A stretch of DNA of 64,000 bases, from IMG/VR virus record IMGVR_UViG_3300012984_000010; one strand, written 5' to 3'. How positions within the stretch are numbered: the stretch's first letter is position 1; every line of letters begins with the position of its first letter. The notes beneath the pieces are model-generated. The model saw only the letters and a program-made list of their open reading frames with translations, was not told the DNA's origin and did no database searches. This document shows positions 1 through 64,000 of this stretch, in pieces. Both the position numbers and the translations under genes were made by a program. The stretch is from a virus (taxonomy: Duplodnaviria > Caudoviricetes).

Positions 1-357
1 CGAGGGTGAGTTGAGGGTGGCGGTTGTGATGACGGGAGCGGCCAAGCTAGCTGGTGTGACAGTAGCTTGGGTGATAAGACCCGCTCGAACCAATTTCGAG
101 ATCTTACCGGAAGCGGCCGAAAGGATTACCTTCTCGGTCTCCAACACGTCAATGTAGCCAGCAATGGTGGCATCCCCAATCTTGGTGCGAGGGATGTAAC
201 AAGGCTGCTTGGGCGAATTGGCGTAACCATCCCGCCTGTATGCCTTCGGGTCCCCTCGGCTGCCTAGACGATGAACGCTCTTATTGGGAAGACCGTCGTC
301 AATGTCGTCAACACGAATGGCGCCCGAAACTGTCTGGTTGTGTGTAAGCCTCAGCAT
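1..357 (-). CDS. Probable structural protein, N-terminal part (runs off the window start; not in ORF track)
   Basis: Manual translation from ATG at 357: MLRLTHNQTVSGAIRVDDIDDGLPNK...TTATLNSPS, open to position 1. SD GAGGAG and the late-type motif lie upstream. Confidence 0.75.
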   Translation of the reverse strand, partial: MLRLTHNQTVSGAIRVDDIDDGLPNKSVHRLGSRGDPKAYRRDGYANSPKQPCYIPRTKIGDATIAGYIDVLETEKVILSAASGKISKLVRAGLITQATVTPASLAAPVITTATLNSPS

Positions 358-386
358 GCAATACTCCTCGCTTGTGGATCAAAAGC

Positions 387-395
387 GATAAAAGG
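387..395 (-). promoter_or_regulatory. Late-type motif CCTTTTATC
   Basis: Recurrent intergenic motif placed just after a stop codon and upstream of the next start. Confidence 0.55.
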
Positions 396-399
396 AACC

Positions 400-1047
400 T
401 TAGAGTGGTAGATAGTTGGTGAAAGAGGCCGAAAATGCTACCGTACCTCCGACACCTCGAACCAATAGGGTGTCGGTAGGGCCGTGGAAGATGGTGAGTG
501 TCTCTTGAGGAGCTACCTGCTGTTCACCACCGCTAGCCAGAACTGCAATGTATAGATTGCGACCGCCAGTGGCCTCCTCATTCTTGATATACAGGTCTTG
601 AGTTGTGAACGGCAGGTCCAATTGTTGGGCGTTGGCCAAAGCCGCCCCCTGAGGAGCCGTCCCAGAAATCAGGATTCGGCTGGTGCCGTAATGCTCTGAA
701 TCGGTCAACACAAGGGTTGCTGGACTGGGCGTCCCAGGAGTGCCTGAAAAGTCCAGGGGCACGAATTTCAGCCAGAAATTCTTGGAGTCAAACACACCTG
801 CCCCATTGTAGGTGTCCGGATTGAAGACAATTCGGATATGGTCCCTGTTGTTGACGCTATGCAATACAGCAGGGTTGATGGTTGGATCAAGAAAGCCAGA
901 ACTGATGTCGGCTGTCATCAAAGTGGTGAAGGAACCATCGAAATTTGCAGCTCCTTGAAGGCGGTAACCCTTTACATTGGGTTGTTTCGGAGTAAGCAAG
1001 TCCACAATGCCCTTACGACGCCGAATGATACTGAAACTTCTAGCCAT
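400..1047 (-). CDS. Hypothetical virion protein (beta-rich)
   Basis: 215 aa ORF abutting its neighbour, in the late module. Confidence 0.6.
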   Translation of the reverse strand: MARSFSIIRRRKGIVDLLTPKQPNVKGYRLQGAANFDGSFTTLMTADISSGFLDPTINPAVLHSVNNRDHIRIVFNPDTYNGAGVFDSKNFWLKFVPLDFSGTPGTPSPATLVLTDSEHYGTSRILISGTAPQGAALANAQQLDLPFTTQDLYIKNEEATGGRNLYIAVLASGGEQQVAPQETLTIFHGPTDTLLVRGVGGTVAFSASFTNYLPL

Positions 1048-1463
1048 TAGGATGTGCTCCGTTCCTTAGAAACAAGCGGCTGATAAGTGCTAGCTGAATC
1101 CTCCCCTTTGGTGGTCCGGACGTGATCCTGTACATCCGACCAAGAATGAGCCTCCTGACCCTGGTAATTGGGAATCAACCTAGACTTGAATACATGGTCC
1201 TTCTCTCGTTTGGCCATGTCGACATTCCGTCCAGCCCGATATTTCTTCTCTTTCCCTACCTTAGAAGCCCAACCACCACTTGCCCCATCCTTCATGACAA
1301 ATCCTATGTCCCCAGGATTGAACACTAGTTCGAGGGGGGCTCCGTCAGCATCGAGCAACACTTGAGTTCCCGCCTTGACTTCTTCGTATGTGGAGAAAGT
1401 GAGGCGTCTAGTTACGAGGGTACCATCAACCGTATTCTTGAGAGTGTAGGTAGGCATTTTCAT
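1047..1463 (-). CDS. FmdB-like (zinc-ribbon-type) protein lacking the cysteines
   Basis: N-terminal MPTYTLKN...GT and later PGDIGFVMKDGASGGW follow the FmdB pattern MPxYxYxC..CG / PxFxFKGSGW. Confidence 0.45.
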   Translation of the reverse strand: MKMPTYTLKNTVDGTLVTRRLTFSTYEEVKAGTQVLLDADGAPLELVFNPGDIGFVMKDGASGGWASKVGKEKKYRAGRNVDMAKREKDHVFKSRLIPNYQGQEAHSWSDVQDHVRTTKGEDSASTYQPLVSKERSTS

Positions 1464-2317
1464 TCTTTCTGGGTTTTGAGGGCTTTCTTGACCGCCCTCT
1501 GAGCTTTAGCTTTGGGGATTTCCCAGCTCTTGGTGAAGCTGAGGACCGATGCCACGTGTTTGCAGACTCGGTTGTCCCGTTCAGGATCTTTGATGTCCGG
1601 GGTAGAGGCAGTGCCCACCAAGGGACCTAGCTGATACCCTTCCTGCTTGGCGTGGAACTCTGGTCCCAACCATTGCCAAGCTGGACACGAACACGACATC
1701 TCAAGATCCAGTTTCCCGAAGGCAATCACATTGCCAGGTCGAGACGCCTTGATTTTGACCGCCTTAGGGCCGTTCCCACAGTCAACTGCGAAGATCCATC
1801 TGAGATTGCCCAGATCAGCCCTTTTGAGGGTGGTGGAGCAGCTGGTGGCTCGCTGCTTGAACTGTGAGTCCAAGCCCTCAAGGATTTGCTCTGGCACAGC
1901 CGCAAGCTTGACCCCATTGGCAGGTTTCAGTGTTTTGGAGTGGGCTGACCCCAATTTCCACAGCTCAGCGATAAAACTAGCGTTGTGGGTGTTTGGGATA
2001 CCATCTCGGTAAGGGTAAGGACTAGTATCTCTAGGCTCCGGTTTTCCTAACCCATTATAACTAGGTTTTGCTTGAGAATGATCGATCTGATCGGGATTAG
2101 TTTGGTCTTTGGTCAGATCGTCAGGACTTTCTACCCGATAGATGGACTCGTCTTTATTCTCAGGCTTACGAATGTCATCTACAGGTTTTGAAAATGTTGA
2201 CGAGCCAGGGATCCCAGGGTCAAGGGAGATCCCCTTTTGCGCAGGTTCGCCTCCTGGCAGCTCAGCTACTGCAAGAGTTTCGCCGTAAGGCGGACGAGAC
2301 ACAAGGGGTTGGGCCAA
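1460..2317 (-). CDS. SWIM zinc-finger protein
   Basis: SCSCPAW...RVCKHV (CxC-xn-CxH). Confidence 0.75.
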   Translation of the reverse strand: MAQPLVSRPPYGETLAVAELPGGEPAQKGISLDPGIPGSSTFSKPVDDIRKPENKDESIYRVESPDDLTKDQTNPDQIDHSQAKPSYNGLGKPEPRDTSPYPYRDGIPNTHNASFIAELWKLGSAHSKTLKPANGVKLAAVPEQILEGLDSQFKQRATSCSTTLKRADLGNLRWIFAVDCGNGPKAVKIKASRPGNVIAFGKLDLEMSCSCPAWQWLGPEFHAKQEGYQLGPLVGTASTPDIKDPERDNRVCKHVASVLSFTKSWEIPKAKAQRAVKKALKTQKE

Positions 2318-2319
2318 CG

Positions 2320-2619
2320 TTATTTGGCCTTCTTTTTCAGATTTCGTTCCAAACTCTCAACAGCATTGAAGGCTGTGCCTATCTCGTGATCCATCTCATA
2401 CAGTATCTTCTGTACGCGACGTACATCTGGGTCATCGTAATTATCGGTGTACGACACACCAGAAGCATCGTTGCCCACATCAGACAGCATCTGATGAACT
2501 TTCCGGATCTTGACTCGTGTCTCAATCAAGCTATCGACGCTTTCCTTCATGGCCTTTGAGAGCTTGTCGAAAGAAGGGGCCGCCGCAGTGAGGTCGTAGG
2601 AGTATTTGTTAGACATCAA
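2320..2619 (-). CDS. Hypothetical helical protein
   Basis: 99 aa ORF tightly packed between neighbours. Confidence 0.6.
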   Translation of the reverse strand: MMSNKYSYDLTAAAPSFDKLSKAMKESVDSLIETRVKIRKVHQMLSDVGNDASGVSYTDNYDDPDVRRVQKILYEMDHEIGTAFNAVESLERNLKKKAK

Positions 2620-4116
2620 TCAGGCCTTCCAGATCAGATCATCGACAGAGGCCGTCTTTGCAGTCAGCCCGTCCTTGATGGCTTGAAACATAGACGGCTT
2701 GACCCAATCTTTGGCCTTCCGATCCGCCTGTTCTTTGGGCAGTTTACCTTCGATCTGAAACAACTTGCTGGCCATCTCTCTTACAGATTCTTGCCAACCA
2801 CTCTTCTGCATCAAAGCCGACAAGCTCCCCATACCGATCTCTTTTTCGTGCTTCTTGAGACGCCGAACGAACGAGTCTTCAACTCCACCCGCTTGCTTGA
2901 AGTTGTCCTTGTTCTGTTCGTTCTGTTCTTCCCACTCTTTGGCATCCTCCGGACTCATGTTCTGAGTAGGGTCGGCCGACTCCCCTTCTTGGAAACGGGC
3001 TGCCTTGAACTTGTCACCATACTGGTCAGTGTTGTCTTTCCACTTGGCAGCATCGTCCTTGTCCATGTTTTCAGTAGGGTCAGCTGGCTTGCCTTCCTCA
3101 AACTTGGTCCGCTTCTCCTCGGTGGCTTCCACGTCCCAAGCAAGCCCTTCTGAGGCCATGTGAGCCATTTCAGCGGGGTCCCCTTTTCCATGACTAATGG
3201 TGGGGAGCGCCTGACGAATCTCTCGTTTGAGAGCTTCCGATTTGGTGGTGTCCAAGCCACCCATCTGAACCAAGAGTGTCCCAATGTCGTCAACGATGAA
3301 GAAGAGTTGCATGAAAGCGGGGCGCCAATGCTCCGAATTAGCAGCCCTCATGGCCCTCATGGCCTTGTCCTTGATACCTTCAAACAAGGCAGGAATAGAT
3401 GGGGAGAGTTGAAGAGCTGTCTTGGACTGCCCTTCCTCATCCGGCTGTTGGGCCGCCAAGCGTACCGCATCATCAACCGTAGCTTCCATCGCTACCCGAC
3501 GAACCACCGCCGCCAAACGAACCCTGCTCAACGGCTCTTGGTTGGGATCTTCCAACATCTCAGCCAGCTTCTCCAACTTATCAGCTGCCGTTATCTCTTG
3601 AGAGGCGGTGACGCCTGGCGGGTCAAGTTTGGTCAAGAAAGCGGCAACCTCGTGTACAGGTATTTGACCTTCTTCACGGGCAATACGGACGAATTCTCGG
3701 AGCTGTTGAGCGGCTTGTTTGGGGTGCATAGCAATATCCTGGGTTGGAAACGAACGATGTGGGACGGTCCGAATCCTAACCTCTTGTAGGACCCGTTCTA
3801 ACTCTTCTACCTTTTCAGGGCGTAACTCTTGCTTGAGTTCTTCGTAATCGATACGATCCGCCGCCAATGCTACAGCCTGCAAAGCCTTCTGTAGTTTGAA
3901 TGCCGACTCAGGGATCCCCCTGATCAGATGGCCCGCCACCTCGAACAGATGATCCTTTTGATCGGACCGTTCGACCAGTTTCACAGCCTCATCCACGTAT
4001 CGAACCAACTGATCGCAACGCAAACGAGCGTCCCCAAGCTCCTCTTGAAGATAGAGAATAGGGGACGCTGTTTTTGAATGACCTCGATTGAGGCACCTGT
4101 CAGTAGGATCAGTCAT
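2620..4116 (-). CDS. Probable internal head protein with a 36-aa tandem repeat
   Basis: 498 aa, charged and helical; repeat FxEGxxADPTxNM; many K-x-A motifs. Confidence 0.55.
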   Translation of the reverse strand: MTDPTDRCLNRGHSKTASPILYLQEELGDARLRCDQLVRYVDEAVKLVERSDQKDHLFEVAGHLIRGIPESAFKLQKALQAVALAADRIDYEELKQELRPEKVEELERVLQEVRIRTVPHRSFPTQDIAMHPKQAAQQLREFVRIAREEGQIPVHEVAAFLTKLDPPGVTASQEITAADKLEKLAEMLEDPNQEPLSRVRLAAVVRRVAMEATVDDAVRLAAQQPDEEGQSKTALQLSPSIPALFEGIKDKAMRAMRAANSEHWRPAFMQLFFIVDDIGTLLVQMGGLDTTKSEALKREIRQALPTISHGKGDPAEMAHMASEGLAWDVEATEEKRTKFEEGKPADPTENMDKDDAAKWKDNTDQYGDKFKAARFQEGESADPTQNMSPEDAKEWEEQNEQNKDNFKQAGGVEDSFVRRLKKHEKEIGMGSLSALMQKSGWQESVREMASKLFQIEGKLPKEQADRKAKDWVKPSMFQAIKDGLTAKTASVDDLIWKA

Positions 4117-4174
4117 ACACGCCCTTTTAGGATTCGCCTAAAGGGCGTGCACAAGAAGACTAGGGAAATTCGGG

Positions 4175-5335
4175 TTATCCGACGAACGCCTCTGGGAACT
4201 CCTCAACCAACCGATTACGGACCTCTAGATCTGTCTCGGCCGCTGCTACTGCCCGAATCACGTCCGGACGATCCTCATAATCGGCCTGTAGACGGGCAAC
4301 TTTCTTACGAGGAGCGTCGTCAAAGTTGTAATTATCCGGAAAGTCTGGGCAAATCGACTTAGCGATGCGACGCCTAGAGTCTGTAGCTGGAGGATTTACG
4401 GTCGCCACTACCCTGGTGGGGGCTGGGGCCGTCTGTTTGGCAGCTACCTTTTTGCGTGGACCATTGGTATTGGTGATCTTGATACCATCAATCTCAACCA
4501 CTTCGACATGATCGGCACCAGCTCCACCGGTACCTCCCAGGTCGAAAGTCTCAATCCCATTCCCCACCGTATTGGTGATGTTGAAGCCGTCCTTGTCCTG
4601 ATTTTTCAAAGCCGGAGCCCGTCCGACCACTCGACGTTCCAGGATCGCCTGATTGGCGGCACGCTCCCGCAATGCCCTAGGGTCCTCTTCAACCTCCCTA
4701 GCTGATCGAAATGCCTCAACTTCAGCCAAATAAGCTTCTCGCTCACCCTCTGGCAAACTATTGGCCAGATCTTCACGGGTACGGCCCACGCCTGGCTGGA
4801 CCTTGATCTTCTCAGCCTCTCGAATGGCCGCCCCAGCATCATCAAGATTGGTTCTGTGGACAGTAGCTGAAGAAAGTGTCCGAACCGGAATCCCTTCTTG
4901 TGAGTCAGCCGCACTGGCGTGACGTTGCCCACGAGGTGCGGTATTGAGTTGTCGAGTCTTTTGAGCGTGAGCCTGGACGTTGCGAACCTCTCGTTCCTCA
5001 GCGTCTACAGTCGTGACCGCTATTCTGGGCTTTTGAGGATCCATCGGATTGCCACCATCAGGATTCCGCATCGAGATCCCAGCCGAGATGGGTTGTAACG
5101 TGATGTTCGGATCGTATTCAGCTTCTGGGACAATCCAACCCATAGATATGGTACCGCGCAACTTAGGGACTGGCACTGGAGGGTACCCGTCCAGCGTTAC
5201 GCTCGTACCATCGAAGTCCAACTCCATACCTTTGGAGATGTTGAAACTCTGATTGTTAGGCAACCCCACAGAGAAAGTACGGGTTGCAATGAAGCGAATC
5301 GGAGTGCCAGGTGTGAATTTGATTGGTTGACTCAT
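4175..5335 (-). CDS. Hypothetical late protein
   Basis: 386 aa ORF with SD GGAG upstream. Confidence 0.65.
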   Translation of the reverse strand: MSQPIKFTPGTPIRFIATRTFSVGLPNNQSFNISKGMELDFDGTSVTLDGYPPVPVPKLRGTISMGWIVPEAEYDPNITLQPISAGISMRNPDGGNPMDPQKPRIAVTTVDAEEREVRNVQAHAQKTRQLNTAPRGQRHASAADSQEGIPVRTLSSATVHRTNLDDAGAAIREAEKIKVQPGVGRTREDLANSLPEGEREAYLAEVEAFRSAREVEEDPRALRERAANQAILERRVVGRAPALKNQDKDGFNITNTVGNGIETFDLGGTGGAGADHVEVVEIDGIKITNTNGPRKKVAAKQTAPAPTRVVATVNPPATDSRRRIAKSICPDFPDNYNFDDAPRKKVARLQADYEDRPDVIRAVAAAETDLEVRNRLVEEFPEAFVG

Positions 5336-5402
5336 TTAGATACATCTCCCAGAAGCCAAAGACGAAGCAGGCCTCTAAAGGAGAGTGTAGATAAATGGAT
5401 AA

Positions 5403-5621
5403 TCAGGCGGGAGGGTAACGCCAGCTACCTGGTTTACCGTCCTCATCGTAGTCCAAGGGTGGGCTAAAGAAGATGCCGGTTGGGTTTAGGATACAGAGTC
5501 GCACCTTCCCATCTGGCAAGACTTCTGTGACGATGGCCGCTCGGGGGACCGACAGGTATTCTCCCCCTGGAGTCCCATAGGCCTGATAGTGTACCGAATC
5601 GCTTATTTGAGGCTGACGCAT
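5403..5621 (-). CDS. Small phage hypothetical protein (SH3-like beta barrel)
   Basis: PQISDSVHY...RAAIVTEV...VRLCILNPTGIFF resembles a common small phage protein pattern. Confidence 0.65.
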   Translation of the reverse strand: MRQPQISDSVHYQAYGTPGGEYLSVPRAAIVTEVLPDGKVRLCILNPTGIFFSPPLDYDEDGKPGSWRYPPA

Positions 5622-5660
5622 CTACCAATGCTAGTAGATTGCGGGCAGGAAATCAAATCA

Positions 5661-5834
5661 TCACTTATGCTTGAACCATTCGACTTGTTCCAAGCGCTTC
5701 TCGGCTTCACCCTTCGAATCGTAGCAACCGCCGCTCCAAGAACCGTTGTCAGGCGAGCGCACGCAGTATTGACCCTTTTCTTTGCGGATCACGGCCTCTT
5801 TGAAGCGGGCTACAACGGAACGGGGCGAGATCAC
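5661..5834 (-). CDS. 57-aa protein (not in ORF track): MISPRSVVARFKEAVIRKEKGQYCVRSPDNGSWSGGCYDSKGEAEKRLEQVEWFKHK
   Basis: Manual translation from GTG 5834 to TGA 5661. It fills the gap between two genes, and its N-terminus closely resembles that of ORF 26015..26401. Confidence 0.8.
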   Translation of the reverse strand: MISPRSVVARFKEAVIRKEKGQYCVRSPDNGSWSGGCYDSKGEAEKRLEQVEWFKHK

Positions 5835-5840
5835 AAGGCC

Positions 5841-6488
5841 TCAGTGCCCCCAACCAGAAGACGTCTCATACTTCTCTTTGCCATCCCATTTGCTGGCATG
5901 ATGACCGTCGATCTTAGTCCCATTGGGGCCAGGAATCGAACGTTCCGCGGGACCATGGAAGCTGTTTGGCACAGCAACAACATAGCTAGCTCCCTGGGAC
6001 TCACGAACGACCTTTGAACCAATCGGCCTCGTGACGATCACTTTACCCTTGACTTCGACCACCTGAAAGAAGTTCACGTTCGTTTGGTCGTAACCCCACG
6101 TGCTATACAGGATGTCGCCCACCACAAAGCCGTGAACGTGGTTCTTACGGTCATCCACACGCTTCTGCTTGAATTCCAAGCTCAGCTTACGAGATTTGAC
6201 CGTTTCATCGATCTGACGTTGACGATTGGCGTCGCTCTTGAAAGAGTAGTTCCAAAGAGGCTTGTTCTGCTTGGCCGCAAACGCAATCGCGTAGAACTTG
6301 CCTTGACCTTCCCACTGCCAGATCGCCAAATCCGTGCCCTCTGGGGTGAGCGGAGCTTGATCCCTCACCTCTGCAGGTAGGTAGATCGACCTAGGCATCG
6401 TGAAGTTGGCTGCCGCCTTAAACCTAGCTGCCACGCCTTTGGCAGAGGCTTCTTTCGGAGACTTTTCTGTCGCGTTGATTTCAGCCAT
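5841..6488 (-). CDS. Phage hypothetical protein with GDILYSTWGYDQTNVNFFQV domain
   Basis: Start moved to ATG 6488 (SD AGGA); ORF track starts at 6506. Confidence 0.7.
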   Translation of the reverse strand: MAEINATEKSPKEASAKGVAARFKAAANFTMPRSIYLPAEVRDQAPLTPEGTDLAIWQWEGQGKFYAIAFAAKQNKPLWNYSFKSDANRQRQIDETVKSRKLSLEFKQKRVDDRKNHVHGFVVGDILYSTWGYDQTNVNFFQVVEVKGKVIVTRPIGSKVVRESQGASYVVAVPNSFHGPAERSIPGPNGTKIDGHHASKWDGKEKYETSSGWGH

Positions 6489-6508
6489 GTTCCTATAACG
6501 GCTCAAAT

Positions 6509-6516
6509 CATAAAGG
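6509..6516 (-). promoter_or_regulatory. Late-type motif CCTTTATG
   Basis: Same recurrent motif. Confidence 0.55.
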
Positions 6517-6548
6517 ATTAAGGAGGTTGAAAAAGATAGGCCAGTCGG

Positions 6549-7199
6549 TCAAATAGCCCAGTCGATAGGAGCCTCCCCGATCTGCTGAAGGGCCGCATTC
6601 ACTTTCGAAAAAGGCTTGGATCCAAAGAACCCGCTAGAGGCCGACATAGGGGAAGGGTGGGCCGACTCGATGATGGTATGCCTGGAGTCAATCAGGTCCT
6701 TCTTGGCCCTCGCATGACGGCCCCAAAGGACGAAGATGACCGGTTTCTCTCTGGAGCTGAGGGTTCGAATCACCTCATCAGTGAACTGTTCCCAGCCCTG
6801 CCCCTGATGTGAACCCGCCTGATGAGCTCGGACCGTCAAAGTGGTGTTAAGCAACAGAACTCCTTGGCGACACCATGGCTCCAACCAACCGGTCTTTGGT
6901 TTCTGGATCTCTAGGTCTTCCACCAGCTCCTTGAAAATATTGCGCAAGCTAGGAGGTAGTTGGGTGCCTGGTTGAACCGAGAAACTAAGCCCATGGGCCT
7001 GACCTGCCCCATGGTACGGATCTTGCCCCAAGATCACCACTTTGACATCATCGAAGGGCAGCTTGAAACAATTGAACGTATCTTGTGGGGGAGGAAAAAC
7101 AGGACCACGCTTCCGCTCAATGGCAACGAACTCAACCAACTCCTTGAAGTATGGCTTGGTGAATTCACCCGACAGGCGTTGCTTCCAAGAAGAATCCAA
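6549..7199 (-). CDS. ung: Uracil-DNA glycosylase, family 1
   Basis: VKVVILGQDPYHG, GLSFS, GVLLLN and HPSP motifs. Confidence 0.97.
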   Translation of the reverse strand: MDSSWKQRLSGEFTKPYFKELVEFVAIERKRGPVFPPPQDTFNCFKLPFDDVKVVILGQDPYHGAGQAHGLSFSVQPGTQLPPSLRNIFKELVEDLEIQKPKTGWLEPWCRQGVLLLNTTLTVRAHQAGSHQGQGWEQFTDEVIRTLSSREKPVIFVLWGRHARAKKDLIDSRHTIIESAHPSPMSASSGFFGSKPFSKVNAALQQIGEAPIDWAI

Positions 7200-7202
7200 T
7201 CC

Positions 7203-7538
7203 TCACCCTACCTTCAACCTAGCGGTATCCAGGATGGCCTGGAACTGCTCGGCTGGCAACAGCTCACGAGCTGTGGTCATGAAGCAGTTCTCCAGACTCC
7301 CTTGAGCGGCCTTGTTCTTCTGTCGCAACAGCAGCTGGATCTGCTGACATTGGCGACCCTTGCTCTTCAGTGCCCACTTGGCCCTACCCCACCAGTCCGA
7401 ATCGGCGAACTCACCCGTCTCTCTCGCCTTCGCCTGAGCGGCGTCAATTTGAGCTCGGATGGAATCGATGTCGGATTCCAGTGTTAGCTTTATTTGTAAC
7501 AGTTCTTCAGCTGATTTGGCGACGAGATCGTCAGGCAT
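7203..7538 (-). CDS. Small coiled-coil hypothetical protein
   Basis: 111 aa ORF preceded by a CGGTGTA motif. Confidence 0.7.
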   Translation of the reverse strand: MPDDLVAKSAEELLQIKLTLESDIDSIRAQIDAAQAKARETGEFADSDWWGRAKWALKSKGRQCQQIQLLLRQKNKAAQGSLENCFMTTARELLPAEQFQAILDTARLKVG

Positions 7539-7547
7539 ACGGTGCTG

Positions 7548-7554
7548 TACACCG
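7548..7554 (-). promoter_or_regulatory. CGGTGTA promoter-like motif (leaderless spacing)
   Basis: TA at -11/-10 relative to ATG 7538. Confidence 0.6.
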
Positions 7555-7591
7555 TCATCGGATGGCCATATTGGCCAATTGCGGCGGCTAT

Positions 7592-8194
7592 TTAAGCCTT
7601 GGACAACAACATCTTGTCCATTTGTGCGGTGGCGGCCCGAAGGTCCTGCCTAGCGTCAACCATTCTCTGGATAACCTGACCCAGCTCGTTGAACCAAGGA
7701 CGTAGCCTAGGGCTCTCGTCTACAGCGAGGTCTTGACAGAGGTTGACAGCCTCAGTGAAACTGCGATCGGCACCCTTATCTACCTTTGGAAGAATGTTTC
7801 GATTCAACAGATCGGCCAACTGTTCCTTCTTCTCTTGCAGTTCGGGATTTTCGGTCAAGTAGTCGGCAGTACCTTGGAGGAAATGAACGGCGTTTCGAAC
7901 GGCAGCCTCAATCCCACGTTGGTCTTGGGCCCTAGCAGCATCCATTCCCTGTTCGATTGCTGAAAGAACATGATCAAGGTGCTTCTTGGCGGCAGTATCG
8001 TCAATTTGACGAGATGCGTCCTTGATCTGGTCCACCACATCATCAAAAGCTTCCAAAATAGCCTTAGTGTCGTGAGTGCCGTCCCGCATGTATTTAGCAG
8101 CAATGGTGTTCAGACTGGTCTTAGCTTTATCAAGCTTTGACCGAATGTCGTTCTGAGCTGTAAACCGGCGGACGATATTTTTGGCTTGCGACAT
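7592..8194 (-). CDS. Helical hypothetical late protein
   Basis: 200 aa; late motif upstream; N-terminal SQAKNIVRRFTAQ. Confidence 0.65.
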   Translation of the reverse strand: MSQAKNIVRRFTAQNDIRSKLDKAKTSLNTIAAKYMRDGTHDTKAILEAFDDVVDQIKDASRQIDDTAAKKHLDHVLSAIEQGMDAARAQDQRGIEAAVRNAVHFLQGTADYLTENPELQEKKEQLADLLNRNILPKVDKGADRSFTEAVNLCQDLAVDESPRLRPWFNELGQVIQRMVDARQDLRAATAQMDKMLLSKA

Positions 8195-8210
8195 GATATC
8201 TGGGTAAGGC

Positions 8211-8220
8211 TATAAAAGGG
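8211..8220 (-). promoter_or_regulatory. Late-type motif CCCTTTTATA
   Basis: Same recurrent motif. Confidence 0.6.
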
Positions 8221-9369
8221 TCATTTGATGACGGCTTCCAACATCTGCACCTGCCCATCAGGCAAGGTCTCTTCAACGTAGTGATCGAACATCTCAGCGA
8301 AGTTCTCTACATAGCTGGTACGAGCGTAGGGACTGACAAAGGTTTCTTTCTTGAGGCCTTTGACGTTGATCCAACCACTCAGAGAGATTGATGCCTTGAT
8401 GGTAGGCTCCTCTTTGAGATGAACCTGGACCACCCAATCATAAGCTCGATTGAGCACTACCTTTTCCACCTCATACACCTTGCCGTCCTTGTCCTTGTGA
8501 AGATCTCCAGGCTTGGGCCAATTGGCCTTGTCGTTCAGGGCCTCTCTGAAGGCCGTTTCATCCCCGTTAAGAAGAGTTTTGTAGAGAGTCTCAATCTCAG
8601 CGTCTTTGCTCTTCAGGAACTTGAGATGTAGGCGGTGGCCCAACTCATGAATGATCGTACTGATAGCCGGTCCTTGCTTGCCTTTGAGGTTACCACGTAC
8701 GAAAAACTCGTCTGTTCTAGCAACGTAGAAGGCCAACACATTGGAGCTACGATTCACCGTATTGGTCACCTGAATGGTACCGTAGCAGATCTTGCCGAAC
8801 CCTTTGGCTTTGATCAGAGCGCTTGCTCGATCGACCACCTTGGCCACATCAGCCATCTGCTGGGCCGAAAAGTCGCCCGTATTGACGAGCGTGAAACATC
8901 CGGCCGTCTCAGTCGTGCCTGAGGCCTCATCGTTATGCAACTCTCCCTTCTTGATCACTCGATCCGCCGCATCCGCATACGACCGATAGGTGTCTACCTT
9001 CTTCTTGAGGACTTCAAGCGCTACATCAGGTTTAACTCTCTGGATGCGATTCTTGGAAAACTCCTTCGAAGCTTGCTCAATCAGCTTTCGATCGGCACTT
9101 GAAGAGATCTTGTATTGCTGCAAAATCCCCCAGAATATGCGATAAGCCCCCACCCGATTGAGGACTTCGAACGTCCCTGGCAGATAGACGGAGGCTCGGA
9201 GTGTAGTCAAAGAATCATCCTGAGCGGCACTAAGTTCGACCCACCTCTTCTCCATCGAATCCACTACTCGACGAAATTCGGCCAGAAGTGCCAGGATGTT
9301 TTCCGCCTCAGCCAATTTCCTACGATCATAGGACTCTGGGATTCGATAATCGTAGCTATAGTGGATCAT
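8221..9369 (-). CDS. Zincin (HExxH) metallopeptidase-domain protein
   Basis: IIHELGHRLH plus downstream SPYA...ENFAEMF third-ligand motif. Start likely ATG 9369 (SD GGGG); ORF track starts at 9387. Confidence 0.8.
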   Translation of the reverse strand: MIHYSYDYRIPESYDRRKLAEAENILALLAEFRRVVDSMEKRWVELSAAQDDSLTTLRASVYLPGTFEVLNRVGAYRIFWGILQQYKISSSADRKLIEQASKEFSKNRIQRVKPDVALEVLKKKVDTYRSYADAADRVIKKGELHNDEASGTTETAGCFTLVNTGDFSAQQMADVAKVVDRASALIKAKGFGKICYGTIQVTNTVNRSSNVLAFYVARTDEFFVRGNLKGKQGPAISTIIHELGHRLHLKFLKSKDAEIETLYKTLLNGDETAFREALNDKANWPKPGDLHKDKDGKVYEVEKVVLNRAYDWVVQVHLKEEPTIKASISLSGWINVKGLKKETFVSPYARTSYVENFAEMFDHYVEETLPDGQVQMLEAVIK

Positions 9370-9384
9370 GCCCCTAAGTTGAGG

Positions 9385-9394
9385 CATAAAAGGG
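9385..9394 (-). promoter_or_regulatory. Late-type motif CCCTTTTATG
   Basis: Same recurrent motif. Confidence 0.6.
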
Positions 9395-10324
9395 TCATTT
9401 GCTGGGCGGTCTGCCTATGGTTCTGGGATGTTCGATACCTAGGCGTTCGAGATGCCTTGTCACCGTTGTGGGTGCTTCATCCAGAATCTTCGCCATGCGT
9501 TTGATTGGAGTGCCGCAATCGACCAGCTCCTTAAGGCGTTCAAATGTGAGTTTTTTGCGTAGTTGGTACTGAGGCCCCTGGAATCCAAACGACAACTTGT
9601 AGTGCATACACTCTGGCATATGGGGCGTAATCAGGGCGATGAAACGTTCCGCCTGATCTTCACCCTCAAAGTGGAAGTTACCTGTGTTACCATCACACAC
9701 CTCCCAACGAGGCTTGAATCCAAGTCTCTCGAAGATGGTCAATGCTATTGCATGACTTGACGGCTGCATACCAAACGTGATGCGTGGCCACCAGCCAGAA
9801 GAACCGTCATCCATGAACCATATTGCTAGAGCCAAGTAATCCACCAAATCAACTACTTCTGGTTGCAGCTGTTTTGGCCCAGGATTGGGATAGAACAGGG
9901 CATGCCAGGAGAGAAGCTGAGTGTGGGAGACAGTTTCGAAACGCCAAGCTGGAAAGTCTCTGGAGATGTATAGAGGCTCAGTCTTTACCCAAGGTCCCCA
10001 TTCCTGGACTTTCCAATCCAAGTATGATTTCTGAGCTTCAGAGTGAAGCTCACAGTATCGAGCTACATTCAAGCTTTTTGAGATTCGACCATCCCCTAAC
10101 ATTGAGCCGACAAGCACCGATCGTAGTCGACCTTCGATTGGCACAATAAGATGCCTTTCTGTGCGACAAATGGTCTCAATACCAAATCGGCGACGCCAAG
10201 ATCTGACTCGTTTGACTGTTGTAGGGGCTCCTAAACGATCAGCTATTTGATCGTCTGTGAGTTTCTCGACTAGATACCAGCTACGTAGTTCTTCAGGGGC
10301 GACTGGGCACGATATAGATCTCAT
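9395..10324 (-). mobile_element. Free-standing LAGLIDADG homing endonuclease with HTH-like termini
   Basis: VLVGSMLGDG and LAIWFMDDGS paired motifs. It lies after the capsid gene stop and terminator. Start likely 10324; ORF track starts at 10342. Confidence 0.9.
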
Positions 10325-10360
10325 GATCTCACATCGTAGCATAACGGTGACTTAAGCTCC

Positions 10361-10399
10361 AAAGAAAAACGCCCCCAGAGATAACCCTGGAGGCGTTTT
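10361..10399 (-). terminator. Intrinsic terminator downstream of the major capsid gene
   Basis: Minus strand AAAACGCCTCCAG-GGTTATCT-CTGGGGGCGTTTT followed by CTTT. Confidence 0.85.
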
Positions 10400-10425
10400 C
10401 GATCAAGCCGTTAGGCTTATTGGGT

Positions 10426-11307
10426 TCAGATGCGGGTGACGACCAAACGGGTCATAGCACGCGGGTTGAATGCGCCTATGCCGACGTTCTGAAAACAGCT
10501 GAAACCAATTGTGCGGGCCTTCGGGTCATCCGCCGACAACACGGTCAGTTCCGTGCGGACGGGGAAGCGACCGAAGTTCTCTGGCTCGCCGCAGACGTAC
10601 ACGAAGCCGGCCGGAACCAGACGCGACGTGATGATCTGAGCACCCCAGAGGGTGGCCTGCAAACCTGTCTTGAGCAGGGTGGCCTGCGACTCGATATCCA
10701 GGATGTCGCGACCGAACTTGCGGATGTCCGCGTAGTCGGTGGCGTTCATGTAGATACGAGCAACACGGAGGTCGTGGCGTTCGATTTCCGCGAAAGCATC
10801 GGCGAGGACGCTTGGCGAGATCGGGGCCACCACGGCGATATCCGGGTTGGTCTGGCCGGGGAGGGTGTCGAAGCCCGAGACAGCGATGCTGTCGAGGACG
10901 GCGAACACGCGCTCATCTTCAGCGGCCTGAATCTGCGCCTTGGCGAGGTCCTGGCTGCGTTCAATGAGGTCGAAACGACGCTCCTTGATCTGGGTCAACG
11001 GTATTTCGGGGTTCGAGGCGATCTCGAACAACGGGAAGATGACACGACGTGGCTTCTGGATAGCCAAGATGTTCGAGCCTTCTTCGCCGACCACGAAAGC
11101 CGTAACTTCCGGATCCTTGTCGTAGATTGGCAATGCGCCGTCCGGTAGTTGTTCTACCAAGAAGGTCTTGCGACCAACGGCCGTGTAGTCACGGCGGAGA
11201 CGCAAGGGTTGGATCATCGAGGCTGCGAGCTTGGCACGACCGGCGGCGGTCTTGATGTACTCGGAGATGATCTGCTGCTTGACTTCGTTGCTTACTTGCT
11301 GAGGCAT
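10426..11307 (-). CDS. Major capsid protein (HK97-fold inferred)
   Basis: 293 aa. Follows protease, scaffold and decoration genes; strong terminator after it; marked GC codon bias; capsid-like pattern VEQLPDGALPIYDKD...VIFPLFEIASNPEIPLTQIKERRFDL. Confidence 0.88.
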   Translation of the reverse strand: MPQQVSNEVKQQIISEYIKTAAGRAKLAASMIQPLRLRRDYTAVGRKTFLVEQLPDGALPIYDKDPEVTAFVVGEEGSNILAIQKPRRVIFPLFEIASNPEIPLTQIKERRFDLIERSQDLAKAQIQAAEDERVFAVLDSIAVSGFDTLPGQTNPDIAVVAPISPSVLADAFAEIERHDLRVARIYMNATDYADIRKFGRDILDIESQATLLKTGLQATLWGAQIITSRLVPAGFVYVCGEPENFGRFPVRTELTVLSADDPKARTIGFSCFQNVGIGAFNPRAMTRLVVTRI

Positions 11308-11354
11308 AGCTTTGTTTTCCTTACGGGAATTCCCTTAGAGGCCTAGTTTCCCGC

Positions 11355-11972
11355 TCAGATGCGGAGATCGAATACCAAGAGCGTGTTGTTCGCATCGGGG
11401 GCTACCTTGAGGATGCCGACGATGGTGGGTGTGTTGGCGCTGAGGGCACCGAACTTTTCATAGGCGTCAGCCGCCACGTTGGTGATGAACCCGTTTGCCG
11501 AAGCATAGAGGGCATCGCCAGGAGCGTAGGTCAGAGCCGCGCTACCTGAAGCTAGGTTCTGGGTTTCCCAGAGCGAAACGCCGACTGTACCGAAGCCGCA
11601 GAGGTATGGGCCACGACCAGAGGCAACACCAGGGGTGTTTTCGAAGGCGTTACCCAACGAATCGTTGATGAAGAGGCCGAGTGGCTTCTGGCCAACCACG
11701 TAGGCTGCGCCTACCTGGGCAGGACCACCGTGAAAGCCGTTACCAGCGTCTGGACGAGTGAATGCGAAGCTGGCGCCCAAGACGCCTAGTTTGCTGATAC
11801 CTGCGAGGGTTGTGCTTTTGTTGGCACCGGCAGTGACGTTCACGGGGTTGGCTTGAGTGAAAGCGTCCGCCGTCAAGACGCCAACGCTGTTGCGTTGACC
11901 GACGTGGAAGATCTGCACTCTGCCGGAAGTTTCCCTGAAGTCACCCGAGCCTTGGCCGAGAGATAGAGGCAT
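11355..11972 (-). CDS. Capsid decoration/auxiliary protein
   Basis: 205 aa, Gly/Ala-rich beta protein directly upstream of the MCP; TYAPGDALYASANG pattern. Confidence 0.65.
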   Translation of the reverse strand: MPLSLGQGSGDFRETSGRVQIFHVGQRNSVGVLTADAFTQANPVNVTAGANKSTTLAGISKLGVLGASFAFTRPDAGNGFHGGPAQVGAAYVVGQKPLGLFINDSLGNAFENTPGVASGRGPYLCGFGTVGVSLWETQNLASGSAALTYAPGDALYASANGFITNVAADAYEKFGALSANTPTIVGILKVAPDANNTLLVFDLRI

Positions 11973-12053
11973 ATTGAAATTCTCCTAAAAATGGGCTTTG
12001 TTGCTGGGGGACGAAATTTACATCTAGATATTGAGTATTAGGTCTTCAGCAAT

Positions 12054-13280
12054 TCAGATGCCGAAGATGCCCTTCACGTCTGGAGCCGACTGCCAGAGGC
12101 TCGACAACTTGTCGATATCTCCGCCCGTAGCAGCGTTTCCACCGCTACCGATTGCCGACACACCAACTGAGGGCTGAGTGCCAATCGTACGCTTAGAGGC
12201 CGTACGGGTTGTGTGCACAGTCGAAGCCTGAACCGGAATACCAGTCAGGATTGCGTTTGCTTGCTGTGCTTCGATGACTTCTTGATTGGAAGCAAACAAG
12301 GTCTTGAGAACCTCATCCTCGGAAGCGGCGATGTGAGTCTCACCAACATCCATCGAGATACCGTCCAACTCAATGTCATTGAAGCTATTGGCCAACACTG
12401 GCTGACCAACCTCGTCTTGGAGCATCTGGTCCAGCAATTGGTCATCACCCAACTGCTGCTGAACCTGAGCGGGAGCCTGTTGCTGCTGTCCTTGACCCAG
12501 AGCTTGCTGGAACAACGACATAACCTGATCCTGCTGCAAGCCCGTCTGGGCCATCGCATCACAAGCGGCCTTGAAAGCCTGGTAGGCAGCTTGCTTCTTC
12601 TGCTCTTCCGCATCATCCTTAGCCTGCTGCTGAGCCTGCTTTTGCTGCTCTTCGTCAGCCTGCTGAGCTTGCTGCTGGGCTTGCTTAGCCTGCTGCTCCT
12701 GGCCCTCTTCCTTCTCATCCTTCTTCTTGAAGTTCTCAGGAATCTGACCAGCTTGCTTCTGCTCTTCCGAGTCTTGAGCTTGCTGTTGCTGAGCTTGTTT
12801 GCTCTGCTCTTCTTCGTCTTCCTCTTCGGCTGCCAGACGATTGACAGATTCGATCAAAGCTGCATCAGGCATATGCATGAATGCGAGAGCTTGATCTTCA
12901 ATCATCGACTCAGAAGCCTTCTTGGACAGGCAGCGCTTGGCCAGCTTGATGCAGAGAGAGGCCTTCTTCTCCAGCACCTCATCTTCCGCAGCAGCTTCTT
13001 CTTGCTGTTCAGCAGCTGTCTTCTCAGCATGGTTGAAAGTGTCACCACGTAGTTCGGGCATTCCGATCTCGTTGCGCTTGACTTCACCACCGCTGTACTC
13101 AGCTTTCCAAGTAGTGTTGGATGGATGAACATCTTCGGCGAAATCCGAAGGTCCACCGATCTCATACTTGTCGGCTGCCGGTTGTTGGCTCAAATGGTCT
13201 TGGTTCATTGCACGGGGGTCTTCTGCAATTCTGACGTTCTGTGCAATCTTTTCACGATTCCAGGTGGTGCGTTCGCGCAT
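12054..13280 (-). CDS. Capsid scaffolding protein
   Basis: Acidic, Q/E-rich low-complexity helical protein between the protease and capsid genes. Confidence 0.65.
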   Translation of the reverse strand: MRERTTWNREKIAQNVRIAEDPRAMNQDHLSQQPAADKYEIGGPSDFAEDVHPSNTTWKAEYSGGEVKRNEIGMPELRGDTFNHAEKTAAEQQEEAAAEDEVLEKKASLCIKLAKRCLSKKASESMIEDQALAFMHMPDAALIESVNRLAAEEEDEEEQSKQAQQQQAQDSEEQKQAGQIPENFKKKDEKEEGQEQQAKQAQQQAQQADEEQQKQAQQQAKDDAEEQKKQAAYQAFKAACDAMAQTGLQQDQVMSLFQQALGQGQQQQAPAQVQQQLGDDQLLDQMLQDEVGQPVLANSFNDIELDGISMDVGETHIAASEDEVLKTLFASNQEVIEAQQANAILTGIPVQASTVHTTRTASKRTIGTQPSVGVSAIGSGGNAATGGDIDKLSSLWQSAPDVKGIFGI

Positions 13281-13315
13281 GACGGGATCACCCTTTCCTA
13301 TGCCTTGTAGTGGGG

Positions 13316-13324
13316 TATAAAGAG
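13316..13324 (-). promoter_or_regulatory. Late-type motif CTCTTTATA upstream of the scaffold gene
   Basis: Same recurrent motif. Confidence 0.55.
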
Positions 13325-13326
13325 AT

Positions 13327-14874
13327 TTACGATTTCGAGAGATCGAAAAGTTTGCCTTTTGTGATCAAGGCATCGGTCTCTGATGTGGTCAGTTCTCGTC
13401 CAACTGCTCGACGACAAGCCGCCAAGTAGCTATCTGCATCTCCGTAAGCCAACATCCCGCCAACAGTCAAAACGGTGCGGTAGATTCGATGTTCGCCTGC
13501 AATCCTAACTCCCTGGATGTTGTCCAGAAAGCGTGAGATTGCCAGTACTTCCGTTCCTGAGTACGAAGCTTCTTTGACGGCTTGCCAACCGCCATTCTTG
13601 AACAACAACAAGCCAGTCAAGACCTTGCGAGCCATCTCTGGATTGGGTGTTTGGGCCAACACCACCTCTGCTAGACGCTTCCAAGAGGAGCTCTTTTGGA
13701 CCGCTTCACGCAGCAAAGTGTTGTTCTGATTTTCTTTCAAATCGGCACGAGGGGGGAGATCTTTTTGATTCATCTCACCTCGAACCTTCTCCAACGCCTT
13801 CTCTTTGATCAGATCAGCCAGGCTATCGACTGCCTTATCTATGGGTTGCTGATCTTTCTTAGGGTTGGCCGGAGCCGCTTGATCAGCCCCTTCAAATTGT
13901 TCTTGATCCTGTGATGGATGCGAAGGATCCGATAGAGAAATCCTAGTACGAGGAGCAATGGCAGGGTTCTGAACACGACTCACAACCCTCATATCGTTGG
14001 TCTGCAGATGAGCCGCTTTTCCGAATTGAGAAGCGTCCGGAACCTGAGTGGGCATCGAGAAGGCGACTTGCACCTTGTTACCAACCTTGGCCAATTCATC
14101 TGGAGTTAGGATGTTGCGAACCACCGCCCCCTTGAAAGCAGGATTGGCGACCCAACTGGCCTCAATAAACTTGACCGAGCGAGGATCTGTCACATGGCCG
14201 CACAGCTCGGCAATCTTACGAGTCCTCCCCAGAGCATCAATGAACTGATTGCCCTTGGAGTATTTGATGTGTTGACAGAGCTGGGTCTCGTCTTCCGCCA
14301 CATTCCCACATTGTGTGCAGGTTGTGTGGGCGACCGTGCAACCCATACTTAGAGTCTGTAGTTGCTGAGACTTGATGGCCGCAATCAGAGGGGAATGCTT
14401 GAGTTCCGTTGCTACCAAGATGTCTACGTAGACCGTGTCTCCAAGATCACGAGCCGCCGCATCAATGATGCGTCCCTTAGACAACTCAGGTATTTGCAAA
14501 TGTTCTACGTAATTCTGACCACCAATGAAGGTGCGGAACGTTGCGAGCAACAAGTTACGTTCCCAGCTATCCTGATTGCTGTTGACATACTGTGCCGTCT
14601 TGGTAGTGATGTAGTAGTCTTGATAACGACGATCGATCTGGAAACCGTTATCAAACGTACGTCCCAACTGACCAGGACCGTTCTCGGTATCGACAGACGC
14701 GATGATGGTACAGTGTGTAAGCAGATATTCTTTGGGGTCGTATTTCTGGACCACTTCCAAGCTGGCTGTCTTGGCAAAAGCTCCGCCCATCGACTTGGCA
14801 CGCAAATCGTCCCATGTCGACATCGTTACGACGGGCTGAACCACCGCCGCATTGGCGTACTTGGAGAAGGCCAT
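13327..14874 (-). CDS. Prohead maturation protease with zinc-ribbon insert
   Basis: YVEH (His), LSMG (Ser), CTQCG...CQH insert and FIEASWVANPA motif; upstream of the scaffold gene. Confidence 0.75.
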   Translation of the reverse strand: MAFSKYANAAVVQPVVTMSTWDDLRAKSMGGAFAKTASLEVVQKYDPKEYLLTHCTIIASVDTENGPGQLGRTFDNGFQIDRRYQDYYITTKTAQYVNSNQDSWERNLLLATFRTFIGGQNYVEHLQIPELSKGRIIDAAARDLGDTVYVDILVATELKHSPLIAAIKSQQLQTLSMGCTVAHTTCTQCGNVAEDETQLCQHIKYSKGNQFIDALGRTRKIAELCGHVTDPRSVKFIEASWVANPAFKGAVVRNILTPDELAKVGNKVQVAFSMPTQVPDASQFGKAAHLQTNDMRVVSRVQNPAIAPRTRISLSDPSHPSQDQEQFEGADQAAPANPKKDQQPIDKAVDSLADLIKEKALEKVRGEMNQKDLPPRADLKENQNNTLLREAVQKSSSWKRLAEVVLAQTPNPEMARKVLTGLLLFKNGGWQAVKEASYSGTEVLAISRFLDNIQGVRIAGEHRIYRTVLTVGGMLAYGDADSYLAACRRAVGRELTTSETDALITKGKLFDLSKS

Positions 14875-14877
14875 GAC

Positions 14878-15264
14878 TTAGAACACCTCGAAAGGAGGCA
14901 AACCTAGGAATCGATCAACGAGGCGATTGGCAGAGGCATACTTGGGGGATTTACCGCTCGCAATGAACTCATCAATCATCTTGATTACCGCCTTGACAGG
15001 CGGCATATCGTTCACGTGGAATTTCTTAATGAGGGCCGCCTTCAATGCATTTAACGCCTCAGGAGTTGATTCGTTCAAATAGGAATGAACCAACTGCTCA
15101 GCTTCCTGTTTGGCACCCAGCCAAAGAGAAAGACGATAGATGTTGTCTGGACGACCCTTCTTTAGGGCGTTCTGCTGAAGAAGCTTGTCATAGCGAGTGA
15201 GACGGCCCACTAGGATGGTCAAGAAATTCTTGACAGTGCCTGGAATGTTGGCTGATCTCACCAT
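14878..15264 (-). CDS. Hypothetical late protein
   Basis: 128 aa; C-terminal KYASANRLVDRF. Confidence 0.6.
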   Translation of the reverse strand: MVRSANIPGTVKNFLTILVGRLTRYDKLLQQNALKKGRPDNIYRLSLWLGAKQEAEQLVHSYLNESTPEALNALKAALIKKFHVNDMPPVKAVIKMIDEFIASGKSPKYASANRLVDRFLGLPPFEVF

Positions 15265-15968
15265 GCAACAGGCTCCCCACCTGGACCAAGAATGTCATCC
15301 TGCTTGATCAGGTACAAATCTTTGGGACAAGCAAACAAGCGTGTTCGCTGTCCCTCAGACATCTTATAGGTGGTTTTCCGCATCGCTGTCCCGCACCTAG
15401 GACAATTGGGACATCGGTTATCAACCTCAGCCCTGGTGGCCCTGTGGGTACGATTCTGAGCCGCCCAGTAGGTGGCCGTCTTACGGACGAACTCACTGAT
15501 GAACAGGTCTACCGAGTTGGAGGCAAAGCGATAAAATCTCTGCACCTCGTCCCTCAAAGCCGTATCATCAGAGAAAGAGGCGTAACGATGCCACAGTTCG
15601 TCATATGCCCTTACCTCATGAGCACCCTTGTGGAACAGTCTAGCTAGCTCTTTATGGAAGCCAGCCGGCAGCTCGATTGAACGCCATTGACCCTTCGAAG
15701 CCTCTCTCTTTTGCTCCAAACCAGGGTAGTAGGAGAAATTGAGACTAGGTGGTAGGTAGGCGGCGAATTCCTTGTTGACCTTCACTACCTCTTCAGGCGA
15801 GACTCGTTCATTGTCAAAAGGCCACTGGACATCAAGAAAACCGATCCCATGTAGGACCGCTGTGACGCGACCCACATAGGGCGATAGACTGACACTTCGA
15901 CTGGGGATGTACTTCTGTACGAAGTCCCCAGGCTTGAAGTCCTTGGTCAATTTCCAGTAATCGATCAC
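15258..15968 (-). CDS. Hypothetical protein (SH3-like N-terminus, C-terminal zinc ribbon)
   Basis: FKPGDFV...VGRV; CPRCG...FACPK. Confidence 0.6.
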   Translation of the reverse strand: MIDYWKLTKDFKPGDFVQKYIPSRSVSLSPYVGRVTAVLHGIGFLDVQWPFDNERVSPEEVVKVNKEFAAYLPPSLNFSYYPGLEQKREASKGQWRSIELPAGFHKELARLFHKGAHEVRAYDELWHRYASFSDDTALRDEVQRFYRFASNSVDLFISEFVRKTATYWAAQNRTHRATRAEVDNRCPNCPRCGTAMRKTTYKMSEGQRTRLFACPKDLYLIKQDDILGPGGEPVAW

Positions 15969-15994
15969 TTGCCCGTCCCTTACTAAAACTTAGT

Positions 15995-16390
15995 TCAGGG
16001 AGCGAGAGGACGGCCCGTTGTCGACTTACCGTTATTGACGGCACTCGACTGATCGTCGGCGTAAGCACTCATGTACGGTTCATCAGCATCCGTCTGGAGC
16101 GGCGCCATAGGCTTGTTGAAGGTGTCCATGTAAGATTCGTCCGAATCCTTTTGAATCACCTTGGCACTCTTTAGGACCACCACCTGACGGCGAGCCATCG
16201 ATTCTGGACCGAAGAAGTGAGCCTCTGCCTCATCCGCCACCTTATCGAGGTGGTTGACAAGTTGCTTGGCATTGTCGAACGACAACCCCATAGAGGCGAA
16301 GTTCGCTTGAATGTCGGAAGCGATGCGATCGAAAGCAGAGAGAATCTCGCTTGCCTTTTTTGACTGTTCTGCAGAAAGTTTGTTAGCCAT
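15995..16390 (-). CDS. Hypothetical head-module protein
   Basis: 131 aa; late motif and SD AGGA upstream. Confidence 0.65.
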   Translation of the reverse strand: MANKLSAEQSKKASEILSAFDRIASDIQANFASMGLSFDNAKQLVNHLDKVADEAEAHFFGPESMARRQVVVLKSAKVIQKDSDESYMDTFNKPMAPLQTDADEPYMSAYADDQSSAVNNGKSTTGRPLAP

Positions 16391-16415
16391 TTGTGGGGTT
16401 CCTAAGTCCTTCTAG

Positions 16416-16425
16416 GTAAAAAGGG
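16416..16425 (-). promoter_or_regulatory. Late-type motif CCCTTTTTAC
   Basis: Same recurrent motif. Confidence 0.5.
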
Positions 16426-16426
16426 T

Positions 16427-19261
16427 TCAGCCCAGGTTCTTGAGAGCCTGGAGTAGTGGCCGGAAAGCGGCGCGAGCGGCGGCCGGAGTCTCAGAAGCAG
16501 TCTTGATCACAAGAGCCTTGAGTGAGGCGTACTTGGCAGCTTCCTTCTTCTCCTCTTTGTCGTCTTTCTTCTCTTCCTTGTCGTCGTCCTTCTTCAGCCA
16601 AGGGGGCAGCTCACCAGCAGTTTTCTGCTCCTGTTCCTTGTCTTGTTGCTCTTGCTCCGCCAAACGATCCGCGAAGTCGGTCATCTCAAACGCGGTCTTG
16701 GCATCAAACTTTGCAACCTTAGCTGCGAATTCACGAACGGTGCGTGATGATTTCATGGGGGTCACTTCTCCAATGGTGGCACTCAATGTGTTGTTAAAAG
16801 AAGAAGTGCTGTCCGAGGACCCGCTCTTCTCAGTTACGGTCAAAAGGGTTTGGGTCGTGCTGGGTTGCGGCTTGCCCGCCAACTTGGCCAAAAGATTGGC
16901 ATATTGGGTGGCATTCACTGCACCGTTGTAACGACTTGAGTAGATGGCCAGATCCAGAGCTGCTCTCAATTGAGCATCTGGGTCAACCCCCGGGTCGGCC
17001 ACATCCAACAAGCTGGACCCTAAGAATTGACGGGCCTCAGCCAAGATGGTTGTCCAATCAGACTCTCCCAAGTCTCTTTGGTGCGGCTGCATCCAACCTG
17101 GATAGTCTGGTGCCCCATAGGCGTACGGGTCGACACCATGATAGACACTCGTTTTGCTGGTAGATCCCATCACATGGGTTCTAGAATAAGTAAAAACACT
17201 AGCCTGTTTGACAGCTTCGTGACTGGCATCCTCATGTTGATTCTGGGAAAAAGCATCGTCCCAAATATCTGAGGCCTTATCGGGGCCCTCTTCTGGAGAA
17301 CCTGTGACTGGTTTTTCTGGCTCTGGTGGGGCTTCCTCAACGAATCCTCCTGGAGGTTTACCTTGAGGATTCTTCATGTAGGCCTGCAGGGCCTCTTCAT
17401 GCTTGGTCTTACGATTAGCCCAAGCACTGTATTGAGAAGACCAGCGCTTATGGAGTGCCTTGTACTCCTTGTGCTCCAATGGCCCTAATAGTTGCTGAAC
17501 TTTGGTAGCTTTCTCGGGGTCCAAAGTCCTCAATCTATTCATGAGGCGGGTTCGAAACAGCTTCTGGGAAGGATTGATCGAATGATCATCCCCATAAAGG
17601 GCGTTGCGTTTCTGAAAGTATTGCCCAGCCTTCTTCAGACCACTCAATATGCCCTCAGGAGTGTCTCGCTCCGAGATGTTGCCAGATGAGCTGTTGGTCA
17701 AAAATTGCTCTTTAGCAAGACGGTAATCGTTGGCTTGGAGGTAAGCTTTGGTCGCCTTAGCGGCCACCGGATTACCATCAACCTGCTTCAAAAGCTCCTT
17801 GACTGCCCTATCACTGATACGAGCCGTCTCTTCTCCGCTAGCTAGTGTGTCCTTGTAGATCTTCGCTGCTAGCTTGTCTCCAACCTTTGGAGAAGGGTTG
17901 GACAACAAGGTTTTGGCAATCTGACCAGCGATCTTCTCAGGTATCCTAGGTTTGCCTGTCAGTGAGCTCTTGTTGGCTAGTTTTTGAGTCAAGCTGTCGC
18001 GAGCAGCCAAGCTAAGAGCCACCATCCGCATCTGATGTGACCGCAAAGCTTCCGCTTTTTCTTCATCAGACAATGTATCGAATGGAACTCTCTCTCCTGA
18101 TTTTCGCCAATAAGTGGGTGGTTTTACCTTGGCAGGATCAATTTGATAGAAATGCCCTACCTTCTCAGCAAAATCGGTCGGCTTAGAGATCTTGACTCCC
18201 AGTTTGGCTGTGTTGTAGTCACGCACAAGAGTTTTGACGTCCTGTGGATGCATGCTGGCAAAGTTGGCCGCTTCCTCAGGCTCAAACGTATTGAGCAACA
18301 GACTCAACGCCTCTTGTTGGTCCGCCTCAGTAGGGGGTTTCCTTACAGGTTCGCCGATACCGTGTCGCTGACCTTCTGAGGGTGGTTTGAGCTTTTTCTT
18401 GGAAGGTTTTTCCTCTTGCGCCGGTTCCTTTGCAGGCTCTTCCTTCGTGGGTTCCGCCTTGGGTGCGGACTCGCCTTCAGAAGGGGTGGGCTGTTGTGCC
18501 GGATCTCCCTTTGGGACTTCGGTCTTTGGTTCCTCTTGCTTCGGAGCAGGCTCAGCAGCTGGCTCGGCGGGGGCGGGGGGCTCAACTGGCTTTTTCTTAC
18601 CCTTTGTCTTGGGGGCAACAGACGGTTTAGTTTCCAGTGCCGCCTTCAGATCCCCAATCGTCTTGATGCTGTCCGGCAGATCGACCTTGGGGAAGAACTT
18701 CGATGCAGGTAGATCGGGGTTGCCCTCAACGATGCCATTTAGGGTCTCACCAGGGGTGATGAACCGTTTGAAGATGTCCTTGAGACGGGCATCCCCCTTG
18801 GACATTTCGCGCAGCTGATCTCCAGCCTGCTGGTAGAACTGCTCCTTGTCGGTAGGCTTTGGTGTCGACTGTTCGGCAGGAGACGTCTCCTCCTTGGACT
18901 CAGGCACCACAGGATTGGGAGATCGCTCGGCCTCTTCCTCTGGCTTGACAGCCTCGTACTGACCAGGCTTCTCTTTTAGAGTGTCGGGCGAGATCTGTAC
19001 CGTCTCACCCGTTTCTTTGTTCTTGGCAGGGATACGCTCATTTCTGGCAAAACGGCGCACCACCCGTCCGACCGACCCACCAATATCCTTGAAGTTCCGA
19101 CTTTCGTCCGGATCCTTCTCTTGATCAGGGTCTGCCTCGGGCGTTACTCGTTCCCTCCTAAGATCTCTTCTAGGGGGTTTCTGTTTGGGCGCCGGTCGGA
19201 CGAGACGACTCGCCTCGTCGTCCTGACGTTCCTCTGGAGTCTTGGTTGACCAACGGTCCAT
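16427..19261 (-). CDS. Large multi-module probable internal head protein
   Basis: 944 aa with Pro/Glu/Lys-rich linkers, directly downstream of the portal gene. Confidence 0.6.
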   Translation of the reverse strand: MDRWSTKTPEERQDDEASRLVRPAPKQKPPRRDLRRERVTPEADPDQEKDPDESRNFKDIGGSVGRVVRRFARNERIPAKNKETGETVQISPDTLKEKPGQYEAVKPEEEAERSPNPVVPESKEETSPAEQSTPKPTDKEQFYQQAGDQLREMSKGDARLKDIFKRFITPGETLNGIVEGNPDLPASKFFPKVDLPDSIKTIGDLKAALETKPSVAPKTKGKKKPVEPPAPAEPAAEPAPKQEEPKTEVPKGDPAQQPTPSEGESAPKAEPTKEEPAKEPAQEEKPSKKKLKPPSEGQRHGIGEPVRKPPTEADQQEALSLLLNTFEPEEAANFASMHPQDVKTLVRDYNTAKLGVKISKPTDFAEKVGHFYQIDPAKVKPPTYWRKSGERVPFDTLSDEEKAEALRSHQMRMVALSLAARDSLTQKLANKSSLTGKPRIPEKIAGQIAKTLLSNPSPKVGDKLAAKIYKDTLASGEETARISDRAVKELLKQVDGNPVAAKATKAYLQANDYRLAKEQFLTNSSSGNISERDTPEGILSGLKKAGQYFQKRNALYGDDHSINPSQKLFRTRLMNRLRTLDPEKATKVQQLLGPLEHKEYKALHKRWSSQYSAWANRKTKHEEALQAYMKNPQGKPPGGFVEEAPPEPEKPVTGSPEEGPDKASDIWDDAFSQNQHEDASHEAVKQASVFTYSRTHVMGSTSKTSVYHGVDPYAYGAPDYPGWMQPHQRDLGESDWTTILAEARQFLGSSLLDVADPGVDPDAQLRAALDLAIYSSRYNGAVNATQYANLLAKLAGKPQPSTTQTLLTVTEKSGSSDSTSSFNNTLSATIGEVTPMKSSRTVREFAAKVAKFDAKTAFEMTDFADRLAEQEQQDKEQEQKTAGELPPWLKKDDDKEEKKDDKEEKKEAAKYASLKALVIKTASETPAAARAAFRPLLQALKNLG

Positions 19262-19277
19262 GCACCCTTACAAAATG

Positions 19278-19286
19278 CATAAAAGG
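19278..19286 (-). promoter_or_regulatory. Late-type motif CCTTTTATG
   Basis: Same recurrent motif. Confidence 0.6.
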
Positions 19287-19299
19287 ACCGTTAGTTGAT

Positions 19300-21132
19300 T
19301 CAGTACCTTGAATCCTCTTGAGGAGGGGCTTCTTGCTTGATCTCTAGGCCTACGTATTTGGCCATCCGTTCCAAAACATCTGTCTTTTCGGCCAAGACTC
19401 GGCCTACTTCATTGTAGAGCGATCGAAGGACTTCGTTGAACAAGGCATCGTTGACCGTGAACAAATCCCGCTCAATCTTGGCTTTGGTATCGTTGGGGTC
19501 GATATTGAGCATTTCCAGAATCAAATCGATCGAAATCGAGCCCTTCTGGTACAGATTGTACAGGGCGTCGAAAGTGTCTTGGCTGTCTCGCAACGGCAAG
19601 CGAGTGAAGCTTAGACGCGGATGTAGCACCACTTCTTGCCCCCACTCGTCCTTCTCTATGAAGCCCATCCTACGTGCCACAGGAGCAAACAGTTGATCTT
19701 CAACGTATTCCTGGAGTATTTCTCTCAGATGTAGGTAACGCTGGTTGATCACCTCTAGTTTGAGACGATCCCCACTGTAGAGCGATTCACCACTCATCAA
19801 ACTCTCAGTGACGCCCAGACCAGTAAGGATACGACGTTCGGTCTGCTCATACTCGCTAGCAAGATCAAGGAGGCGATCCTTGGACCCCATCTCTTCCCAA
19901 TGGATCTCGTAATTGGTCACAATCGAGTAATCTGGGTCCTGCATCGAGTAGTCGACCTGCTCACGCAACAGATCGGCATCCACATCGCTCAACCCTTCAG
20001 CCCACACAACCCGCTTGGGAGTCATTGCCCTTGAGGCGATCGATGTCTGTGCTTGGCGGAGCTTGTCCCTGAAATAAAGCGTACTCAGACACCTGTTCAG
20101 TATCGATTGCCCAAGATTCGAATCAGCCGATTTGCTGCCTGTCAGGATGAACGCAAACGACCCTTCATCAGGATTGGTACCAAGCGGGATCGTTTTCCCC
20201 GTCATGGTGTATTCGCGTATTTCTTCAGGTATTTGGGACGCCAGACGCTCAGCAGCCGGATCCCCCAAAGCGGCCCGTTCTAGGATGGCCTTATCACGGT
20301 CAGAAGGGATCAGCTCAATGATCGAGTCGTCAGAATAGTCGAAAGGAGTGATAATCACTCGATCAATAGGCAGAACACGGATTCTGGACCAACCCTGATA
20401 ATGTTTCTGGTAGTACTTGTGTTCTTCCTGCTCACGATCTTCACGTTCAACCAAGACCGATTCGTCTTGTTCGATCGCCTCGCCTTCCTCTGTGAGGAAG
20501 GATTGCTTGACCACACGTCGCTCATACCCAACTTCTTCAGGTAGGTCTACCCGCCCATCCTCAGCAAAAACCACCGCCGCCCCATCTAACCAATAGTGGT
20601 GAACCATCGTGATCAGCCGACGGAACAGCTTGGTCTTTTTACACATACGCTCGAATCTATCGAGAATGTATTTGCCGTAATTGTCCGCACTACTGAAACC
20701 TGGGGGAGCTTCCCGAGGCTTGGGAGCCGCGAGACGTATTTTCGACAACGGTAGTTCGGTGTGGAGGTCAATCGCCTGCCCCACCAATTCATCGTTCTCG
20801 TAGAAGTGTCGGTAAATCTCACGACGTTCTCGGATGCTTTGAGGCAGTTCCAAGAAGTCGGTTGACAGTTGGGGACTGAAGAAGTTGCCGTGGGAACTTT
20901 GGATGGTTCCCGCCCCCATCCCGCCCCCATAACCGCCGCTAAAGCCAGTCCCGCCTGGCCCCATACCGCCAATGCTTGAGGCCATCTTGAGCTGTTGACG
21001 GGCCAGACGTTCCTTATAGGTCAGCTGATTGCTATAGGACCCAGCGATGTGAGGGGTTGCCTGGGGGCGAACAGAAGTTCGCACCAAATACTGCCCAGGA
21101 CTCGAATAGTTGGTGTAGCGATCATTCGCCAT
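19300..21132 (-). CDS. Portal protein
   Basis: 610 aa between terminase and protease; helical portal-like pattern (VGQAIDLHTELPLSK; ILTGLGVTESLMSG; INQRYLHLRE). Confidence 0.8.
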   Translation of the reverse strand: MANDRYTNYSSPGQYLVRTSVRPQATPHIAGSYSNQLTYKERLARQQLKMASSIGGMGPGGTGFSGGYGGGMGAGTIQSSHGNFFSPQLSTDFLELPQSIRERREIYRHFYENDELVGQAIDLHTELPLSKIRLAAPKPREAPPGFSSADNYGKYILDRFERMCKKTKLFRRLITMVHHYWLDGAAVVFAEDGRVDLPEEVGYERRVVKQSFLTEEGEAIEQDESVLVEREDREQEEHKYYQKHYQGWSRIRVLPIDRVIITPFDYSDDSIIELIPSDRDKAILERAALGDPAAERLASQIPEEIREYTMTGKTIPLGTNPDEGSFAFILTGSKSADSNLGQSILNRCLSTLYFRDKLRQAQTSIASRAMTPKRVVWAEGLSDVDADLLREQVDYSMQDPDYSIVTNYEIHWEEMGSKDRLLDLASEYEQTERRILTGLGVTESLMSGESLYSGDRLKLEVINQRYLHLREILQEYVEDQLFAPVARRMGFIEKDEWGQEVVLHPRLSFTRLPLRDSQDTFDALYNLYQKGSISIDLILEMLNIDPNDTKAKIERDLFTVNDALFNEVLRSLYNEVGRVLAEKTDVLERMAKYVGLEIKQEAPPQEDSRY

Positions 21133-21604
21133 TTAGCATCTCTCCATACAGTTCTTCAAAAGCATTGTCGGAATGAGCGATCAACTTGGCTGTTTTTCGA
21201 GCCGCTTCTTTGACCTGTCGACTCTGATCCACCTGATCCGTCTGCGCAGCAGCCTCAATCTTCCTCAATTTCGCTCTTTCCTGTCTCTGTTGTTCAAGTC
21301 GATCAGTCTCTTCTTGTTCAGTTTTGGCACGAACAAGGAGGCGATCAGAGGTCTGGGCCATACGTTTCAGGCCTTGAGAGGTGGCGGCCGAGAACCTAAG
21401 ATTGGTCATTGCGAACATCTGATAGCTACGATCATTGACCATCCGATTTTTACGAGCGTGTTCTCGAAGTGCCTCAGAGGCCTCCAACAAGTTGGATAAC
21501 GTCTCATCGAGGTTCTGTCGTGCCTCTCTGATTCGAAGCAGCAGACTCTCAGTATCCATGTTTGAGGTCCGCGCAGCGGCGGCCTTTTTGGTCAATCTAG
21601 GCAT
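21122..21604 (-). CDS. Coiled-coil hypothetical protein
   Basis: 160 aa ORF overlapping the portal start. Confidence 0.55.
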   Translation of the reverse strand: MPRLTKKAAAARTSNMDTESLLLRIREARQNLDETLSNLLEASEALREHARKNRMVNDRSYQMFAMTNLRFSAATSQGLKRMAQTSDRLLVRAKTEQEETDRLEQQRQERAKLRKIEAAAQTDQVDQSRQVKEAARKTAKLIAHSDNAFEELYGEMLNGE

Positions 21605-21623
21605 CAGGAAATCATCCAGTGTA

Positions 21624-22145
21624 TCACAGTCCCGTCTGAACTCCCAACCAATAGTTGTTCAACGCTTTAGGAATCTGAGCTACAAAGCCAACGAAGAATG
21701 CTGGGGCTAGGGGGTTAGAGGGGATTTGTTGGGACAACTCATCCTCATTCGTAAACAATCCCCGTAAAGAGAAGTACAGAGGGTCGTTTGGCTTGTAGGT
21801 CAAAGGCACCAACGGTCCAGAAAGCCTTGAGGCGTAGGTGTAGCGCTCATAGGTAGAGGTACTGATCAGCGCTCCACCGAACATCATGACCGCATAACGG
21901 TAGGTTATTTGCTGATCCGTCATAGACGTATAGCGAGCCCCCACCTCTTCAGAACCCTCCAGCAAAAACCCGCCGTACAGGCCGCTCGAATAAGTTACCA
22001 CACGATCGTCCACACTCGCCCCAACCCATTGGACTCCCTGACCTCCAGCCCAACCCCCGGACAACATCGCATCGGAGATTGCAACAGTAGTGGTGTCACC
22101 CTTGAAGAAGACCACACAATCACGGAAACGTGCAATTTCGGTCAT
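21624..22145 (-). CDS. Decoration-like paralogue 3
   Basis: Obvious homology to the two upstream ORFs (RDCVVFFKGD...YERYTYASR..GPLVP...FSLRG). Confidence 0.7.
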   Translation of the reverse strand: MTEIARFRDCVVFFKGDTTTVAISDAMLSGGWAGGQGVQWVGASVDDRVVTYSSGLYGGFLLEGSEEVGARYTSMTDQQITYRYAVMMFGGALISTSTYERYTYASRLSGPLVPLTYKPNDPLYFSLRGLFTNEDELSQQIPSNPLAPAFFVGFVAQIPKALNNYWLGVQTGL

Positions 22146-22660
22146 ATAGATGTTTGCACTCCGAGGTAGGAATCATTCAGTGATTTGGGGGATTGTGTGA
22201 CGGATCCAATGTAATAACCATTTGGAGCTCTAGGGTCTCCTGAGAGGGTCCATTCATCTTCTGTGGTGAAATACCCTCGAAGTGAGAATCTGAGGCGTTG
22301 CCCTTCCACATACTGAATGGGCACCAAAGGGCCTGAAATTCTAGAGGCATAGGTGTACCGCTCATACGTAAGGGTGCTGATCAACCAGCCTCCAAGACAG
22401 AGGACCCCAAACCCATATTCAATCTGATTCTTGAAGAATGATACGTACTGATCTGAAGATTCGTTGGATCCCCAAAGGAAGAAGCCCCCATATAGACCGT
22501 CCGAGTAGGTCACTCTGAATTCATCGAGGGGTGAGTCTTGCCACATCACCGCTTGACCCCCGGCCCAACCACCTTGTTTCATTTGAGGAGAGATGGCGAC
22601 CGTGTAGGCGTCCCCCTTGAAAAACACCACGCAATCCCGAGTTCGGAAGATCTCAGTCAT
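22142..22660 (-). CDS. Decoration-like paralogue 2
   Basis: Same family; ATGA overlaps with neighbours. Confidence 0.7.
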   Translation of the reverse strand: MTEIFRTRDCVVFFKGDAYTVAISPQMKQGGWAGGQAVMWQDSPLDEFRVTYSDGLYGGFFLWGSNESSDQYVSFFKNQIEYGFGVLCLGGWLISTLTYERYTYASRISGPLVPIQYVEGQRLRFSLRGYFTTEDEWTLSGDPRAPNGYYIGSVTQSPKSLNDSYLGVQTSI

Positions 22661-22803
22661 ATGCTCACCTGTATGGTCATGTACTGAGAAGTCACAGATG
22701 TAGGAGGTTGGATCACAAAAGCTATGAAATACTCGTTGGCTCCCCTAGGGTCTCCAGTCAGTGTCCACTCATCTTCTGTGGTGAAATACCCTCGAAGTGA
22801 GAA
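22254..22803. repeat. 35-nt perfect direct repeat shared by paralogues 1 and 2
   Basis: TCATCTTCTGTGGTGAAATACCCTCGAAGTGAGAA at 22254-22288 and 22769-22803. Confidence 0.9.
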
Positions 22804-23181
22804 CACAAGCCGGTCGCTAGATTGATACGTTATGGGGACCAACGGCCCTGCTTGCCTAGAAGCATAGGTGTACCTCTCAAAAGCAGTCGTCATGATGACC
22901 CAGCCACCTGCCCCAATGGTGGCGAATTGATAGGCAGGCTGATTCTTGGTGATGGCGGTAAATTGATCTGACGATTCATCAGATCCCCAAAGCAGGAATC
23001 CCGCATACAGGCCGTCCGAATAAGTGACGCGAAATTCATCTCTAGCGGCCGCTACCCATTGAACTCCCTGACCACCTTGCCAACCTTTGGCAGCCATCAA
23101 CTGATCTACAGTGACAGTGTAACAATCTCCTTTCACAAGGATCACACAATCACGTGTGCGGTATTGCTCAGGAGGCATCAT
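22657..23181 (-). CDS. Decoration-like paralogue 1
   Basis: Same family; ATGA overlaps with neighbours. Confidence 0.7.
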   Translation of the reverse strand: MMPPEQYRTRDCVILVKGDCYTVTVDQLMAAKGWQGGQGVQWVAAARDEFRVTYSDGLYAGFLLWGSDESSDQFTAITKNQPAYQFATIGAGGWVIMTTAFERYTYASRQAGPLVPITYQSSDRLVFSLRGYFTTEDEWTLTGDPRGANEYFIAFVIQPPTSVTSQYMTIQVSI

Positions 23182-23462
23182 TCATCCTTTGGTTCACGTT
23201 TTCTATCAGGGGATTGCCCCCACTTAGATATGATGCGTTCGAGAAACGTAAGCTGCTGGATGTCCCCTCTAAATAGCTTCTCCCAGCTACCGCCACCTTT
23301 TCGGAACACCAACCTCAGAAGCATGAAATCTTCTGGATTGATGATCAAGTCTGCCCCCAACAAATGGTCCGCAAATTGGCGAATCACCCGATTGGAGAAC
23401 ACAAGCTGTAGAGGACGGGGCTCTTCCAATTCACCCTCTCCTTCGGACAGAACGACGTCCAA
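23178..23462 (-). CDS. Small hypothetical protein
   Basis: 94 aa; overlaps the terminase end and is translationally coupled to the next gene. Confidence 0.5.
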   Translation of the reverse strand: MDVVLSEGEGELEEPRPLQLVFSNRVIRQFADHLLGADLIINPEDFMLLRLVFRKGGGSWEKLFRGDIQQLTFLERIISKWGQSPDRKREPKDE

Positions 23463-25434
23463 TCAAGCTACGATCGCCCATACCGTGTTTCATCATACGA
23501 GTCATCTGGTAGCTTTGAACGCTTGGGCTGGAAGCAACAATCGGGCGATAGACACTCCCATGAGTGGTGTGTTTTTGGTTCATCAAAACCTCTGAGCTCA
23601 ACCAGATGGAGCGTATCAAAGCATCGCTCATATCGTCATGAGCGCCGGCTTTTTTGGGTGCTTGAACCGATACGATGTTCTTGCTGATTTGTTCAGCTTG
23701 GAGGGTCAACAGCTCGGCAATCAAGGGGGAGTGTTTGCTCCCGTCCCTGACTCGTTCTGGGATAGGCCAGTCGTACAGTTCGAGATTCTCATCGAACATG
23801 AACATTTTGGCCACCTGATACATCTTGCTGGTCTGATCTCTGGTGTAGAATTCAGAGGTGAACTGCTTCAAGCCATGCTTGTGTAGATTCTGTTCTAGAG
23901 GGATGCCGTTCCAACGGTCAAAAATTCCTGCAGTGATGTGGAATTTCCTGCACAAGGCCCGAATCCATTCCCCAATGGCGTCAAAATCGATACGTTCAAC
24001 GTTACTCAACTGCTTGGCGTAGTCGGTAGCCTGACTGAGGTCTAGGTGTGGATTGACGTCACGCCAATTCTGACCTGCGTACCATATTTCGTGGTAATCA
24101 AGGACGATCTTGGTCCCTTCCACATGAGTGATCGCAATAGCGGTCCCGTCATTCACAAGTCCAACGTCGATTCCCATCTGATGGGGGGATCGAGGCACAC
24201 CCATCACCTTTGGGCGAAGCTCTGGCTTGACGCAAGCCATCAAATCCGTTTCACGTTCCACCCAACCACGAACCTGGTCACTGAACTGAGCTCCGTGTTC
24301 GGTCACGAACGTCACAGGATCGGCGTGGTACTTTTCCTTGTAGTAGCTGCTAGGAACGGTCGGGTTGATTTCCCAGGTGGGGGCTTGGATGGCAAGGATG
24401 TTTTCCGAACCAGGTCCGCCCCGCATCGCCAGATCGAACTTGTTGTAAAACAAGCCAGAACGGCCCAAAGGCGAGGAAATGAGGATGATACGGCTCTCTA
24501 CCGGCGCTTCCTTGCCCGTTACAGGGTCGATGAGAGGACGGCGAGATACAGGATCTTTCTTCGAGTAGGCGGCCGATGACGGCACAACAGCGCCGTACAC
24601 ATCCTCAGCCGACATACCACCCTTCTCAAGAAAGTGCGCCACCTCGTCCAGGATGATGACGACGTTACCCGCACCACGGAGCCCCTTGCCGTTCGCACCC
24701 TTGAATGTGACACGGATGGTGGCTTTACCGTTCAGCGATTGGTACTTACCGTCCCCATTCCGCACATCTGTACCGAATTTCTCGATGTCGTAGGGGGTAC
24801 GGAAGTTGAGAAAGGTCTGGGTGTTAGAAGCTGTATGAGGTTTGAAGTACTCACATTTGACAATGTGTGAGGCCACTTCGTTGAACAACAGACCTGCCTG
24901 ATCCTTGTCGGTCGCCACCGAGATGATCTGGATACGGTTTCCGTTCGGTAGACCGTAGTACTCCTGAGGGTTGTAGAGATTGAGGAGGCGGTACACCTCG
25001 TAAGAGGCGAAAATGCCAGATAAAGTCGTTTTGCCGCCACGGCGTCCGATCGACAGTACCAGTTCCCGTCGATCGTGATCCTGCACACCAATATTGCAAC
25101 GCCCCTCATTGTGGAGGAAGGACAGGTAATCCCGTTCCGACAGCTCGTACAAGACCTTGGTCTTGAGCATATCGGTAACCTGGATTCGCCGATTCGGATC
25201 CTCAGGAATATGGGTGTCTAGCTCAAGATTGTAGTAGAGCTTGACAAGGAACCGCTGTGCTGGATACAGCGTCATGTTCAGCCCCCAGGGCTGTTCGATG
25301 TATTCCAATATGCTGAAAATCTTGGGACCCGAAGCTGCACCTGAATTGGTGACAGCCGCTTGAGCCGCTTTGACTTTCTGATTGGAGCTTCGGACTAGAC
25401 TAGATAGTCCGTCCCGTTTCTTCTCTGCAGGCAC
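23431..25434 (-). CDS. terL: Terminase large subunit
   Basis: Walker A IGRRGGKTT, Walker B ILDEVAH, nuclease GIDVG...DGT and HDDMSDA. Confidence 0.92.
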   Translation of the reverse strand: MPAEKKRDGLSSLVRSSNQKVKAAQAAVTNSGAASGPKIFSILEYIEQPWGLNMTLYPAQRFLVKLYYNLELDTHIPEDPNRRIQVTDMLKTKVLYELSERDYLSFLHNEGRCNIGVQDHDRRELVLSIGRRGGKTTLSGIFASYEVYRLLNLYNPQEYYGLPNGNRIQIISVATDKDQAGLLFNEVASHIVKCEYFKPHTASNTQTFLNFRTPYDIEKFGTDVRNGDGKYQSLNGKATIRVTFKGANGKGLRGAGNVVIILDEVAHFLEKGGMSAEDVYGAVVPSSAAYSKKDPVSRRPLIDPVTGKEAPVESRIILISSPLGRSGLFYNKFDLAMRGGPGSENILAIQAPTWEINPTVPSSYYKEKYHADPVTFVTEHGAQFSDQVRGWVERETDLMACVKPELRPKVMGVPRSPHQMGIDVGLVNDGTAIAITHVEGTKIVLDYHEIWYAGQNWRDVNPHLDLSQATDYAKQLSNVERIDFDAIGEWIRALCRKFHITAGIFDRWNGIPLEQNLHKHGLKQFTSEFYTRDQTSKMYQVAKMFMFDENLELYDWPIPERVRDGSKHSPLIAELLTLQAEQISKNIVSVQAPKKAGAHDDMSDALIRSIWLSSEVLMNQKHTTHGSVYRPIVASSPSVQSYQMTRMMKHGMGDRSLIGRRSVRRRG

Positions 25435-25442
25435 TCGCTACC

Positions 25443-26018
25443 TCATAGATTCTGGGCTTTTTCTGTCCAGCCATCCAATTCGGTCTCAAGGCGGTTGAAA
25501 AGCATATCCACTTGTTCGGTAGTCAGGGTCTCGGTAGCCGCGTTCCGAATTGTGTCGATGAAAAACGCGAAGACTTTTTGCATCCGTTCACTGTTGAAAT
25601 CGATGAAGTTGTGTCCCAACTTCCGCATCTCTAGTTCGATCGAGGCCACATCTTTGAGGGCACCAATCCGTCGACTAGATATTTGGGTCGTATCTTTGCC
25701 GTATTTGGCAGCCTCCACCCGATCACAGTAGAGGGAAGCCGCCTCATTGGCGATTTCCTCTTTGATCTTCTGCAACGTCTCAAGAGGATCTTGGCGTGTC
25801 TTGACTGCTTTGGCTACTGAGTCTGATTCAATGTACTCCGCCTTCAATCGCTGTATTTCAGCGTGGTAGGCCAGGTCATCTACGGTCGGCTTGGGATTGA
25901 TTTTCTTCGGCCGACCAGGTCCTCGTTTGATAGGGCCGGTAGCAGCGTGCATCGGCACCACCATCGCCAAAGGACCTATTTTCGCCGTATCTGAATTTTC
26001 ATTTTCATCTGACATCAC
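25443..26018 (-). CDS. Probable terminase small subunit
   Basis: Helical 191 aa ORF immediately upstream of terL; AT-hook-like KRGPGRPKK. Confidence 0.55.
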   Translation of the reverse strand: MMSDENENSDTAKIGPLAMVVPMHAATGPIKRGPGRPKKINPKPTVDDLAYHAEIQRLKAEYIESDSVAKAVKTRQDPLETLQKIKEEIANEAASLYCDRVEAAKYGKDTTQISSRRIGALKDVASIELEMRKLGHNFIDFNSERMQKVFAFFIDTIRNAATETLTTEQVDMLFNRLETELDGWTEKAQNL

Positions 26019-26401
26019 TTCTTACCTTCCGCCGTTCCTTTCGCGCCATTCCCCTCAGTACGAATCAAGTATTGGGACAAGTTACGTACTACATCGTAAC
26101 CCTTGTCTTTCGGGATCTGATTGGAGATAGCCTTGGACAGGTCCTTGCCCGATTGAACCAAGTTCAGTACCCCCGTCTGGTCTGGAGTAGGGGTGAACAC
26201 ATCCTCAGGGCGAAGATCTCGCCGATCCGGCTCCACAATGTCATCCCCCTCATCCTTGGATGTCCCGTAATCTTTCGTGATAGCCGTACCTATCCCCTTG
26301 GGCTTGTTGATAGGCGTGGTGTTTTTCCACGCCTTTTGACGAGCGCCAGGAGCTTGGTCCGCTTGCTTGAAGCGAACCACAATCCGACGTGCGGAGATCA
26401 C
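26015..26401 (-). CDS. Hypothetical late protein
   Basis: 128 aa; N-terminal MISARRIVVRFKQA. Confidence 0.65.
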   Translation of the reverse strand: MISARRIVVRFKQADQAPGARQKAWKNTTPINKPKGIGTAITKDYGTSKDEGDDIVEPDRRDLRPEDVFTPTPDQTGVLNLVQSGKDLSKAISNQIPKDKGYDVVRNLSQYLIRTEGNGAKGTAEGKK

Positions 26402-28386
26402 AGTCGAACTTTCTGATGGCTCCCAAACTCGATATTCTGGCTAGCTGTCTTTAGTTCGGGTTGGAGGTCAAAGCTCCCATCATCGTGCTGGAGCTGATAC
26501 TCTTGCATCACGCTCAAGCCGTTGTTCATGAGGCTTTCGTACGACACGACAGTTGAGGCGCCAGAGGCCAAAATGGCTCGTTGTTCGGCCATTTTGTCGA
26601 TATAAGGGGGTTCAACTACCAATTGCTTGTTGATGACTGAGCAGAAGCCAGGACGAGTTTGATGCACACAGGAAGCGCACTTGTCCCCTACCTTCAGGTA
26701 CTGTACTGCCGCCCTAGAACGGTGGGCTGTTGAGGCAGTGGCACAACCCTTCCCATAGTCGTCATAGACGGTGGGATCGATGTACTTGATACCCTGTAGA
26801 CCCTGTTCGGCCAACACCACTTTGAGCTCACCCGCTGTTGCTTGAAGGTCCCGTACGTCAAAACGGCTCTTCAGCAGATTGAGCAGGTCTTGGCCGTAAA
26901 GGCCTTCGTTCATGTACTTGGAAGCCGACTTTAGGATCTCTCGTTTGGTCAACTCATTGGTGCTGGCAGCCCTGGATTGCCCATAGAAAGCCTTCTCAAT
27001 CGAACTACGGACCGCTGAGCCGCTGGACGCCAACGGGGCAGAAGCGGCCTTGTGGATGGCCTTGAGAGCCTCAACTGGAGTCGGACCCCACGAACACTTG
27101 GCAGCATCGTGCGGCAACTTTCCTGCAATGCGGTGCTCATCCAACACCGCTGCAACCGTGGTGGGGGTCAAGACTGCTTCAGCAGAAGCCACCAATGCGC
27201 GGCCGTACATCATGCAGCGGCCCACCTTGTTGAAGATACAGGTCTGGCACTTGTCACCCGCCACAATGGCTCGAACCTTCGATCCGTGCTTGTTGATAAA
27301 GTCCGCCCCCTCTCGACAATCATCGAACGAGGTCTGATTGGAGTAAACAGCCCCATAGAGGCCTGCTTGCTTGAACAACGGCACCCACTCGGACTTGGTT
27401 TCCTCAAGCAACGTCAGGTCGAAAGCGAGCCTCAACGCATGAACCAGCTCTGGCTCACTATGACCCTTGAGCATTTCACGGCTCAAAAGAGCAATGATTG
27501 GGCGGGCCTTGGAAGCTGCGATCTTTTGCTGAGCTTCAACATCCCGCTTCTTGGTCAGGCTCGCGACTGCAATCAATTGCTCAGAAGTGTTGCCTTGAGG
27601 GATAGGAGCTTGTGGAGCTTGTGGTCGGCCCGTAAAGGCTACTGGAATGGTCGACATCTCACCCAAAAAGGCTTGACGAATACGTTCCTTGGGGGTGCTT
27701 CCCGTAGAAGCCTGGACCGATCTTCCCCTTGCCGCTTGTTGTTTCTCAATCGTACTGGCCAACGCTTCAGTGTATGGAACCTCAATCTGAAGGTCCTTGT
27801 GAAACACACCACACACACTGCTACCGTCAGCCTGCACAGAGCGGTGTACACAATCACCGCAAGCCTGCTTGGCAAGAACGAACGGAGCGTCTAGGGCGAA
27901 ACGGCGGACGAACTCTGAAGCAGTTTTACCCCCTTTAGCACAATCAGGGAAGTCGGCCGCGCTGATGTACAGCTTACCAAGTAGACCACGCTCAGCCATG
28001 ACGGTCGCCAGAGCGGTTTTGGCTAGACCCAAGACGGTAGAGTCGTACCTAGAAGATAAGGCATGACTGATCTTCTGGGGGTCCGTTGACTGCATAATCG
28101 CCAAACGAGCAGTACGAATCAAATCTTCTGGGACAGAACGGAGTTTTCCGTGGATAGACGACAGATCGCCCATCGTCTTTGGTTCCCCCTTGTTGGGTAC
28201 CAATCTTGAAGGAGACTCGTCCTGATGGTTCCACAAGGCAATCAGATCTGGAGCGATATCCAGATTCTGCTTTGGCAGGCGATCCTGAGCACGATACTCA
28301 GCCTCATCGACATCCAGCCAATCCAAATCTGAGACGCCGGAGCTGCCCTCTTTCATAAAGTTGGTCAAGTCGCCAAGATCAGCCAT
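26398..28386 (-). CDS. Protein with three internal Cys-rich repeats
   Basis: GLxGxxY...DC...CxxC...C unit repeated three times. Confidence 0.65.
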   Translation of the reverse strand: MADLGDLTNFMKEGSSGVSDLDWLDVDEAEYRAQDRLPKQNLDIAPDLIALWNHQDESPSRLVPNKGEPKTMGDLSSIHGKLRSVPEDLIRTARLAIMQSTDPQKISHALSSRYDSTVLGLAKTALATVMAERGLLGKLYISAADFPDCAKGGKTASEFVRRFALDAPFVLAKQACGDCVHRSVQADGSSVCGVFHKDLQIEVPYTEALASTIEKQQAARGRSVQASTGSTPKERIRQAFLGEMSTIPVAFTGRPQAPQAPIPQGNTSEQLIAVASLTKKRDVEAQQKIAASKARPIIALLSREMLKGHSEPELVHALRLAFDLTLLEETKSEWVPLFKQAGLYGAVYSNQTSFDDCREGADFINKHGSKVRAIVAGDKCQTCIFNKVGRCMMYGRALVASAEAVLTPTTVAAVLDEHRIAGKLPHDAAKCSWGPTPVEALKAIHKAASAPLASSGSAVRSSIEKAFYGQSRAASTNELTKREILKSASKYMNEGLYGQDLLNLLKSRFDVRDLQATAGELKVVLAEQGLQGIKYIDPTVYDDYGKGCATASTAHRSRAAVQYLKVGDKCASCVHQTRPGFCSVINKQLVVEPPYIDKMAEQRAILASGASTVVSYESLMNNGLSVMQEYQLQHDDGSFDLQPELKTASQNIEFGSHQKVRL

Positions 28387-29711
28387 CAGTTCGTCCTGTC
28401 TGTTTTTTCGGGCCTATTGTGTATTGGATCTGGCCGGTAAGTGTGAGTGCTGTAGTCGTATCGCACATAAGGAGTTTCCAAGTCCTCGTACGTATAGTCT
28501 GTGTTCATCATGCTGGGAGACATCTGACCTGCAGGAGTAGGTTCCCCCGGCATCTCTGATTGAGCAAACGTGTCGTCCCCTCGATAGTAATCTGAACGAG
28601 CGACCGGCCTATCCCCATCATTGGGCAGCTCTCCAGCCGCATGGTGATCGCTGACTGCGGCATCGAACTCTGGAGTGGTGTCTCCCGAGGAGCCGGCAGG
28701 AGTGCCTGGCAAACCAGAGGTAGGACCGTAAACCCCCTTATTGCCGTAACCCTCGCCAGAGGGGTTACCGTACCCACCTGCACCCTCTCCTTTGGCCCCA
28801 TAACCAAGACCAAAATCATAGGCGTCTGTGGGGGTTGGTTCCGTGACAGCACCAGGCATAGATGATCCAGAGTATCGACTAGGAATGTAGCCCGCCCCCT
28901 GGTCGTAAGGCTGTCGTTCGATCATAGAAGGATGACCCCAACCATCGTACGCCATCTCTGGCTCAGGTTGATCTTCTCGATCCAAGTGTTCTACCCTAGG
29001 GCCTCCCAATTCAGTTGGAGACACTGAGGAATTGCTTTGATGGTTGTAACTGGCTTCCTTCGAGCGAGTCATCGGCTTAGCCTGATCGACCTCACTACCA
29101 GAGCCTCCAGGTAGGCTTGACGCCTCAGCTTCCTCTGATTCGTCCTGATCCTCACCGCCGTCATTCTCAGCGTCGATCTCTTCCTCTTCCTCTTCAGACT
29201 CAGCGGTAGGGTCTTCGAGAATTCCTTCCGATTTTTCGACGTAGCGTTCGATGTCCTCGGCATCGTTTTCATCCAGCATTGCTAGACGAGGGCGCCAATG
29301 TGGAGCTGTGATCTCATCGTGAAGTGTATCAGTGATAGCACTCAAAGCTTCACAAGCGGCGTACAGCTTCTTACGAATATCCGGAACCCCCATCACGTAC
29401 CCACGACCACCCAACATGCCGTCAGGACTGACGGTGGCGGACTTCAGGCGACTCAGGTGCTTGTAAGCTGTCAGAGCGTGTCCCAGCGCAACACTTGAGG
29501 CCCAGAGCGTTTGAGCCATTGGCTTCAAAGCCTTGGGATCAAAGGGGTGGTCTTTAGGGATATTTCGCTTTGCTGTCAGGCTGCCGCCACCCCCACCATC
29601 TATCTCCCCACCCTCTTCCGGGGGAGTGGGGTCAGACGGAGGAAAGGCGGCTGTTTTCTGTACAGCGGCTGCCTTCGTCATAACTCGCTTGATGAGATCT
29701 CGATTGGACAC
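28386..29711 (-). CDS. Acidic Gly/Pro-rich probable head protein
   Basis: 441 aa; helical N-terminal domain and a low-complexity tail with S-x-[LM]-P-G repeats. Confidence 0.55.
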   Translation of the reverse strand: MSNRDLIKRVMTKAAAVQKTAAFPPSDPTPPEEGGEIDGGGGGSLTAKRNIPKDHPFDPKALKPMAQTLWASSVALGHALTAYKHLSRLKSATVSPDGMLGGRGYVMGVPDIRKKLYAACEALSAITDTLHDEITAPHWRPRLAMLDENDAEDIERYVEKSEGILEDPTAESEEEEEEIDAENDGGEDQDESEEAEASSLPGGSGSEVDQAKPMTRSKEASYNHQSNSSVSPTELGGPRVEHLDREDQPEPEMAYDGWGHPSMIERQPYDQGAGYIPSRYSGSSMPGAVTEPTPTDAYDFGLGYGAKGEGAGGYGNPSGEGYGNKGVYGPTSGLPGTPAGSSGDTTPEFDAAVSDHHAAGELPNDGDRPVARSDYYRGDDTFAQSEMPGEPTPAGQMSPSMMNTDYTYEDLETPYVRYDYSTHTYRPDPIHNRPEKTDRTN

Positions 29712-29714
29712 AAA

Positions 29715-29999
29715 TCAACCTTTTACTGGAGAGGTGTTGTCAAACTGACGCTCAATGTAGAAGTCTTCGCCTTCTTTGCGGATAGACCAAAGGTCATTGG
29801 TCGACAAATGAACCAGTTCGTTCGAAGCTGTCCTCGTGAAGCCCTTGAGCTGATCCAAAGAAGCGACACGAATCCTGGCCGGCTTGACAGCAGCTGCCTT
29901 TTGGCCAAAAGGGGAGATAATGGTTGGTTCGGACTCAAAGAATGCGTCCATACCTGAAGCAGTGCTCTGAATGTTGGATAGTTTGAAGTCAGCCATCAA
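29715..29999 (-). CDS. Small hypothetical late protein
   Basis: 94 aa; RVAS and RTAS motifs. Confidence 0.6.
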   Translation of the reverse strand: MMADFKLSNIQSTASGMDAFFESEPTIISPFGQKAAAVKPARIRVASLDQLKGFTRTASNELVHLSTNDLWSIRKEGEDFYIERQFDNTSPVKG

Positions 30000-30003
30000 T
30001 ACC

Positions 30004-30930
30004 TCACGTAATCACAAGTCTAATGAGAACATCCGTGTAATCGTTTGCACTGTAACCACTGATCCTAAGGGTTTCCTCGTAGGTCCCCAGATACAACCCC
30101 TCCACAGGGGCGACCGAGACAGTGATGTTCTGATTCTGGGCGGCACCCAAGGTCCCACTGCTAGGAGTGAACCCAGACAACCAATTCTGGGATAGCCCCG
30201 TCAACCGAGCAATCTGGAAATCCAAGACTGATCCAGAAGGTCCGGTGTTGGTCACCATAAAGGACATGTCGGAGATTGGCGGAAAAGGACCACTCAACGG
30301 GCGGGCTGCCGTGAAAATGACCAATGCCGTGGAGGTCCCAATGACGGCCTTTGGCCGAACATTGATCGTGACAGGAAGCGTCTGGACAGTATTTGTGGCT
30401 CTAGGGTCCTGGACGGTGATGGTGGCGTGATATGGGCTGCCACTGGTCAGCAATGAGGTGGAGTCCACCGCAACATCGAAATTACCGTACTGGTTGGGCG
30501 CCAAACCCCCCACCACAGCAGGGGAAACGTCCACATAAGGAGCGGAAGATGACAACGAAGCATCGAGCAAGGACCCGAAAACTCCAGAATTGGTCACTGT
30601 ACTGGTCTGAGCGAGAGAAAACCCTCGACCCTCATCCACATCAAAAGTGAGTGAGGTGGGCGGGCCCAGCAAGATGGTGGGCTTGTAGCTCTCCTTCAGA
30701 GTCTGGATCGAGTCTGCCATCGACTGCACCACATCCCCAGGGAGTGGGATCGAATCTCTCAAAAACCCATAAGGCGTAAAGATATCAACGATTTGGAATG
30801 TAGGCTCTAGGCCCGACACATCCATTCGCGTAGTCCAGCTCCACGTTCTGGAATTTACCAGGACACTGAACTTTATATCTTGGGTTTGAATCCTGGAAGG
30901 GGGGAACGGCAAGGTAGACTCCTCCACCAA
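30004..30930 (-). CDS. Structural protein with two Ig-like (BACON-type) domains
   Basis: Two copies of SLxF...VTNxG..GS.L...(S)..W/Y(L/V)..P..G.L...ITV. Confidence 0.65.
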   Translation of the reverse strand: MVEESTLPFPPSRIQTQDIKFSVLVNSRTWSWTTRMDVSGLEPTFQIVDIFTPYGFLRDSIPLPGDVVQSMADSIQTLKESYKPTILLGPPTSLTFDVDEGRGFSLAQTSTVTNSGVFGSLLDASLSSSAPYVDVSPAVVGGLAPNQYGNFDVAVDSTSLLTSGSPYHATITVQDPRATNTVQTLPVTINVRPKAVIGTSTALVIFTAARPLSGPFPPISDMSFMVTNTGPSGSVLDFQIARLTGLSQNWLSGFTPSSGTLGAAQNQNITVSVAPVEGLYLGTYEETLRISGYSANDYTDVLIRLVIT

Positions 30931-30940
30931 TTGCCTCCCT

Positions 30941-30954
30941 ATAAGTAAAAAAGG
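30941..30954 (-). promoter_or_regulatory. Late-type motif CCTTTTTTACTTAT at the start of the head module
   Basis: Variant of the recurrent motif; TTTTTACTTAT also occurs at 17186-17196. Confidence 0.5.
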
Positions 30955-30961
30955 CTTATTT

Positions 30962-31005
30962 CTAGAGGTCTTAGGCTACAATCCTTAGTGTAGATCGACC
31001 TCTAG
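30962..31005 (-). terminator. Hairpin at the early/late module boundary (terminator-like)
   Basis: CTAGAGGTC/GACCTCTAG 9-bp stem with an inner CTACA/TGTAG stem; the T6 run is about 9 nt downstream, which is non-canonical. Confidence 0.45.
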
Positions 31006-31008
31006 GCC

Positions 31009-31662
31009 TCAAGTACATTCGTCGCCGCCCCGATCCTTCCATTGAGGTAACGACACTTCCCTACGTATGTTGAAATTCTGAGCGATGGCGCTGAATATTT
31101 TCTCGTATGGGCGATACTGTTCGTCCTTGTCGGCTGTCTCTTGCAAAGTCTTGACCGCCTTGAAGAAGCGATGGCGGACCCGCCCTTGAGTGAGACCTAG
31201 TTTGGACGCTACCTCTGATTGGCATGTGGACACCCACATACCGATCAGGATATCGATATCGATCTTCTGGGGGAAGATGGTCGCCAGGTTGGTCTCAAGG
31301 TCCTCTTTTGACACGGTTGGGATCGAGAGCAGGAATTTGAGACGCTTGATACCTCGGTCCAAACGATAACTGATAGCCGCCTGAGTGACCCCAAAGATGG
31401 CGGCAATATCTGCTTGACGCTTCTTTTGAATGAAATAGAGGTAGATCAGGTCCGCTTCTCGTTCTGGGATGCAGTCCAGCAGAGGGGAGATCCGACTCTC
31501 ATAGTCCCCATCCGACAAGTAATCGGACAACACATCCGCGCTTACATTGGTTACGAGATCTTCATCTATTTTCTCGTCCTCATTGTCGAACCTGGGGTCC
31601 TCAGATGAGAAACGATTGGCCAGCTCTGAAGGGTCGATGGAGATAACGTAACCATTACTCAT
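31009..31662 (-). CDS. Sigma-70 region-4-like protein with two HTH units
   Basis: IPEREADLIYLYF...QADIAAIFGVTQAAISYRL and CQSEVASKLGLTQGRVRHRF. Confidence 0.7.
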   Translation of the reverse strand: MSNGYVISIDPSELANRFSSEDPRFDNEDEKIDEDLVTNVSADVLSDYLSDGDYESRISPLLDCIPEREADLIYLYFIQKKRQADIAAIFGVTQAAISYRLDRGIKRLKFLLSIPTVSKEDLETNLATIFPQKIDIDILIGMWVSTCQSEVASKLGLTQGRVRHRFFKAVKTLQETADKDEQYRPYEKIFSAIAQNFNIRREVSLPQWKDRGGDECT

Positions 31663-31663
31663 T

Positions 31664-33472
31664 TTACTCAGGTCTCCTGAAGAAGGTATTCAGCAGCTCG
31701 GGCTGGATATCGTAGTCCGCCAGAATGGCCTGCGCCACGTTGGGGTCCATATCTGTGGGGATCGATTCGATATCGACATCCACCAGAGACATGAGTTCCA
31801 CATTTATTCTAATTTGCGGTTCGAAGCTGCGCAACCTCTCATACTGACCTTTAGTCAAACCAGTGAGGCCTGACCGATAGACGGCATCCACAGACCCATG
31901 AGCTTGGATAAGCGCTTTCAGGACTTTCTTGGGTACACGCGGGACGCCCGGGATATTGTCAGAGTCGTCCCCGTAAAAGGCTCGGAGTTGAACCATCTTG
32001 GACGGCGCGACTCCGATAGTTTCTAGAACGGTGGTAGGGTCGAACAAGATCTCGTTGCGCGAGCCGACCGGCGGAATCAAAAGCGAAGTATCGTCATTGA
32101 CGAGTTGCAACAAATCTTTATCGGTAGAGAACATGACGTTCTTCTGCCGAGCAAGTTCACGCCTAGTCAGGGTGGCGATCACATCGTCCGCCTCCTCTTC
32201 CTTGTTCCAAGCCTGTCGGACACCCAACAATGGGAGGATCTTCTTCAGGACGGTCAGATCTGGAGGATTGGAGTTCCTTTGCGCCTTGTACTCAGAAAAA
32301 CGTGACTTGCGACGCTTCGAGCTGCCGTCCCAAGTTACGTAGAGAGCAGCATCAGGGTACCTCTTCTTGAGGGACCCTAGACTACGAAGAAATCCTACCA
32401 TAGCCCCTGTCGGACGTCCCTTACTGTCCGTAAGATTGGACAATCCAGGTGCGTAGGCACAACGGCACGCCAGATTGTGCCCATCCACGATCACATTTTC
32501 GACCATATCTTTTTCCTGCTTATGTGCCAAAGCCCTAGAAATACTGTCAACATCATCCCAAAGATTGCGAATCCTTTTCAGGATCCCGTCTATCTTGGTC
32601 AACTTGTCTAGCTTGGACTGCAGACTGTTGAATACAATATCACTGTAACGATCATTGTTGAACGCCACATAACTGTACAGAAGTCGGCCCCTAGATTCCC
32701 AATCCCGCATCTTCTTCAAGTGCTCTGTTTTCTCGCGGATTTGCGACAACATCTTTGAGAAAGCGGGGGTATCTTTCAGAAATAGCTGTAGATCGGAGAT
32801 CGCAGTTAGCTTGCGATACCAGATTTCCACATGAGCATAGGTTCGATACGTCTGGACCAAATCATCAAAAGGGGCGGTCCATCGTACTATAGGATAGGCT
32901 GCCATCGCCCAATCACGGAGTGCCGTTAGACGACTATTCTCATTCGATAACGGGGCTCTCTCTTCAACGACAAGGAAGCTCCTAGGAAGCGTCACCAAAC
33001 TCTGTTTGGATCGCAGATCGATCCAGACCTGTACCTTCCCTTCCTCGGGAATCTCCTCGATGACTTTGGCCCCCATGTTTTTATAGGGGCCGGAAGTGAT
33101 GCGGACCCTATCCCCAATACCGATCCCCTGATCTACCAGGAGTCGTATTTGCTCTTTCATTTTGTCTATAGCGGAATCTTCCACTGTGGACAATTTCCTA
33201 GCTCGACCCGTCATACCAGGCAGAGCAAGGACTGACTGGATGTATTTAGTGTTCTCTAGGCGAAAGTATTCCTGAGGAGCTCTGTCAAGCCGAACGAACA
33301 CATACCCTTCCATCAGTATGTGGACGGACCGCGCATCTGCTATTTGAGTGACAGCCGCTGGAACAAACACCTCGGCTCTCTTCAACGAACGGAGGATCGC
33401 CGATTTGATAATCTCAGGATCTTCCTGATCACCCCTAGAGGTGAGCTCCAATACGACCCACGACCCCATCAA
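31664..33472 (-). CDS. NusG (NGN+KOW) domain fused to a 5'-3' exonuclease/flap endonuclease
   Basis: N-terminus WVVL...VFVP...LMEGYVFV...IGDRVRITSGPY; C-terminus IVDGHN, TWDG, EADDVIAT, STDKDLLQL, GDDSDNIPGV. Confidence 0.85.
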   Translation of the reverse strand: MMGSWVVLELTSRGDQEDPEIIKSAILRSLKRAEVFVPAAVTQIADARSVHILMEGYVFVRLDRAPQEYFRLENTKYIQSVLALPGMTGRARKLSTVEDSAIDKMKEQIRLLVDQGIGIGDRVRITSGPYKNMGAKVIEEIPEEGKVQVWIDLRSKQSLVTLPRSFLVVEERAPLSNENSRLTALRDWAMAAYPIVRWTAPFDDLVQTYRTYAHVEIWYRKLTAISDLQLFLKDTPAFSKMLSQIREKTEHLKKMRDWESRGRLLYSYVAFNNDRYSDIVFNSLQSKLDKLTKIDGILKRIRNLWDDVDSISRALAHKQEKDMVENVIVDGHNLACRCAYAPGLSNLTDSKGRPTGAMVGFLRSLGSLKKRYPDAALYVTWDGSSKRRKSRFSEYKAQRNSNPPDLTVLKKILPLLGVRQAWNKEEEADDVIATLTRRELARQKNVMFSTDKDLLQLVNDDTSLLIPPVGSRNEILFDPTTVLETIGVAPSKMVQLRAFYGDDSDNIPGVPRVPKKVLKALIQAHGSVDAVYRSGLTGLTKGQYERLRSFEPQIRINVELMSLVDVDIESIPTDMDPNVAQAILADYDIQPELLNTFFRRPE

Positions 33473-34887
33473 GCCGCCCCTACGCCCAGTATTTTCAGAC
33501 GTTGTTCAAAGCTGATGCGCCACTCTTCTGCGGTTATCAAGTCGGCACGACCCTTAGGGGTGTCCTTGAAAAGGACTCGTGTATCGGCGTCGTGCGTCCC
33601 ACGAGGCATATCCTTCCGTACCGCCTTGTCATCCAAAGACGTAAGAGCCCGCGCATCGTCAGAACCCAAGTTACCCACCTTCCGATCTGAGGGGGGTGGG
33701 CTAGAAGGGCGTTTCGTCTCTGCAACCGGAGGGGTGGGCAGAACAACTTCCACCTTTGCGACAGGAGCTGCGGTTGGAGCGACTGTGGAGGCCGTTTCCT
33801 GTGCTGGAGATGCCTGAACCTGCACCAAGACTGTTTTGGTCGACGTATCTTTGGCTGGTGGCGTTCCAGACACACATGACATTACATCACATAGTAAACG
33901 GAGGCGGGTCGCCTTCGAGGTACCTAGGAAGTGCTCGGCCAGCTGCAACAGGCTATCCCCATATTGGAGTTGCAGCTTCTGGGCTAACGGTTTGTCGACG
34001 TAAGTATAATCCACGTACATGTTGTTAGCCATGCGATAGCTGGTCATGGCTGCCTCTGCCAAACCTTCGTATACTGCCTCAGGTCCAACCTGATCGCAAG
34101 TCATCTCTACGAGTTGAATAGCTGTAGAGGGAGTTCCTAACGAGAGTAAGATCTCATAATATTTCGAAACCACCGACAAATTGAGATACTCTCTCACTGA
34201 GGCGCTGGTTATTTCACCCAGTTGGGCAATCATCTCCAAGGTATTGATGATGTCGCGCACATGGCTGTGCGATGCGTCAATCACCGTCAGTACAGCATCT
34301 TCCTCAAACCCCACCCCTTCTTGGGTCAGAATCCAACACATCCTAGTGAGCAGATCCTCACGAGGGATGGAGCGAATCTTATATTCCTCACACCTAGATC
34401 GGATCGGACCTCTGATCTTTTCTGCCTCAGTTGTGCAAAAAATGCCGACAAATTTGGCTTCCTCGATGGGTTTTAGCAACACATCTTGGGAAGCGGCGCT
34501 CATCCGGTGCATTTCATCGAACAGGTAGATACGTTTTTCTGCACCTTGGATGGCGAAAGGAAGGTCTTTGACGATCTTCCTCATGTGATCGATTGTGCCG
34601 TTTGAAGCCGCGTCCGTCTCCGTAAATGCTTGGCTGGTGTCTGCGAAAACCTCTTTGCAGTTGTTGCAGACATTGCACGGCTCCCCATCCGATTGGAGAT
34701 CCTGGCAAAGCATCGCTCGGGCGAGGATACGGGCAAGGGTCGTTTTTCCTTGCCCGTGCCCGCCGCTAAAGATGTAGCTCGTGTCGAGAGCCGTACCTTT
34801 GACCAACCGCGCCTTGAGAACTAGGGCAGCACTTTCCTGGCCCAATACGTCGGAAAAACGTACTGGGCGGTACCGCTTGTCCCACAT
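33469..34887 (-). CDS. dnaX: DNA polymerase III clamp-loader subunit gamma/tau
   Basis: KRYRPVRFSDVLGQ, GGHGQGKTTLARI, EPCNVCNNC, LFDEMH, IRSRC. Confidence 0.92.
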   Translation of the reverse strand: MWDKRYRPVRFSDVLGQESAALVLKARLVKGTALDTSYIFSGGHGQGKTTLARILARAMLCQDLQSDGEPCNVCNNCKEVFADTSQAFTETDAASNGTIDHMRKIVKDLPFAIQGAEKRIYLFDEMHRMSAASQDVLLKPIEEAKFVGIFCTTEAEKIRGPIRSRCEEYKIRSIPREDLLTRMCWILTQEGVGFEEDAVLTVIDASHSHVRDIINTLEMIAQLGEITSASVREYLNLSVVSKYYEILLSLGTPSTAIQLVEMTCDQVGPEAVYEGLAEAAMTSYRMANNMYVDYTYVDKPLAQKLQLQYGDSLLQLAEHFLGTSKATRLRLLCDVMSCVSGTPPAKDTSTKTVLVQVQASPAQETASTVAPTAAPVAKVEVVLPTPPVAETKRPSSPPPSDRKVGNLGSDDARALTSLDDKAVRKDMPRGTHDADTRVLFKDTPKGRADLITAEEWRISFEQRLKILGVGAA

Positions 34888-34888
34888 A

Positions 34889-35383
34889 TCAAACCTCGGT
34901 CGTTTGCAGCAAGTCCTCTGCCAGATTCTCTTCCTCAGTCTCCACCAAACTCCCCAGGTCTAGTTTCTGGGCGATAGAGACGAATCCTGCCAGACCCTGA
35001 TGCCAAGCACCGTGGCGAGATAGGATTGAAGAGAACTCTTGAACGTCTGGCTCTCTTGTGGACCAATTCATGGTGCCGGTCTTCTCGTCTTCCTCACCAG
35101 TCAGATGCTCAAGAAGGTGGTCCACCAGAGCGGTCCTTTGAGACTCCGATAGTTCCTGCCACAGGTCGGCCGCCACCTCGATTACGAAGTCTCGTTCGAG
35201 GGCCCACTCAAAGTAACCGCTGAACTTCTTGACCTTGCCGTAAAGAGGGCGACCACCTTTATTGGAGGCCTTGTCAACGAACACGTAGCTGATCCGAGCA
35301 TCCGCCAATTCAGGGTGGTAGTTGGGGATCAGGCCCGCAGCTATTTTGGCAACGTCTTCAGCTTCACTGTATATTTTGGCCAT
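34889..35383 (-). CDS. Phage putative-metallopeptidase-like protein with variant HExxH
   Basis: DFVIEVAADLWQELS...ALVDHLLEHL...REPDVQEFSSILSRHGAW pattern. Confidence 0.65.
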   Translation of the reverse strand: MAKIYSEAEDVAKIAAGLIPNYHPELADARISYVFVDKASNKGGRPLYGKVKKFSGYFEWALERDFVIEVAADLWQELSESQRTALVDHLLEHLTGEEDEKTGTMNWSTREPDVQEFSSILSRHGAWHQGLAGFVSIAQKLDLGSLVETEEENLAEDLLQTTEV

Positions 35384-35405
35384 TGTCTCTATTTCCTTAG
35401 CTGGG

Positions 35406-36104
35406 TCAAGTTCCCAGATTCTTTAGGTATACACCGAATTTATCGTCTCCGAGGATTTCCCAAAGGTCAGATGGGTCTTTAGCCTCGCGACCATCAAAAA
35501 ACTTCAAGCGGGGGAACTTGGGGATGTGCACCCGAAAGTCGGGGGCGTCATGTTGGGCAAGTTCTTTGGCCCCTTTCCACCCTGTAGGGTCCATGTCGTA
35601 CCCCAACCAAACGTTTCGGACGTTGCGTTTGAGGAACCGCAACAAGGCTGTGCTGACAGCGGCGGTCATCGTGGGGATGATGTTAGGATAGACCCTTTGG
35701 ATGGGAAAAAGGTCAAACGCACCTTCGACAATCCAGATTGACTGGCTTTGCCACACATGAGGCATCGCCTGAGCGAGCCCGAACAGTACCGGCTCATCAT
35801 GGTCCAACAAATAGTCGGTATATCCTTTGGCGGCTCGATCCAGGTGTCTAAACTGTACCCCCTTCACCTGCCCCAAGGCATTGGTCATCGGGAATACCAA
35901 CATGTCGTTCAGACGTCTCCCTTGCCAACACCACTCTAAGAAGTCGGCCGCCCCCTCCATGGGCGGAAGACGCCTATTTAGATACCCTATCTGATAGCTG
36001 GAAATCTGGGTGTCGGTCACACCTCGGGCGTATAAGGCTTCGGCTACCTGTTCCGTCACTCCAGTGGCCGCAAACTCTACCAGAGTATCAAGCCACCGAG
36101 TCAT
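35406..36104 (-). CDS. DnaG-type primase catalytic core (TOPRIM), no zinc-binding domain
   Basis: LYARGVT..YQIGY, LVFPM, LFGL, IVEGAFD, YDMDPTG, KDPSD. Confidence 0.85.
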   Translation of the reverse strand: MTRWLDTLVEFAATGVTEQVAEALYARGVTDTQISSYQIGYLNRRLPPMEGAADFLEWCWQGRRLNDMLVFPMTNALGQVKGVQFRHLDRAAKGYTDYLLDHDEPVLFGLAQAMPHVWQSQSIWIVEGAFDLFPIQRVYPNIIPTMTAAVSTALLRFLKRNVRNVWLGYDMDPTGWKGAKELAQHDAPDFRVHIPKFPRLKFFDGREAKDPSDLWEILGDDKFGVYLKNLGT

Positions 36105-36702
36105 GACCTATTAGGATAAGGGAACGATCCGCCTGACACAACATGATTGACAGGAATTCCCTAGACCTCATGTAGTGCCCCACCAATCCAGGGGAGGTGC
36201 TCAGTATGGCTTGACCCTCCGCCAAAGCATCAGTAACTAGGATTAGGATGCCCTCCGATTCGGCCACATACCCCCTAGAAAGAGTTAGCCGATCCACTTC
36301 ATCTTCTGACAATTCGGCGCCGCAGATTCTAGGTAAGTCGGAATACGGGAGCAACAGATAACGGGCTTCTAGCTGAAATGAGGTCATTTTCCGCACGGCA
36401 TCCGACAGATTGACGCACCGATTATCCCAGCCTAGACTCTTAGATAGAGTACCCACAGTCTCAAATAAGCCAGCCACTACGGGGTTTTCTTCGTCTATAG
36501 GACATTCGAAAAACCCTTGTAGGACGAAGGGCTCTGACTGAAGAGGATCAGTGCGCAGAAAGGTCTGGAGCAATCGCCCCTTCGTATTGGAAACGACCCA
36601 CGGACCTCTCGACTTGTCCATGGGTCGTTTATTGGCGATTGGAGTGGCTTCCTTTCGAAGCCGTTCAGCAATCAAGATTCGTTCAAGAACCGAGATTTTC
36701 AT
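36088..36702 (-). CDS. Hypothetical protein
   Basis: 204 aa ORF overlapping both neighbours. Confidence 0.55.
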   Translation of the reverse strand: MKISVLERILIAERLRKEATPIANKRPMDKSRGPWVVSNTKGRLLQTFLRTDPLQSEPFVLQGFFECPIDEENPVVAGLFETVGTLSKSLGWDNRCVNLSDAVRKMTSFQLEARYLLLPYSDLPRICGAELSEDEVDRLTLSRGYVAESEGILILVTDALAEGQAILSTSPGLVGHYMRSREFLSIMLCQADRSLILIGHDSVA

Positions 36703-37210
36703 TCTTGGGTGCCGAAAGTAGAGGGGTCAAGTCGGGTACTGTGATGACGGGTTCAATTCGAATCCTCTTAAACCACAACAACACCCGCTTCCACCAAGGG
36801 ATAGCAAGTGTTTGACTGATGCCTGCCGCCCACAACAGCTCGTGCACGCCAGGCATATTCAGTTCCAACCATTCCGGATTGGAGGTTTGGGACACGAACT
36901 CTCTGAAGAGGGACTCTTTGGTTTGCAAAGCAGTGAAGAAGGGGCATCGCTTAGCATCGATAGGGTCTTCACAGATGGTCCCTTGCCATTCCTCAGGGTT
37001 CTCAGAATTGAGCATACAGAGGCCAATAGTGTTGGGGGTAACAATGATAGGTAGCCCCACCCTATGTTCCTCGGGACGTGGTTCGACAGGTTGCCTGTGG
37101 TTGTGGACGCAGAGATGCGGTAATCTCTGGCTAGCCTCCAGGACCCTACGGTCCAGTTCGGCGCACAGCAAGCCCCTAGCTTTGGCTAGTATTTCCTCGG
37201 GAGTCTTCAA
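36683..37210 (-). CDS. Hypothetical Cys-containing protein
   Basis: Likely TTG start at 37210 overlapping the upstream TGA; ORF track starts at 37273. Confidence 0.55.
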   Translation of the reverse strand: MKTPEEILAKARGLLCAELDRRVLEASQRLPHLCVHNHRQPVEPRPEEHRVGLPIIVTPNTIGLCMLNSENPEEWQGTICEDPIDAKRCPFFTALQTKESLFREFVSQTSNPEWLELNMPGVHELLWAAGISQTLAIPWWKRVLLWFKRIRIEPVITVPDLTPLLSAPKNENLGS

Positions 37211-37884
37211 GAGGGCACCTTCTTCACTATCAAAAATGGTGTTACACCGTCTTCCTCGAAGACTTCTGAGCAACGGTAGACATTATGTGCATGTTCCTTG
37301 TAGGCGGGCTTGTGGGTGACCAGCAATAGGTCGAACCCCAACTTCTCGGCCACGCCTCTCAGGAACTGACTGGTGTAGTCAACATACTCATCTGATACTG
37401 CTCCCAGCGATTCATCCAAGATCAGGACCGGCCACAGCTTCAGACGCTTGATAGCCAAGACCCTCAAGATCAACGATACGACGGTAGAAGGTCCGCCACC
37501 GAAGGCTTCGAGCGGTTTACCTCTATGGGAACGATGGCTGCCCTTCAACCCTCTCCGAATGAAGAAGTCGACCGAGATTTTGTTGTGCTTTGGGCCAACC
37601 TCAGATTCAAGGCTCAGAATCTGATCAGTGAAAATGGTCTGCAACCCTTCAGTTGCAATCTTTTCCACAGATCGTACCTGCTTCTCAACCAATTGATCCA
37701 AAAGTGCGCGGAAGAGCTCCACCACCTTGGACAGGATTTCTATTTCCTGATCCAGGTGGAGTACTTCCGCTTTCTTGGCCCGCAACTCGTCCGCGGCCCT
37801 ATCTCGTAGGACCGTCAGACGAGTTGCAGAGGCTTCGACGCTCTTTACCCTTGCTTCGAAGGCATGAAGCGTGTCACTAGGCAT
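37207..37884 (-). CDS. SbcC/Rad50 ABC-ATPase, C-terminal half
   Basis: Coiled coil, then signature FGGG, Walker B ILDES and H-loop LVTH. Confidence 0.85.
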   Translation of the reverse strand: MPSDTLHAFEARVKSVEASATRLTVLRDRAADELRAKKAEVLHLDQEIEILSKVVELFRALLDQLVEKQVRSVEKIATEGLQTIFTDQILSLESEVGPKHNKISVDFFIRRGLKGSHRSHRGKPLEAFGGGPSTVVSLILRVLAIKRLKLWPVLILDESLGAVSDEYVDYTSQFLRGVAEKLGFDLLLVTHKPAYKEHAHNVYRCSEVFEEDGVTPFLIVKKVPS

Positions 37885-39098
37885 TCGTAGGAACCTTCTG
37901 GGGAAATAACCACTTCACCGTCAGCATTCAGGTTGAAGCGGTCGAAAGTACGGAAGAAGGCAGCCTCTTTGGGGCGAGTCTTACTCGCCGGTACGAGCGC
38001 CGTCCTAAGCTCGACAGCATACCCCTTCGCCGATTCAAACAGGCTGATGAAGTGATCCACATTGACGTTGAATTCGAACGACGGGATAGAATCCGACCCA
38101 TCCTCAAGCTTCAGACTGTCGACCCCAACAGGAGCGCTGGTGATGTCGTCCGAGCCATCAATTGCCTTGAAGTGTAGGAATCCGTCCTTGTAGATCAGAC
38201 GGATCTTATCCTGATCGGTCGACAAAACCGCTCGCATATGCTTGAGAGACTTGAGGATCAACTCCTTCGACACCATCAGGACCGACTTATCCTGGCTGGT
38301 GGCGTAGTACTGGAAACGGCTATGCTCCTTGACATGGCTGGCCCAACCGATCACAGCGCCCTCGGTGAGAGCCCCATTCTCGTCAGGGATCAACTCGATC
38401 AAGAAGTTGGAACCTTCGCCAAAGCGAACCTTGACCTCTGAACCACACTTACCCAGGAAGTTGTTGAGGTAGTTCAGATTTTCAATGTGGACCCCCAACC
38501 CCTTACCCTTCAGGGCTTCACAAGAGTAGTAGGCCGCACGGGTACCATCTGCACCAAACATGATACCGTCCCCCTTCTCCCACTCGGGACGGCTGGTATC
38601 GAAAATCTGGAGGGTGTTGAGATGTTCATCTGTCTTGACCGCCTCAGAGGGTGTGAAAGCAGCAATACTCTTCAAAGCGTCTCGAAGGATGGCCGTGTGA
38701 AAGGTCCTCTCTTCTGTGGCCTCGCTGAACTTACGGACCAGAGTGGTGAAGTTGGTTGGATCGTAGGTCGACAGATCAACCTTGGCCCCACCTTCTGTCG
38801 TGTACTTGAGCCAATGGCGTTTCTCGTCCTGACCCGACTCCAGTTCGATCCAGCCAGCCACGTACTTCAAGGAGCCAATCTTGTCACTAGGGAAGGTGAA
38901 GCCGCCCTCCCCCTCAATCGATTCCACAGCCAGCTCAGAACGGATGTACCTCACACCATCGTGAGAATGGACGTACACCTTACCACCGTTGGTGGCAATC
39001 AAGAAGGCGGTGTCGGCACTCCCGCGTAGTTTTGGCTTGACGATATTGGCAATCTCTAAGGCCTTGCTCAAGGCCTCTACTGTGGTTTTGATCTTCAT
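37845..39098 (-). CDS. dnaN: DNA polymerase III beta sliding clamp-like protein
   Basis: Three-domain alpha/beta repeat (LSKAL.., ILRDALKSI.., LILKSLKHM..), GADGTR motif; 417 aa; same module as the clamp loader. Confidence 0.7.
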   Translation of the reverse strand: MKIKTTVEALSKALEIANIVKPKLRGSADTAFLIATNGGKVYVHSHDGVRYIRSELAVESIEGEGGFTFPSDKIGSLKYVAGWIELESGQDEKRHWLKYTTEGGAKVDLSTYDPTNFTTLVRKFSEATEERTFHTAILRDALKSIAAFTPSEAVKTDEHLNTLQIFDTSRPEWEKGDGIMFGADGTRAAYYSCEALKGKGLGVHIENLNYLNNFLGKCGSEVKVRFGEGSNFLIELIPDENGALTEGAVIGWASHVKEHSRFQYYATSQDKSVLMVSKELILKSLKHMRAVLSTDQDKIRLIYKDGFLHFKAIDGSDDITSAPVGVDSLKLEDGSDSIPSFEFNVNVDHFISLFESAKGYAVELRTALVPASKTRPKEAAFFRTFDRFNLNADGEVVISPEGSYECLVTRFMPSKQG

Positions 39099-39119
39099 TT
39101 TGGGGTGTGTCTTTCAGGG

Positions 39120-39395
39120 TCAGGTGGTACTGAAGGCTGCTAGAGCCTGTTCTACTTCGCAGAGCTTCTTGTCGAAATCTTCGATCATGGCCGTCACATC
39201 GGCCTGCAAACGATCACGGTCTTCCTTGAGGCGTTTTGGGTCATAGCCCGCTTCCTCTATTTCCCTCTTCAGAGACACCAACTCTTCCTTCTTGGCTTGA
39301 AGAAGACCGCTGAGAGTTGACTTTTTGGTGTTGGCGGCCTTGTACCGCTTGCTTAGTTCTTCGACTTTTTCGCTTATTTGCTCTAGTGAGTTCAT
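39120..39395 (-). CDS. Small coiled-coil protein (91 aa)
   Basis: ATG 39395 overlaps the upstream TGA; heptad pattern throughout; ORF track starts at 39491. Confidence 0.65.
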   Translation of the reverse strand: MNSLEQISEKVEELSKRYKAANTKKSTLSGLLQAKKEELVSLKREIEEAGYDPKRLKEDRDRLQADVTAMIEDFDKKLCEVEQALAAFSTT

Positions 39396-40297
39396 TTGTG
39401 TTTCCTCTTTTTCTGTTGAGCCTGAATATCCTGCTGTACCTTGAAACCCTTGGGGCAGATAGCTTCGACAGCGTAAGGACAAAACCTGCAATTCTCAGGC
39501 TTTGGGTTCGGGGTGAAAGTCTCCCTAGCTTTGGAGAAGGGCGCCGTTGGTAGTACGACTCTCTCTTTTGCCTTGATCTCCTCGATCGTATCCTTGACCT
39601 GTGTGAAAAGAGACTTGATCTCCCCTTCCGAGGTACTGACCCAATCGATGCTCTCCACAGGCTCGTAGCGCCAGAACAAGAAGGCCAGCTTGTCTGGCAA
39701 CTGTCCAGTCTGAAGCTGATACAACATAGCATACCACTGGAGTTGGCGAGGATCGACGTACTTGTCCCGATGTTTGGAACCTTTCCCGTCAACAATCAAC
39801 AAATCGTTGTTGGGGGCGGTCCGCTGAATGATGAAGTCCGAACGTCCTCCCCAAATGTCCCCATTAGGAGCTTTGAAATCCAACTTGGTCTCGGCTTCCG
39901 CCCTGGGGCCTAACAGTCGGTGGTACCGGATGATGCGAAGACCTCTAGGGATCGCATCCCTAACATCTGCTATCAGCTCTTCCTTGTTGAGGTACATGCC
40001 ATATTGATTCTGGTTGGGCCCGTCACCCTTCCACAACAACACGCCGCCCTTGGAGGTCTCTTTGGCAATGCATTCGTTGATCTGAGACTCCACTCGGGAA
40101 AGCATTATTTTCTGCACCTCCGGCTGGCGCCAGAGCTGTTCCACGTAGAACTGCTCAAACAGCTGTCCCACCACAGAGCCGTAAATCGACCCTAGACGAT
40201 CATCAGGACCCTCGACCGTGGTCTTGGCGATGTAGCCGTTCCAGTAGTCAAATGTGCAACTGTCGTATTTCTTGAAACCACTATAGGATAGGTACAT
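39392..40297 (-). CDS. PD-(D/E)xK Cas4/RecB-like exonuclease
   Basis: LSYS...C, GRSD..IVDGK, QL.WYA, CRFCPY...C (probable Fe-S cysteines). Confidence 0.85.
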   Translation of the reverse strand: MYLSYSGFKKYDSCTFDYWNGYIAKTTVEGPDDRLGSIYGSVVGQLFEQFYVEQLWRQPEVQKIMLSRVESQINECIAKETSKGGVLLWKGDGPNQNQYGMYLNKEELIADVRDAIPRGLRIIRYHRLLGPRAEAETKLDFKAPNGDIWGGRSDFIIQRTAPNNDLLIVDGKGSKHRDKYVDPRQLQWYAMLYQLQTGQLPDKLAFLFWRYEPVESIDWVSTSEGEIKSLFTQVKDTIEEIKAKERVVLPTAPFSKARETFTPNPKPENCRFCPYAVEAICPKGFKVQQDIQAQQKKRKHK

Positions 40298-41274
40298 CAG
40301 GCTCTGGCCTTATCTAGGTAGAATTTGGCTCTGGTTATCACTTCAGGAGCAAAGGAGTCCAAAGCCTGTAAACTGCTATCGACATTCTGAGGTTGGCCCT
40401 CTTCATTGGCCGCAATCGCATCGTTCTCTAGTTGAATGACGAACTGGTCGATCGCCAGAGATTCCTTCTCCAGACGTTCTTTGCGCTCGACATCAAATAC
40501 TTCCTCCGCAGGCAATACCGTCAGGGGAAGGGCTTTGACGCTGATTTGGCCTTGATCTACCTCTATCAAAGCTACTTTCGGCGTTCGTTCCAGGTTTTCT
40601 TTGACCAACGCCCCTCGGGAAACAGCCCCTTGATTGACGAAGTACCGTCCCTCTAGCTGAACGATTCCCTGGTCTCGATGCCAATGCCCAAAACACAGGA
40701 CATCGAACCCACCCTCGACCAACATACTGTCGTAGCGGAACACCGGCTCCCCAAAGAAGTCTTCGACATTTGGGGGAGGGTTCTCACCCGCCAAGGCATG
40801 GATGATCGCAATCATGGCGGTATCGCCAGGCTGCTTTCTGAAGGCTTGTATCTCCCTCAGGGTGCGTTCCGAGCTGTAGGGGAACCCTACCACTCTAACC
40901 TGCTCCAATCCGTCTATGAAGACCTCTTCTCGGAGCTCCTTGAACACCCCTGACTCGAACAGGACCCCCAACGGCTGTTTGAGGATGGTGGTCAGATTGT
41001 TACCTACAATGTCGTGATTGCCCTCTACGCAATAGACAGGACAATGGTAATCATTGTGGATCGACATCACGTCTTTGACCAAAGCGTGAGAGTTCCGCAA
41101 AGGGTCCTTCACATGAAAGAAGTCCCCTCCGTCCAAGACTGCAATGGCCCCATGATCCTTGGCCATCTGGCCTATTTGGACCAGATTGCTTCGAATCTCG
41201 GCAGGGTAGTCCCCTTTCCAAGAGGCGGGGCCCTTGTCGGCAGCGTGAACATCCGTTCTAAAGATGAACCTCAC
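40297..41274 (-). CDS. sbcD: SbcD/Mre11 metallophosphoesterase nuclease
   Basis: TDVH, GGDFFH, GNHD, FGHWH motifs. Confidence 0.88.
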   Translation of the reverse strand: MRFIFRTDVHAADKGPASWKGDYPAEIRSNLVQIGQMAKDHGAIAVLDGGDFFHVKDPLRNSHALVKDVMSIHNDYHCPVYCVEGNHDIVGNNLTTILKQPLGVLFESGVFKELREEVFIDGLEQVRVVGFPYSSERTLREIQAFRKQPGDTAMIAIIHALAGENPPPNVEDFFGEPVFRYDSMLVEGGFDVLCFGHWHRDQGIVQLEGRYFVNQGAVSRGALVKENLERTPKVALIEVDQGQISVKALPLTVLPAEEVFDVERKERLEKESLAIDQFVIQLENDAIAANEEGQPQNVDSSLQALDSFAPEVITRAKFYLDKARA

Positions 41275-42509
41275 GAGGCCTCCTTGTGTAGGTGTTGCCC
41301 GCTAATTGGTTGTGTGCACGTCGGACAGACGCCCAAAGCTTCCAGATCCAGAACGATGCTTTCCTCAAGCTTGACGGCGGATGCCAAGTCCTTCTGGACG
41401 GACAGAAAGCTCGCTTCGGTGTTCAGCACTTTGCTGATGAAGGAATTTACCTTCCGTAAGGCGTTCAACTTCGCTTCAAAGAGTGCGGGGTCTTCAGCGT
41501 TCGGCACAGCACCCCAACCAGCCCAACCATCCAGAGTAACCTCCAAGCCGTGCAGTCTGGCCTGCAACGTCTTGATCTCCAACAGCTGCTGGTAGGTCTG
41601 CCTGATACGGGTGTCGTCAGGCAGCTCGATCTTGGAGATTCCGGTCAGGTTGCGTATTTTGGGAGCAATCTCCGACACTCTAGAGTAGAAACCGTCCAAG
41701 TCCGAGTGCTTGTCAGAAGTCTCCCTCAATGCTTCGTGATCAGGCAGGGAGGGTGCAACTGCAGTCGTCAACGTACCGATTGCTTGGGTCAGGCTCACGG
41801 CCTTTGTCATGAAGGAGCTGAGACGTTCGATAGATTCCTGGGACTTCTTCACGTTAGCCAGACGCTCTCGTAGGCCATTAGCAGTAGAGACCACCCCATC
41901 TAGACCGATGTAGATGTCTCCAATCTTTTCCAGAGTCTCAACGTCTTGGGCACGCACCTTACGAGTGGCGACGTCTTCTTTTCGGTCTTTGACCGCCATC
42001 GCCATCGCGACATTGACCTTCTCCAATTGAGCCACGTCGCTCAGAACATCAGCCACCACCGTGCCGGCTTTGTTGAGCAGAAAGATTGGCTCGAACTGAT
42101 CGGGGATCTGAATCAGTTCTTTACCTTCTCCTACCTTTACCTGATCGAACATACCGTCAAGGAACGGAGGGGTGCCGCGTTCCAGACCTTCGTAGATCTG
42201 AGAGGAGCTCCCTTGGACAACAATGTACCGGTTGACGGCATCACCCTTTTCCCAAGTCAATTCAAGAGCAGAGGTCTTGATGCGAACTCGGGAAAAGCAT
42301 TTACATTTCTTGGTGCCACGGATCGCCCTATCGCAGGACGATCCGTGACGGACGAAGTCAGTTCCGACGGCACCTGTGAGAGCCATTTGAACAGCCCTCA
42401 CAAGCGCACTTTTCCCAATATTCGAACGACCCACGATGGCCGAGAATCGATCGATCGCCACAGACGTGTGACGAATAGATTGGAAATCGGTGACTTCTAT
42501 TTCAATCAT
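41271..42509 (-). CDS. SbcC/Rad50 ABC-ATPase, N-terminal half ending at the zinc hook
   Basis: DFQS, Walker A GRSNIGKS, Q-loop IPDQ, coiled coil, terminal CPTC. Confidence 0.85.
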   Translation of the reverse strand: MIEIEVTDFQSIRHTSVAIDRFSAIVGRSNIGKSALVRAVQMALTGAVGTDFVRHGSSCDRAIRGTKKCKCFSRVRIKTSALELTWEKGDAVNRYIVVQGSSSQIYEGLERGTPPFLDGMFDQVKVGEGKELIQIPDQFEPIFLLNKAGTVVADVLSDVAQLEKVNVAMAMAVKDRKEDVATRKVRAQDVETLEKIGDIYIGLDGVVSTANGLRERLANVKKSQESIERLSSFMTKAVSLTQAIGTLTTAVAPSLPDHEALRETSDKHSDLDGFYSRVSEIAPKIRNLTGISKIELPDDTRIRQTYQQLLEIKTLQARLHGLEVTLDGWAGWGAVPNAEDPALFEAKLNALRKVNSFISKVLNTEASFLSVQKDLASAVKLEESIVLDLEALGVCPTCTQPISGQHLHKEAS

Positions 42510-43816
42510 TCGGCAGCTTCGTCGTCCTGACTGTCGTCAGAATCGCTTTCGATCACTTCTTCCACCACAGGGGTGTCCGATACGGAGTCGTCGCTCAAGT
42601 CGTTCCCGCCCAGAGCGTCTTCCACAGTGCTGATCATCGACTCCTCATCAGAGATGTCGTCGACAGGCTCGTCATCCTTGACAGCTACCAAGACTTTGCG
42701 CTTGATTTCCTCAAAGATACCGTGGTTCTTGCACAGATAGTCGCGGAACTTCTCCTTGGAACGTTCCTCATGTTCTCCGTACGATAGAGTGGAACCGCTC
42801 TTCTTGATGATCCTATTGGCTACTCCAGACTCAATCAGGCTGTAGTAGTTGTCGATGCCTTGACCGTACCTGATGAACAGGTCTGTGGTGTGGCCGGCCG
42901 TGCTATCGAGGCGGGTCTTGATGATTTTGGCTTGGGTGTGTTGACCGAAAGGTGAGCGCTTCTTCTTACCAGTGTGACGGTCGGTCACCTCCTTCACCTC
43001 ACTTCGAATCTTGGTGAATTGGATACGAAGGTGGGCAAAGTACTTGAAGGCTTTGCCGCCCGCCGTATTGTGGTCACCAGATGCCTTGGCGGTCGTACTG
43101 ATGACGGCACGATTCTGGTTGATGAACACGAGAGCGGTGCCCTTCGGATTCTTGGACACGTTGGGGTCGTTCAGCCACGTTGCAATCTTGGGCAGGACTT
43201 GGCTCAGAGCTCTTGCCTGAGCACCAATCCTCGCCGGATCGTCGAAGCCCTTTTCCAGCTCTTCTTTCGGAACCATCGCCGCCACCGAGTCAGCGACGAT
43301 CAGGTCTACCTTGGCCTGGAGTCCGATCAGAATCATCTTCCAACCCTCTTCCATGGTGTCAGGTTGGAACAACAGCAGCTTGTCGGGATCGAACGATACC
43401 CCGATTGAACGAGCGTACTTCTGTGAGAGGGCCTTTTCGAAGTCCAGGAACATCGCCAGGCCGCCCTGACGTTGGACCTCTGCTACTGCTTCCAAAGCCG
43501 CAGTCGTCTTGCCTGAGGCTTCCGCCCCAAACAACTCAGTGTAGCAACGACGGGGGTATCCAGGGCAAATGGGCGATTTCCCATCTTCCGCCATGGTGCC
43601 ACCAATCAGGTGGTCGAGAAGGAACGATCCCGAACTCACGAACGGGCGACTCCCTCTGTCCTCGCCTACTATTTTCTTGCCAGTAACTTTGAGTACGGCC
43701 GCTCTAGCAGCGGCGGCATTCTTTGCCGAGTCCTCGCTAGCCTTGGAGCTGGCTTTTGGCGTTACTTTAGTATCTTGACCTTCAGGACCTTCTGGTGGTT
43801 TCTTTCGAACAGCCAT
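42506..43816 (-). CDS. recA: RecA recombinase
   Basis: SSGS..LD, GYPR, GAEASGKTT, FLDFE, DSVAAM, FINQ.R, GGKAFKYFA. Confidence 0.95.
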   Translation of the reverse strand: MAVRKKPPEGPEGQDTKVTPKASSKASEDSAKNAAAARAAVLKVTGKKIVGEDRGSRPFVSSGSFLLDHLIGGTMAEDGKSPICPGYPRRCYTELFGAEASGKTTAALEAVAEVQRQGGLAMFLDFEKALSQKYARSIGVSFDPDKLLLFQPDTMEEGWKMILIGLQAKVDLIVADSVAAMVPKEELEKGFDDPARIGAQARALSQVLPKIATWLNDPNVSKNPKGTALVFINQNRAVISTTAKASGDHNTAGGKAFKYFAHLRIQFTKIRSEVKEVTDRHTGKKKRSPFGQHTQAKIIKTRLDSTAGHTTDLFIRYGQGIDNYYSLIESGVANRIIKKSGSTLSYGEHEERSKEKFRDYLCKNHGIFEEIKRKVLVAVKDDEPVDDISDEESMISTVEDALGGNDLSDDSVSDTPVVEEVIESDSDDSQDDEAAE

Positions 43817-44481
43817 TTGATTAGTTCCTCTTCTTCAGGGGTGATTGGTATGTTGGAGAACCGGAAGAACCTGTCGTCTTCTCGGAAGATCAGTCCTGCC
43901 TTGACTGTCCGACCCGCTTTCGCACCCTTTTGGTAGGTGTGCACTCTTGCGAATGAGTGCTTCTCTGATGGGGTCAGATCTTCTTCTGTGATGATCTTGG
44001 ATTCCAGCTTCCAGAAGCGGGCAGCTGACCTGGCCAGCAGGTATGCATCCGCTTCATTGTGGTTCCACTTTTTGAATTGAGTGTCGGCTCTGGCAGCCTC
44101 CAGCATGTCCGACTTGTCCATTGTGCCGCGACGGACCTTTGGGTCCTGTTTGGCCAACATCTTTAGGGACAAGGGATCGAAGTAGACTACATCCTTCCGA
44201 CACAGATAAAGGGCTTCATTGACGTACAGGAATAGGCCGTACAACCCTTCTGAAAACGACTCACCAAATGGCGGGGACTCTACCCCAACAGCTTCAATTG
44301 GGTATCGAAGTATCAGACTGATCAATTCATCCCGAATCGCCACGTAACGTTCTATGAACAGAGCGTTGGCGTCAGTGATGAACTGACCTTTGGCCAAGAC
44401 TCGGCCGGGCCCCACAACATCAGAGTTATGAACTGCCCAGCCGAATCCGGTCAACGACGGGTCAAGACCTAGAGTGATCAT
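43762..44481 (-). CDS. RuvC-like Holliday junction resolvase
   Basis: LGLDPSLTGFG, VGVESP, NEADA. Confidence 0.85.
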   Translation of the reverse strand: MITLGLDPSLTGFGWAVHNSDVVGPGRVLAKGQFITDANALFIERYVAIRDELISLILRYPIEAVGVESPPFGESFSEGLYGLFLYVNEALYLCRKDVVYFDPLSLKMLAKQDPKVRRGTMDKSDMLEAARADTQFKKWNHNEADAYLLARSAARFWKLESKIITEEDLTPSEKHSFARVHTYQKGAKAGRTVKAGLIFREDDRFFRFSNIPITPEEEELIKWLFERNHQKVLKVKILK

Positions 44482-44505
44482 GCGGGGGTCGGACCCCCTC
44501 CCTGA

Positions 44506-45348
44506 TCAAACCTGATCCATCAAATTCCCGAAATCTCCGTCCATGGAGGTGTCGACGCCACCCCCATCAGAGATCCCGAGTTTGAGCTTCAGGTCGGCCG
44601 TGCTGAGTTCACGGAAGGGCACCAGTTTTTCGTAGATCGGGAAGGCCTTCTCCAGAACCCTGGATTGGATCTTCTCGTTACGCCAAATGGCCTTGCCTGC
44701 CCCGTCAATATCGAAGTTCTGATACTCCGTATTGGTGCACTTCAGACTGAGGTCTTGCATGCAGATGTTGAGGTCATTCGACCGCAAGCTCTCTGCTACC
44801 TCATGTAGGCGACGAAACACCTTGTTGCTGAAGCGCCAGGGAACGACAGTCCAATTGGTGGCCAGTTGCTCCTTGATCGGCTCGCCTTCACGAGTGGTGG
44901 GGTAGACGATCAGGCAAGTGGTGAAGTAGGTCTTCACGTCGCCCAAGCTCTTCCACACCTGATCCGCCTCGGAACCGTCCTTACCCAGGCGAGAGACGAC
45001 ATAGCCGACTCCCTCCTTGTAGTGTGCCTCTATTTTCTTGAAGCGCACATTGGTGAGGTCCAGCTTGTCCGACTCGGTTAGTTGATCTACCGATTTGCCC
45101 AGCGCCTCTGCCTTTTTGGCAAATTGCGCTTGGACAGCAGCAACTATTTCTTCCTTCGTAGCGGCCGGATTCTTCTTCTTGACTGCTCGAACGACGGCAG
45201 CTTCCAACGGATTGAAGTACACGAGGGAAACACGGTAGGTGCGCCCCTTCTCCCCTTTGAACCAATCTAGTTGATTCGAACGGGCGTGCTTCTTGTCTTC
45301 CGCACCAAGCCCCACATCGTCATCGTAGCTTTCGAGATCTATTTCCAT
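44506..45348 (-). CDS. Probable single-stranded DNA-binding protein
   Basis: Adjacent to resolvase and recA; FK.EKG.TYRVS OB-like start; acidic C-terminal tail. Confidence 0.6.
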   Translation of the reverse strand: MEIDLESYDDDVGLGAEDKKHARSNQLDWFKGEKGRTYRVSLVYFNPLEAAVVRAVKKKNPAATKEEIVAAVQAQFAKKAEALGKSVDQLTESDKLDLTNVRFKKIEAHYKEGVGYVVSRLGKDGSEADQVWKSLGDVKTYFTTCLIVYPTTREGEPIKEQLATNWTVVPWRFSNKVFRRLHEVAESLRSNDLNICMQDLSLKCTNTEYQNFDIDGAGKAIWRNEKIQSRVLEKAFPIYEKLVPFRELSTADLKLKLGISDGGGVDTSMDGDFGNLMDQV

Positions 45349-45437
45349 AACGTTTCTTGCTCCTACTGCTGTTAGTAAGGGCCCGCACTACCTACAAATT
45401 AGATTGTTGGGTAGGAGTGTGAGCTCTATATTGGCTA

Positions 45438-45445
45438 CTACACCG
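45438..45445 (-). promoter_or_regulatory. CGGTGTAG promoter-like motif upstream of the SSB gene (leadered)
   Basis: At the start of a ~100-bp intergenic region. Confidence 0.5.
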
Positions 45446-45451
45446 GTTGAT

Positions 45452-46231
45452 TTAGAGATTATCGAAAAGGGACGAATAATCTTCGCCTTCAAGGAATTTG
45501 GCGATGGCTGCTTCGTCTGAGTTGGGCTCTGGATCAGCAGACACCACTACTGGTTGTGGCTTAGGAGTCGCGGTCTCCAACACTGGCTGAACGTCCTCTT
45601 CTTCATCAGTAGTCGCCTGTTCGTTGACCGCCGCTGAAGTTACCTCTAACAGGTTGGTCAACTCGTCATCATCAATAGTGAACCCGTTAGGCATTGTGGA
45701 ATGTGTCCCACCTTGAGGAGTTCTGTATTGTGACTTGCGCGAGGTTTCGGTCTCATCTCCGTAGAAAGAGCCAGTTCTGAGTTCCGCATCGATCAGGCCT
45801 TTCTGCATACGAATCGCACTTACGGTGTTCTCCAATTCTTTGTGTCGATGACGAACCGCCTTATCGACGAACCCCAACTCTTTGACTTGGTTCTTCAGCT
45901 TGACGATCTTTGCACGCTCTTCTCGAAGAATCAGGTTGATCATAGCCCTACGATCCTCAATGTTGGGGAGTCGTGTCACCCTGGCATCATCTGCCAACAG
46001 GCTGTCCGAGCTGATCGAATAGGCCGCCTCAGCCGCATCAAGCTCGGTCTCGATGGCGGACTTTTGACGATGCACCTCATGCACCATGAGACTGGTGGTG
46101 TTGAGCATCCCTCTGGTTTTGGAGATCAGATCCTGCAAGTAAGCTGGACCCATCGCCACGGGGTCTCTCGCCAGCTCAACCACTAGTGTGCCTAGTTGAT
46201 CGTAAATCTCCTCGATACGTGCTTGTTTCAT
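45452..46231 (-). CDS. Coiled-coil hypothetical protein with acidic tail
   Basis: Start moved to ATG 46231 (ATGA overlap with the helicase stop, SD GGAG). Confidence 0.6.
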   Translation of the reverse strand: MKQARIEEIYDQLGTLVVELARDPVAMGPAYLQDLISKTRGMLNTTSLMVHEVHRQKSAIETELDAAEAAYSISSDSLLADDARVTRLPNIEDRRAMINLILREERAKIVKLKNQVKELGFVDKAVRHRHKELENTVSAIRMQKGLIDAELRTGSFYGDETETSRKSQYRTPQGGTHSTMPNGFTIDDDELTNLLEVTSAAVNEQATTDEEEDVQPVLETATPKPQPVVVSADPEPNSDEAAIAKFLEGEDYSSLFDNL

Positions 46232-48426
46232 TGGTTTTCTCCGACAGGTACACTGACAGCCACCAGGTTGTTGGAGATGGCTTTGGAAAGAATGGTGTTG
46301 CGCCGCACAACCTTGTTGTTCTCGATCGCCTTCTGGACTGCGGTTTCCTCCCCAATCAACCACACTCGTTTCTTGGCTCTAGTGACGGCAGTATAGAGCA
46401 GATTGCGTTGAAGCATTCGGCCTTGGGTTTTGACGATCGGCATGATGATGGTGTCGAATTCCGACCCCTGACTCTTGTGGGCTGTAATCGCATAGGCCAA
46501 TCGAAGCTTGATTCCGGCCGTCGCCTCAGGGAAGTTGATGTCCTCCTCCATCTGCGCCCCCAAGCCGTGGATCTTCACCAACAGAGAGTCTCGGTAGACG
46601 TGGCGAAGCTTGCCCACATCACCGTTGTAGACCTTCAGCTTGTAGTCATTCTGAACCACCATGAGGCGATCCCCCTCCCGAAAGCGCTGCTTGCCGTTGG
46701 ACCACTCCTTCGGACCCTCAGGATTGAGAGCATCCCGCAACAACTCGTTGAGATTGTCCACCCCCACCACGCCATCATATTTGGGGGACAGAACTTGGAA
46801 ATTGGCATCTCGGGATTTCAGTTTCACTGCCATTTCCACAATGAGGGCAGCGATCTTGGCTTCATCACTGATGCGGACGAACCGAAATTCAGATTCCTTG
46901 TCCTGAATCGATAGTTCGGGCATCTTCCCAGAGTTGATCTTGTGGGAATTGATCACGATCTCGCCCTGGGCCGCCTGACGGAAGATCTCAGTCAATCTGA
47001 CGTGCGGCATTGCCTTGCAATCGATCAGTTCGCGGAGAACGTTCCCTGGACCAACCGAGGGGAGCTGTGCATCGTCCCCTACGAGAATGATCCTCGTATC
47101 CGATCGGAGGGCACTAAGTAGGCGGTACAGCAGCTCCTGGTCCACCATACTGGCTTCATCCAAAATGACCGCTTCTGTGATGAAATGGTTGTTCTCATTA
47201 TGCCCCCAATTGATCCCGTCGAACCGGAGCGCTCGATGAACCGTATGGGCCTCATGCCCCGTAACCGACGCTAGGCGCTTGGCTGCGATGCCGGTAGGGG
47301 CCATGAGTCTAAAGCTGATCTTGGCGTCCTCCAATAGCCTCACAAGGGCTCGAAGGACGGTTGTTTTACCCGTACCAGGCAGGCCTGTAATGGCCAGGGC
47401 CCGATTCTGGGTCAACAGCTCAACTGCCGTCCTCTGGGCGTCCGAGAGCCGAAGCTTATGGGACCGTTCGTATTCCTGGATGAAGGTAGTAGTGTCGACC
47501 TGCAGGACGGGAGAGGGGTTCAGTCGGGAGGCAATGTAGGCAGCGCTCTTCCGTTCAAAGTCGAATAGTTGAGGCAAGTATAGCCCAGACTCCACATCCA
47601 GCATGGCCGACTTCTGCTTGACCAACTGAACCACTGCCGCGTCATAAGCTTTGGCGGGCTCGGCCAGAGACAGGATGAGGTTGTCCTTCTGAGCCAGTTC
47701 GGAGATGTGCTGCCCCAACTCCCCTCTCCGAAGATAGAGGTGTCCCTGTTTGGATGCTTCCTGAAGGGCCCAAAGCACCATCCCCTGTATGCGTCTAGGA
47801 TCGTTGTGCTTGCAACCCAGATGAATAGCCAGACGATCGATCTTGGAGAAAGAGAACCCCAAGATCTCCATCAGTCGGTAGGGATTGTCCGCAATGATCT
47901 GTGGGGCTTCCGATCCAAAGCGGATCAAGGCAGCCTGTACCTCCATCGCCCCCAACCCGCCTTCCCGTAACAGTACCGACAAGTCTCTGGTAGCTATGAC
48001 GGTGCCCCAGCTCAATACCGCCTTTGCCAAAGCCTCCTTTGAGACTTTCGGATATTTAGTACCTAGGACAACATCTGGCAGTTTGGTCAACTGTTCGAAG
48101 GTGTCTAGCCCGTGAGCATTGACCAGGGCATCCACCAAGGTCAAGTCAGAGAACTCCTTCACACACACGTTCAGGAATTCGACCACCTCTTTAGGTGAAC
48201 TGGCCCACGGCTCCCAAGTCTGAATCAGGAATTCTTTCCCGTACTTCTGGGCGAACTGCCACTTACCCAACAACTTGATCGATATCCCTGGTTTGACCTG
48301 CAACAGCCCATACAGGTTTCCCTTGACTTTGACGTTTCGATGCCCCTCAGCATCAAAGTTGAGGATATAGTACCCATCCTGAGTGTAAACAATCGAATAC
48401 ACTCGTCCAACCAGGATGTCGTTCAT
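46228..48426 (-). CDS. RecD2-like SF1B helicase
   Basis: GLPGTGKTT, DEASM, GDDAQLPSVGPG, LTEIFRQ, AYAITAHKSQGSEF, LYTAVTRAK. Confidence 0.93.
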   Translation of the reverse strand: MNDILVGRVYSIVYTQDGYYILNFDAEGHRNVKVKGNLYGLLQVKPGISIKLLGKWQFAQKYGKEFLIQTWEPWASSPKEVVEFLNVCVKEFSDLTLVDALVNAHGLDTFEQLTKLPDVVLGTKYPKVSKEALAKAVLSWGTVIATRDLSVLLREGGLGAMEVQAALIRFGSEAPQIIADNPYRLMEILGFSFSKIDRLAIHLGCKHNDPRRIQGMVLWALQEASKQGHLYLRRGELGQHISELAQKDNLILSLAEPAKAYDAAVVQLVKQKSAMLDVESGLYLPQLFDFERKSAAYIASRLNPSPVLQVDTTTFIQEYERSHKLRLSDAQRTAVELLTQNRALAITGLPGTGKTTVLRALVRLLEDAKISFRLMAPTGIAAKRLASVTGHEAHTVHRALRFDGINWGHNENNHFITEAVILDEASMVDQELLYRLLSALRSDTRIILVGDDAQLPSVGPGNVLRELIDCKAMPHVRLTEIFRQAAQGEIVINSHKINSGKMPELSIQDKESEFRFVRISDEAKIAALIVEMAVKLKSRDANFQVLSPKYDGVVGVDNLNELLRDALNPEGPKEWSNGKQRFREGDRLMVVQNDYKLKVYNGDVGKLRHVYRDSLLVKIHGLGAQMEEDINFPEATAGIKLRLAYAITAHKSQGSEFDTIIMPIVKTQGRMLQRNLLYTAVTRAKKRVWLIGEETAVQKAIENNKVVRRNTILSKAISNNLVAVSVPVGENQ

Positions 48427-49295
48427 ACCGCCCCAGGCTTCTGCATGTCCCACTCACCAGGGATTTCCTTCCGGTGTTGGACCCACCCTCGGAAGTTGCC
48501 AAGGAACGGGACCTTCCCTTTGCCAATCTCACACTGCCGTGTGTAGTCCCACTTTTCATCTCCCGTCATCGGGCGGGCCGAGTGCTCGAACGGACTCATG
48601 TGACCCCCAGACAAGAGGCGGTTGTACAGCGTGTAGTCCGCCTCTGGGTCTCGGATCCCATCTTGGGTCAGATAGCTGACCCTAGCACAACGGGCAGTAG
48701 ACAGCTTGACCAGTTGATTAAGTGTTAGTTCTCCGAACTCCTCAGGGCGAATGTACGGCAGATGCCACTCACCAGGACCCAACACCTTGGGAGTGCTTCC
48801 TTGGTAGTCATCTTCCATCATGCCGGCGATTCGATCGATCTCCGGCTGAGCCATGAGATTGTGCCGGAGATGGAAGTAATTGTCCCATTCAGTCGCGGTG
48901 CAAACGACAGTGTGCCACATGAACGGCTCCAACAAGCGGTTCGTGATTTGCTTGTGGACGCCTATTTTGAGCAGCATTCCGACATGCTTGACGGCACTGT
49001 CTCGGGCTAGGAGCCATTCCTCTACGGCCAAAGCCTGCTCCTCTGGAGACAGCTCCTCCATGGCCTGCATGCCGCTTTGATTCTTCCCCCAATGGATAGG
49101 AATGAAGGGATCGTTCAGAACCTTTGCTAGTTGCTTCTCAATCGGGATGGCTCGACTAGAGGCCGAGTTCCTGGAGAACACTCGATGAGTGTTAAACTCC
49201 GCCAACACCATTCTTGGGAAGGTTATTTCGAACGTTGTGAGGCGAATGTTCTCAATACTGCACAGGGAATCTGCAATTATTTTACAAGCGTACAT
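48423..49295 (-). CDS. thyX: Flavin-dependent thymidylate synthase (phage type)
   Basis: THRVFSRNSASSRAIP motif and HMSPFEH; start likely 49295. Confidence 0.88.
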   Translation of the reverse strand: MYACKIIADSLCSIENIRLTTFEITFPRMVLAEFNTHRVFSRNSASSRAIPIEKQLAKVLNDPFIPIHWGKNQSGMQAMEELSPEEQALAVEEWLLARDSAVKHVGMLLKIGVHKQITNRLLEPFMWHTVVCTATEWDNYFHLRHNLMAQPEIDRIAGMMEDDYQGSTPKVLGPGEWHLPYIRPEEFGELTLNQLVKLSTARCARVSYLTQDGIRDPEADYTLYNRLLSGGHMSPFEHSARPMTGDEKWDYTRQCEIGKGKVPFLGNFRGWVQHRKEIPGEWDMQKPGAV

Positions 49296-49305
49296 AGGTT
49301 CCTTT

Positions 49306-51216
49306 TCACACTCCACACATAGACACAAAGGCCTCTTCCGAGATACACGTAGTTCCGTTCTTTCTGGCCGCCTCAGCCTTCGAGGAAGTGGAGGCTGGGT
49401 CGGCCAGAACCAGATAGGTCAGACCCTTGCCGACCGAATTCTTGACCATACCGCCAGCAGCTTCCGCCATCTGCTCAAGCTCAGCTCGTTTTCTTGTGGA
49501 CTTGCCCGTGAAGCACACCGACTTGCCTGTCAGGGCTCCTTGAGCTCTAGCGGCAATCTTGACCCCCGTAGACAGAATGTCGTCGACAAGAGTCCGATGG
49601 TGCCTCATCCAAAGGGCCAATGCTTCTGCCCGCTTCGGACCCATACCTGGAATGATCTGGAGTTGGTCTATCGAAGCTTTGGCAATCTTGTCCACCGAGT
49701 CCAAGCCGGCGTCTACCAAAAGGCGGATGGTAGACGTGGCACACAAGGGGATGCTGAGCCCGCCCAACAGCTTCTCCAACGGCATCTCTGCCGCTCCCCA
49801 GAGCGTCTTTAGGACATTGGCAGCCGACTTGTCACCCATCCGGTCCAAGGCGGCCACTTGCTCTTGTTTAAGCCTGTAGAGGTCCGCCACGCTAGAGACA
49901 TGGCCGGCGTCTACCAATTTCTGGATCACAGATTCACCCCATTCAAGGATCCCCAGCTCTGCCACCCATTGTTTGATGCGACCAACCACTTGGGCCGGAC
50001 AGCCGGACACATTGGAACAGATGATGTACTCACCATCTCTGGCCGTTGGGTCAGAGCATACAGGACATTGGGTCGGGGGTTTGGCGACCGTTCCCGTAGA
50101 AGCTACGATTTGATGAACACGAGGGATCACATCATTGGCTCGAATGACCAAGACCTTGGAGCCAATGTCGACCCCCAAGTCTTCAATGTACTTCAAGTTG
50201 TACAGACTTGCTCTGGAGGTCTCAGCTCCAATGAGATTGACGGTATCGAAGACCGCCACAGGGGTGATACGCCCAATGCTGCCAACCTGCCAAATGATGT
50301 CCCGAATCGTGGTCTCCTTGGCAATGGGAGTGAATTTGTAAGCCACAGCCCCCTGAGGGCAACCGTTCGTCTCCCCTAGCGAATACTGGTAGGGCAGGTC
50401 GTTCAAACGGACAACCAAACCATCAATCTCGTAATCCAAAGAGTCTCTGAACCCTGCCTGATAGCGGGCCCATTCCGCATTGATGGCAGCCGCATCAAGC
50501 ACAACCGAGAAGTTGGGTATAGTGAAGCCCAATTGAGCCATATGTAGGAATTGCTCGTATTCTGTCTTGGAATCGTAGCCTTCTTGGATCTGGTAAGTGA
50601 CCACCGTTAGGTGCTCACAACCCTTACCGTCAGAGCGCTTGGAAACCCCTGAGGCCATGTTCCGGGGGTTGGCGTGACCTGGGAAGTGTTCAAGGAAGTC
50701 CGCCTTGAACATGATGATCTCGCCTCTAAAAGTGGCGTTCAGATCAGTTGGTAGCGCCGTTGGCAGACCCTTCATCCGCAAGACGTTCGGAGTGATGTTT
50801 TCCCCCGTTACCCCGTCTCCTCTGGTCGAGGCCTGGACCAACAGGCCTTTTTCGTAACGAAGATTGATCGAGATCCCGTCGAGCTTCTCTGTGATCAGAT
50901 ACCCCTCAAGAGAAGTACGGGACAGCTTCGCCACCCACTCGGTCAACTGCTCTGGGATCTGGACCTTATCTAGGGAACCCATCAAGGTAGAATGGCGGAC
51001 TTTTGGCCATTCTGAGGAATCCGATACCGGAGCTCCGATACCGAAGACTTCCTTACTGGTTTCGGCGAACTCCTTGGAGAGTTCTACAGCCTCATCCCGC
51101 CAAGCATCGAATACTTCATCCGATACTGTGGGGGTTCCGTTGATGTAGTCGATTCGAGCTTGGGCGAGTTTTTTCGTTAGCTCGCCCAAGCGGCCTAGTT
51201 TACTGTTGGTATCCAC
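49306..51216 (-). CDS. ligA: NAD-dependent DNA ligase with BRCT domain
   Basis: EKLDG, TRGDG, RGE, DGLV, GRITPV, CPVC..C..C zinc finger, HhH repeats, BRCT. Confidence 0.96.
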   Translation of the reverse strand: MDTNSKLGRLGELTKKLAQARIDYINGTPTVSDEVFDAWRDEAVELSKEFAETSKEVFGIGAPVSDSSEWPKVRHSTLMGSLDKVQIPEQLTEWVAKLSRTSLEGYLITEKLDGISINLRYEKGLLVQASTRGDGVTGENITPNVLRMKGLPTALPTDLNATFRGEIIMFKADFLEHFPGHANPRNMASGVSKRSDGKGCEHLTVVTYQIQEGYDSKTEYEQFLHMAQLGFTIPNFSVVLDAAAINAEWARYQAGFRDSLDYEIDGLVVRLNDLPYQYSLGETNGCPQGAVAYKFTPIAKETTIRDIIWQVGSIGRITPVAVFDTVNLIGAETSRASLYNLKYIEDLGVDIGSKVLVIRANDVIPRVHQIVASTGTVAKPPTQCPVCSDPTARDGEYIICSNVSGCPAQVVGRIKQWVAELGILEWGESVIQKLVDAGHVSSVADLYRLKQEQVAALDRMGDKSAANVLKTLWGAAEMPLEKLLGGLSIPLCATSTIRLLVDAGLDSVDKIAKASIDQLQIIPGMGPKRAEALALWMRHHRTLVDDILSTGVKIAARAQGALTGKSVCFTGKSTRKRAELEQMAEAAGGMVKNSVGKGLTYLVLADPASTSSKAEAARKNGTTCISEEAFVSMCGV

Positions 51217-51224
51217 CAACAGTC

Positions 51225-51232
51225 TTACACCG
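51225..51232 (-). promoter_or_regulatory. CGGTGTAA motif upstream of ligA
   Basis: TA at -11/-10 relative to GTG 51216. Confidence 0.6.
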
Positions 51233-51240
51233 AAGCAGGG

Positions 51241-51525
51241 CTATTTACGTACGATATTGAAGGGCACAGTGGGTAGTTGTTCGGGCGTGATACCGAATAC
51301 CTGGCCCCCTCCAGCGTCCTCAACCATCTTGGCCAATTCGGCCAGTGTCTCAAACGAAGCCAGTGTCAGTCGAACCTCTTGCCCAACGTATTGTTCAAGT
51401 AGCTCCTGAAGGTCAGTCGTGTGAGCTTTACCGTCAACTCCTACAGAGATAACCTGCAGGCGTTCCGTCATAGGGTTCAATTCCACCACACCTTCAAGGA
51501 TGTGGCCCATAGCATTGGGGCTCAT
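51241..51525 (-). CDS. Hypothetical protein
   Basis: Likely start ATG 51525 just after the nrdA stop. Confidence 0.55.
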   Translation of the reverse strand: MSPNAMGHILEGVVELNPMTERLQVISVGVDGKAHTTDLQELLEQYVGQEVRLTLASFETLAELAKMVEDAGGGQVFGITPEQLPTVPFNIVRK

Positions 51526-51529
51526 TGGA

Positions 51530-53233
51530 TCATCCTTCACAAGCAACGCATTCGTCTTTCGACCGTGAAGCCAAATCACCCTTGATCACCCCGTCAGTGC
51601 GTAGGTAATACAACGACTTCATGCCGCTTTCCCAGGCCGCCACATGAACCTCATGCAGGTACTTCGGATCTGAGTTGGAGCCGAAGAACAAGTTGATGGA
51701 CTGTCCCTGGTCTACCCATTTCTGTCGCTGAGCAGCCTGCTTGACGATTGCGTGTTGGTTGATCTCCCTAGCGGTCAGGAAGACGGATTTCTCCTGGTCA
51801 GTCAAACAGTCCAAGTGCTGAACGCTGCCAGAGGCTTCGTTAATGGACTTCCAAGTCTCGGCGTCGTTCTTGCCCTTGGTTTCCAAAAGTCGTTCCAGGA
51901 CACCGTTCTTTCGAATGAAAGTCCCCTTGGCAGATTTCTGGAAGTAGATGTTGGCAGAAAGAGGCTCCACACCTGCCGAGTGTCCCCCAGAGATGGTGGA
52001 ATTGGAGACAGTCGGAGCAACAGCCATCAAGTGAGTGTTTCTCCGGCCATGACCCCGACACCACTCCGGCTCGCCCAATTCCTCGGCCAATATTTTGGTC
52101 TCAGCTTCAGCCTGGGTCTTGATGGTGCGGAATATTTCCGCGTTCAGGGTCATGCTGCCATAACTATCGAAGGGGTAGGACATTTCCTGAAGCAAGGTAT
52201 GCCAGCCCAGAACACCGATACCCAAAGCCCGCCCTTTCAAGGCACTAGCTCTGGACGGCTCCAGACCTTTCACCCCGTCCGATTTCCGAACGTATTCCTC
52301 AATCACAGCGTCAAGGAAGCGGACCGTGGTGGCCACCACATCACTATCTTTCCACTCCCCCCACTTGACCAAATTCAGGCTGGACAGGCAGCAGACAAAG
52401 CTGTGATCTGGATCCGTGTGAAGGAATATTTCAGTGCAGATGTTTGAGGTCTTTACGCTGAGGCCGTTGTCCGTGTAGCACTTCGGGTTCTGCCGATTAA
52501 CGTTGTCGGTGAAGAACATGTAAGGCTCGCCTGTCTCCACGCGAGCCTTGAGTATTTCTACCCAAAGGTTCCGTTTGGTCCCGTCTCCTGCCAACATCGA
52601 CTTCATCCAGTCGTCTGTGATACAGATTCCGTGGTTGAGGTTGAGGCATCTGCGGTTCATATCCCCGACAGGGCGACGGATATTGAGGAATTCGTCGATG
52701 TCGCCGTGTTCGATGGGGAGGTACACAGCCGAGGCACCACGACGTGTACTACCTTGGTTGACGCTCAACGTGGTGGTGTCGTAGACCTTAGCCCAAGGGA
52801 TCACCCCCTCAGACTTGCCGTTCCCGTTGATCGAAGCACCACGGCCCCGGATGTCGCCCAAATAGATCCCCACCCCAGCGCCGTTCTTGGACAGCATTGC
52901 TAGTTCGTGGTTCTTCTGGAAGATGCTCGAAACACTGTCGTCGATATGGATCGAGTTACACGAAATCGGTAACCCTCTGGTAGTACCCATATTGCTCAGC
53001 ACCGGAGAAGCAGGGCAAAGCCAATTACGCCACATTGCTTCAAAGAACTTGCCCTCCCACTTATCTGCGTCTTGGTAGTAGCTGGCAGCCGCTTTAGCTA
53101 CACGACGGTACATGGTCTTGGGGGTTTCCTCTGGAAGCAAATAGCCCCCTTTCAAAGTGCGGAAACCCTCATCACCCATCCACTCAGGAGCTTCCCCATC
53201 AGCCTTCAGTTGTTCGAAAGTATTTTCCATCAT
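51530..53233 (-). CDS. nrdA: Ribonucleotide reductase class Ia alpha subunit (no ATP cone)
   Basis: PISCNS, GAGVG, RRGA, SNICTEI, VCCLSS, APTVSNS, DQGQS, C-terminal CxxC. Confidence 0.95.
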   Translation of the reverse strand: MMENTFEQLKADGEAPEWMGDEGFRTLKGGYLLPEETPKTMYRRVAKAAASYYQDADKWEGKFFEAMWRNWLCPASPVLSNMGTTRGLPISCNSIHIDDSVSSIFQKNHELAMLSKNGAGVGIYLGDIRGRGASINGNGKSEGVIPWAKVYDTTTLSVNQGSTRRGASAVYLPIEHGDIDEFLNIRRPVGDMNRRCLNLNHGICITDDWMKSMLAGDGTKRNLWVEILKARVETGEPYMFFTDNVNRQNPKCYTDNGLSVKTSNICTEIFLHTDPDHSFVCCLSSLNLVKWGEWKDSDVVATTVRFLDAVIEEYVRKSDGVKGLEPSRASALKGRALGIGVLGWHTLLQEMSYPFDSYGSMTLNAEIFRTIKTQAEAETKILAEELGEPEWCRGHGRRNTHLMAVAPTVSNSTISGGHSAGVEPLSANIYFQKSAKGTFIRKNGVLERLLETKGKNDAETWKSINEASGSVQHLDCLTDQEKSVFLTAREINQHAIVKQAAQRQKWVDQGQSINLFFGSNSDPKYLHEVHVAAWESGMKSLYYLRTDGVIKGDLASRSKDECVACEG

Positions 53234-54192
53234 GTGTCCCAAATCTTAGAGAAATCCATAGAGCCTTTGGCGTAGTCGGTCGTCCGTTGAGCAAAGAAGT
53301 CCGTATGCGCCACGCCTGCACTCATGACATCGAACCAAGCCATCCGCTCCAAAGCTTCCTTGTCCAGGTTCTTCCAACGCTTCGCCAACCCCAAATCATT
53401 GAGTTTGGTGTTGGTCCGGAAACGGATGAAGTTCTTCATGTCTTTCACGTCCAACCCTTCCAACTGAGTATCCTCGAAGGCTTTCTCGATAAAATCGTCT
53501 TCCAGATCGACGGTAATCTTGGCGGCTTCGTAGATCTCCTCCTTCAGCTTGTCGGTAAGGATGCCTGGGTACTCTGAAACTAGAGTCCGGAACAGCCAGC
53601 AGCCGGCGTCAGAGTGGAGACTCTCGTCCTTGATCGAGAAGGCGATGATCTGACCTAACCCCTTCATCTTGTTGAAGCGGCTGAAGTTCAGCAAGATGGC
53701 GAAGCTAGAGAACAGATTAACACCTTCATTGAAGGCCGAGAAGATGGCCAATGATCTGGCTATTTCTTCCTTGGTCTTACCCTTGGTCTCAATCAGGCGA
53801 TCTATTTTCGCCTTCGCGGTGGGCTCGTAAAGAAAGGCCTCGAAGTCCTCCAGACCCAAAGATTGGTTCAAGTAGGCGTATGAGACCGCATGAATCGACT
53901 CGAAGCTGGCGAAAGTGGCCGCCATCATCTGTATTTCTGGCTTCTTGAACCACTTGCCGACCATCTGACTCCAGTACTCTTGGATGAACACTTCAGACTG
54001 AGTGAAGCCTTTCAGGATGTGTCCAACCGCATGGCGTTCGCCATCGGACAGGTTCATCTTCCAGTCATTGATATCCGAGGCCATCGACACCTCAGTGTGT
54101 AACCAATGGGACTGTTGTTGAAGCTCCCAATACGTGTATGCTTTCTGGTATTCGAATGGAGCGTAGGTGGCTCGTGGGGTGAGTAGCGTCAT
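53230..54192 (-). CDS. nrdB: Ribonucleotide reductase class Ia beta subunit
   Basis: WLHTEV, ESIH..SY, EGVNLFSSF, DESLH. Confidence 0.95.
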   Translation of the reverse strand: MTLLTPRATYAPFEYQKAYTYWELQQQSHWLHTEVSMASDINDWKMNLSDGERHAVGHILKGFTQSEVFIQEYWSQMVGKWFKKPEIQMMAATFASFESIHAVSYAYLNQSLGLEDFEAFLYEPTAKAKIDRLIETKGKTKEEIARSLAIFSAFNEGVNLFSSFAILLNFSRFNKMKGLGQIIAFSIKDESLHSDAGCWLFRTLVSEYPGILTDKLKEEIYEAAKITVDLEDDFIEKAFEDTQLEGLDVKDMKNFIRFRTNTKLNDLGLAKRWKNLDKEALERMAWFDVMSAGVAHTDFFAQRTTDYAKGSMDFSKIWDT

Positions 54193-54195
54193 CGG

Positions 54196-55158
54196 TCACT
54201 GATCCTTTACAATGGAAAGCACGGTGGTCTCAACCAGAGTCCTCTTGGATCTGATGGGCCCTCTCATCTGTGAATCTAATCTACATAGTTGGTTGAAATG
54301 CTTTCTCAACTTTGCCAGGGAGTACTTGCGAGCCAGCGGGATCAAGTATTCCTGACAACGCCGTTCTTTCATGTCGAATCGAATGGCTATGATGGACGCA
54401 GAATCCCCCCGTTCCAACATCTGCCTAGTGACCAACACTTGTTCCACACGCTTCAACAGGGCGGCCACAAGGGGGATGTTGGCGTCGTCACCCATCTTCT
54501 CGTACAGGAAGGATAGATCGCGCATCGCAGCTTTGGAATTCCTGCTGATGACGTGGTCTGCTACCTGGAATGGCTCCAACGGCTTGTCTGGAGCCACTAT
54601 TTGCACAACATGCTTCTTGGTTACGAATCCGTCTTTCACCAGATATCGGAGCTTACCTAGTTCATTGTAGATCCCAAACAGGTTGTCTCCCAAGAAATTG
54701 ATCAAAGCATCGATGGCTTCTTCATCCAGATTCAACAAGAGTCTCTGAGCTTCATCTACGATTCGTTTTCGATACCCCTTGATGTCCCATGGAGGCAACT
54801 TCATGTGAGACGAGACGGTCGCCAGTTTAGCTACCGCCGTCCAAGATGCGGGTAATTTCGCCTTGTGGATAACTGCTGTCACTACCGACAGGGAAGAACC
54901 GTCCTCTTCAATCGAGGTCTTCAATAAGCCCTCCAGTTTGACCTCATCCGCCTCATCAATCACGATGTGTCGGCCCACTCCGAACATGGGTTGAGTCTCG
55001 CGCAAGGAAACTATTTGGGATTCCTTGGTCTCGCCACCTTCAAGGAAGCTGGGTTCTCTGCCTTTGAGAGCTTCCTTGTGCGCAGTTACCGCCCGATTCA
55101 GCAGCACTTCCTCATCACCACAAAATACATAGAGGGGGCTTAAGCCTTTTCCAGCCAT
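54196..55158 (-). CDS. holA: DNA polymerase III delta subunit
   Basis: PLYVFCGDEEVL, QPMFG, EAIDAL..LG.NL....ELGKL, FQVAD. Confidence 0.8.
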   Translation of the reverse strand: MAGKGLSPLYVFCGDEEVLLNRAVTAHKEALKGREPSFLEGGETKESQIVSLRETQPMFGVGRHIVIDEADEVKLEGLLKTSIEEDGSSLSVVTAVIHKAKLPASWTAVAKLATVSSHMKLPPWDIKGYRKRIVDEAQRLLLNLDEEAIDALINFLGDNLFGIYNELGKLRYLVKDGFVTKKHVVQIVAPDKPLEPFQVADHVISRNSKAAMRDLSFLYEKMGDDANIPLVAALLKRVEQVLVTRQMLERGDSASIIAIRFDMKERRCQEYLIPLARKYSLAKLRKHFNQLCRLDSQMRGPIRSKRTLVETTVLSIVKDQ

Positions 55159-55159
55159 A

Positions 55160-56119
55160 TCAACGCTCCGAGATAGCCACGCAGAAGCAATTCTTGATCT
55201 GGTACGCCAGATTGGGTTTACTCGGCAGGCGCTCTTGCACTACATTGATTTCTCGACGCAAGGCAGCCAAACGAATCGGTCCTAGTCTTTCCCTCAACAG
55301 TGTCAATTCCTCGTGAAGATCCATGTTGGCTATACGTTCGGGGGCGTAAGATATTAGGTAAAGGTCGGTAACGATACGTTCTAGAAACTGAAAAGCGAGG
55401 ATCAATTCGGCCGATTTCTTCTCGGTTGCCAACTCGTCAATGGCTGAGAACAGAGTAGACAGGTCACCCGTCACGGCTGTTTTGAGAAGAGCCATTACAC
55501 GATTACGAAAAATTATCCGATTCGATCCTAAGTACTGCACTGCGCGGCCAACGGAGCCCTCTGAAAGGCGAGTGTAGACAGTCGCCTTGGTTGAATCGTC
55601 CGTCAGCTGGCTCAATGCGGCGCTAATAAATGGTTCACTCAGTCGATTGTACCGGACTACCCCACATCGAGAGATTATCGTTGGGATCACTTTTTCCAAA
55701 GAATTAGAGATCAGCAAGAACCTCGTATTTTTTGGAGGTTCTTCCAAAACCTTCAGTATGGCGTTGGCCGCCCCCTCGGACAACCGATCAGCACCGTCGA
55801 CAACTATGTAACGACGTCGCGCAACTGAAGGGTGGAGGGTAGCTTCCGTCAATGCTTCGCGCATCTCATCCACCCCAATGTCTTTCCCCAAATCTGGGGT
55901 CAAGATAATGAGGTCCGGATGGGTTCCACGATCCACTTGCAGACACTGGTTGTCGCCAGGGTCCCCGCCAGAGAAGTCTTCTTTGATGGCAGCCATCACT
56001 GAGAAGCGTTTACCTACTCCTTCAGGGCCTACCAACAGCAGGGGTATCTTACATTCGTTCGCCACTACCCTTTTGAGGTAGGCAACGCCCTTATCCTGTT
56101 CCCGAACCTCGCTCAACAA
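55160..56119 (-). CDS. holB: DNA polymerase III delta-prime subunit
   Basis: GPEGVGK, THPD, IGVDEMR, ANAILKVLEEPP, IPTIISRC. Confidence 0.9.
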   Translation of the reverse strand: MLSEVREQDKGVAYLKRVVANECKIPLLLVGPEGVGKRFSVMAAIKEDFSGGDPGDNQCLQVDRGTHPDLIILTPDLGKDIGVDEMREALTEATLHPSVARRRYIVVDGADRLSEGAANAILKVLEEPPKNTRFLLISNSLEKVIPTIISRCGVVRYNRLSEPFISAALSQLTDDSTKATVYTRLSEGSVGRAVQYLGSNRIIFRNRVMALLKTAVTGDLSTLFSAIDELATEKKSAELILAFQFLERIVTDLYLISYAPERIANMDLHEELTLLRERLGPIRLAALRREINVVQERLPSKPNLAYQIKNCFCVAISER

Positions 56120-56297
56120 CTGACGCCTCCAAAAGAGCCGTGTCTTTAGGAGTCTCTACTGGAACTAACTGCATGACTGCAAAGTAGTGTTGCTTGCAGT
56201 CCGTGCATTCAAATCTGTAGGACTCTTTACCTGTCGGCTTCAGAGTACCCCTACACCGTAAACAACGCATCCCATCGTGTTTTTCAGACACGATCAA
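56091..56297 (-). CDS. Small zinc-ribbon protein
   Basis: CLRC...CTDC; start uncertain. Confidence 0.55.
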   Translation of the reverse strand: MIVSEKHDGMRCLRCRGTLKPTGKESYRFECTDCKQHYFAVMQLVPVETPKDTALLEASVVERGSGTG

Positions 56298-57084
56298 CCA
56301 GCATGTTGTTGCTGAGAAACTCGTACACCGTGGAGTACGGAGCGACCTGTTGCAACACCCCCGCCTCAGCTTGTTGTCGAGTGGCTTCCAAGTTCTTCGC
56401 TACGTAGGAACGGTTCCAGCTCATGTAGTAGAAGGCTGGTCCAACGAACAGCTCAGGAAAGATCCATTCCACATCATGAGTTTTTTGGATCCATTGTCTG
56501 ATCGCCACCTCCATACCGTAACCCCGGAGTTCCCAACCGACCCTCCAAGGGGCGGGCCAAGGAGCTGCCATTACGGCTGATGCGAGTATGAGTGCCGACC
56601 ACCATCCTGTTTGTGCACACCCTATAGCAAAAAATGACATGAGGACGAAGCCCAGGACGAATCCCGCCAGCTTGTCAGACAGCTTGAAGATTAGACAAGC
56701 AGCCAAGTACCCCAACACAGGGATGGCCAAAGTCATAACGTGATCTCTGGACACCCAACCGTACAGAGCCAAAGGTAGTACTGCTAGAATCTGGGGGAAC
56801 AGATACGAAATCTTGAACCATCGATTCCGATTAGTATCGTAGATCCTGGTGTAGGCGTGAGCCAGGTCCCTAATCGAAAGTTCTGGGTTGCTCAGATACC
56901 ATTCACGTGTCGTAAAATACACGGTGGTGCCAACAACAGTGCACCAATAACGATACTTTGGGCTAAACACCATCAAAGCACGAAGGACTCTGAAGAACAA
57001 GGATTCGTTCTTGAACCGAACCTTCAGAGTAGGCATCTCAGTTCGGAGATGCTCTTCAAATCGATCCAAGACTTGTGGGTCCAT
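56284..57084 (-). CDS. Membrane protein with degenerate zincin-like region
   Basis: Several hydrophobic segments; TVVGTTVYF...LAHAYTR...WELRGY pattern. Confidence 0.55.
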   Translation of the reverse strand: MDPQVLDRFEEHLRTEMPTLKVRFKNESLFFRVLRALMVFSPKYRYWCTVVGTTVYFTTREWYLSNPELSIRDLAHAYTRIYDTNRNRWFKISYLFPQILAVLPLALYGWVSRDHVMTLAIPVLGYLAACLIFKLSDKLAGFVLGFVLMSFFAIGCAQTGWWSALILASAVMAAPWPAPWRVGWELRGYGMEVAIRQWIQKTHDVEWIFPELFVGPAFYYMSWNRSYVAKNLEATRQQAEAGVLQQVAPYSTVYEFLSNNMLVDRV

Positions 57085-57087
57085 GGC

Positions 57088-57303
57088 TCAAATATTGAGG
57101 TATCCGCCGACCTGAACCGAAGAGGGTCTGCCACATTTGGTACAACGATAAACCCTCTGGCCTGTGTGTACCTGCCCCTCAATACGAATTTCCGTGGCTT
57201 CCATCGAATCACATGTCTCTTCTTTGCAACGCATGAAGTGGACCGGTTCTTTGGGGGTTTCAGGAATGAGTCCTGGGGCTGTTCCTTTGTGATCGATACT
57301 CAT
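57088..57303 (-). CDS. Small zinc-finger protein
   Basis: CKEETC...CTKC; SD GGAG. Confidence 0.6.
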   Translation of the reverse strand: MSIDHKGTAPGLIPETPKEPVHFMRCKEETCDSMEATEIRIEGQVHTGQRVYRCTKCGRPSSVQVGGYLNI

Positions 57304-57307
57304 CTGT

Positions 57308-57697
57308 TTACTCCGGAAATAGTGGTGTCAGGACACCCAACACATGGACATAGTATGGATCGTTGGGGCTGAGAAGGGTCAAAGAATAGGAAACATTTGG
57401 GTCATTGTACCCATTGGGAGTCATGGGGAACAACAATGGATCCAAGGTACCATCCTTGATGTAAGGTTCAATCTTGGCCCAATCACTAGCTAGGATTTGA
57501 ACTGCCAATCCTGACCCTTTGAGAAATACGTACGGGATCTCTTTAGTGGTCCCCAGCGTTACCGATACTTGTTTTCGATACAACCCAACGATCGCCCTAG
57601 CGACATCCGGCAAAAGGGCGGCCCTCAATGCTGTGGGTCTTTGACCCCAGATCTGGAAAAGGCGGTTGTCCACCTCTTCCAGATCCGACAAGTACAA
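57308..57697 (-). CDS. Hypothetical protein
   Basis: 129 aa ORF filling the gap after groEL. Confidence 0.5.
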   Translation of the reverse strand: MYLSDLEEVDNRLFQIWGQRPTALRAALLPDVARAIVGLYRKQVSVTLGTTKEIPYVFLKGSGLAVQILASDWAKIEPYIKDGTLDPLLFPMTPNGYNDPNVSYSLTLLSPNDPYYVHVLGVLTPLFPE

Positions 57698-57699
57698 TC

Positions 57700-59706
<2,007 letters not shown>

Positions 59707-59707
<1 letters not shown>

Positions 59708-60282
59708 CAGGAGTTCAGATCGGAACGGCCCAACATATTGATGAACAGCAAACCTTGTTCCCGAGCGTCATCAATAGCCACATGTGTATGTGGTGGCAAC
59801 CCTTTGAACCAAGACTTCGGCATGTTACGCTTCGTAGTTTGGCGGTAAGGAGTCCCCAAGATCGCCATCGCGTAGGATTTAACATCCAAGCACGAGAAGC
59901 TGAATGGACTGTAGCCGCCGAAACGAATCAAATACCAGTAGAGGAAAAGGTAATCAAAGCCGGCCGGATAGGCAACACAAACAGGTGAGCTGTTCTGTCC
60001 TACCGATACTTTACTGACCCACTCTCGGAACAGATTCAAGGCGTGCTCCGGAGCCTGAGGGTCTTTACGGCAGGCTTCCCATACGGCAGTTGGTTGGGAC
60101 CCCCACCATTTCATCGTATCTGGGTGGCCTGCCGAACCTTCAAGTAGTTCCAGGTTGACAGAGAAAGCGTCTATTTCCTTACCTGACGGCAAGAAAGCTA
60201 CCGCGCCCAAACTCAGCATCGAGTGAGGGCCAGGAATCGGACCATCGGTCTCGATGTCGACACTGATGTATATTTCTGACAT
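59707..60282 (-). CDS. DEDDh 3'-5' exonuclease
   Basis: SVDIETDG, FDY, LDVKS, HVAIDDA. Confidence 0.88.
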
Positions 60283-60291
60283 ACGTCGGAC

Positions 60292-60299
60292 TTACACCG
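60292..60299 (-). promoter_or_regulatory. CGGTGTAA motif upstream of the DEDD exonuclease gene
   Basis: TA at -12/-11 relative to ATG 60282. Confidence 0.6.
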
Positions 60300-60573
60300 G
60301 TCTGGTCAAGTGTTGTAGCCGCTTCAGAACTTCATCTCGCATATTCGGTCCGTACGAGTCCGCGATGGCCGGATCCAACATCGAAAGGATGCGCTCTGTC
60401 TTCATTCCGGCTTCTACAGCTTCGAGGGCGAAGGCAGTCCAATCAGGAATGACTTCACGCTCCTCAAGAAATGAGAACGTCACCTCAAGAGGGACTCCAG
60501 TAGTTTCGTAGAAACGGTAGACTCCAGCTACAACAGTCTTGCCGTCCACCGTCCTGCCAACTACCTCAAGCAT
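60292..60573 (-). CDS. Small protein resembling the AlaRS helical-domain segment
   Basis: YRFYETTGVPLEVT...EERE...DWTAF versus the AlaRS pattern FxLYDTYGFPxDLT...ERxxxVDxxGF. Confidence 0.6.
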   Translation of the reverse strand: MLEVVGRTVDGKTVVAGVYRFYETTGVPLEVTFSFLEEREVIPDWTAFALEAVEAGMKTERILSMLDPAIADSYGPNMRDEVLKRLQHLTRPV

Positions 60574-60925
60574 CTACCTCATCGCCCAAAATCTGGATGA
60601 CCTTATGGTGAGTGACTTTACCGTCTCTGACTCGAAGACCGTCCAAACCCATGCCTGATTCCCACGTCACCACCAAGTCGGCCGTCCCTTCAAAAATAGG
60701 GAGGATTTCCTCCCAAAGAGCCTCTAAGTTACCGCTGCCTGACCCACCCCAAGGGATCCGACGAGGGTATATGAACTTACCCCTAACCTTACCCCACTCG
60801 GTATAGCGTTCGAACGGATGAATCTCTGGATACTCAACCTGAGACTCTAAAGCTTCCAGTGCAGCAATAGAGACTCGGAAGTTGGTGCTTGAGATGATCT
60901 CAATCGATTCAACGTGGCTGCTCAT
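60566..60925 (-). CDS. Hypothetical protein
   Basis: 119 aa ORF overlapping its neighbours. Confidence 0.55.
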   Translation of the reverse strand: MSSHVESIEIISSTNFRVSIAALEALESQVEYPEIHPFERYTEWGKVRGKFIYPRRIPWGGSGSGNLEALWEEILPIFEGTADLVVTWESGMGLDGLRVRDGKVTHHKVIQILGDEVDA

Positions 60926-61088
60926 AAGATTTCTTCATGTTTTGAATGAACTCTAGGGCTTCGGAAGACTCGAACTTAGTGTAATCCGCGTTAATCAAGA
61001 TTGTATTCTCTCGTCCGAAGACTGCTCGTAGCCTTCTTCCTAGTTCAGTGCGGATCGGGATATTCTGCAGAGCAGGACGAGACCTCAT
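60909..61088 (-). CDS. 59-aa protein resembling the DNA Pol I motif-2/motif-A segment (not in ORF track)
   Basis: Manual translation MRSRPALQNIPIRTELGRRLRAVFGRENTILINADYTKFE...; ATGA overlap with the upstream stop. Confidence 0.75.
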   Translation of the reverse strand: MRSRPALQNIPIRTELGRRLRAVFGRENTILINADYTKFESSEALEFIQNMKKSYEQPR

Positions 61089-61396
61089 CTGAACAACAAC
61101 TTGAGCAGATAAAGGACCCCGCCCAATCCGCCCAAGAACATGAATACAGGCACCACGATGCGAATCAACTGTCCAGCCCGTTCAACGCTAGCGTCATAGT
61201 CGTTGAACGCTGCATTGAACATCGCCAACGCTTTCGAGACATCCTGTGCTCTGAGAGCTTTGCCAATCGCTTCCAAAGCGACAGTTTGATTTACGGTAGG
61301 AGCGTAACGCTCCATCCATTCTTGGAATCCTTCCAAGTCTGACTCTACAATCAGTTGTCGGCCGCTCGAAAGAACCTCTGAAGACAGTCTAGCCAT
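61085..61396 (-). CDS. Small protein with C-terminal transmembrane helix
   Basis: Hydrophobic C-terminus; CGGTGTA motif upstream. Confidence 0.6.
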   Translation of the reverse strand: MARLSSEVLSSGRQLIVESDLEGFQEWMERYAPTVNQTVALEAIGKALRAQDVSKALAMFNAAFNDYDASVERAGQLIRIVVPVFMFLGGLGGVLYLLKLLFR

Positions 61397-61712
61397 GCGG
61401 GTGCTTTACACCGAGCGTCCTTGATTTCAGCCACTTGGATTTGGGTTTGATCCACAACAGAAAAGGGGCCGCCATCGAAAGAGGCCAACTGACCAGAGCT
61501 GTGAATCCCAATAGGTTGGGGTCTAGATGCGGTCCTACAAGCACGATGAAGCCGATCAGGAGCGCGGTCGTGAGGATGACGGAAGGCACCCAAATCTTCC
61601 CCACATAGGCTTGATAGTCCCGCTCATCTTGACGTTGTTCAGGCGTCAGAGAATTGAACCAACATGCTCGGCGTTCACGAGCTTCAGCATTTCGACGAGA
61701 CCACCCTACCAA
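61389..61712 (-). CDS. Small two-TM membrane protein (start uncertain)
   Basis: Two hydrophobic segments; the 5' part of the track ORF (to 61841) overlaps another gene. Confidence 0.5.
   Translation of the reverse strand: MVGWSRRNAEARERRACWFNSLTPEQRQDERDYQAYVGKIWVPSVILTTALLIGFIVLVGPHLDPNLLGFTALVSWPLSMAAPFLLWIKPKSKWLKSRTLGVKHPHG
61406..61413 (-). promoter_or_regulatory. CGGTGTAA motif
   Basis: TA at -12/-11 relative to ATG 61396. Confidence 0.6.
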
Positions 61713-61951
61713 TGAAACCTCCGGAAACTCTTCTTGAGCCAGCGTTCTTTCATGAATGGGCGATTGGCCCACCAACGCCATAAGTTGGGTGCCACCTTGT
61801 AGACGAGGCTGCCTGCCAGGTGCCACCAATTGTTGACCCAACTACCGCAGTCACACAGACGGCAATCGGGGTCATGGTGGCGGTGCTTGGAGCATACAGA
61901 GTACCAATCGTAACGCCAAGGGCCCCAGCCGCGAGTGGGTAGGCGATTCAT
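61706..61951 (-). CDS. Small Trp/Cys-rich protein
   Basis: CSKH...CRLCDC; ATGA coupling to the upstream gene. Confidence 0.55.
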   Translation of the reverse strand: MNRLPTRGWGPWRYDWYSVCSKHRHHDPDCRLCDCGSWVNNWWHLAGSLVYKVAPNLWRWWANRPFMKERWLKKSFRRFHW

Positions 61952-62175
61952 GAATCTACGGGTTCGTCTTCAGGTCCAGGGTCTGTGGGTGCGTCTTCAG
62001 GTTCAGGTGGTGGGACCGCTGCTTCCAGCTTCTTCGAGAGGGTTACGATCTCCGCTGATGTGAGGTAGCGGAAAGCCCCTTGCTTCATGAAGACACCAAC
62101 CACGTCTTCTCTTTCGTAGACGGCCAAGGTCTTCAACGCCGCACCCACTGCCCGCATCTCACGTTCATTGAGCAT
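61948..62175 (-). CDS. Small hypothetical protein
   Basis: GGTGTA motif upstream; acidic tail. Confidence 0.6.
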   Translation of the reverse strand: MLNEREMRAVGAALKTLAVYEREDVVGVFMKQGAFRYLTSAEIVTLSKKLEAAVPPPEPEDAPTDPGPEDEPVDS

Positions 62176-62183
62176 TAATCACT

Positions 62184-62190
62184 CTACACC
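62184..62190 (-). promoter_or_regulatory. GGTGTAG motif
   Basis: TA at -11/-10 relative to ATG 62175. Confidence 0.55.
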
Positions 62191-62227
62191 ACCGAAATTG
62201 ATCTTTCTGAACGTTCTACCTAGGCAG

Positions 62228-62662
62228 TCAATTTGTGAGCTTCTCGTTGCCAATAGTGTGAAGCCATCGGAGAACTTCCGCGCCCAGATCGCCGTTCACT
62301 GACCCATCCCAGCCCAACATCTGACCCTTGCCGGCATAATGGCCGCGAGCAACCTGCCTAGTTTCAAGGGTGTCTACATGGAAAGCAGTGACAGAACTTT
62401 GAGCTAGGGCGTAGCGCACTAGATAAGGCTCGGTTCGAACCTGAATCAGACCTCTAACTACGCCGGTCGGTTCCAACGTCGAATCAAGCTCATCGATCAG
62501 CCTGTAGTAGCGAGTGTTGTTTGGGATCGTGAACTTGTGTGGGGTGCTCACGTTTCCACAAATGACCGTACCAGTGGCAAACTCTTTGAGAGGCGTGGGG
62601 TACAACTTCTTGCAGACGAGACACAGAAGCGACAACGGTTCCATCTCACCTTTGGTTGGCAT
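62228..62662 (-). CDS. Hypothetical zinc-ribbon protein
   Basis: CLVC...CGN...H; CGGTGTA motif upstream. Confidence 0.55.
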   Translation of the reverse strand: MPTKGEMEPLSLLCLVCKKLYPTPLKEFATGTVICGNVSTPHKFTIPNNTRYYRLIDELDSTLEPTGVVRGLIQVRTEPYLVRYALAQSSVTAFHVDTLETRQVARGHYAGKGQMLGWDGSVNGDLGAEVLRWLHTIGNEKLTN

Positions 62663-63308
62663 CACCCTGACCTACACCGAAGTCTTGCCTAGCATCAGGT
62701 AATTTACAGGCAAAGTCCAGCTGAATGCCCGTCAATCTACGCAAATCTGCTAAAACTAGTTCCATCTCCTCCACTGTGGCATTCGATTTCAAGGTATTAG
62801 CACGGTAAGAGATAACTCTGATGTTACCTCGTGTATACCCACCATGTGGATCAATACGATCTACACTTGGACTATCCGGCAATGGTCCCTGTCGGCCGCG
62901 ACGAGGAGATATCACCAAAGGGATTCCAAGGACGGGGCAAATCGAAGGTATTTGGATGTCTTCAACCACTAGATCGAAAGGTAAGGCTTCCTTCTTGGCC
63001 CTCGCTCTCAATCTCCACAGGATTTCCAATTCAGGGCGAGTTTGTCGCAGATTTTGGTAAAAGTCCTGATTGTACGCGATGATTTGAGCCTTATGTGTCT
63101 GATAGTACAAAGCATGTGCAGCAGCCGCCTTGGACTTATTCTTCTCTCGGTACTCCTTCCGTTGAGGGGCATCCGCGGCTCTTTTTTCTGCTTCACAGGA
63201 TTTGCATCTGGACCTAAATCGACCCTTAGCCTCCTCTCCTCGCGGGTAAAAAGCGCCTGTAGGTTTAGTCTGTTTACAACTGGAGCATACTTTCGAGGGC
63301 ACCCTCAT
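62646..63308 (-). mobile_element. Free-standing HNH-type (His-Me finger) endonuclease
   Basis: CSSC...CKSC zinc finger; CPVLG...SVDRID..GY..GNIRVIS..AN. Start likely ATG 63308; ORF track starts at 63326. Confidence 0.82.
62672..62679 (-). promoter_or_regulatory. CGGTGTAG motif
   Basis: TA at -12/-11 relative to ATG 62662. Confidence 0.6.
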
Positions 63309-63338
63309 GCACGCATCGTTTTCCATGCATGAGGGTGC
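63299..63338. repeat. Perfect 13-bp inverted repeat over the HNH gene start
   Basis: GCACCCTCATGCA (63299-63311) and TGCATGAGGGTGC (63326-63338) with a 14-nt loop. Confidence 0.9.
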
Positions 63339-63349
63339 TCATAAGCAAA

Positions 63350-64000
63350 TTAGTCGACGCCTTTCAAGTTACACACAGGGTACAGCCGTTTGTGAACGGT
63401 AGCTATGTCTGCCTGCTCTAAGACAGCCACAACCTCGTCCAAATCTTTGTAAACCTCGCCGCACTCATCCAAAGGTGTGTGCTTGTGATTGCCGACGATT
63501 CCTTCGATCGTTACACCGTTGAAGGTTCGCTTCACCGTCTTCATCTCATGATCGATGCGCTCTTGCTTGTGCTCAAGCTTTCGCTTCGCCTCTCCTCGGG
63601 CCATCTTCCGGCCAGAGCCGTGGTTGACCGAACAAGCGGACTTGTGAGCGCCAGCATTTGGAAAAAGGATAACCGCCCCAGTCATCATGCTGCCAGGAAT
63701 CAGACAAGGGTGTCCAGTCGTTTCCCAAGACGTTCCAACCAGGTCGGGATGGCCTGCTGGAAAAGCACGGGTCGCCCCTTTGCGATGGACGTAACCTCGC
63801 TTGGTCGTACCGTCCGGCAAGACCAAGGTTTCCTCTTGAACGAGGTTGTGACTGATCTCGTAGTAGACCTCCGAGTCGGCCGCGAAAACCTCTTGCAGAG
63901 CCTCCTGGACGCCCTGAACAATCAAGTGTCGATTGGCGATAGCGTAGTTGGCCGCAGAGTTGTGGTACGCCCAATACTCCTTGCCTAGAGGCTCATCGAG
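63350..64000 (-). CDS. rtcB: RtcB RNA ligase, C-terminal part (truncated by the window end)
   Basis: NYAIANR, HN, VHRKGATRA, IPGSM, NHGSGR, YKDLDEV; frame open to 64000. Confidence 0.92.
   Translation of the reverse strand, partial: LDEPLGKEYWAYHNSAANYAIANRHLIVQGVQEALQEVFAADSEVYYEISHNLVQEETLVLPDGTTKRGYVHRKGATRAFPAGHPDLVGTSWETTGHPCLIPGSMMTGAVILFPNAGAHKSACSVNHGSGRKMARGEAKRKLEHKQERIDHEMKTVKRTFNGVTIEGIVGNHKHTPLDECGEVYKDLDEVVAVLEQADIATVHKRLYPVCNLKGVD

Follow-up and report, generated by a model that had tools for sequence, protein, structure and literature searches.

Candidate late promoter box and start-occluding leader helices at selected virion genes of an uncultured huge soil phage

In bacteriophage T4, genes e, soc, 49 and I-TevI each have a late promoter that also specifies the 5′ strand of an inhibitory helix (PMC3014915), and the original prediction for the DNA studied here, which rightly invoked this precedent, held that a late promoter-like motif doubles as the 5′ arm of hairpins hiding ribosome sites and start codons throughout a phage head module. 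Does such an arrangement exist, and at how many genes? The window, i.e., the whole stretch of 64,000 nucleotides that was analysed, belongs to an uncultured huge soil phage whose record is a 142-kb fragment of a ~476-kb genome; its capsid protein is 93–98% identical among contigs of 130–530 kb, a very large clade. All genes of the phage point one way, σ70-type promoters are depleted (2 observed vs. 10.6 expected), and few terminators were called by a terminator scan. Positions 4000–13999 of the window are present in soil metagenome DNA runs, with no RNA run listed.

A conserved box in the virion module

The box has the consensus TCyTyyT(A/G)T(A/G), is strand-specific and restricted to the virion module, and lies just 3′ of stop codons. 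The motif named in the original prediction exceeds chance by its strand bias, its placement after stop codons and its conservation in distant huge-phage relatives, and all seven sequences quoted for it were recovered verbatim on the minus strand at the positions claimed. There are 12 YCCTTTWW sites on the minus strand vs. 2 on the plus strand. As many as 8 of the 19 matches to CCTTT[TA][TA] are intergenic, though intergenic DNA makes up ~6–8% of the genome, and all eight are located in the virion module immediately after stop codons.

A Gibbs search of relatives' leaders returned the consensus TCTTTTTATA, with C2, A8 and T9 as the strongest positions. Among IMG/VR relatives, whose proteins are only 35–65% identical, the box is kept 5′ of the orthologues of five genes (19261, 13280, 5335, 4116 and 357, genes being designated here by their start coordinates). 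Its distance to the ATG varies among genes, and it marks the starts of ~10–12 transcription-unit-like gene groups of the virion module. Since conservation, strand bias and variable ATG distance resemble those of a promoter element, the box is a candidate for one, and it is most simply read as the late promoter element of the phage.

Two other promoter types were considered and dropped. For a resemblance to T7/T3-like promoters (CTATAGGGAGA, CACTAAGG) there is no supporting polymerase, and the GGGAG is at Shine–Dalgarno (SD) distance from the ATG; neither a single-subunit, T7-like RNA polymerase nor a σ region 2 was found in the 142 kb searched (~30% of the genome). An N4-like DNA-hairpin promoter was rejected because half of the boxes lack a hairpin, and the hairpins, of varying size, lie 3′ of the box.

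Leader helices that bury start codons

Folds of the leaders were compared with 200–1000 dinucleotide shuffles. Fixed short windows (−40 to +6 or −55 to +6) clip the outer stems of the 19261 and 5335 leaders and understate them, and these two were therefore refolded with full context. In this comparison, which had been proposed along with the original prediction, the leaders of 4116, 5335, 9369 and 19261 beat their shuffles (z −3.1 to −5.6).

The best hairpin case, absent from the original list, is the leader of gene 2620–4116:

4150–4159, minus strand: box TCTTCTTGTG, 5′ of gene 2620–4116; it ends in TGTG, and these four bases pair with the start-codon (U)AUGA
4137–4153, minus strand: 5′ strand of the helix, TGTGCACGCCCTTTAGG, which starts inside the box
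4113–4131, minus strand: 3′ strand of the helix, holding the SD-like AAAGGG (4122–4127) and the ATG (4114–4116)

The leader (4113–4159) consists of the box, a 15–17-bp helix and then the ATG, and its fold (ΔG −21.9, z −5.43) was equalled in stability by none of 1000 shuffles. The version of the box common to relatives is TCyTCTTGTG. The family has a mean z of −2.24, and in 43% of its members the ribosome-binding site (RBS) pairs with upstream sequence at p ≤ 0.05. The stems are wholly different between relatives (e.g., CACGCCCTT/AAGGGCGTG vs. GAGCCGTCTCC/GGAGATGGCTC); across eight of them, 7 of 15 pairs carry compensatory changes of both bases, and 80.7% of alignment cells are paired vs. 41–65% in slid registers, a value matched by 0 of 500 shuffles. 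This covariation points to selection for the helix, which relatives preserve by compensatory change. Some relatives of the gene have a leader of 14–16 nt and lack the hairpin, a covariance model of the leader recovered orthologous leaders only and no new sites, and every homologue of the 4116 protein is unnamed.

The leader of the neighbouring gene, 4175–5335, is organized as follows:

5390–5399, minus strand: box TCCATTTATC, 5′ of gene 4175–5335; CATTTA (5392–5397) pairs with TAAATG (5333–5338), which includes the start codon
5333–5389, minus strand: extended hairpin with TACA/TGTA, the anti-SD TCTCCT (5379–5384) paired with GGGAGA (5345–5350), and the inner stem AGAGGCC/GGCTTCT

The hairpin claimed here stands; the motif assigned to it, CCTTTAG, gives way to the conserved box at 5390–5399. 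The full-context fold has a ΔG of −26.1 and a z of −4.17 against dinucleotide shuffles. In the family, the mean z is −2.07, with 50% of members below −1.64, and the RBS pairs upstream at P 0.69, with 39% of members at p ≤ 0.05 vs. 0–11% in seven comparison families. RNAalifold found no consensus in MAFFT alignments of 17 and of 9 diverse 5335 leaders, whose variable loops misalign; subgroup alignments, used in place of the whole-set ones, worked. In the subgroup, 88.5% of cells are paired, with double-sided changes at 6 of 13 pairs. The helix from box to AUG is 78% paired in relatives vs. 27–49% in slid registers, with one pair changing from A-U to G-C; most of its pairs do not vary, which leaves its covariation support thin. 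The lineage-corrected swap test gave a modest p of 0.014, a level also reached (p 0.012) by the control family 16390; the lineage-clustered swap tests were noisy. The compensatory pairs suggest that this helix, too, is under selection and maintained in relatives. The 5335 protein has no match in Pfam, PHROGs or the protein atlas.

The remaining two leaders are

9366–9394, minus strand: 9369 leader, with box CCCTTTTATG (9385–9394) and the 9-bp hairpin UUAUGCCUC (9381–9389)/GGGGCAUGA (9366–9374)
19249–19295, minus strand: leader of gene 16427–19261, with the 11-bp outer stem ACUAACGGUCC/GGACCGUUGGU and the 9-bp inner stem AUGCAUUUU/AGGGUGCAU

The 9369 hairpin (ΔG −12.2, z −3.1 to −3.6) covers the ATG (9367–9369) of a zincin-like peptidase gene; the same leader was found in no relative, and a search with the 9369 protein gave no useful relatives. 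The stems of the 19261 leader enclose the box TCCTTTTATG (19278–19287) and bury the ATG (19259–19261) in a fold (ΔG −23.9, z −5.60) reached by 0 of 200 shuffles, so that the 6-bp stem quoted in the original prediction for 19280–19260 turns out to be part of a 20-bp structure. It is kept in the nearest relative, L026 (ΔG −20.1, z −2.77), and not in five more distant ones (z −1.4 to +0.4); the lineage-corrected swap test gave p 0.19. Thus, of the covariation looked for in relatives, that at 4116 and 5335 is present, and the 19261 structure is retained by the nearest relative only. Outside the range covered by the original prediction, a fifth gate-like leader, with a z of −6.4, belongs to the HNH endonuclease gene that starts at 63308.

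Box sites at shuffle level

Out of ~11 box leaders in the window, six (357, 6488, 8194, 13280, 16390 and 30927) have no meaningful hairpin:

387–396, minus strand: box TCCTTTTATC, 5′ of gene 1–357; the claimed 6-bp hairpin at 368–388 is at chance (z +0.11)
6491–6517, minus strand: claimed imperfect hairpin at a weak box; at chance (z −0.74), the minimum-energy fold pairing differently
8211–8220, minus strand: box CCCTTTTATA, 16 nt before the ATG at 8194; no SD and no hairpin (z +0.64)
13316–13325, minus strand: box TCTCTTTATA, 5′ of gene 12054–13280; the top box of the genome (PWM score 12.7)
16408–16424, minus strand: claimed CCTTTT/AGAAGG hairpin; at chance (z +0.43), the likely SD at −11 being uncovered
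30933–30955, minus strand: claimed G-U-rich hairpin over AGGGAGG; indistinguishable from shuffles (z −0.35)

Hence, among the seven hairpins originally listed, those at 19261, 5335 and 9369 exceed shuffles, and those at 388, 6517, 16424 and 30955 do not (z +0.4 to −0.7). In the 357 family, conservation of the box goes with a lack of leader structure (family z +0.44, swap test p 0.66–0.97). The 13280 box, which was not on that list, is conserved in ~50 relatives; its family has no conserved hairpin (z −0.14) and no RBS occlusion. The box at 16408–16424 is missing from relatives' leaders, and no loci related to 30933–30955 were found, the search with the 30927 protein giving no useful relatives.

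Taken as a group, ten box leaders (357, 5335, 6488, 8194, 9369, 13280, 16390, 19261, 30927 and a copy 3.2 kb before the window start, with 4116 excluded) did not differ in structure from 152 other leaders, and 64 box instances in relatives had a mean z of −0.03. With six box leaders at shuffle level as well, the proposal that hairpins are used systematically across the head module fails. Generic pairing of a CCTT core as an anti-SD was not enriched either, the folds of swapped box/RBS pairs being about as good as those of cognate pairs (p 0.11). Across 114 box-to-ATG instances, pairing in exact register (box position 10 with −1, +k with −(k+1)) showed no excess over shifted registers and is therefore not a clade-wide rule. 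What survives of the box as the 5′ arm of start-occluding hairpins is confined to the leaders of 4116, 5335, 9369 and 19261, with 63308 added from outside the original range.

A proposed gene-specific gate and its alternatives

We estimate a probability of roughly 0.55 that these leaders are best explained by a T4-type gate at selected genes, with the 5′ strand embedded in the promoter. The putative gate is gene-specific, at four or five genes, and not module-wide. In the four units 4116, 5335, 9369 and 19261, the end of the box and its flank would serve as the 5′ strand, and the start codon with part of the SD as the 3′ strand. The box would act as promoter, with transcripts starting ~5–10 nt 3′ of it. 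RNA reading through from upstream early in infection would contain both strands, its ribosome site would be buried and the gene silent; RNA begun a few bases past the box would be without the 5′ strand and would be translated.

In all five leaders, the AUG is paired with the box or with the sequence right next to it, and the position of the box fits a promoter within the 5′ strand, as the 5′ strands start within the box or directly 3′ of it. The predicted probability that the AUG is paired is 0.98–1.00 in RNA spanning −90 to +30 (4116, 5335, 9369 and 19261) and falls to 0.13–0.44 upon modelled truncation just 3′ of the box; for 9369, it drops from 0.99 to 0.13–0.18 when RNA is truncated at box+4 to +7. 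An equal long-vs.-short contrast was found at 6.6% of the 152 control starts vs. 3 of the 10 box sites (the set without 4116). In eight relatives of the 4116 leader, mean pairing of AUG/SD is 0.87/0.83 in long RNA, 0.28/0.54 at box+7 and 0.21/0.48 at box+10; the corresponding values for the 5335 leader (17 relatives) are 0.72/0.75 in long RNA and 0.43/0.50 after truncation. For 4116 and 5335, RNA begun at box+7 would retain an inner stem that masks part of the SD, and release would therefore be only partial unless transcription starts further downstream.

As in T4, the helix is predicted to sequester the SD and/or AUG on transcripts entering from upstream, and a late promoter-like box lies in or at the DNA for the 5′ strand, so RNA started just 3′ of the box would lack that strand. 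Also as in T4, only selected genes are concerned; one instance belongs to a homing endonuclease gene (63308), which recalls I-TevI, and another is at a putative peptidase (9369) that might be harmful if made early. Unlike in T4, the gate is predicted from sequence, the phage is unrelated, its TCyTyyTRTR box bears no relation to TATAAATA, and three of the leaders have CAUG paired to the final four bases of the box itself.

The structured leaders could instead be mRNA processing or stability elements, which we regard as unlikely: the U-rich box would be an RNase E-type site, or the helices RNase III substrates, and the cut would either leave the downstream mRNA protected by a 5′ stem-loop or expose the ribosome site directly. 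A U-rich segment beside a stable helix is the geometry typical of RNase E sites, and the box is directly 5′ of a stable helix or in an internal loop. The helices of the 4116, 5335 and 19261 leaders are 15–22 bp long, inner stems would stay at the 5′ end of the shortened RNA, and the paucity of terminators makes long polycistronic RNAs that need processing plausible. RNase-processed leaders (T7 RNase III sites, lambda N and cIII) likewise have long intergenic helices beside the ribosome sites of late operons that share one orientation and are poorly terminated. Unlike in those, the helices here adjoin a conserved box that also occurs without a helix (13280, 357 and 8194); together with C2, A8 and T9 being fixed in very divergent relatives, this fits a protein/DNA recognition site better than a loose nuclease preference. 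Further, the data hold no sign of cleavage, and Rfam 15 gave 0 matches at gathering score for positions 1–32000 of the window.

Rather less probable is chance complementarity without function for most of the originally listed stems, a pyrimidine-rich box ending in TATG often finding pairs with a purine-rich SD and CATG 15–40 nt away. Such a view agrees with the four of seven listed stems at shuffle level, the near equivalence of swapped and cognate pairs, and the group, relatives' and register results above; it cannot account for helices of z −4 to −5.6, for the recurrence of the 4116 and 5335 helices with different stems and compensatory pairs, or for the family-specific excess of RBS occlusion.

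It is quite improbable that the 4116 and 5335 helices serve as operators at which an RNA-binding protein represses or activates translation, whether through autoregulation by the gene product or through opening of the helix by a helicase or a phage factor, with the transcript start irrelevant. T4 genes 32 and 43 and RegA targets have operators of this kind (PMC3014915), helix conservation is limited to particular genes, and inner stems would persist in shortened RNAs; however, stem sequences and loops are not conserved among relatives, which makes a sequence-specific binding site unlikely, and the constant feature is abutment to box and ATG, with no loop motif. Intrinsic termination was rejected: like Rho-independent terminators, the stems are G+C-rich and located in intergenic gaps after well-expressed structural genes, but those at 4113–4153, 5333–5397, 9366–9389 and 19249–19295 have no U-tract, end at or within the start codon of the next gene, run on into ATG or coding sequence and were not called by the terminator scan.

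Almost nothing is known of gene regulation in uncultured huge phages, and the present analysis supplies a candidate late promoter box for a very large clade, with the prediction that late transcripts start 5–10 nt 3′ of it. At least two conserved virion-module genes (4116 and 5335) appear to carry selected, RBS-burying leader helices anchored on this box. If the gate is confirmed, it would be a convergent reuse, in an unrelated lineage, of the T4 trick of placing a promoter inside an inhibitory helix, and would provide a sequence-only flag for genes whose early expression is selected against. Tentatively, in a clade where genes run one way and terminators are rare, box and start context may have co-evolved into a reusable clamp, in which CAUG is paired by a box ending in T(A/G)TG and the intervening stem is free to vary. 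Any gene that needs silence until late could be fitted with one, with packaged cargo proteins, the zincin peptidase and homing endonucleases as candidates; the helices would then mark late transcript starts in uncultured genomes, and promoter-embedded helices would be a general layer of temporal control in huge phages rather than a T4 curiosity.

A promoter-like box in the virion module

The viral record that contains the window is 142,489 bp long (CheckV completeness ~30%), an identical protein is also encoded on a 475,623-bp contig, and the window DNA is present in soil metagenome runs. The minus strand carries nearly all genes (GC 52%). In the direction of transcription, replication genes are followed by a NusG-5'-nuclease fusion, a two-σ70-region-4 protein (31009-31662) and the virion module, where a weak terminase-like match precedes the portal (19300-21132), a 944-aa protein, a protease-like protein (13327-14874) and the capsid protein (10426-11307). 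The relatives used for comparison are IMG/VR contigs of 130-530 kb, whose virion proteins other than capsid are only 35-65% identical. The following features lie in or beside the module.

31009-33472, minus strand, immediately upstream of the virion module: the two-σ70-region-4 protein (E 2.7e-15; region 2 absent) and the fusion of a NusG-like N-terminus to a 5'-3' exonuclease, either of which may take part in late transcription
11973-12053, minus strand, leader of the gene that precedes capsid: a conserved element distinct from the box described below, AGATGTA(A/G)AT ... CCCCAGCAA, retained in dozens of relatives and unstructured (family z +0.66, z being the folding energy relative to dinucleotide shuffles)
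10426-11307, minus strand, capsid protein: 93-98% identical over >80 contigs of 130-530 kb (loci L026-L105); judged from these sequences, the capsid is evolving unusually slowly for so diverse a clade
9395-10425, minus strand, immediately following capsid: a gene for a LAGLIDADG homing endonuclease (Pfam E 1.4e-21), preceded by a terminator-like hairpin with a T-run at about 10355-10400; different genes occupy its position in relatives

A search for k-mers enriched 5' of start codons selects CCTTTTAT, and Gibbs sampling returned the consensus TCTTTTTATA, in which C2, A8 and T9 are strongest and position 8 tolerates G. The gene strand has 19 copies of the pattern CCTTT[TA][TA], of which eight fall in short intergenic gaps right after stop codons, every one of them in the virion module. 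YCCTTTWW is found 12 times on the gene strand vs twice on the opposite one. In relatives, the box is conserved 5' of orthologues of five genes (designated, as below, by their start codons: 19261, 13280, 5335, 4116 and 357), at 11-61 nt from the ATG, and the remaining virion genes are translationally coupled and have no box. Matches to σ70-like promoters are depleted in 1-20000 (2 vs 10.6 +/- 3.7 in shuffles), and terminator-like sites were not enriched in a scan of the same region. On the simplest reading, the box would be a late promoter element.

A second motif, (C)GGTGTA(G/A), unrelated to the box, lies 8-12 nt 5' of many early/middle gene start codons (for example, at 62190, 61412, 60298 and 51231, in region 51000-64000 and beyond). 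It is the top enriched upstream k-mer, with 40 copies on the gene strand vs 25 on the opposite strand. These features suggest a separate promoter class whose leaders would be very short or absent.

Helices in individual leaders

The original prediction held that the box doubles as the 5' arm of hairpins occluding ribosome-binding sites, and listed seven of them. All seven quoted strings were found as written. When full segments were folded against 200 dinucleotide shuffles, three hairpins proved more stable than shuffles and four were at chance.

Stability of the seven listed hairpins (dG, kcal/mol; z)
9369: -12.2; -3.09
5335: -26.1; -4.17
19261: -23.9; -5.60
388 (gene 357): -7.9; +0.11
6517 (gene 6488): -6.6; -0.74
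16424 (gene 16390): -5.6; +0.43
30955 (gene 30927): -8.8; -0.35

The claimed pairing at 6517 is absent from the minimum-energy fold, and that at 16424 lies upstream of the likely SD. At 19261, the 6-bp stem originally noted forms the centre of a 20-bp structure, whose outer stem ACUAACGGUCC/GGACCGUUGGU surrounds the entire box and codons 1-5; the product is the 944-aa protein adjoining the portal gene. The 9369 product carries the zincin motifs HELGH and ENFAEMF.

A stronger case, missing from the original list, is the leader of gene 2620-4116 (minus strand), with the layout TAG-TCTTCTTGTG-CACGCCCTTTAGG-cgaat-CCTAAAAGGGCGTGT-ATG (dG -21.9, z -5.43, 0/1000 shuffles as stable). The final four box bases open the helix by pairing with (U)AUGA, and an SD-like AAAGGG is part of it. 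Leaders of relatives repeat the box-helix-ATG layout with unrelated stems, such as CACGCCCTT/AAGGGCGTG, GAGCCGTCTCC/GGAGATGGCTC, GAGCCCCCTTCG/CGAAGGGTGCTC and CGGAGTCCTTTGCTG/AGCAGGAAAGGACTCCG (mean z -2.24). In an alignment of eight sequences, 80.7% of cells are paired vs 41-65% in shifted registers; seven of the 15 pairs changed on both sides, and the covariation score was matched by 0/500 shuffles. Some relatives have a 14-16-nt leader without the helix. The product is a repeat-rich 498-aa protein with roughly 288 homologues. Its homologues have one to several C-terminal repeats SRFEEGKPADPTxNMSPEDAxKWK, and a few show an OAS1_C-type Pfam match.

Beyond the range of the original prediction, an HNH endonuclease start (ATG 63308) lies hidden within a helix that follows directly on a late-like TTTGCTTATG. 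The design is that of the virion-module sites and parallels T4 I-TevI.

63275-63355, minus strand, helix at the HNH start: 15 contiguous bp (18 with the outer extension), dG -35.1, z -6.4

Orthologous leaders were also folded family by family.

Leader structure by gene family (mean z; fraction below -1.64)
5335, box: -2.07; 50%
19261, box: -0.69; 27%
13280, box: -0.14; 3%
357, box: +0.44; 0%
11307, 11972, 16390 and 1047, without conserved box: -0.79 to +0.66; 0-23%

The 19261 mean is an underestimate, since the folding window clipped the outer stem; upon refolding, the structure was kept in the nearest relative (z -2.77) and absent in five more distant ones. Only in two families, 5335 (P 0.69; p<=0.05 in 39% of members) and 4116 (P 0.63; 43%), did the ribosome site pair with sequence upstream of it more than in shuffled-upstream controls; in seven further families tested, p<=0.05 was reached in 0-11% of members. 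In a 5335 subgroup, a CC(T/C) tract immediately 3' of the box pairs with the SD GGAG (88.5% paired vs ~54% in shifted registers), and six of 13 pairs changed on both sides. The box-to-AUG helix of this family (CATTTA/TAAATG in the window, CATTTG/CAAATG or CAGATG in relatives) has 78% of cells paired vs 27-49% in shifted registers, but is mostly invariant.

Structure is not a general property of box leaders. Ten of them (357, 5335, 6488, 8194, 9369, 13280, 16390, 19261, 30927 and a copy lying 3.2 kb before position 1, with 4116 not included) did not differ from 152 other leaders in energy (p 0.65), ribosome-site pairing (p 0.32) or z (p 0.11), and 64 box instances in relatives showed no general structure excess (mean z -0.03). 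When genes exchanged their box flanks and ribosome sites, pairing dropped only slightly (p 0.11). The generic argument that the CCTT core is itself anti-SD is thus statistically unsupported.

Modelled release of start sites and competing readings

The proposed switch was modelled by comparing a long RNA (-90..+30) with RNA truncated past the box; box+7 denotes RNA beginning 7 nt past it.

Probability that the start site is paired
5335 (window): long P(AUG) 1.00; truncated 0.33
9369 (window): long P(AUG) 0.99; truncated 0.13-0.18
19261 (window): long P(AUG) 0.98; truncated 0.42
4116 (window): long P(AUG) 0.98; 0.18 at box+7, 0.10 at box+10
4116 family, 8 relatives: long P(AUG)/P(SD) 0.87/0.83; 0.28/0.54 at box+7, 0.21/0.48 at box+10
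5335 family, 17 relatives: long P(AUG)/P(SD) 0.72/0.75; 0.43/0.50 at box+7

At the other sites, long and short RNAs showed no contrast. Only 6.6% of control starts combined a long-RNA probability >=0.95 with a drop >=0.4. In the fold model of the 4116 leader, RNA from box+1 or +4 still has at least 10 bp of stem over the SD, and RNA from box+7 retains only a 6-bp 5' stem, leaving SD and AUG free. Transcript starts are therefore predicted to lie at box+7 or further downstream, which is the distance normally seen after a -10-like element.

T4 genes e, soc, 49 and I-TevI are documented examples of the same arrangement (PMC3014915). In this scheme, the box would act as the promoter, and transcripts would start just past it. 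Among other readings, a nuclease processing site or 5' stabiliser fits a U-rich box beside helices, yet leaves unexplained the conservation of the box where the helix is absent. Chance complementarity accounts for four of the seven listed stems and fails for the conserved or very stable helices. Stem and loop sequences vary among relatives, which makes a protein operator unlikely. Intrinsic terminators are excluded, since no U-tracts follow the stems.

Rather than the systematic head-module switch originally proposed, T4-like gating, by a helix that starts in or beside the box and buries SD/AUG, appears to be gene-specific, at four or five starts only. The original observation receives partial confirmation, and the interpretation placed on it partial support. 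Conservation across the clade extends to two of these gates. Boxes only 14-16 nt before an ATG without a recognisable Shine-Dalgarno sequence occur at 8194-8220 and in the 4116 leaders of relatives (L105, L084, L030). If transcripts begin ~7 nt past such close boxes, late mRNA leaders would be ~8 nt long.

Follow-up and report, generated by a model that had tools for sequence, protein, structure and literature searches.

In bacteriophage T4, the internal proteins IPI, IPII and IPIII and the protein Alt carry a short capsid-targeting sequence (CTS), which is removed by the prohead protease gp21. The T4 internal proteins are basic. The CTS itself, whose sequence we take to be MKTYQEFIAE, is acidic or neutral, and we know of no case in which it occupies a C-terminus. 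In encapsulins, short terminal peptides are attached by flexible linkers to either end of unrelated cargo enzymes and bind to the inner face of the HK97-fold shell. The coat-binding elements of scaffold proteins, namely the helix-turn-helix of P22 gp8 and the C-terminal tail of the herpesvirus scaffold, are basic amphipathic terminal helices; that of P22 has been used for loading foreign cargo.

The DNA analysed here is a stretch of 64,000 nucleotides (the window; IMG/VR record IMGVR_UViG_3300012984_000010) from a 142-kb contig. A preliminary description had quoted seven similar peptides from its proteins as one shared motif, and translation verified all seven at their places. Six of them are instances of one conserved motif, which is named the tag in the following. 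The seventh, EFVRRFA in a 662-aa protein, lies inside a conserved folded region and scores below the threshold of the matrix described below; it is probably a coincidence. The peptides are:

5793..5834, minus strand: tag (M/V)ISPRSVVARFKEA, N-terminus of a 57-aa protein (gene 5661-5834), matrix score 20.7
26360..26401, minus strand: tag (M/V)ISARRIVVRFKQA, N-terminus of a mostly disordered 128-aa protein (gene 26015-26401)
8153..8194, minus strand: tag MSQAKNIVRRFTAQ, N-terminus of a helical 200-aa protein (gene 7592-8194)
6411..6449, minus strand: tag ASAKGVAARFKAA, residues 20-32 of a 221-aa protein (gene 5841-6506, phrog_37844)
19040..19075, minus strand: tag SVGRVVRRFARN, residues 63-74 (internal, in the N-terminal region) of a 944-aa protein (gene 16427-19261), adjoining the portal gene
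14899..14937, minus strand: tag ASANRLVDRFLGL, 6 residues before the C-terminus of a 128-aa protein (gene 14878-15264), with the prohead protease gene directly downstream of it
27886..27921, minus strand: look-alike ASEFVRRFALDA, residues 156-167 of the 662-aa protein (gene 26398-28386)

The 57-aa gene has a GAGG 4 nt before its GTG start, and the GTG start of gene 26015-26401 overlaps the stop of the 662-aa gene. AlphaFold2 modelled the product of the latter 128-aa gene with low confidence as mostly disordered (pLDDT 49), the tag itself being placed without confidence.

The tag is a 12-residue peptide, approximately L-A-R-R-V-A-A-R-F/Y-L-x-A, at the start or end of about 20 unrelated proteins per genome. 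The consensus [L/S]-A-[R/Q/K]-R-V-[A/V]-A-R-[F/Y]-[L/K]-x-A fits six of the seven window peptides and corresponds to a basic amphipathic helix with a computed hydrophobic moment of 0.43-0.62 and a mean hydrophobicity of about -0.2 to -0.35. Its non-polar face is Ala-rich and weakly hydrophobic, and three conserved arginines provide the basic residues. Among 59 instances, Arg is found at position -1 in 57, Val at -4 in 46, Arg at -5 in 45, and Ala at -7 in 41; conservation ends after the Ala at +3. This sharp, residue-specific pattern fits a specific protein partner. The K-x-A site that had been noticed beside the motif is simply tag positions +1 to +3 ([L/K]-x-A), and the sequences do not define a cleavage site. 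At the conserved residues, the Val codons GTG, GTA, GTC and GTT were counted 21, 18, 17 and 17 times, and Arg uses six codons. Synonymous codons thus vary freely, which means that selection acts on the peptide. Position +1 is preferentially a Lys in the window and in the complete related genome G002, and a Leu in a further relative, G001; this is suggestive of co-evolution with a receptor, but the signal is too weak to be used.

The matrix was trained solely on the orthologues that relatives possess of the N-terminally tagged 128-aa protein. When it was run on the proteome of the 142-kb contig, the instances in the 221-aa, 57-aa and 944-aa proteins ranked as the top three, and the C-terminal instance ranked fifth. 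In related loci, 24 families matched at a score of at least 14, compared to about three in reversed or shuffled sequences. The whole 452-kb relative, G002, yielded 23, 16 and 13 matches at thresholds of 12, 14 and 16, compared to 2.15, 0.65 and 0.15 in shuffles. Searching the proteome and its relatives for the motif, as the preliminary description had proposed, thus found it ten to ninety times as often as in proteomes that had been shuffled or reversed. Altogether, 34 unrelated protein clusters carry the tag in about 100 related IMG/VR loci. The clade concerned consists of uncultured soil phages of about 450 kb, which are phage G-like huge phages; the wider group is abundant and uncultured, with genomes of 400-530 kb from soil and freshwater. 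A narrow exact-pattern scan of IMG/VR (A-R-R-V-A-A-R-F/Y-L with CGN Arg codons) gave only three loci, two of which share a C-terminal instance while one resembles a chance frame. A match in the G2 box of a histidine kinase (GLAIVKRIVERH) is a chance look-alike. A literature search did not find the tag described.

The carriers are non-homologous, as had been claimed: all-against-all BLASTP showed likeness at the tag alone. Most are basic proteins whose function is unknown; the others include a type IB topoisomerase and a GNAT acetyltransferase. For 50 tagged proteins, the only matches in Pfam and PHROGs were to Topoisom_I, to GNAT and to three PHROGs without known function. The median pI of tagged proteins is 9.4 versus 6.6 (p = 0.007), and 8.65 after removal of the tag. 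Orthologues have kept the tag in the family of the N-terminally tagged 128-aa protein (14/14) and in the 57-aa, 221-aa, C-terminally tagged 128-aa and 944-aa families. Homologues of the 221-aa protein start with M-x(4-8)-tag; in one of them, the tag is duplicated in tandem. In relatives of the C-terminally tagged 128-aa protein, the tag stays C-terminal (SVDRVIDRFFGVKPLI, SVDRVVDRFLGINTGT, AAQRLVARFQGV). In the 944-aa family, 20 of 32 full-length orthologues contain it at positions 55-78, some with a second copy, and it is lost or decayed in the remaining 12. The 200-aa carrier has no homologues in a collection of 5.8 billion proteins, and its tag is recognised from this one sequence.

The position of the tag within its carriers is predominantly terminal. 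In G002, 17 of 23 matches begin within 8 codons of a start codon, and in one a single residue separates the end of the match from the stop. For 95 distinct instances, an ATG occurs at most 8 codons upstream in 41%, compared to 17% of control positions (p = 2e-8). Nine members of the 57-aa family have the tag at the N-terminus, four exclusively at the C-terminus, and one at both ends. The topoisomerase IB orthologues, which are 61% identical, have an N-terminal tag in G002, and an N-terminal plus a strong C-terminal tag in G001; either the domain (residues 35-236) follows a tag at 5-15, or the domain (residues 70-268) precedes a tag at 300-310 in a protein of 318 residues. Some carriers have tandem or double tags. 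The linker between tag and carrier is usually flexible, and the tag appears to work at either protein end. The earlier reading as a portable tag is therefore well supported by dozens of unrelated carriers, the use of either terminus, the move between N- and C-terminus within the 57-aa family, and conservation at the level of the peptide. As judged from the sequences, the tag is a conserved, modular, position-independent peptide on many unrelated proteins.

The genomic location of the tag was compared with that of the head genes. The relevant features, including a gene that is considered below as an alternative docking site, are:

10426..11307, minus strand: major capsid protein, 293 aa (phrog_2522, 3.9e-51; PDB 6WKK, phage G gp27, 3.5e-70); candidate receptor
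12054..13280, minus strand: likely scaffold, a Q/E-rich acidic protein of 408 aa between the protease and capsid genes; candidate receptor
13327..14874, minus strand: prohead protease, 515 aa (phrog_18299, head maturation protease, 6.8e-11)
19300..21132, minus strand: portal protein, 610 aa (phrog_16240, 9.4e-25; matches the Tunturi_5 and phage G portals)
57700-59325: GroEL-like gene (phage chaperonin); candidate hub

In the 142-kb contig, all six good instances are located at 5.6-26.4 kb, in or beside the module of portal, protease, scaffold, capsid and terminase genes, and the replication genes (31-64 kb), with which a comparison had been proposed, contain no tag. Three tagged core families are conserved across the clade, namely the 944-aa protein beside the portal gene, the C-terminally tagged 128-aa protein before the protease gene, and the N-terminally tagged 128-aa protein after the terminase gene. 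In a related locus, a cluster of variable tagged genes lies closely downstream of the gene for the capsid protein. In complete G002, only three to four of about 20 tagged genes are inside the head module at 63-86 kb, and the others are scattered in small islands. The protease, scaffold-like, portal and capsid proteins were searched for the tag, and it was absent; a conserved stretch in the C-terminal domain of the protease, E-V-L-A-I-S-R-F-L-D, is loosely similar in a different register and was not counted. The capsid protein is unusually conserved, with a median identity of 90% in relatives whose portal is 60% identical. The 408-aa protein has conserved islands at its N-terminus (1-150) and C-terminus (355-408) and gave no match in family searches.

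The best explanation for these findings, to which we assign a probability of roughly 45%, is a portable docking tag by which some 20 proteins per genome, most of them basic, are drawn into the procapsid during its assembly. A single common receptor in the phage G-like clade would read the tag; candidates are the inner face of the capsid protein, the scaffold, the protease and the portal. With about even odds, the tagged proteins would enter the procapsid, be packed together with the DNA, and perhaps be delivered to the next host. Among the cargo would be proteins of the head module, variable proteins without known function, the type IB topoisomerase and the GNAT acetyltransferase. Recruitment into the procapsid, as the preliminary description had proposed it, is plausible. 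It is favoured by the location of the six contig instances, the untagged replication genes, the clade-wide tagged families beside head genes, the variable tagged genes close to the capsid gene, the predicted disorder of the N-terminally tagged 128-aa carrier, and the basic carriers, which recall the T4 internal proteins. The small share of tagged genes in the head module of G002, the loss or decay of the tag in part of the 944-aa family, its absence from the protease, scaffold, portal and capsid proteins, and the failure to find a receptor argue against it. Co-folding of the capsid protein with the first 40 residues of the N-terminally tagged 128-aa family gave a score of 0.01 (mark 0.32), which speaks neither for nor against binding. 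The published text on the proteomics of phage G particles reports very broad detection.

Like the CTS of T4, the tag is a short peptide common to unrelated, mostly basic proteins from scattered genes (34 clusters carry it), and it is N-terminal on several of them (start-proximal in most G002 matches); in the window it is enriched near head genes. In contrast to the acidic or neutral CTS, it is basic, occurs also at C-termini or in internal disordered regions, and can be doubled. A comparison by eye of LARRVAARF/YLxA with the T4 peptide revealed no likeness. The tag resembles encapsulin cargo-loading peptides in being short, terminal, flexibly linked and present at either end of unrelated proteins, as illustrated by the N/C swap in the 57-aa family and the layout of topoisomerase IB. 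The candidate receptor is likewise an HK97-fold protein, small and unusually conserved. However, the encapsulin consensus differs from that of the tag, and the container here is the capsid of a phage, which packages DNA and has a portal, a protease and a scaffold. Like the coat-binding helices of P22 and herpesvirus, the tag would dock on the inner capsid. Those helices are found on the scaffold alone, whereas the tag occurs on some 20 different proteins but not on the scaffold-like one of 408 aa. A related case is LR745208.1, whose capsid protein is 83% identical and in which a 27-residue leader, MTTLRSKLIRLAHENPALRPQLLPLLK, is present on 11 proteins. It is also one peptide on many unrelated proteins of a huge phage, but differs from the tag in sequence and length, and was matched from the first residues in every case seen; it is absent from G001 and G002. 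A more specific version of capsid loading, possible but doubtful, is an encapsulin-like system in phage G-like huge phages. Its docking site would then be either the scaffold or the inward-facing side of the HK97-fold capsid protein, which is small and almost invariant, and the tag would load about 20 proteins (type IB topoisomerase, acetyltransferase and many fast-evolving unknowns) for co-injection. In sister lineages, different address peptides would have taken the place of the tag, for example the leader of LR745208.1 and the M-K-R-L-I-K-K of phage G.

The topoisomerase and the acetyltransferase could equally go to an intracellular hub. The tag may dock its carriers on a phage or host protease or adaptor, as a degradation signal that times their removal, or on the phage chaperonin. 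We consider this rather unlikely, although in a whole genome the head module contains only a minority of the tagged genes, DNA-acting and acetylating enzymes are among the carriers, and no capsid receptor was found. Moreover, degradation signals and hub-binding motifs are typically also terminal, position-independent and sequence-specific. On the other hand, destruction rather than assembly would be an odd fate for the clade-wide head-module proteins whose genes lie beside those of portal, protease and terminase. In the contig of the window, the tag is restricted to the head region, and nothing ties it to any named hub.

Being terminal, transplantable, basic and amphipathic, the tag might also be a membrane-targeting helix of the MinD, FtsA or MreB type that directs its carriers to the host inner membrane. 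This is improbable: MinD/FtsA-type helices have a bulky hydrophobic face and little conservation, whereas the non-polar face of the tag is Ala-rich and weakly hydrophobic, and its single residues are conserved far beyond the needs of lipid binding. The quite different 27-residue leader of a sister lineage further suggests a co-evolving protein partner. Slightly less probable still is binding to nucleic acids as an arginine-rich motif, as in the N-termini of the lambda and P22 N proteins, with carriers that are merely associated with DNA or RNA. The three conserved arginines, the basic carriers and the topoisomerase among them would agree with it. However, three basic residues are few, a hydrophobic face (V, A/V, F/Y, L, A) is obligatory, most carriers have no recognisable nucleic-acid domain, and the replication and transcription proteins of the window lack the tag. 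A Tat signal is exclusively N-terminal and consists of S/T-R-R-x-F-L-K, a hydrophobic stretch and an A-x-A cleavage site. This reading was rejected, since in the tag V-A-A-R stands between R-R and F/Y-L, the residues that follow are not a hydrophobic stretch, and C-terminal copies exist. The motif is short, and the look-alikes in the 662-aa protein and the G2 box illustrate that chance matches arise. Nevertheless, chance, a by-product of composition, or a DNA or RNA element at gene starts can be practically dismissed, given the excess over shuffled and reversed proteomes, the conservation in orthologues, the C-terminal copies and the free variation of synonymous sites.

A peptide common to about 3% of the genes of a phage points to a central hub of the infection cycle, even if its receptor is another one than assumed here. 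If the tag is a true loading signal, the packaged, and probably injected, proteins of the 400-530-kb phages of soil and freshwater could be listed from their sequences. This list would include topoisomerase IB, which to our knowledge has so far been known as a virion enzyme from poxviruses. A short tag that functions at either end would then also be at hand for equipping large phage capsids with foreign proteins.

All seven peptides that the preliminary description had quoted as a candidate capsid-targeting signal were found where it had placed them, and their carriers are indeed unrelated, with mutual likeness confined to the peptide. The consensus of this tag, deduced from 59 instances with at most three per family, is [L/S]-A-[R/Q/K]-R-V-[A/V]-A-R-[F/Y]-[L/K]-x-A (example: MDLARRVAARYLQAA). 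Counted from F/Y as position 0, Arg occupies -1 in 57 of the 59 instances, Val -4 in 46, Arg -5 in 45 and Ala -7 in 41; conservation ends past +3. The K-x-A reported next to the motif is present, but merely represents consensus positions +1 to +3, which more often read L-x-A in relatives. By means of a scoring matrix trained only on the relatives' 128-aa orthologues, the instances in the 221-aa, 57-aa and 944-aa proteins were identified as the three best matches in the contig proteome; the C-terminal instance of a 128-aa protein ranked fifth. The tag is kept in 14 of 14 orthologues of the N-terminally tagged 128-aa protein, by orthologues of the 57-aa, 221-aa and C-terminally tagged 128-aa families, and at positions 55-78 in 20 of 32 full-length proteins from the 944-aa family. 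For the 200-aa carrier, no homologues were found in a collection of 5.8 billion proteins. The peptide EFVRRFA of the 662-aa protein is probably a coincidence, because it scores below the matrix threshold and its surroundings are uniformly conserved and evidently folded.

Among about 100 related loci, 24 families reached a matrix score of at least 14, compared to about 3 when the sequences were reversed or shuffled, and correction of gene starts yielded 34 unrelated tagged clusters. When five genomes, complete or nearly so, were searched with a profile, each gave 2-15 matches, spread along its length. One whole genome of a relative, G002 (451,925 bp, 669 ORFs), was scanned with the matrix; 23, 16 and 13 matches were obtained at thresholds of 12, 14 and 16, versus 2.15, 0.65 and 0.15 in shuffles, and the roughly 20 tagged proteins make up 3% of its genes. 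The search over the full proteome and related phages, which had been proposed as a check, has thus revealed enrichment over shuffled and reversed controls. Recurrence by chance, at the level of the few matches that these controls return, is hardly conceivable.

A start codon lies at most 8 codons upstream of 17 of the 23 G002 matches, and one match ends one residue short of the stop. Within the same distance, an ATG precedes 41% of 95 distinct instances (a value diluted by inclusion of the internal 944-aa family) versus 17% of control positions (p = 2e-8). Public-database gene calls, made independently, begin at the Met of the tag. The 57-aa family provides the clearest evidence of portability: its tag is N-terminal in nine cases, only C-terminal in four (for example ...VEYFKHKGAAARVVARYLKALP) and present at both ends in one. 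Among topoisomerase IB orthologues (61% identity), that of G002 is tagged at the N-terminus and that of the relative G001 at both termini, with a strong tag at the C-terminus. One further family has a tag at each end, and tandem copies were also seen. A 21-residue likeness, KSPK-(E/Y)-ASA-x-x-(V/L)-x-x-RF, is shared by the N-terminally tagged region of the 221-aa protein (window 6411-6473) and the C-terminally tagged region of a 128-aa protein (14899-14964), which hints that the tag was copied within the genome. All synonymous codons are in use at the conserved residues, and upstream sequences vary between tagged genes; the selected unit is therefore the peptide and not a DNA or RNA element. 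The portability that had been postulated is borne out by the unrelated carriers, the use of either terminus and the exchange of termini in the 57-aa family. Judged from sequence comparison, the tag has been shown to be modular, position-independent and sequence-specific. In the related locus L050, a doubly tagged gene (L050:6633-8033; compare L054:8995-10284) contains an apparent frameshift near its 3' end, which probably stems from faulty assembly; the C-terminal tag of this gene can be read in a different frame (L050:7861-7920).

The window belongs to a contig of 142 kb, its sequence was found again on a contig of 475,623 bp, and its source is an uncultured huge phage. Nearly all of its genes are on the minus strand, and the head module occupies 10-29 kb.

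Features of the head module (window coordinates)
10426-11307: major capsid protein, 293 aa; phrog_2522 at 3.9e-51, PDB 6WKK (phage G gp27) at 3.5e-70
11355-11972: decoration-like protein, 205 aa; assigned by gene position only, cf. phage G gp26
12054-13280: acidic Q/E-rich scaffold-like protein, 408 aa
13327-14874: prohead protease
19300-21132: portal
23431-25434: large terminase

The capsid gene is present in more than 500 IMG/VR loci, on contigs of up to 529 kb. LR745208.1 (485 kb) is a relative; Tunturiibacter phage Tunturi_5 and Bacillus phage G are distant ones. Of 503 confirmed IMG/VR loci, the 80 best have capsid proteins with 93-98% identity. The median identity of this protein is 90% where that of the portal is 60% and that of the protease 48%, and portal, terminase and protease of these phages are only 48-60% identical; the capsid protein is thus under unusually strong constraint. 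Between the portal and terminase genes lie three tandem paralogues of 172-174 aa (21624-23181), of which relatives have one to three copies. In front of several genes of the head region, a (G/A)CCCTTTT box takes the place of a Shine-Dalgarno sequence (about 4117-4160, 8195-8220, 9388-9394, 16391-16426 and 19262-19299), and an inverted repeat, CACGCCCTTT...AAAGGGCGTG, is located upstream of gene 2620-4116; such elements might act as promoters or terminators.

As to the purpose of the tag, our best single guess, with a probability of roughly 0.45, is that it would serve capsid loading. In the window's contig, all good instances map to the head module or next to it; the replication genes, where equal frequency had been named as an argument against capsid targeting, have none. 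Three tagged families that occur throughout the clade lie beside the genes for portal, protease and terminase, and variable tagged genes directly follow the capsid gene (related locus L023). The median pI of tagged proteins in G002 is 9.4 compared to 6.6 for the rest (p = 0.007), and still 8.65 with the tag removed; the N-terminally tagged 128-aa carrier is predicted to be mostly disordered. Known internal head proteins are basic and often disordered. It is this combination of location, flanking families, capsid-adjacent variable genes and basic, often disordered carriers that favours capsid loading. Most carriers lack a Pfam or PHROG function; the assigned ones are a GNAT acetyltransferase and type IB topoisomerases (PF01028, 1e-25 to 1e-28; L112:1489-2310 in G002, L116:610-1566 in G001). 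Topoisomerase IB as an enzyme packaged in virions is otherwise known from poxviruses. The region next to the capsid gene also contains a LAGLIDADG/HNH-type homing endonuclease gene immediately after it (9395-10342) and a gene (6549-7199) that matches phrog_12143, a group with no assigned function, and whose product we take, by eye, to be a uracil-DNA glycosylase. With these two among the tagged genes, the stretch is a mixed, variable island. The variable genes that follow the capsid gene include one (8221-9387) for a 388-aa protein with a HELGH zinc-protease motif; this protein has neither tag nor family match.

The capsid targeting proposed in the preliminary description agrees with the location in the window's contig and the basic carriers, but not with G002, where the head module has only 3-4 of the about 20 tagged genes. 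Moreover, capsid protein, scaffold-like protein, protease and portal are untagged. Docking on another hub, namely a protease adaptor, a chaperonin or a ubiquitin-like system, is a less favoured but serious alternative. Modelled as a helix, the tag presents V, A/V, F/Y, L and A on one face and an Arg-rich surface on the other, with a hydrophobic moment of 0.43-0.62. Membrane targeting by such a helix is improbable, and nucleic-acid binding even with basic carriers quite improbable; because single-residue conservation is sharp, one protein receptor is argued for. For capsid loading, the near-invariant capsid protein would be an attractive candidate receptor, as an argument and not a result, given that the phages in which the tag is conserved have diverged in their other head proteins.

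In its proposed working, the tag would resemble the T4 capsid-targeting sequence and the encapsulin cargo-loading peptide, without sequence kinship to either; in contrast to the T4 sequence, it is also placed at C-termini. A Tat signal was ruled out, since the tag lacks a hydrophobic stretch and is present at C-termini. No description of the tag was found in the literature, and its function is a proposal. LR745208.1, which has an 83% identical capsid protein, bears a different leader of 27 residues, MTTLRSKLIRLAHENPALRPQLLPLLK, at the N-terminus of 11 proteins scattered over its 485 kb (copies in its locus L001: 29133-29213 and 36760-36840). This leader is absent from G001 and G002, which both use the ARRVVARF-type tag. 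In phage G (L103, 1-37000), M-K-R-L-I-K-K or a similar sequence begins many head-module proteins (gp5, 9, 12, 13, 17, 20, 38 and 53), and in this phage, the one relative in culture, the basic start may be a tag of a comparable sort. The sharing of a terminal peptide thus seems to be widespread among huge phages, the address varying from lineage to lineage.

What the first reader, a model, noticed from the sequence alone, without database searches (positions are those of the whole stretch)
31664..33472. NusG (NGN-KOW) fused in frame to a 5'-3' exonuclease/flap endonuclease
Seen: one uninterrupted 602-aa ORF with NGN and KOW motifs (first ~170 aa), a ~150-aa helical linker, then a full Pol I-type 5'-3' nuclease with conserved acidic motifs. 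An internal AGGA-7nt-ATG at 32506 could also yield the free nuclease. Established: NusG-family proteins bind the RNA polymerase clamp; 5' nucleases remove RNA primers and flaps. I do not know of a described fusion of the two. Inference: an RNAP-tethered nuclease for torpedo-like termination, R-loop or replication-transcription conflict clearing, or replication-coupled late activation. It is encoded next to the sigma4-like gene at the early/late boundary.
Basis: partly seen in the sequence, partly recalled or inferred. Interest (0 to 1): 0.8.

Follow-up and report, generated by a model that had tools for sequence, protein, structure and literature searches.

The report
Huge-phage NusG fused to flap nuclease
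A family of very large soil and freshwater phages joins a copy of the universal transcription factor NusG to their only DNA-flap nuclease in one protein, which probably puts a replication/repair nuclease on the host's RNA polymerase; I found no paper describing it.

Summary
The gene lies on the minus strand (31664-33472; likely start ATG 33469, 601 aa).

- **Residues 1-171:** match and fold as NusG NGN + KOW.
- **Residues 176-321:** a four-helix arm.
- **Residues 326-600:** a Pol I-type 5' nuclease with every acidic motif invariant.

It is not an artefact. More than 120 full-length homologues (45-73% identity) exist, on phage contigs up to about 475 kb.

In five near-complete relatives (407-452 kb) it is single copy and is the only FEN. 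Those genomes show no recognisable RNA polymerase.

The block clamp loader > NusG-like > FEN > sigma4-like > structural genes/terminase is conserved in all 47 phage loci that carry both halves.

Deep-branching relatives encode NusG-like and FEN as adjacent separate genes without the arm. Two lineages split again after the arm. One 485-kb GenBank phage has NusG-like plus sigma4 and no FEN.

A complex model with E. coli beta' clamp helices as a stand-in passed its controls. Its interface falls on the family's invariant NGN residues.

Best reading (0.45): a phage NusG paralogue docks on host RNA polymerase and holds the flap nuclease where transcription meets replication. This function is inferred, not shown.

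First readers of this scan noted the same fusion in several other genomes; none of those notes was followed up.

The parts
31664..33472 (-). Whole NusG-like/FEN fusion ORF (602 aa from TTG 33472; likely 601 aa from ATG 33469; stop TAA 31664-31666)
33134..33472 (-). NGN domain (residues 1-113). Family-invariant L53, G56, Y57, F59 and L82 lie here.
   Evidence: Pfam NusG; PDB profile hit; fold matches to NusG/RfaH/Spt5 NGN; modelled beta' clamp-helix interface
32960..33127 (-). KOW domain (residues 116-171)
   Evidence: Pfam KOW in 25 of 27 family members; VIA-align Z 11.5, rmsd 1.1 A to T. maritima NusG KOW
32510..32947 (-). Four-helix arm or linker (residues 176-321). The first and last helices are partly conserved. 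The middle is variable, and the arm is 96-181 aa long in relatives.
   Evidence: AF2 models; alignment A1; length range. No fold match found, but this part was barely tested.
32504..32517 (-). Internal AGGA (32514-32517), 7 nt, then ATG (32504-32506; Met323) at the linker/FEN boundary. Candidate internal start for a free nuclease.
   Evidence: comparison across relatives
31667..32497 (-). Pol I-type 5' nuclease / flap endonuclease (residues 326-602). D330, D382, E426, E427, D429, D430, D451, D453, D502 and D505 are invariant or nearly so. Arch residues are Y395, K396 and R399.
   Evidence: Pfam; alignment A1; alignment to M. smegmatis Pol I and Taq 5' nuclease
33469..34887 (-). Upstream gene: clamp-loader tau/gamma-like AAA+ subunit. 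Its stop overlaps the fusion's ATG.
   Evidence: Pfam DNA_pol3_delta2 E 3e-22; PHROG clamp loader E 2e-50
31009..31662 (-). Downstream gene: sigma-70 region-4-like protein (two r4-type stretches, no region 2 found). It starts 1 nt after the fusion's stop.
   Evidence: Pfam Sigma70_r4 E 2.7e-15; PHROG sigma factor; sequence
30946..31010 (-). Terminator-like hairpin plus U-run directly after the sigma4-like gene. It is the likely end of the transcription unit that contains the fusion.
   Evidence: RNA fold -23.5 kcal/mol, z -2.4; sequence

Best explanation
The gene encodes a single-copy core protein of a clade of roughly 400-480-kb phages found in soil and other environmental metagenomes. It has three parts.

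1. A phage-specific NusG paralogue (NGN + KOW).
2. A four-helix arm of 100-180 aa.
3. The phage's only Pol I-type 5' flap nuclease.

Most likely mechanism:
- The NGN docks on the beta' clamp helices of the HOST RNA polymerase, because these phages show no polymerase of their own. It acts like other specialised NusG paralogues, keeping the polymerase processive on the very long one-strand gene arrays.
- The arm holds the flap nuclease beside the elongation complex. RNA:DNA hybrids and 5' flaps that arise where transcription and replication share a template can then be removed on the spot. Examples are R-loops behind the polymerase, or transcripts left as primers after co-directional collisions.
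- The same nuclease also matures Okazaki fragments, either as the whole protein or as a free form made from the internal start or from a split gene.

Shown: domain identities, intact catalytic residues, conservation, phage-only distribution, synteny, and the path from adjacent genes to fusion.

Inferred: RNA polymerase binding (from homology plus a model), nuclease activity, and the biological role.
For: Domain identity:
- NGN+KOW is supported by Pfam, PHROG, a PDB profile and fold comparison.
- The FEN has all acidic and arch residues invariant or nearly so across 29 homologues. It aligns to the Taq and M. smegmatis Pol I 5' nucleases.

Conservation and distribution:
- More than 120 full-length homologues at 45-73% identity.
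- 45 IMG/VR loci carry both halves, on contigs up to 452 kb.
- In the representative library, 439 proteins (one per 50%-identity cluster) carry this NusG-like module.
- Among 185,579 species genomes there are only three hits that span both halves. All are on MAG contigs that look like phage DNA.
- There is one NusG-like module and one FEN per near-complete genome.
- No RNAP beta or beta' was found in five 407-452-kb relatives.

RNA polymerase docking:
- Complex model of NGN 1-115 with E. coli beta' 240-340: score 0.63, best control 0.41. That mark was reached by 51 of 78 solved complexes and 2 of 108 mismatched pairs.
- The runs agree in 100% of contacts and the partner pLDDT is at least 77.
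- The interface joins beta' 278-294 to NGN 7, 9, 53-57, 82, 95-97, 101, 105 and 108. It includes the family-invariant L53, G56, Y57 and L82.
- NusG-RNAP complexes are already solved, so this pass shows likeness rather than binding. E. coli is a stand-in host.

Link to transcription:
- The same NusG-like module (37% identity, E 4e-30) is fused to a sigma-70 r2+r4 factor in another contig.
- It always sits beside a sigma4-like gene.

Link to replication:
- The gene follows the clamp loader, primase, RecA, SbcD-like nuclease, RecD2 and ligase genes.

Gene orientation:
- All long ORFs in the 64-kb window are on one strand.
Against: - No experiment exists and the host is unknown.
- The covalent tether is not essential. 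Deep relatives have separate adjacent genes without the arm, and two lineages split again after it.
- GenBank phage LR745208.1 keeps NusG-like plus sigma4 with no FEN anywhere in its record. The NusG-like factor therefore works without a nuclease.
- As the only FEN in the genome, its main job may simply be lagging-strand maturation.
- The control in which the NGN was kept but beta' was replaced still scored 0.41.
- The Pfam NusG score sits on the threshold.
Confidence: 0.45

Rival explanations
1. Two independent functions in one polypeptide. The NusG-like half is a phage elongation or antitermination factor that works with the sigma4-like neighbour. The FEN half is an ordinary replicative primer-removal nuclease. 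The fusion is a tolerated by-product of two neighbouring, translationally coupled genes and has no mechanistic meaning.
For: - Separate adjacent genes occupy the deepest branches.
- The fused form split again at least twice.
- LR745208.1 has NusG-like plus sigma4 and no FEN.
- A start-capable codon lies at the domain boundary in most members.
- The FEN is the only one in the genome.
Against: - The fused state persists across deep divergence (32-100% identity) in 42 of 52 loci.
- The fusion came with the gain of a 100-180-aa helical arm whose first and last helices are conserved.
- After re-splitting, the arm stays with the NusG-like half and the two genes still overlap.
- L011, L013 and L022 have no start codon at the boundary, so only the fused form is made there.
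Confidence: 0.25
2. A replication-coupled late-transcription coupler of the T4 gp45/gp33/gp55 kind. The FEN domain recognises nicks, flaps or a loaded sliding clamp on replicating DNA. The NGN occupies the beta' clamp helices, the site used by sigma region 2 and by T4 gp55. The sigma4-like neighbour takes the beta-flap. Together they switch on the downstream structural genes.
For: - The conserved order is clamp loader > NusG-like > FEN > sigma4-like > structural genes and terminase.
- The sigma4-like protein has no detectable region 2.
- A terminator-like hairpin and a module boundary follow directly.
- A sigma/NusG-like fusion exists elsewhere.
- The FEN ends in a conserved hydrophobic tail, L-L-x-x-F-F.
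Against: - No phage sliding clamp was found with Pfam models in five near-complete relatives.
- The FEN catalytic residues are strictly conserved, which a pure adaptor would not need.
- No late-promoter motif was looked for.
- The tail motif lies in a part that also aligns to stand-alone phage FENs.
Confidence: 0.12
3. A torpedo-type terminator. The tethered nuclease degrades the nascent RNA 5'-3' until it dislodges RNA polymerase, as Rat1/Xrn2, RNase J1 or archaeal FttA-Spt5 do.
For: - A NusG-family factor that holds a nuclease at the elongation complex has a precedent. Spt5 bridges FttA and the elongation complex (PMC11616081).
- The arm is long enough to span the polymerase surface.
Against: - The nuclease belongs to the Pol I/FEN family (PF02739 + PF01367), not XRN or beta-CASP.
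- From general knowledge, these enzymes act on flaps and on duplex or hybrid 5' ends, not processively on single-stranded RNA.
- It is the only FEN in a genome that needs one for replication.
Confidence: 0.06
4. An assembly or gene-calling artefact that joins two genes.
For: None found.
Against: - More than 120 homologues with the same full-length architecture come from JGI, ENA, NCBI and Logan assemblies.
- 42 of 52 fetched loci are fused.
- Contigs assembled separately from three soil runs span the gene with no differences or gaps. These runs may be the source samples.
Confidence: 0.01

Closest known systems
Specialised NusG paralogues (RfaH, LoaP, UpxY, ActX/TaA)
   Same: - NGN + KOW architecture and fold.
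- Encoded on horizontally mobile DNA, beside or within the long transcription units it presumably serves.
- Single copy, in addition to the host's own NusG.
- The conserved GY-x-F strand lies in the modelled beta' clamp-helix interface.
   Different: - It carries a 100-180-aa helical arm and a complete nuclease after the KOW; none of the named paralogues has an enzymatic domain.
- No recruitment signal of the ops type was sought.
- The KOW is predicted as a beta-barrel, not an RfaH-type helical hairpin.
Archaeal FttA (aCPSF1) held at the elongation complex by Spt5 (PMC11616081), and eukaryotic Rat1/Xrn2 with Spt5
   Same: A NusG/Spt5-family factor physically places a nuclease at the transcribing polymerase.
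   Different: - There the link is non-covalent, and the nuclease is a beta-CASP or XRN ribonuclease acting on single-stranded nascent RNA.
- Here the link is covalent in most members, and the nuclease is a DNA-structure-specific Pol I-type FEN.
Pol I 5' nuclease domain and stand-alone phage FENs (SPO1 gp32.85, T5 FEN, T4 RNase H, bacterial ExoIX/FenA)
   Same: - The C-terminal half is 30-37% identical to these over 200-275 residues.
- It has all metal-binding acidic residues and the arch residues.
- It lies among replication genes.
   Different: - It is fused downstream of a transcription-factor module rather than upstream of a polymerase or standing alone.
- It is the only FEN in these genomes.
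T4 late-transcription machinery (gp45 clamp, gp33, gp55, clamp loader gp44/62)
   Same: - Genes for a clamp loader, a protein predicted to occupy the beta' clamp helices, and a beta-flap/sigma4-type protein sit together at the border of the late genes.
- This suggests coupling of transcription to replicating DNA.
   Different: - There is no sequence relationship to gp33 or gp55.
- No phage clamp was found.
- The coupling is conjecture.

Membership tests
NusG/Spt5 family | NGN alpha/beta fold at the N-terminus | tested here: met
   - Foldseek: the best 27 PDB matches are all NusG, RfaH or Spt5, E down to 3e-8.
- VIA-align against the RfaH NGN: Z 9.6, rmsd 3.3 A, 97 of 101 residues.
NusG/Spt5 family | KOW beta-barrel following the NGN | tested here: met
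   - VIA-align Z 11.5, rmsd 1.1 A over 56 residues to the T. maritima NusG KOW.
- The Pfam KOW model matches 25 of 27 members.
NusG/Spt5 family | Sequence-profile membership (Pfam PF02357 at or above its cut-off) | tested here: met
   - 22.2 bits, equal to the cut-off, for the whole protein.
- 25.1 bits for residues 1-180, and 23 of 27 members match.
- The family profile hits NusG 2lq8_A at E 2.4e-9 over NGN+KOW.
The match is marginal for the single sequence and clear for the profile.
NusG/Spt5 family | NGN binds the beta' clamp helices of RNA polymerase | tested here: inconclusive
   - The complex model passes: 0.63 against a best control of 0.41. That mark was reached by 51 of 78 solved complexes and 2 of 108 mismatched pairs.
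- Contacts agree 100% between runs, and the partner pLDDT is at least 77.
- The interface lies at beta' 278-294 and the invariant NGN residues.
- Similar complexes are already solved and E. coli is a stand-in host, so this shows likeness, not binding.
NusG/Spt5 family | Alters elongation, pausing or termination | not testable with these tools
   Needs in vitro transcription.
Specialised NusG paralogues (RfaH class) | Extra copy on mobile DNA, linked to the operons it serves | tested here: met
   - Phage-only distribution.
- One copy per near-complete genome.
- Embedded in a conserved one-strand gene array.
Specialised NusG paralogues (RfaH class) | Sequence-specific recruitment signal (ops-like), or an autoinhibited helical KOW | not tested
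   No signal was searched for. AF2 predicts a beta-barrel KOW, which does not exclude fold switching.
Pol I-type 5' nuclease / FEN (PF02739 + PF01367) | PIN-like N-terminal domain plus H3TH/SAM-fold domain | tested here: met
   - Pfam E 7e-31 and 2e-12.
- Hits to the Pol I and Taq 5' nuclease chains at E 2e-26 and 2e-25.
Pol I-type 5' nuclease / FEN (PF02739 + PF01367) | Full set of metal-binding acidic residues and arch Y/K/R | tested here: met
   - D330, E426, E427, D429, D430, D451, D453, D502 and D505 are invariant.
- D382 is at least 90% conserved.
- Y395 and R399 are invariant, and K396 is at least 90% conserved, across 29 homologues.
- These residues align to the matching Taq motifs.
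Pol I-type 5' nuclease / FEN (PF02739 + PF01367) | Flap endonuclease / 5'-3' exonuclease activity | not testable with these tools
   Needs enzyme assays.
Torpedo termination nucleases (XRN, beta-CASP/RNase J/FttA) | XRN or metallo-beta-lactamase/beta-CASP catalytic domain acting on single-stranded RNA | tested here: not met
   The only nuclease domains found are 5_3_exonuc_N and 5_3_exonuc.
T4-type clamp-coupled late transcription | Phage sliding clamp, and clamp-binding tails on the RNAP-bound factors | tested here: inconclusive
   - The Pfam beta-clamp models PF00712 and PF02768 find nothing in five near-complete relatives.
- gp45 and PCNA models were not run, and the host clamp could be used instead.
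- The hydrophobic C-terminal tail was seen but not tested.

The most novel reading that the evidence does not exclude
This would be the first NusG-family factor that carries its own enzyme. A flap/RNA:DNA-hybrid nuclease rides on the host RNA polymerase, either to resolve encounters between transcription and replication on a 400-480-kb phage chromosome, or to couple nicked, replicating DNA to late transcription together with the neighbouring sigma4-like protein.
Probability: 0.35. Interest if true: 0.8.

Novelty: new variant of a known kind. Interest (0 to 1): 0.66.

Why it matters
NusG/Spt5 is the only transcription factor conserved in all life, and it is known as a platform that recruits partners non-covalently. 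A conserved phage lineage that wires a DNA-structure nuclease directly to it would show a new way to manage R-loops or replication-transcription encounters. It would also give an easily expressed, single-chain reagent to test how a nuclease acts at an elongation complex.

The fusion marks a large uncultured clade of huge phages, together with its conserved partners (clamp loader, sigma4-like protein). It points to their transcription strategy: host polymerase plus phage sigma-like and NusG-like factors.

Tried and rejected
- **Plus-strand reading:** the given coordinates translated on the plus strand are full of stops; the gene is on the minus strand.
- **GenBank phages:** no near-identical DNA and no match that spans both halves. 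Only LR745208.1 holds the NusG-like part.
- **Closest cultured phage by terminase:** Tunturiibacter phage Tunturi_5 (28% identity) has neither the NusG-like module nor a FEN.
- **T7-type RNA polymerase search (PF00940):** nothing rang, but nothing rang in the controls either, so it is uninformative.
- **Divergent phage polymerases:** very divergent phiKZ-type polymerases could escape PF00562 and PF00623.
- **Beta-clamp models:** found nothing.
- **Linker fold:** no match among the rows listed, but that part was barely tested because the KOW filled the lists.
- **Host assignment:** failed. The three MAG labels that carry the gene pair disagree (Lysinibacter, Paceibacterota, Methylobacter) and are probably mis-binned phage contigs.
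- **Expression:** no RNA holder listed among the sequencing runs. The laid contigs cannot show starts or expression.
- **Promoter/terminator consensus scan:** no more sites than in shuffled sequence.
- **Programmed frameshift in split forms:** considered and judged unlikely. The shifts differ in direction, and the second ORF has its own start, with an ATGA overlap in L038.
- **Literature:** eight full-text searches and two NusG papers gave no description of a NusG-nuclease fusion. The library does not hold most subscription journals.
Full report
**1. What is there**

The coordinates hold one uninterrupted ORF, on the minus strand; the plus-strand reading is full of stops. From TTG 33472 it is 602 aa. 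The next codon, ATG 33469, overlaps the TGA of the upstream gene by one base and gives the 601-aa product that public gene calls use. The stop is TAA at 31664-31666. The next gene starts one base later.

**2. Domain identity**

Nuclease half:
- Pfam finds 5_3_exonuc_N at 327-486 (E 7e-31) and 5_3_exonuc at 488-570 (E 2e-12).

NusG-like half:
- For the single sequence the match is marginal. Pfam NusG scores 22.2 bits, exactly the cut-off. KOW scores 16 bits.
- PHROG 6386 'transcription antiterminator' matches at E 2e-10.
- With family information the assignment is firm. A profile of residues 1-180 from 27 homologues hits NusG structures over both NGN and KOW (2lq8_A, E 2.4e-9).
- 23 and 25 of the 27 members match Pfam NusG and KOW respectively.
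- The AlphaFold2 model of residues 1-322 has pLDDT 85. Its best 27 Foldseek PDB matches are all NusG, RfaH or Spt5.
- VIA-align gives KOW Z 11.5, rmsd 1.1 A over 56 residues. It gives NGN against RfaH Z 9.6, rmsd 3.3 A over 97 of 101 residues.

Linker:
- Residues 176-321 are four long helices.
- The first and last helices carry conserved positions. The middle is variable in sequence and length. The arm is 96-181 aa long in relatives.

Catalytic residues of the nuclease:
- The acidic motifs are invariant or nearly so in 29 homologues: D330, D382, E426/E427, D429/D430, D451/D453 and D502/D505. So are the arch residues Y395, K396 and R399.
- All of them align to the 5' nucleases of M. smegmatis Pol I and Taq polymerase.
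- The enzyme therefore looks active.

**3. Real, conserved and phage-only**

- The large protein collection returns more than 120 cluster representatives of about 600-650 aa. They are 45-73% identical over 97-100% of the query and come from JGI, ENA, NCBI and Logan assemblies, on contigs up to 475 kb.
- JGI's pipeline already labels some of them '5'-3' exonuclease/transcription antitermination factor NusG'.
- IMG/VR holds 47 loci with both halves, on contigs up to 452 kb.
- The window's own record is a 142-kb virus fragment, 30% complete.
- Separately assembled contigs of three soil runs span the gene without a difference. These runs may be the source samples.
- Among one genome for each of 185,579 prokaryote species, only three hits span both halves. 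All are on MAG contigs with inconsistent labels. Every other hit is an ordinary cellular Pol I nuclease.
- Five near-complete relatives were examined (407-452 kb; two have terminal repeats and are rated 100% complete). Each has exactly one NusG-like module and exactly one FEN domain, namely this protein.

**4. Context**

Upstream, on the same strand:
- NAD-ligase, RecD2 helicase and RecA.
- An SbcCD-like pair and a PD-(D/E)XK nuclease.
- A Toprim primase and a phage metallopeptidase.
- A tau/gamma-like clamp-loader subunit.
- Clamp-loader delta and delta'-like subunits, ribonucleotide reductase, ThyX and GroEL lie further up.

Downstream:
- A sigma-70 region-4-like protein without detectable region 2.
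- A terminator-like hairpin with a U-run.
- Three conserved unknown genes, then large terminase and portal.

This 20-kb order, from RecA to terminase, is kept in all 47 IMG/VR loci and in a Logan contig at 54% identity.

**5. Evolution of the architecture**

- Of 52 loci, 42 are fused (counting L045, which the script mislabelled). Three are split after the arm into two overlapping ORFs: L038, with an ATGA overlap, plus L039 and L042. Seven encode a stand-alone NGN-KOW of about 170 aa without any arm, followed at once by a separate FEN gene.
- I built a maximum-likelihood tree of the concatenated NGN-KOW and FEN parts, rooted at the midpoint only. The armless separate forms lie on the deepest branches. 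The split-after-arm forms nest at two places inside the fused crown.
- The simplest history is adjacent genes first, then fusion together with gain of the arm, then at least two secondary fissions.
- The representative library agrees. It shows three length classes for proteins that carry this NusG-like module: about 600, 285-400 and 160-210 aa.
- GenBank LR745208.1 is an uncultured 485-kb phage whose terminase is 44% identical. It has clamp loader > stand-alone NusG-like > sigma4-like, and no FEN anywhere in the record.
- The NusG-like/sigma4 pair is therefore older than the nuclease at this site, and it works without it.
- In a different contig the same NusG-like module (37% identity, E 4e-30) is fused to the C-terminus of a sigma factor with regions 2 and 4. 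This ties the module to RNA polymerase independently.

**6. Which polymerase?**

- No Pfam match to RNAP beta or beta' exists in the five near-complete relatives. The T7-type search was uninformative.
- The likely target is therefore the host enzyme.
- I modelled NGN 1-115 with E. coli beta' 240-340. The complex scored 0.63 against a best control of 0.41. That mark was reached by 51 of 78 solved complexes and 2 of 108 mismatched pairs.
- All three runs share 100% of contacts, and the partner pLDDT is at least 77.
- The interface joins the clamp-helix tip (beta' 278-294) to NGN residues 7, 9, 53-57, 82, 95-97, 101, 105 and 108. It includes the invariant L53, G56, Y57 and L82.
- NusG-RNAP complexes have been solved, and E. 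coli is only a stand-in. The pass shows that the canonical surface is retained, not that binding occurs.

**7. Internal start**

- AGGA, 7 nt, then ATG (Met323) is present.
- Most relatives have ATG, GTG or TTG at or within about 12 codons before the first FEN strand. In L038 the separate FEN gene starts at exactly this position.
- It is not universal. L011 has GTC, L013 has GTT, and L022 has no candidate.
- The upstream codons are purine-rich simply because they encode K, R, E and G.
- A free nuclease from an internal start is plausible but not shown.

**8. Mechanism**

My best reading (0.45) has three steps.
- The NGN-KOW part is a phage-specific NusG paralogue on host RNA polymerase. It serves the very long one-strand gene arrays.
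- The arm keeps the phage's only flap nuclease next to the elongation complex. There it can remove RNA:DNA hybrids and flaps made where replication and transcription share the template.
- The same enzyme matures Okazaki fragments.

Rivals:
- Two independent functions joined by a tolerated fusion of neighbours (0.25).
- A T4-like coupling of replicating DNA to late transcription, together with the sigma4-like neighbour (0.12).
- A torpedo terminator (0.06). This is disfavoured because the nuclease is not of the XRN or beta-CASP type.
- An artefact (0.01).

**9. Comparison and novelty**

- The nearest functional precedent is archaeal Spt5 bridging the ribonuclease FttA to the elongation complex (PMC11616081). 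There the link is non-covalent and the nuclease belongs to a different family.
- The nearest relatives by sequence are the specialised NusG paralogues for the N-terminal half, and stand-alone phage FENs and Pol I for the C-terminal half.
- I found no paper that describes a NusG-nuclease fusion, or a NusG-like factor of huge phages. The NusG review and the NusG fold-switching survey do not mention one.
- I rate it a new variant of a known kind.
- First readers of this scan noted the same fusion in several other genomes. None of those notes had been followed up.

Noticed in passing
P0184 (locus L143:3612-5237): A 541-aa protein joins a sigma-70 factor (region 2 at 51-113, region 4 at 215-263) to the same phage NusG-like NGN-KOW module (327-488). 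That module is 37% identical to the window's, E 4e-30. Sigma region 2 and the NGN use the same beta' clamp-helix site, so this looks like a built-in initiation-to-elongation hand-over.
   Followed up: partly
L054 (GenBank LR745208.1, 414362-426865): An uncultured 485-kb phage has clamp loader > stand-alone NusG-like (207 aa) > sigma4-like, with no FEN between them and none anywhere in the record.
   Followed up: yes
window 30946-31010 (-): A terminator-like hairpin (-23.5 kcal/mol, z -2.4) with a U-run lies directly after the sigma4-like gene. It marks the end of the replication/transcription-factor unit, just before the conserved unknown genes and the terminase.
   Followed up: partly
window 33469-34887, 54196-55158, 55160-56119 (-): The phage encodes a bacterial-type clamp-loader set (tau/gamma-like, delta and delta'-like). 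No beta-clamp was found with Pfam models in five near-complete relatives, so it may load the host clamp or a very divergent one.
   Followed up: partly
L015, L017, L018, L028 (clamp loader); L003, L006, L007, L013, L015, L017 (terminase): The tblastn matches to the clamp-loader and large-terminase genes are interrupted by gaps of about 1.1-1.3 kb in several relatives. This suggests inteins, introns or homing-endonuclease insertions.
   Followed up: no
L139:2856-4004: An RRXRR-domain (HNH-like) gene is inserted between the clamp loader and the stand-alone NusG-like gene. This lies on a 154-kb contig where NusG-like (171 aa) and FEN (277 aa) are separate and abutting.
   Followed up: no
P0193, P0197, P0208, P0265: NusG-like NGN-KOW proteins of 387-406 aa carry C-terminal extensions of about 200-240 aa with no Pfam match. 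This phage NusG-like module may carry other cargo domains besides the FEN.
   Followed up: no
window 46228-60282 (-): The window also encodes RecD2-type helicase, ThyX, NAD-dependent ligase with BRCT, both ribonucleotide reductase subunits, a GroEL-type chaperonin and an Rv2179c-like 3'-5' exoribonuclease, all on one strand.
   Followed up: no

Follow-up and report, generated by a model that had tools for sequence, protein, structure and literature searches.

Bacterial DNA polymerase I (PF00476, TIGR00593) is a protein of ~900 residues in which motif 2, the J-helix and motif A stand alongside nuclease domains, thumb, fingers and motifs B and C. Part of this region is basic and touches the primer duplex. 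The gene described here – a mini-PolA gene encoding 59 aa – has the sequence of motif 2, the J-helix and motif A in common with that enzyme, but copies only ~40 of its residues: the nuclease domains, thumb, fingers and motifs B and C are absent, and the core that is copied is the basic segment. A short stand-alone gene with the same two motifs is present in the Caulobacter phage phiCbK (gp221, AFU87053.1, "putative Pol I DNA polymerase, palm domain"; PHROG 12116); the phiCbK genome paper does not discuss it (PMC3556154). The stretch of DNA analysed (64,000 nucleotides, hereafter the window) lies within a 142-kb virus record, estimated to be 30% complete, of a huge soil phage.

The 59-aa open reading frame with Pol I motifs that the first-pass annotation had reported is indeed encoded on the minus strand of the window (Table 1). 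Its start codon (ATG, 61088-61086) and the stop codon of the upstream ORF (TGA, 61087-61085) share nucleotides, a true ATGA as claimed, and the 3' end of the gene is shared with the start of the downstream ORF. Searches of Pfam, PHROG and record profiles gave no polymerase match to either neighbor, in agreement with the earlier statement that the flanking genes are not polymerase fragments. The frame is intact, coupled to its neighbors and called by public gene callers on 8 contigs that encode the identical protein, the longest being 475,623 bp. Homologues of the upstream ORF are present in two relatives, with no mini gene after them. The heptamer CGGTGTA occurs 13 times in the window compared to 3.5 times in shuffled sequence, and its sites (for example 60293-60299, 61407-61413 and 62673-62679) lie ~11 nt before start codons, in relatives too; the site ahead of the 103-aa ORF may serve as the promoter of the block formed by the 103-, 59- and 119-aa genes.

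Table 1. Features of the mini-PolA locus (positions in the window)
Feature	Position	Strand	Remarks
Mini-PolA gene	60909..61088	-	59 aa; ORF, Pfam, PHROG and TIGR00593 evidence
Motif 2 / J-helix segment, residues 5-24	61017..61076	-	Corresponds to E. coli P674-F693; core in all family members
Motif A segment, residues 32-40	60969..60995	-	D35 = D705, Y36 = Y706, E40 = E710
Free helical tail, residues 41-59	60912..60968	-	Unlike Pol I
Upstream 103-aa ORF	61085..61396	-	Hydrophobic C-terminal stretch; ATGA-coupled to mini gene
Downstream 119-aa orphan ORF	60566..60925	-	17-nt overlap with mini gene
CGGTGTA element	61407..61413	-	Putative phage promoter of block; ends 11 nt before ATG of 103-aa ORF

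Residues 3-40 match Pfam DNA_pol_A (E 6.4e-8; profile positions 124-163 of 381) with 32.4 bits, under the cut-off of 34.3; TIGR00593 (E 2.5e-8; profile positions 635-672) and PHROG 12116 (a family of 81 positions) are matched as well. The match covers Pol I residues ~674-710 (E. coli numbering), and the profile of the family described below aligns with residues 664-720 of E. coli Pol I and 569-626 of Taq, from motif 2 through the J-helix region to where motif A begins. The string QNIP.R is found once when the 142-kb record is read in all six frames. Judged by these matches, the likeness to Pol I is not due to chance. Motif A is present with the position of the catalytic aspartate: D35 and E40 we take to be the counterparts of catalytic D705 and of E710. 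The equivalents of Y706 and E710 are kept, S707, Q708 and R712 are replaced and R668 is missing. Neither motifs B and C nor thumb, fingers or a complete palm were found (profile coverage 124-163 of 381; no palm fold predicted), and a protein of this sequence cannot catalyse.

Similarly sized homologues in phages, on which the first-pass interpretation hinged, do exist. A direct homologue search returned the mini-protein alone and a single-query locus search returned only full-length PolAs, but a search of 1.84 billion representatives yielded nine unrelated proteins of 55-67 aa with the same span, the genomic neighbors of which, when looked up, were small unrelated genes. Cultured Caulobacter phages have a version of 78-83 aa (phiCbK gp221) that adds a motif-C-like hairpin. 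Many database matches of 60-118 aa were left out because they are pieces of ordinary bacterial polA that arose through assembly or a frameshift, and a pattern scan for some variants in 185,579 bacterial genomes gave no convincing mini. The family alignment, built from the homologue search plus pattern scans, contains 33 distinct members. The 27 that are unfused measure 53-81 aa (median 63), start 6-27 residues before Q677 and end 12-40 after D705: their boundaries recur. The protein in the window falls within this range of lengths, has the core motif near its N-terminus, ends shortly after motif A and has no polA piece nearby; at 32-47% identity to other members it is a divergent member of the family. 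In a tree of 59 columns, 21 of the 33 minis (including this copy) form a weak group (79/88), the rest being unresolved.

Among 24 loci found by the first motif alone, 15 also contain the second motif (vs. 1% under the null) and nine keep only the first. The segment is also found fused to Zn-ribbon-like tails, the A1S_2505 domain and others: at L103:2456-3049 the first motif alone stands in front of an A1S_2505-family domain. At L163:964-1182 a mini with an N-terminal motif resembling a beta-clamp-binding motif (QLSLF) lies downstream of an SSB-like gene; at L053:1826-2647 a single frame has the order permuted, a fingers-region PolA piece preceding the motif-2 piece; and at L032:2126-2731 a phage ORF ends in a fused, nearly undiverged bacterial-type polA piece, the genome encoding a PolA of its own as well (a recent capture or a chimeric assembly). 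No neighboring gene is shared across mini lineages. Of viral matches to the mini motif, 17 of 92 (~13 lineages) are stand-alone, compared to none of the 117 motif B and none of the 106 motif C matches listed (Fisher P = 3e-10), a basis on which rates rather than absolute numbers are to be compared. A complete scan for host-like motif B gave 11 matches, and the eight that were read all lie within long frames.

Comparison of the minis with 86 full-length PolAs – in which QNIPxR and the anchor columns are biased by the search pattern – shows that minis keep P674, Q677-T683, G686, R690, D705, Y/F706, E710 and mostly R712, and lose N675, S671, A715 and often the TGR of R668. S707 falls from 98% in full-length PolAs to 43% in minis and Q708 from 99% to 17%. 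The copy in the window retains nearly every residue that is invariant in the family. AlphaFold predicts two helices and no compact fold for this copy (pLDDT 77, pTM 0.36), and two helices plus a hairpin for gp221 (pTM 0.40). Foldseek found no structural match for either model, the ESM Atlas none at 0.9, and PADLOC gave no match.

Evolutionary rates show purifying selection on the family in Caulobacter phages and three other lineages, and not in one. The dN/dS of the Caulobacter minis is 0.17-0.32; at deeper distances it is ~0.3, compared to 0.46-0.65 for the adjacent GcrA-like gene, and within the motif columns pN is 0.05-0.08 and pS 0.31-0.41. Two further lineages have pN/pS values of 0.024/0.115 and 0.007/0.074, and another has one synonymous and no replacement change. 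The exception is a pair of near-identical phages (L242/L243:3001-3180) whose minis differ by seven replacements vs. two synonymous changes, clustered in the core motif: this is either decay or diversification. All copies of the gene in the window are identical across strains, so the dN/dS comparison that the first-pass annotation had suggested speaks at the level of the family, where values are well below 1 in Caulobacter phages and low in the three other lineages. A DNA-level element was rejected because the synonymous divergence of the mini equals that of the neighboring gene.

The relation of the mini to a complete polymerase can be judged from related genomes. In each of five related huge phages (252-452 kb of sequence), PolA is encoded as one continuous frame of 935-1353 aa with a strongly diverged version of the mini's segment; DnaE, PolB and the mini were not found in them, and none of the 11 relatives searched has the mini gene. 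From the closest relative, whose GroEL is 78% identical, the 103-, 59- and 119-aa genes are missing as a set of three. Given the continuous PolA of the relatives and this joint absence, the mini is an accessory gene rather than a piece of the replicase; the phage would, by analogy with its relatives, have a separate polA of its own. Profile search of the 142-kb record found no other polA piece, and no DnaE core was found there. The window itself encodes bacterial-type clamp-loader subunits, RecA and RecD2 (33469-34887, 54196-56119, 42506-43816, 46228-48453), in a phage clade in which PolA rather than DnaE is the replicase of the relatives, and a 5'-3' exonuclease of Pol I type joined to a NusG domain (31664-33472). 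The split polA that the first-pass annotation had named as fatal to its reading was not encountered in the 142-kb record. That the mini is one piece of such a gene, with the other pieces elsewhere, strikes us as very improbable: the record searched is only 30% of the genome, and phage polA genes interrupted near the mini's motif exist, but the halves of those genes are adjacent, as minis and polA are not, and the relatives' uninterrupted PolA has its own version of the segment. At eight loci (L038, L039, L044, L048, L075, L097, L125 and L196) polA frames stop just past the J-helix segment and restart at motif A 300-650 nt further on; the gap between the two motifs that the mini copies is a probable hotspot for introns or insertions in phage polA. 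An origin by duplication of polA within the phage was rejected, since the mini scores 29-43 against the PolAs of relatives and a median of 98 against bacterial Pol I; likewise, for each of the six minis tested, bacterial Pol I gives a higher score than the PolA of the mini's own phage. A full, unlinked PolA is encoded in all eight mini genomes with a detectable replicase, which would suit a mini that serves its phage's PolA as accessory subunit or regulator, but because PolA makes up 63% of phage DNA polymerases (PMC11348598) this co-occurrence is only suggestive (0.63^8 ~ 0.03). Such a role is distinctly unlikely: minis are never linked to polA, they share one consensus while the cognate PolAs are very unlike (from T7-like to frames of 1,400 aa), and a PolA of this kind occurs in the five close huge phages, which have no mini.

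A snippet under selection in many unrelated phages, beside a complete polymerase of their own, is probably a working, non-enzymatic small protein. The two roles raised for it by the first-pass annotation – DNA-binding mini-domain, or decoy/inhibitor – fare differently. If the mini acted on nucleic acid or the replisome, it would bind primer-template junctions, nicks or gaps and compete with host Pol I. The invariant core is the basic primer-contacting segment of Pol I. Its charge of 0 to +4, the nine of 24 loci that retain the first segment alone and the clamp-binding-like motif at L163 are also in keeping with this role, as is the part that Taq R587 plays in holding the incoming nucleotide (bioRxiv 2025.03.26.645540). 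However, there is neither thumb nor palm to place these residues, the retained acidic D705 and E710 are left unaccounted for, and the absence of a compact predicted fold, frequent loss of R668 and net charges of -6 to +9 for whole proteins weaken the case for a DNA-binding domain, so that we consider action on DNA or the replisome unlikely. It is about equally unlikely that the copy in the window is a neutral or slowly decaying remnant of polA captured in the past, its frame maintained by nothing but overlap with its neighbors. Its divergence (32-47% identity, with R712, S707 and Q708 replaced), its absence from relatives and the clustered replacements in L242/L243 would fit a relic, and the near-intact piece fused to a phage ORF at L032 indicates that polA captures do occur; nonetheless the gene has nearly all family-invariant residues, its frame is intact and coupled, a putative promoter precedes the block, purifying selection is seen in four other lineages, and other PolA motifs are not seen stand-alone among the matches listed. 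For the family, then, the earlier view of a retained polymerase-derived peptide rather than random decay holds, given the short homologues, recurring boundaries and purifying selection.

Of the two roles first proposed, decoy is the likelier, and our tentative reading – short of an even bet – is that the mini is bait for host proteins that recognize this surface of the polymerase. According to this hypothesis the mini, flexible when free, would display the most conserved residues lining the active site of family A polymerases and bind a host protein that reads that surface, be it a defence receptor that senses polymerases or an effector or guard directed against Pol I; the sensor would remain untriggered and phage replication would be protected in some hosts. 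Bait is favored because the acidic residues of the active site persist in the absence of a scaffold (D705 and E710 remain while S707, Q708 and A715 are lost), because the gene is patchy and portable, and because PolA-sensing systems exist. The accessory gene has no conserved neighbor, its boundaries recur, and its stand-alone rate exceeds that of motifs B and C among the matches listed. Purifying selection in several lineages, retention of the second motif in 15 of 24 loci and the suggestive co-occurrence with PolA in eight of eight genomes also count towards bait. Avs19 senses the core polymerase domain (PMC13581612), and a review reports that aRES binds T7 polymerase (PMC13728456), a finding given only there and not mentioned in the text of the aRES preprint. 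Several observations point the other way. The catalytic aspartate is dispensable for activation of EcAvs19, and what Avs sensors read is a folded surface (PMC13581612), whereas minis have no compact predicted fold (pTM 0.36-0.40); that minis are closer to bacterial Pol I than to their own PolA is awkward for a bait mimicking the phage enzyme; and the copy in the window lacks R668 and R712. Borvo is an unlikely target, since escape mutations map to the proofreading (exonuclease) domain and not to the mini segment (bioRxiv 2022.08.27.505566). The more general proposition, that phages have repeatedly made the most conserved active-site epitope of Pol I into a portable bait that jams polymerase-sensing receptors or Pol I guards, is more doubtful still: if true, there is a class of anti-defence proteins built of conserved-motif fragments, which could be used as hooks for finding the sensors. 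Were the mini a bait, it would identify which polymerase surface is read by bacterial defences and provide a counter to PolA-sensing systems; should it instead bind substrate or partners of Pol I, a natural peptide would be at hand as a lead against an enzyme conserved in bacteria.

We met no account of the family in the papers searched, and to that extent it is undescribed; single members are annotated as DNA polymerase. A widespread family under selection escaped notice because its members are mislabelled in this way and were filtered from a PolA census, which removed sequences under 350 aa (PMC10201439). The literature searched likewise contains no fragment decoy against Avs19, Borvo or aRES. 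What these candidate targets respond to is family A polymerases, and every informative mini-carrying phage encodes one. Since phiCbK and Caulobacter are a cultured phage-host pair, the family is directly testable through gp221. Like the mini, gp221 is overlap-coupled to unrelated genes, and it lies far from phiCbK's own PolA; the two differ in that gp221 has 81 aa and a motif-C-like hairpin with HDE, whereas the mini has 59 aa and ends without the hairpin.
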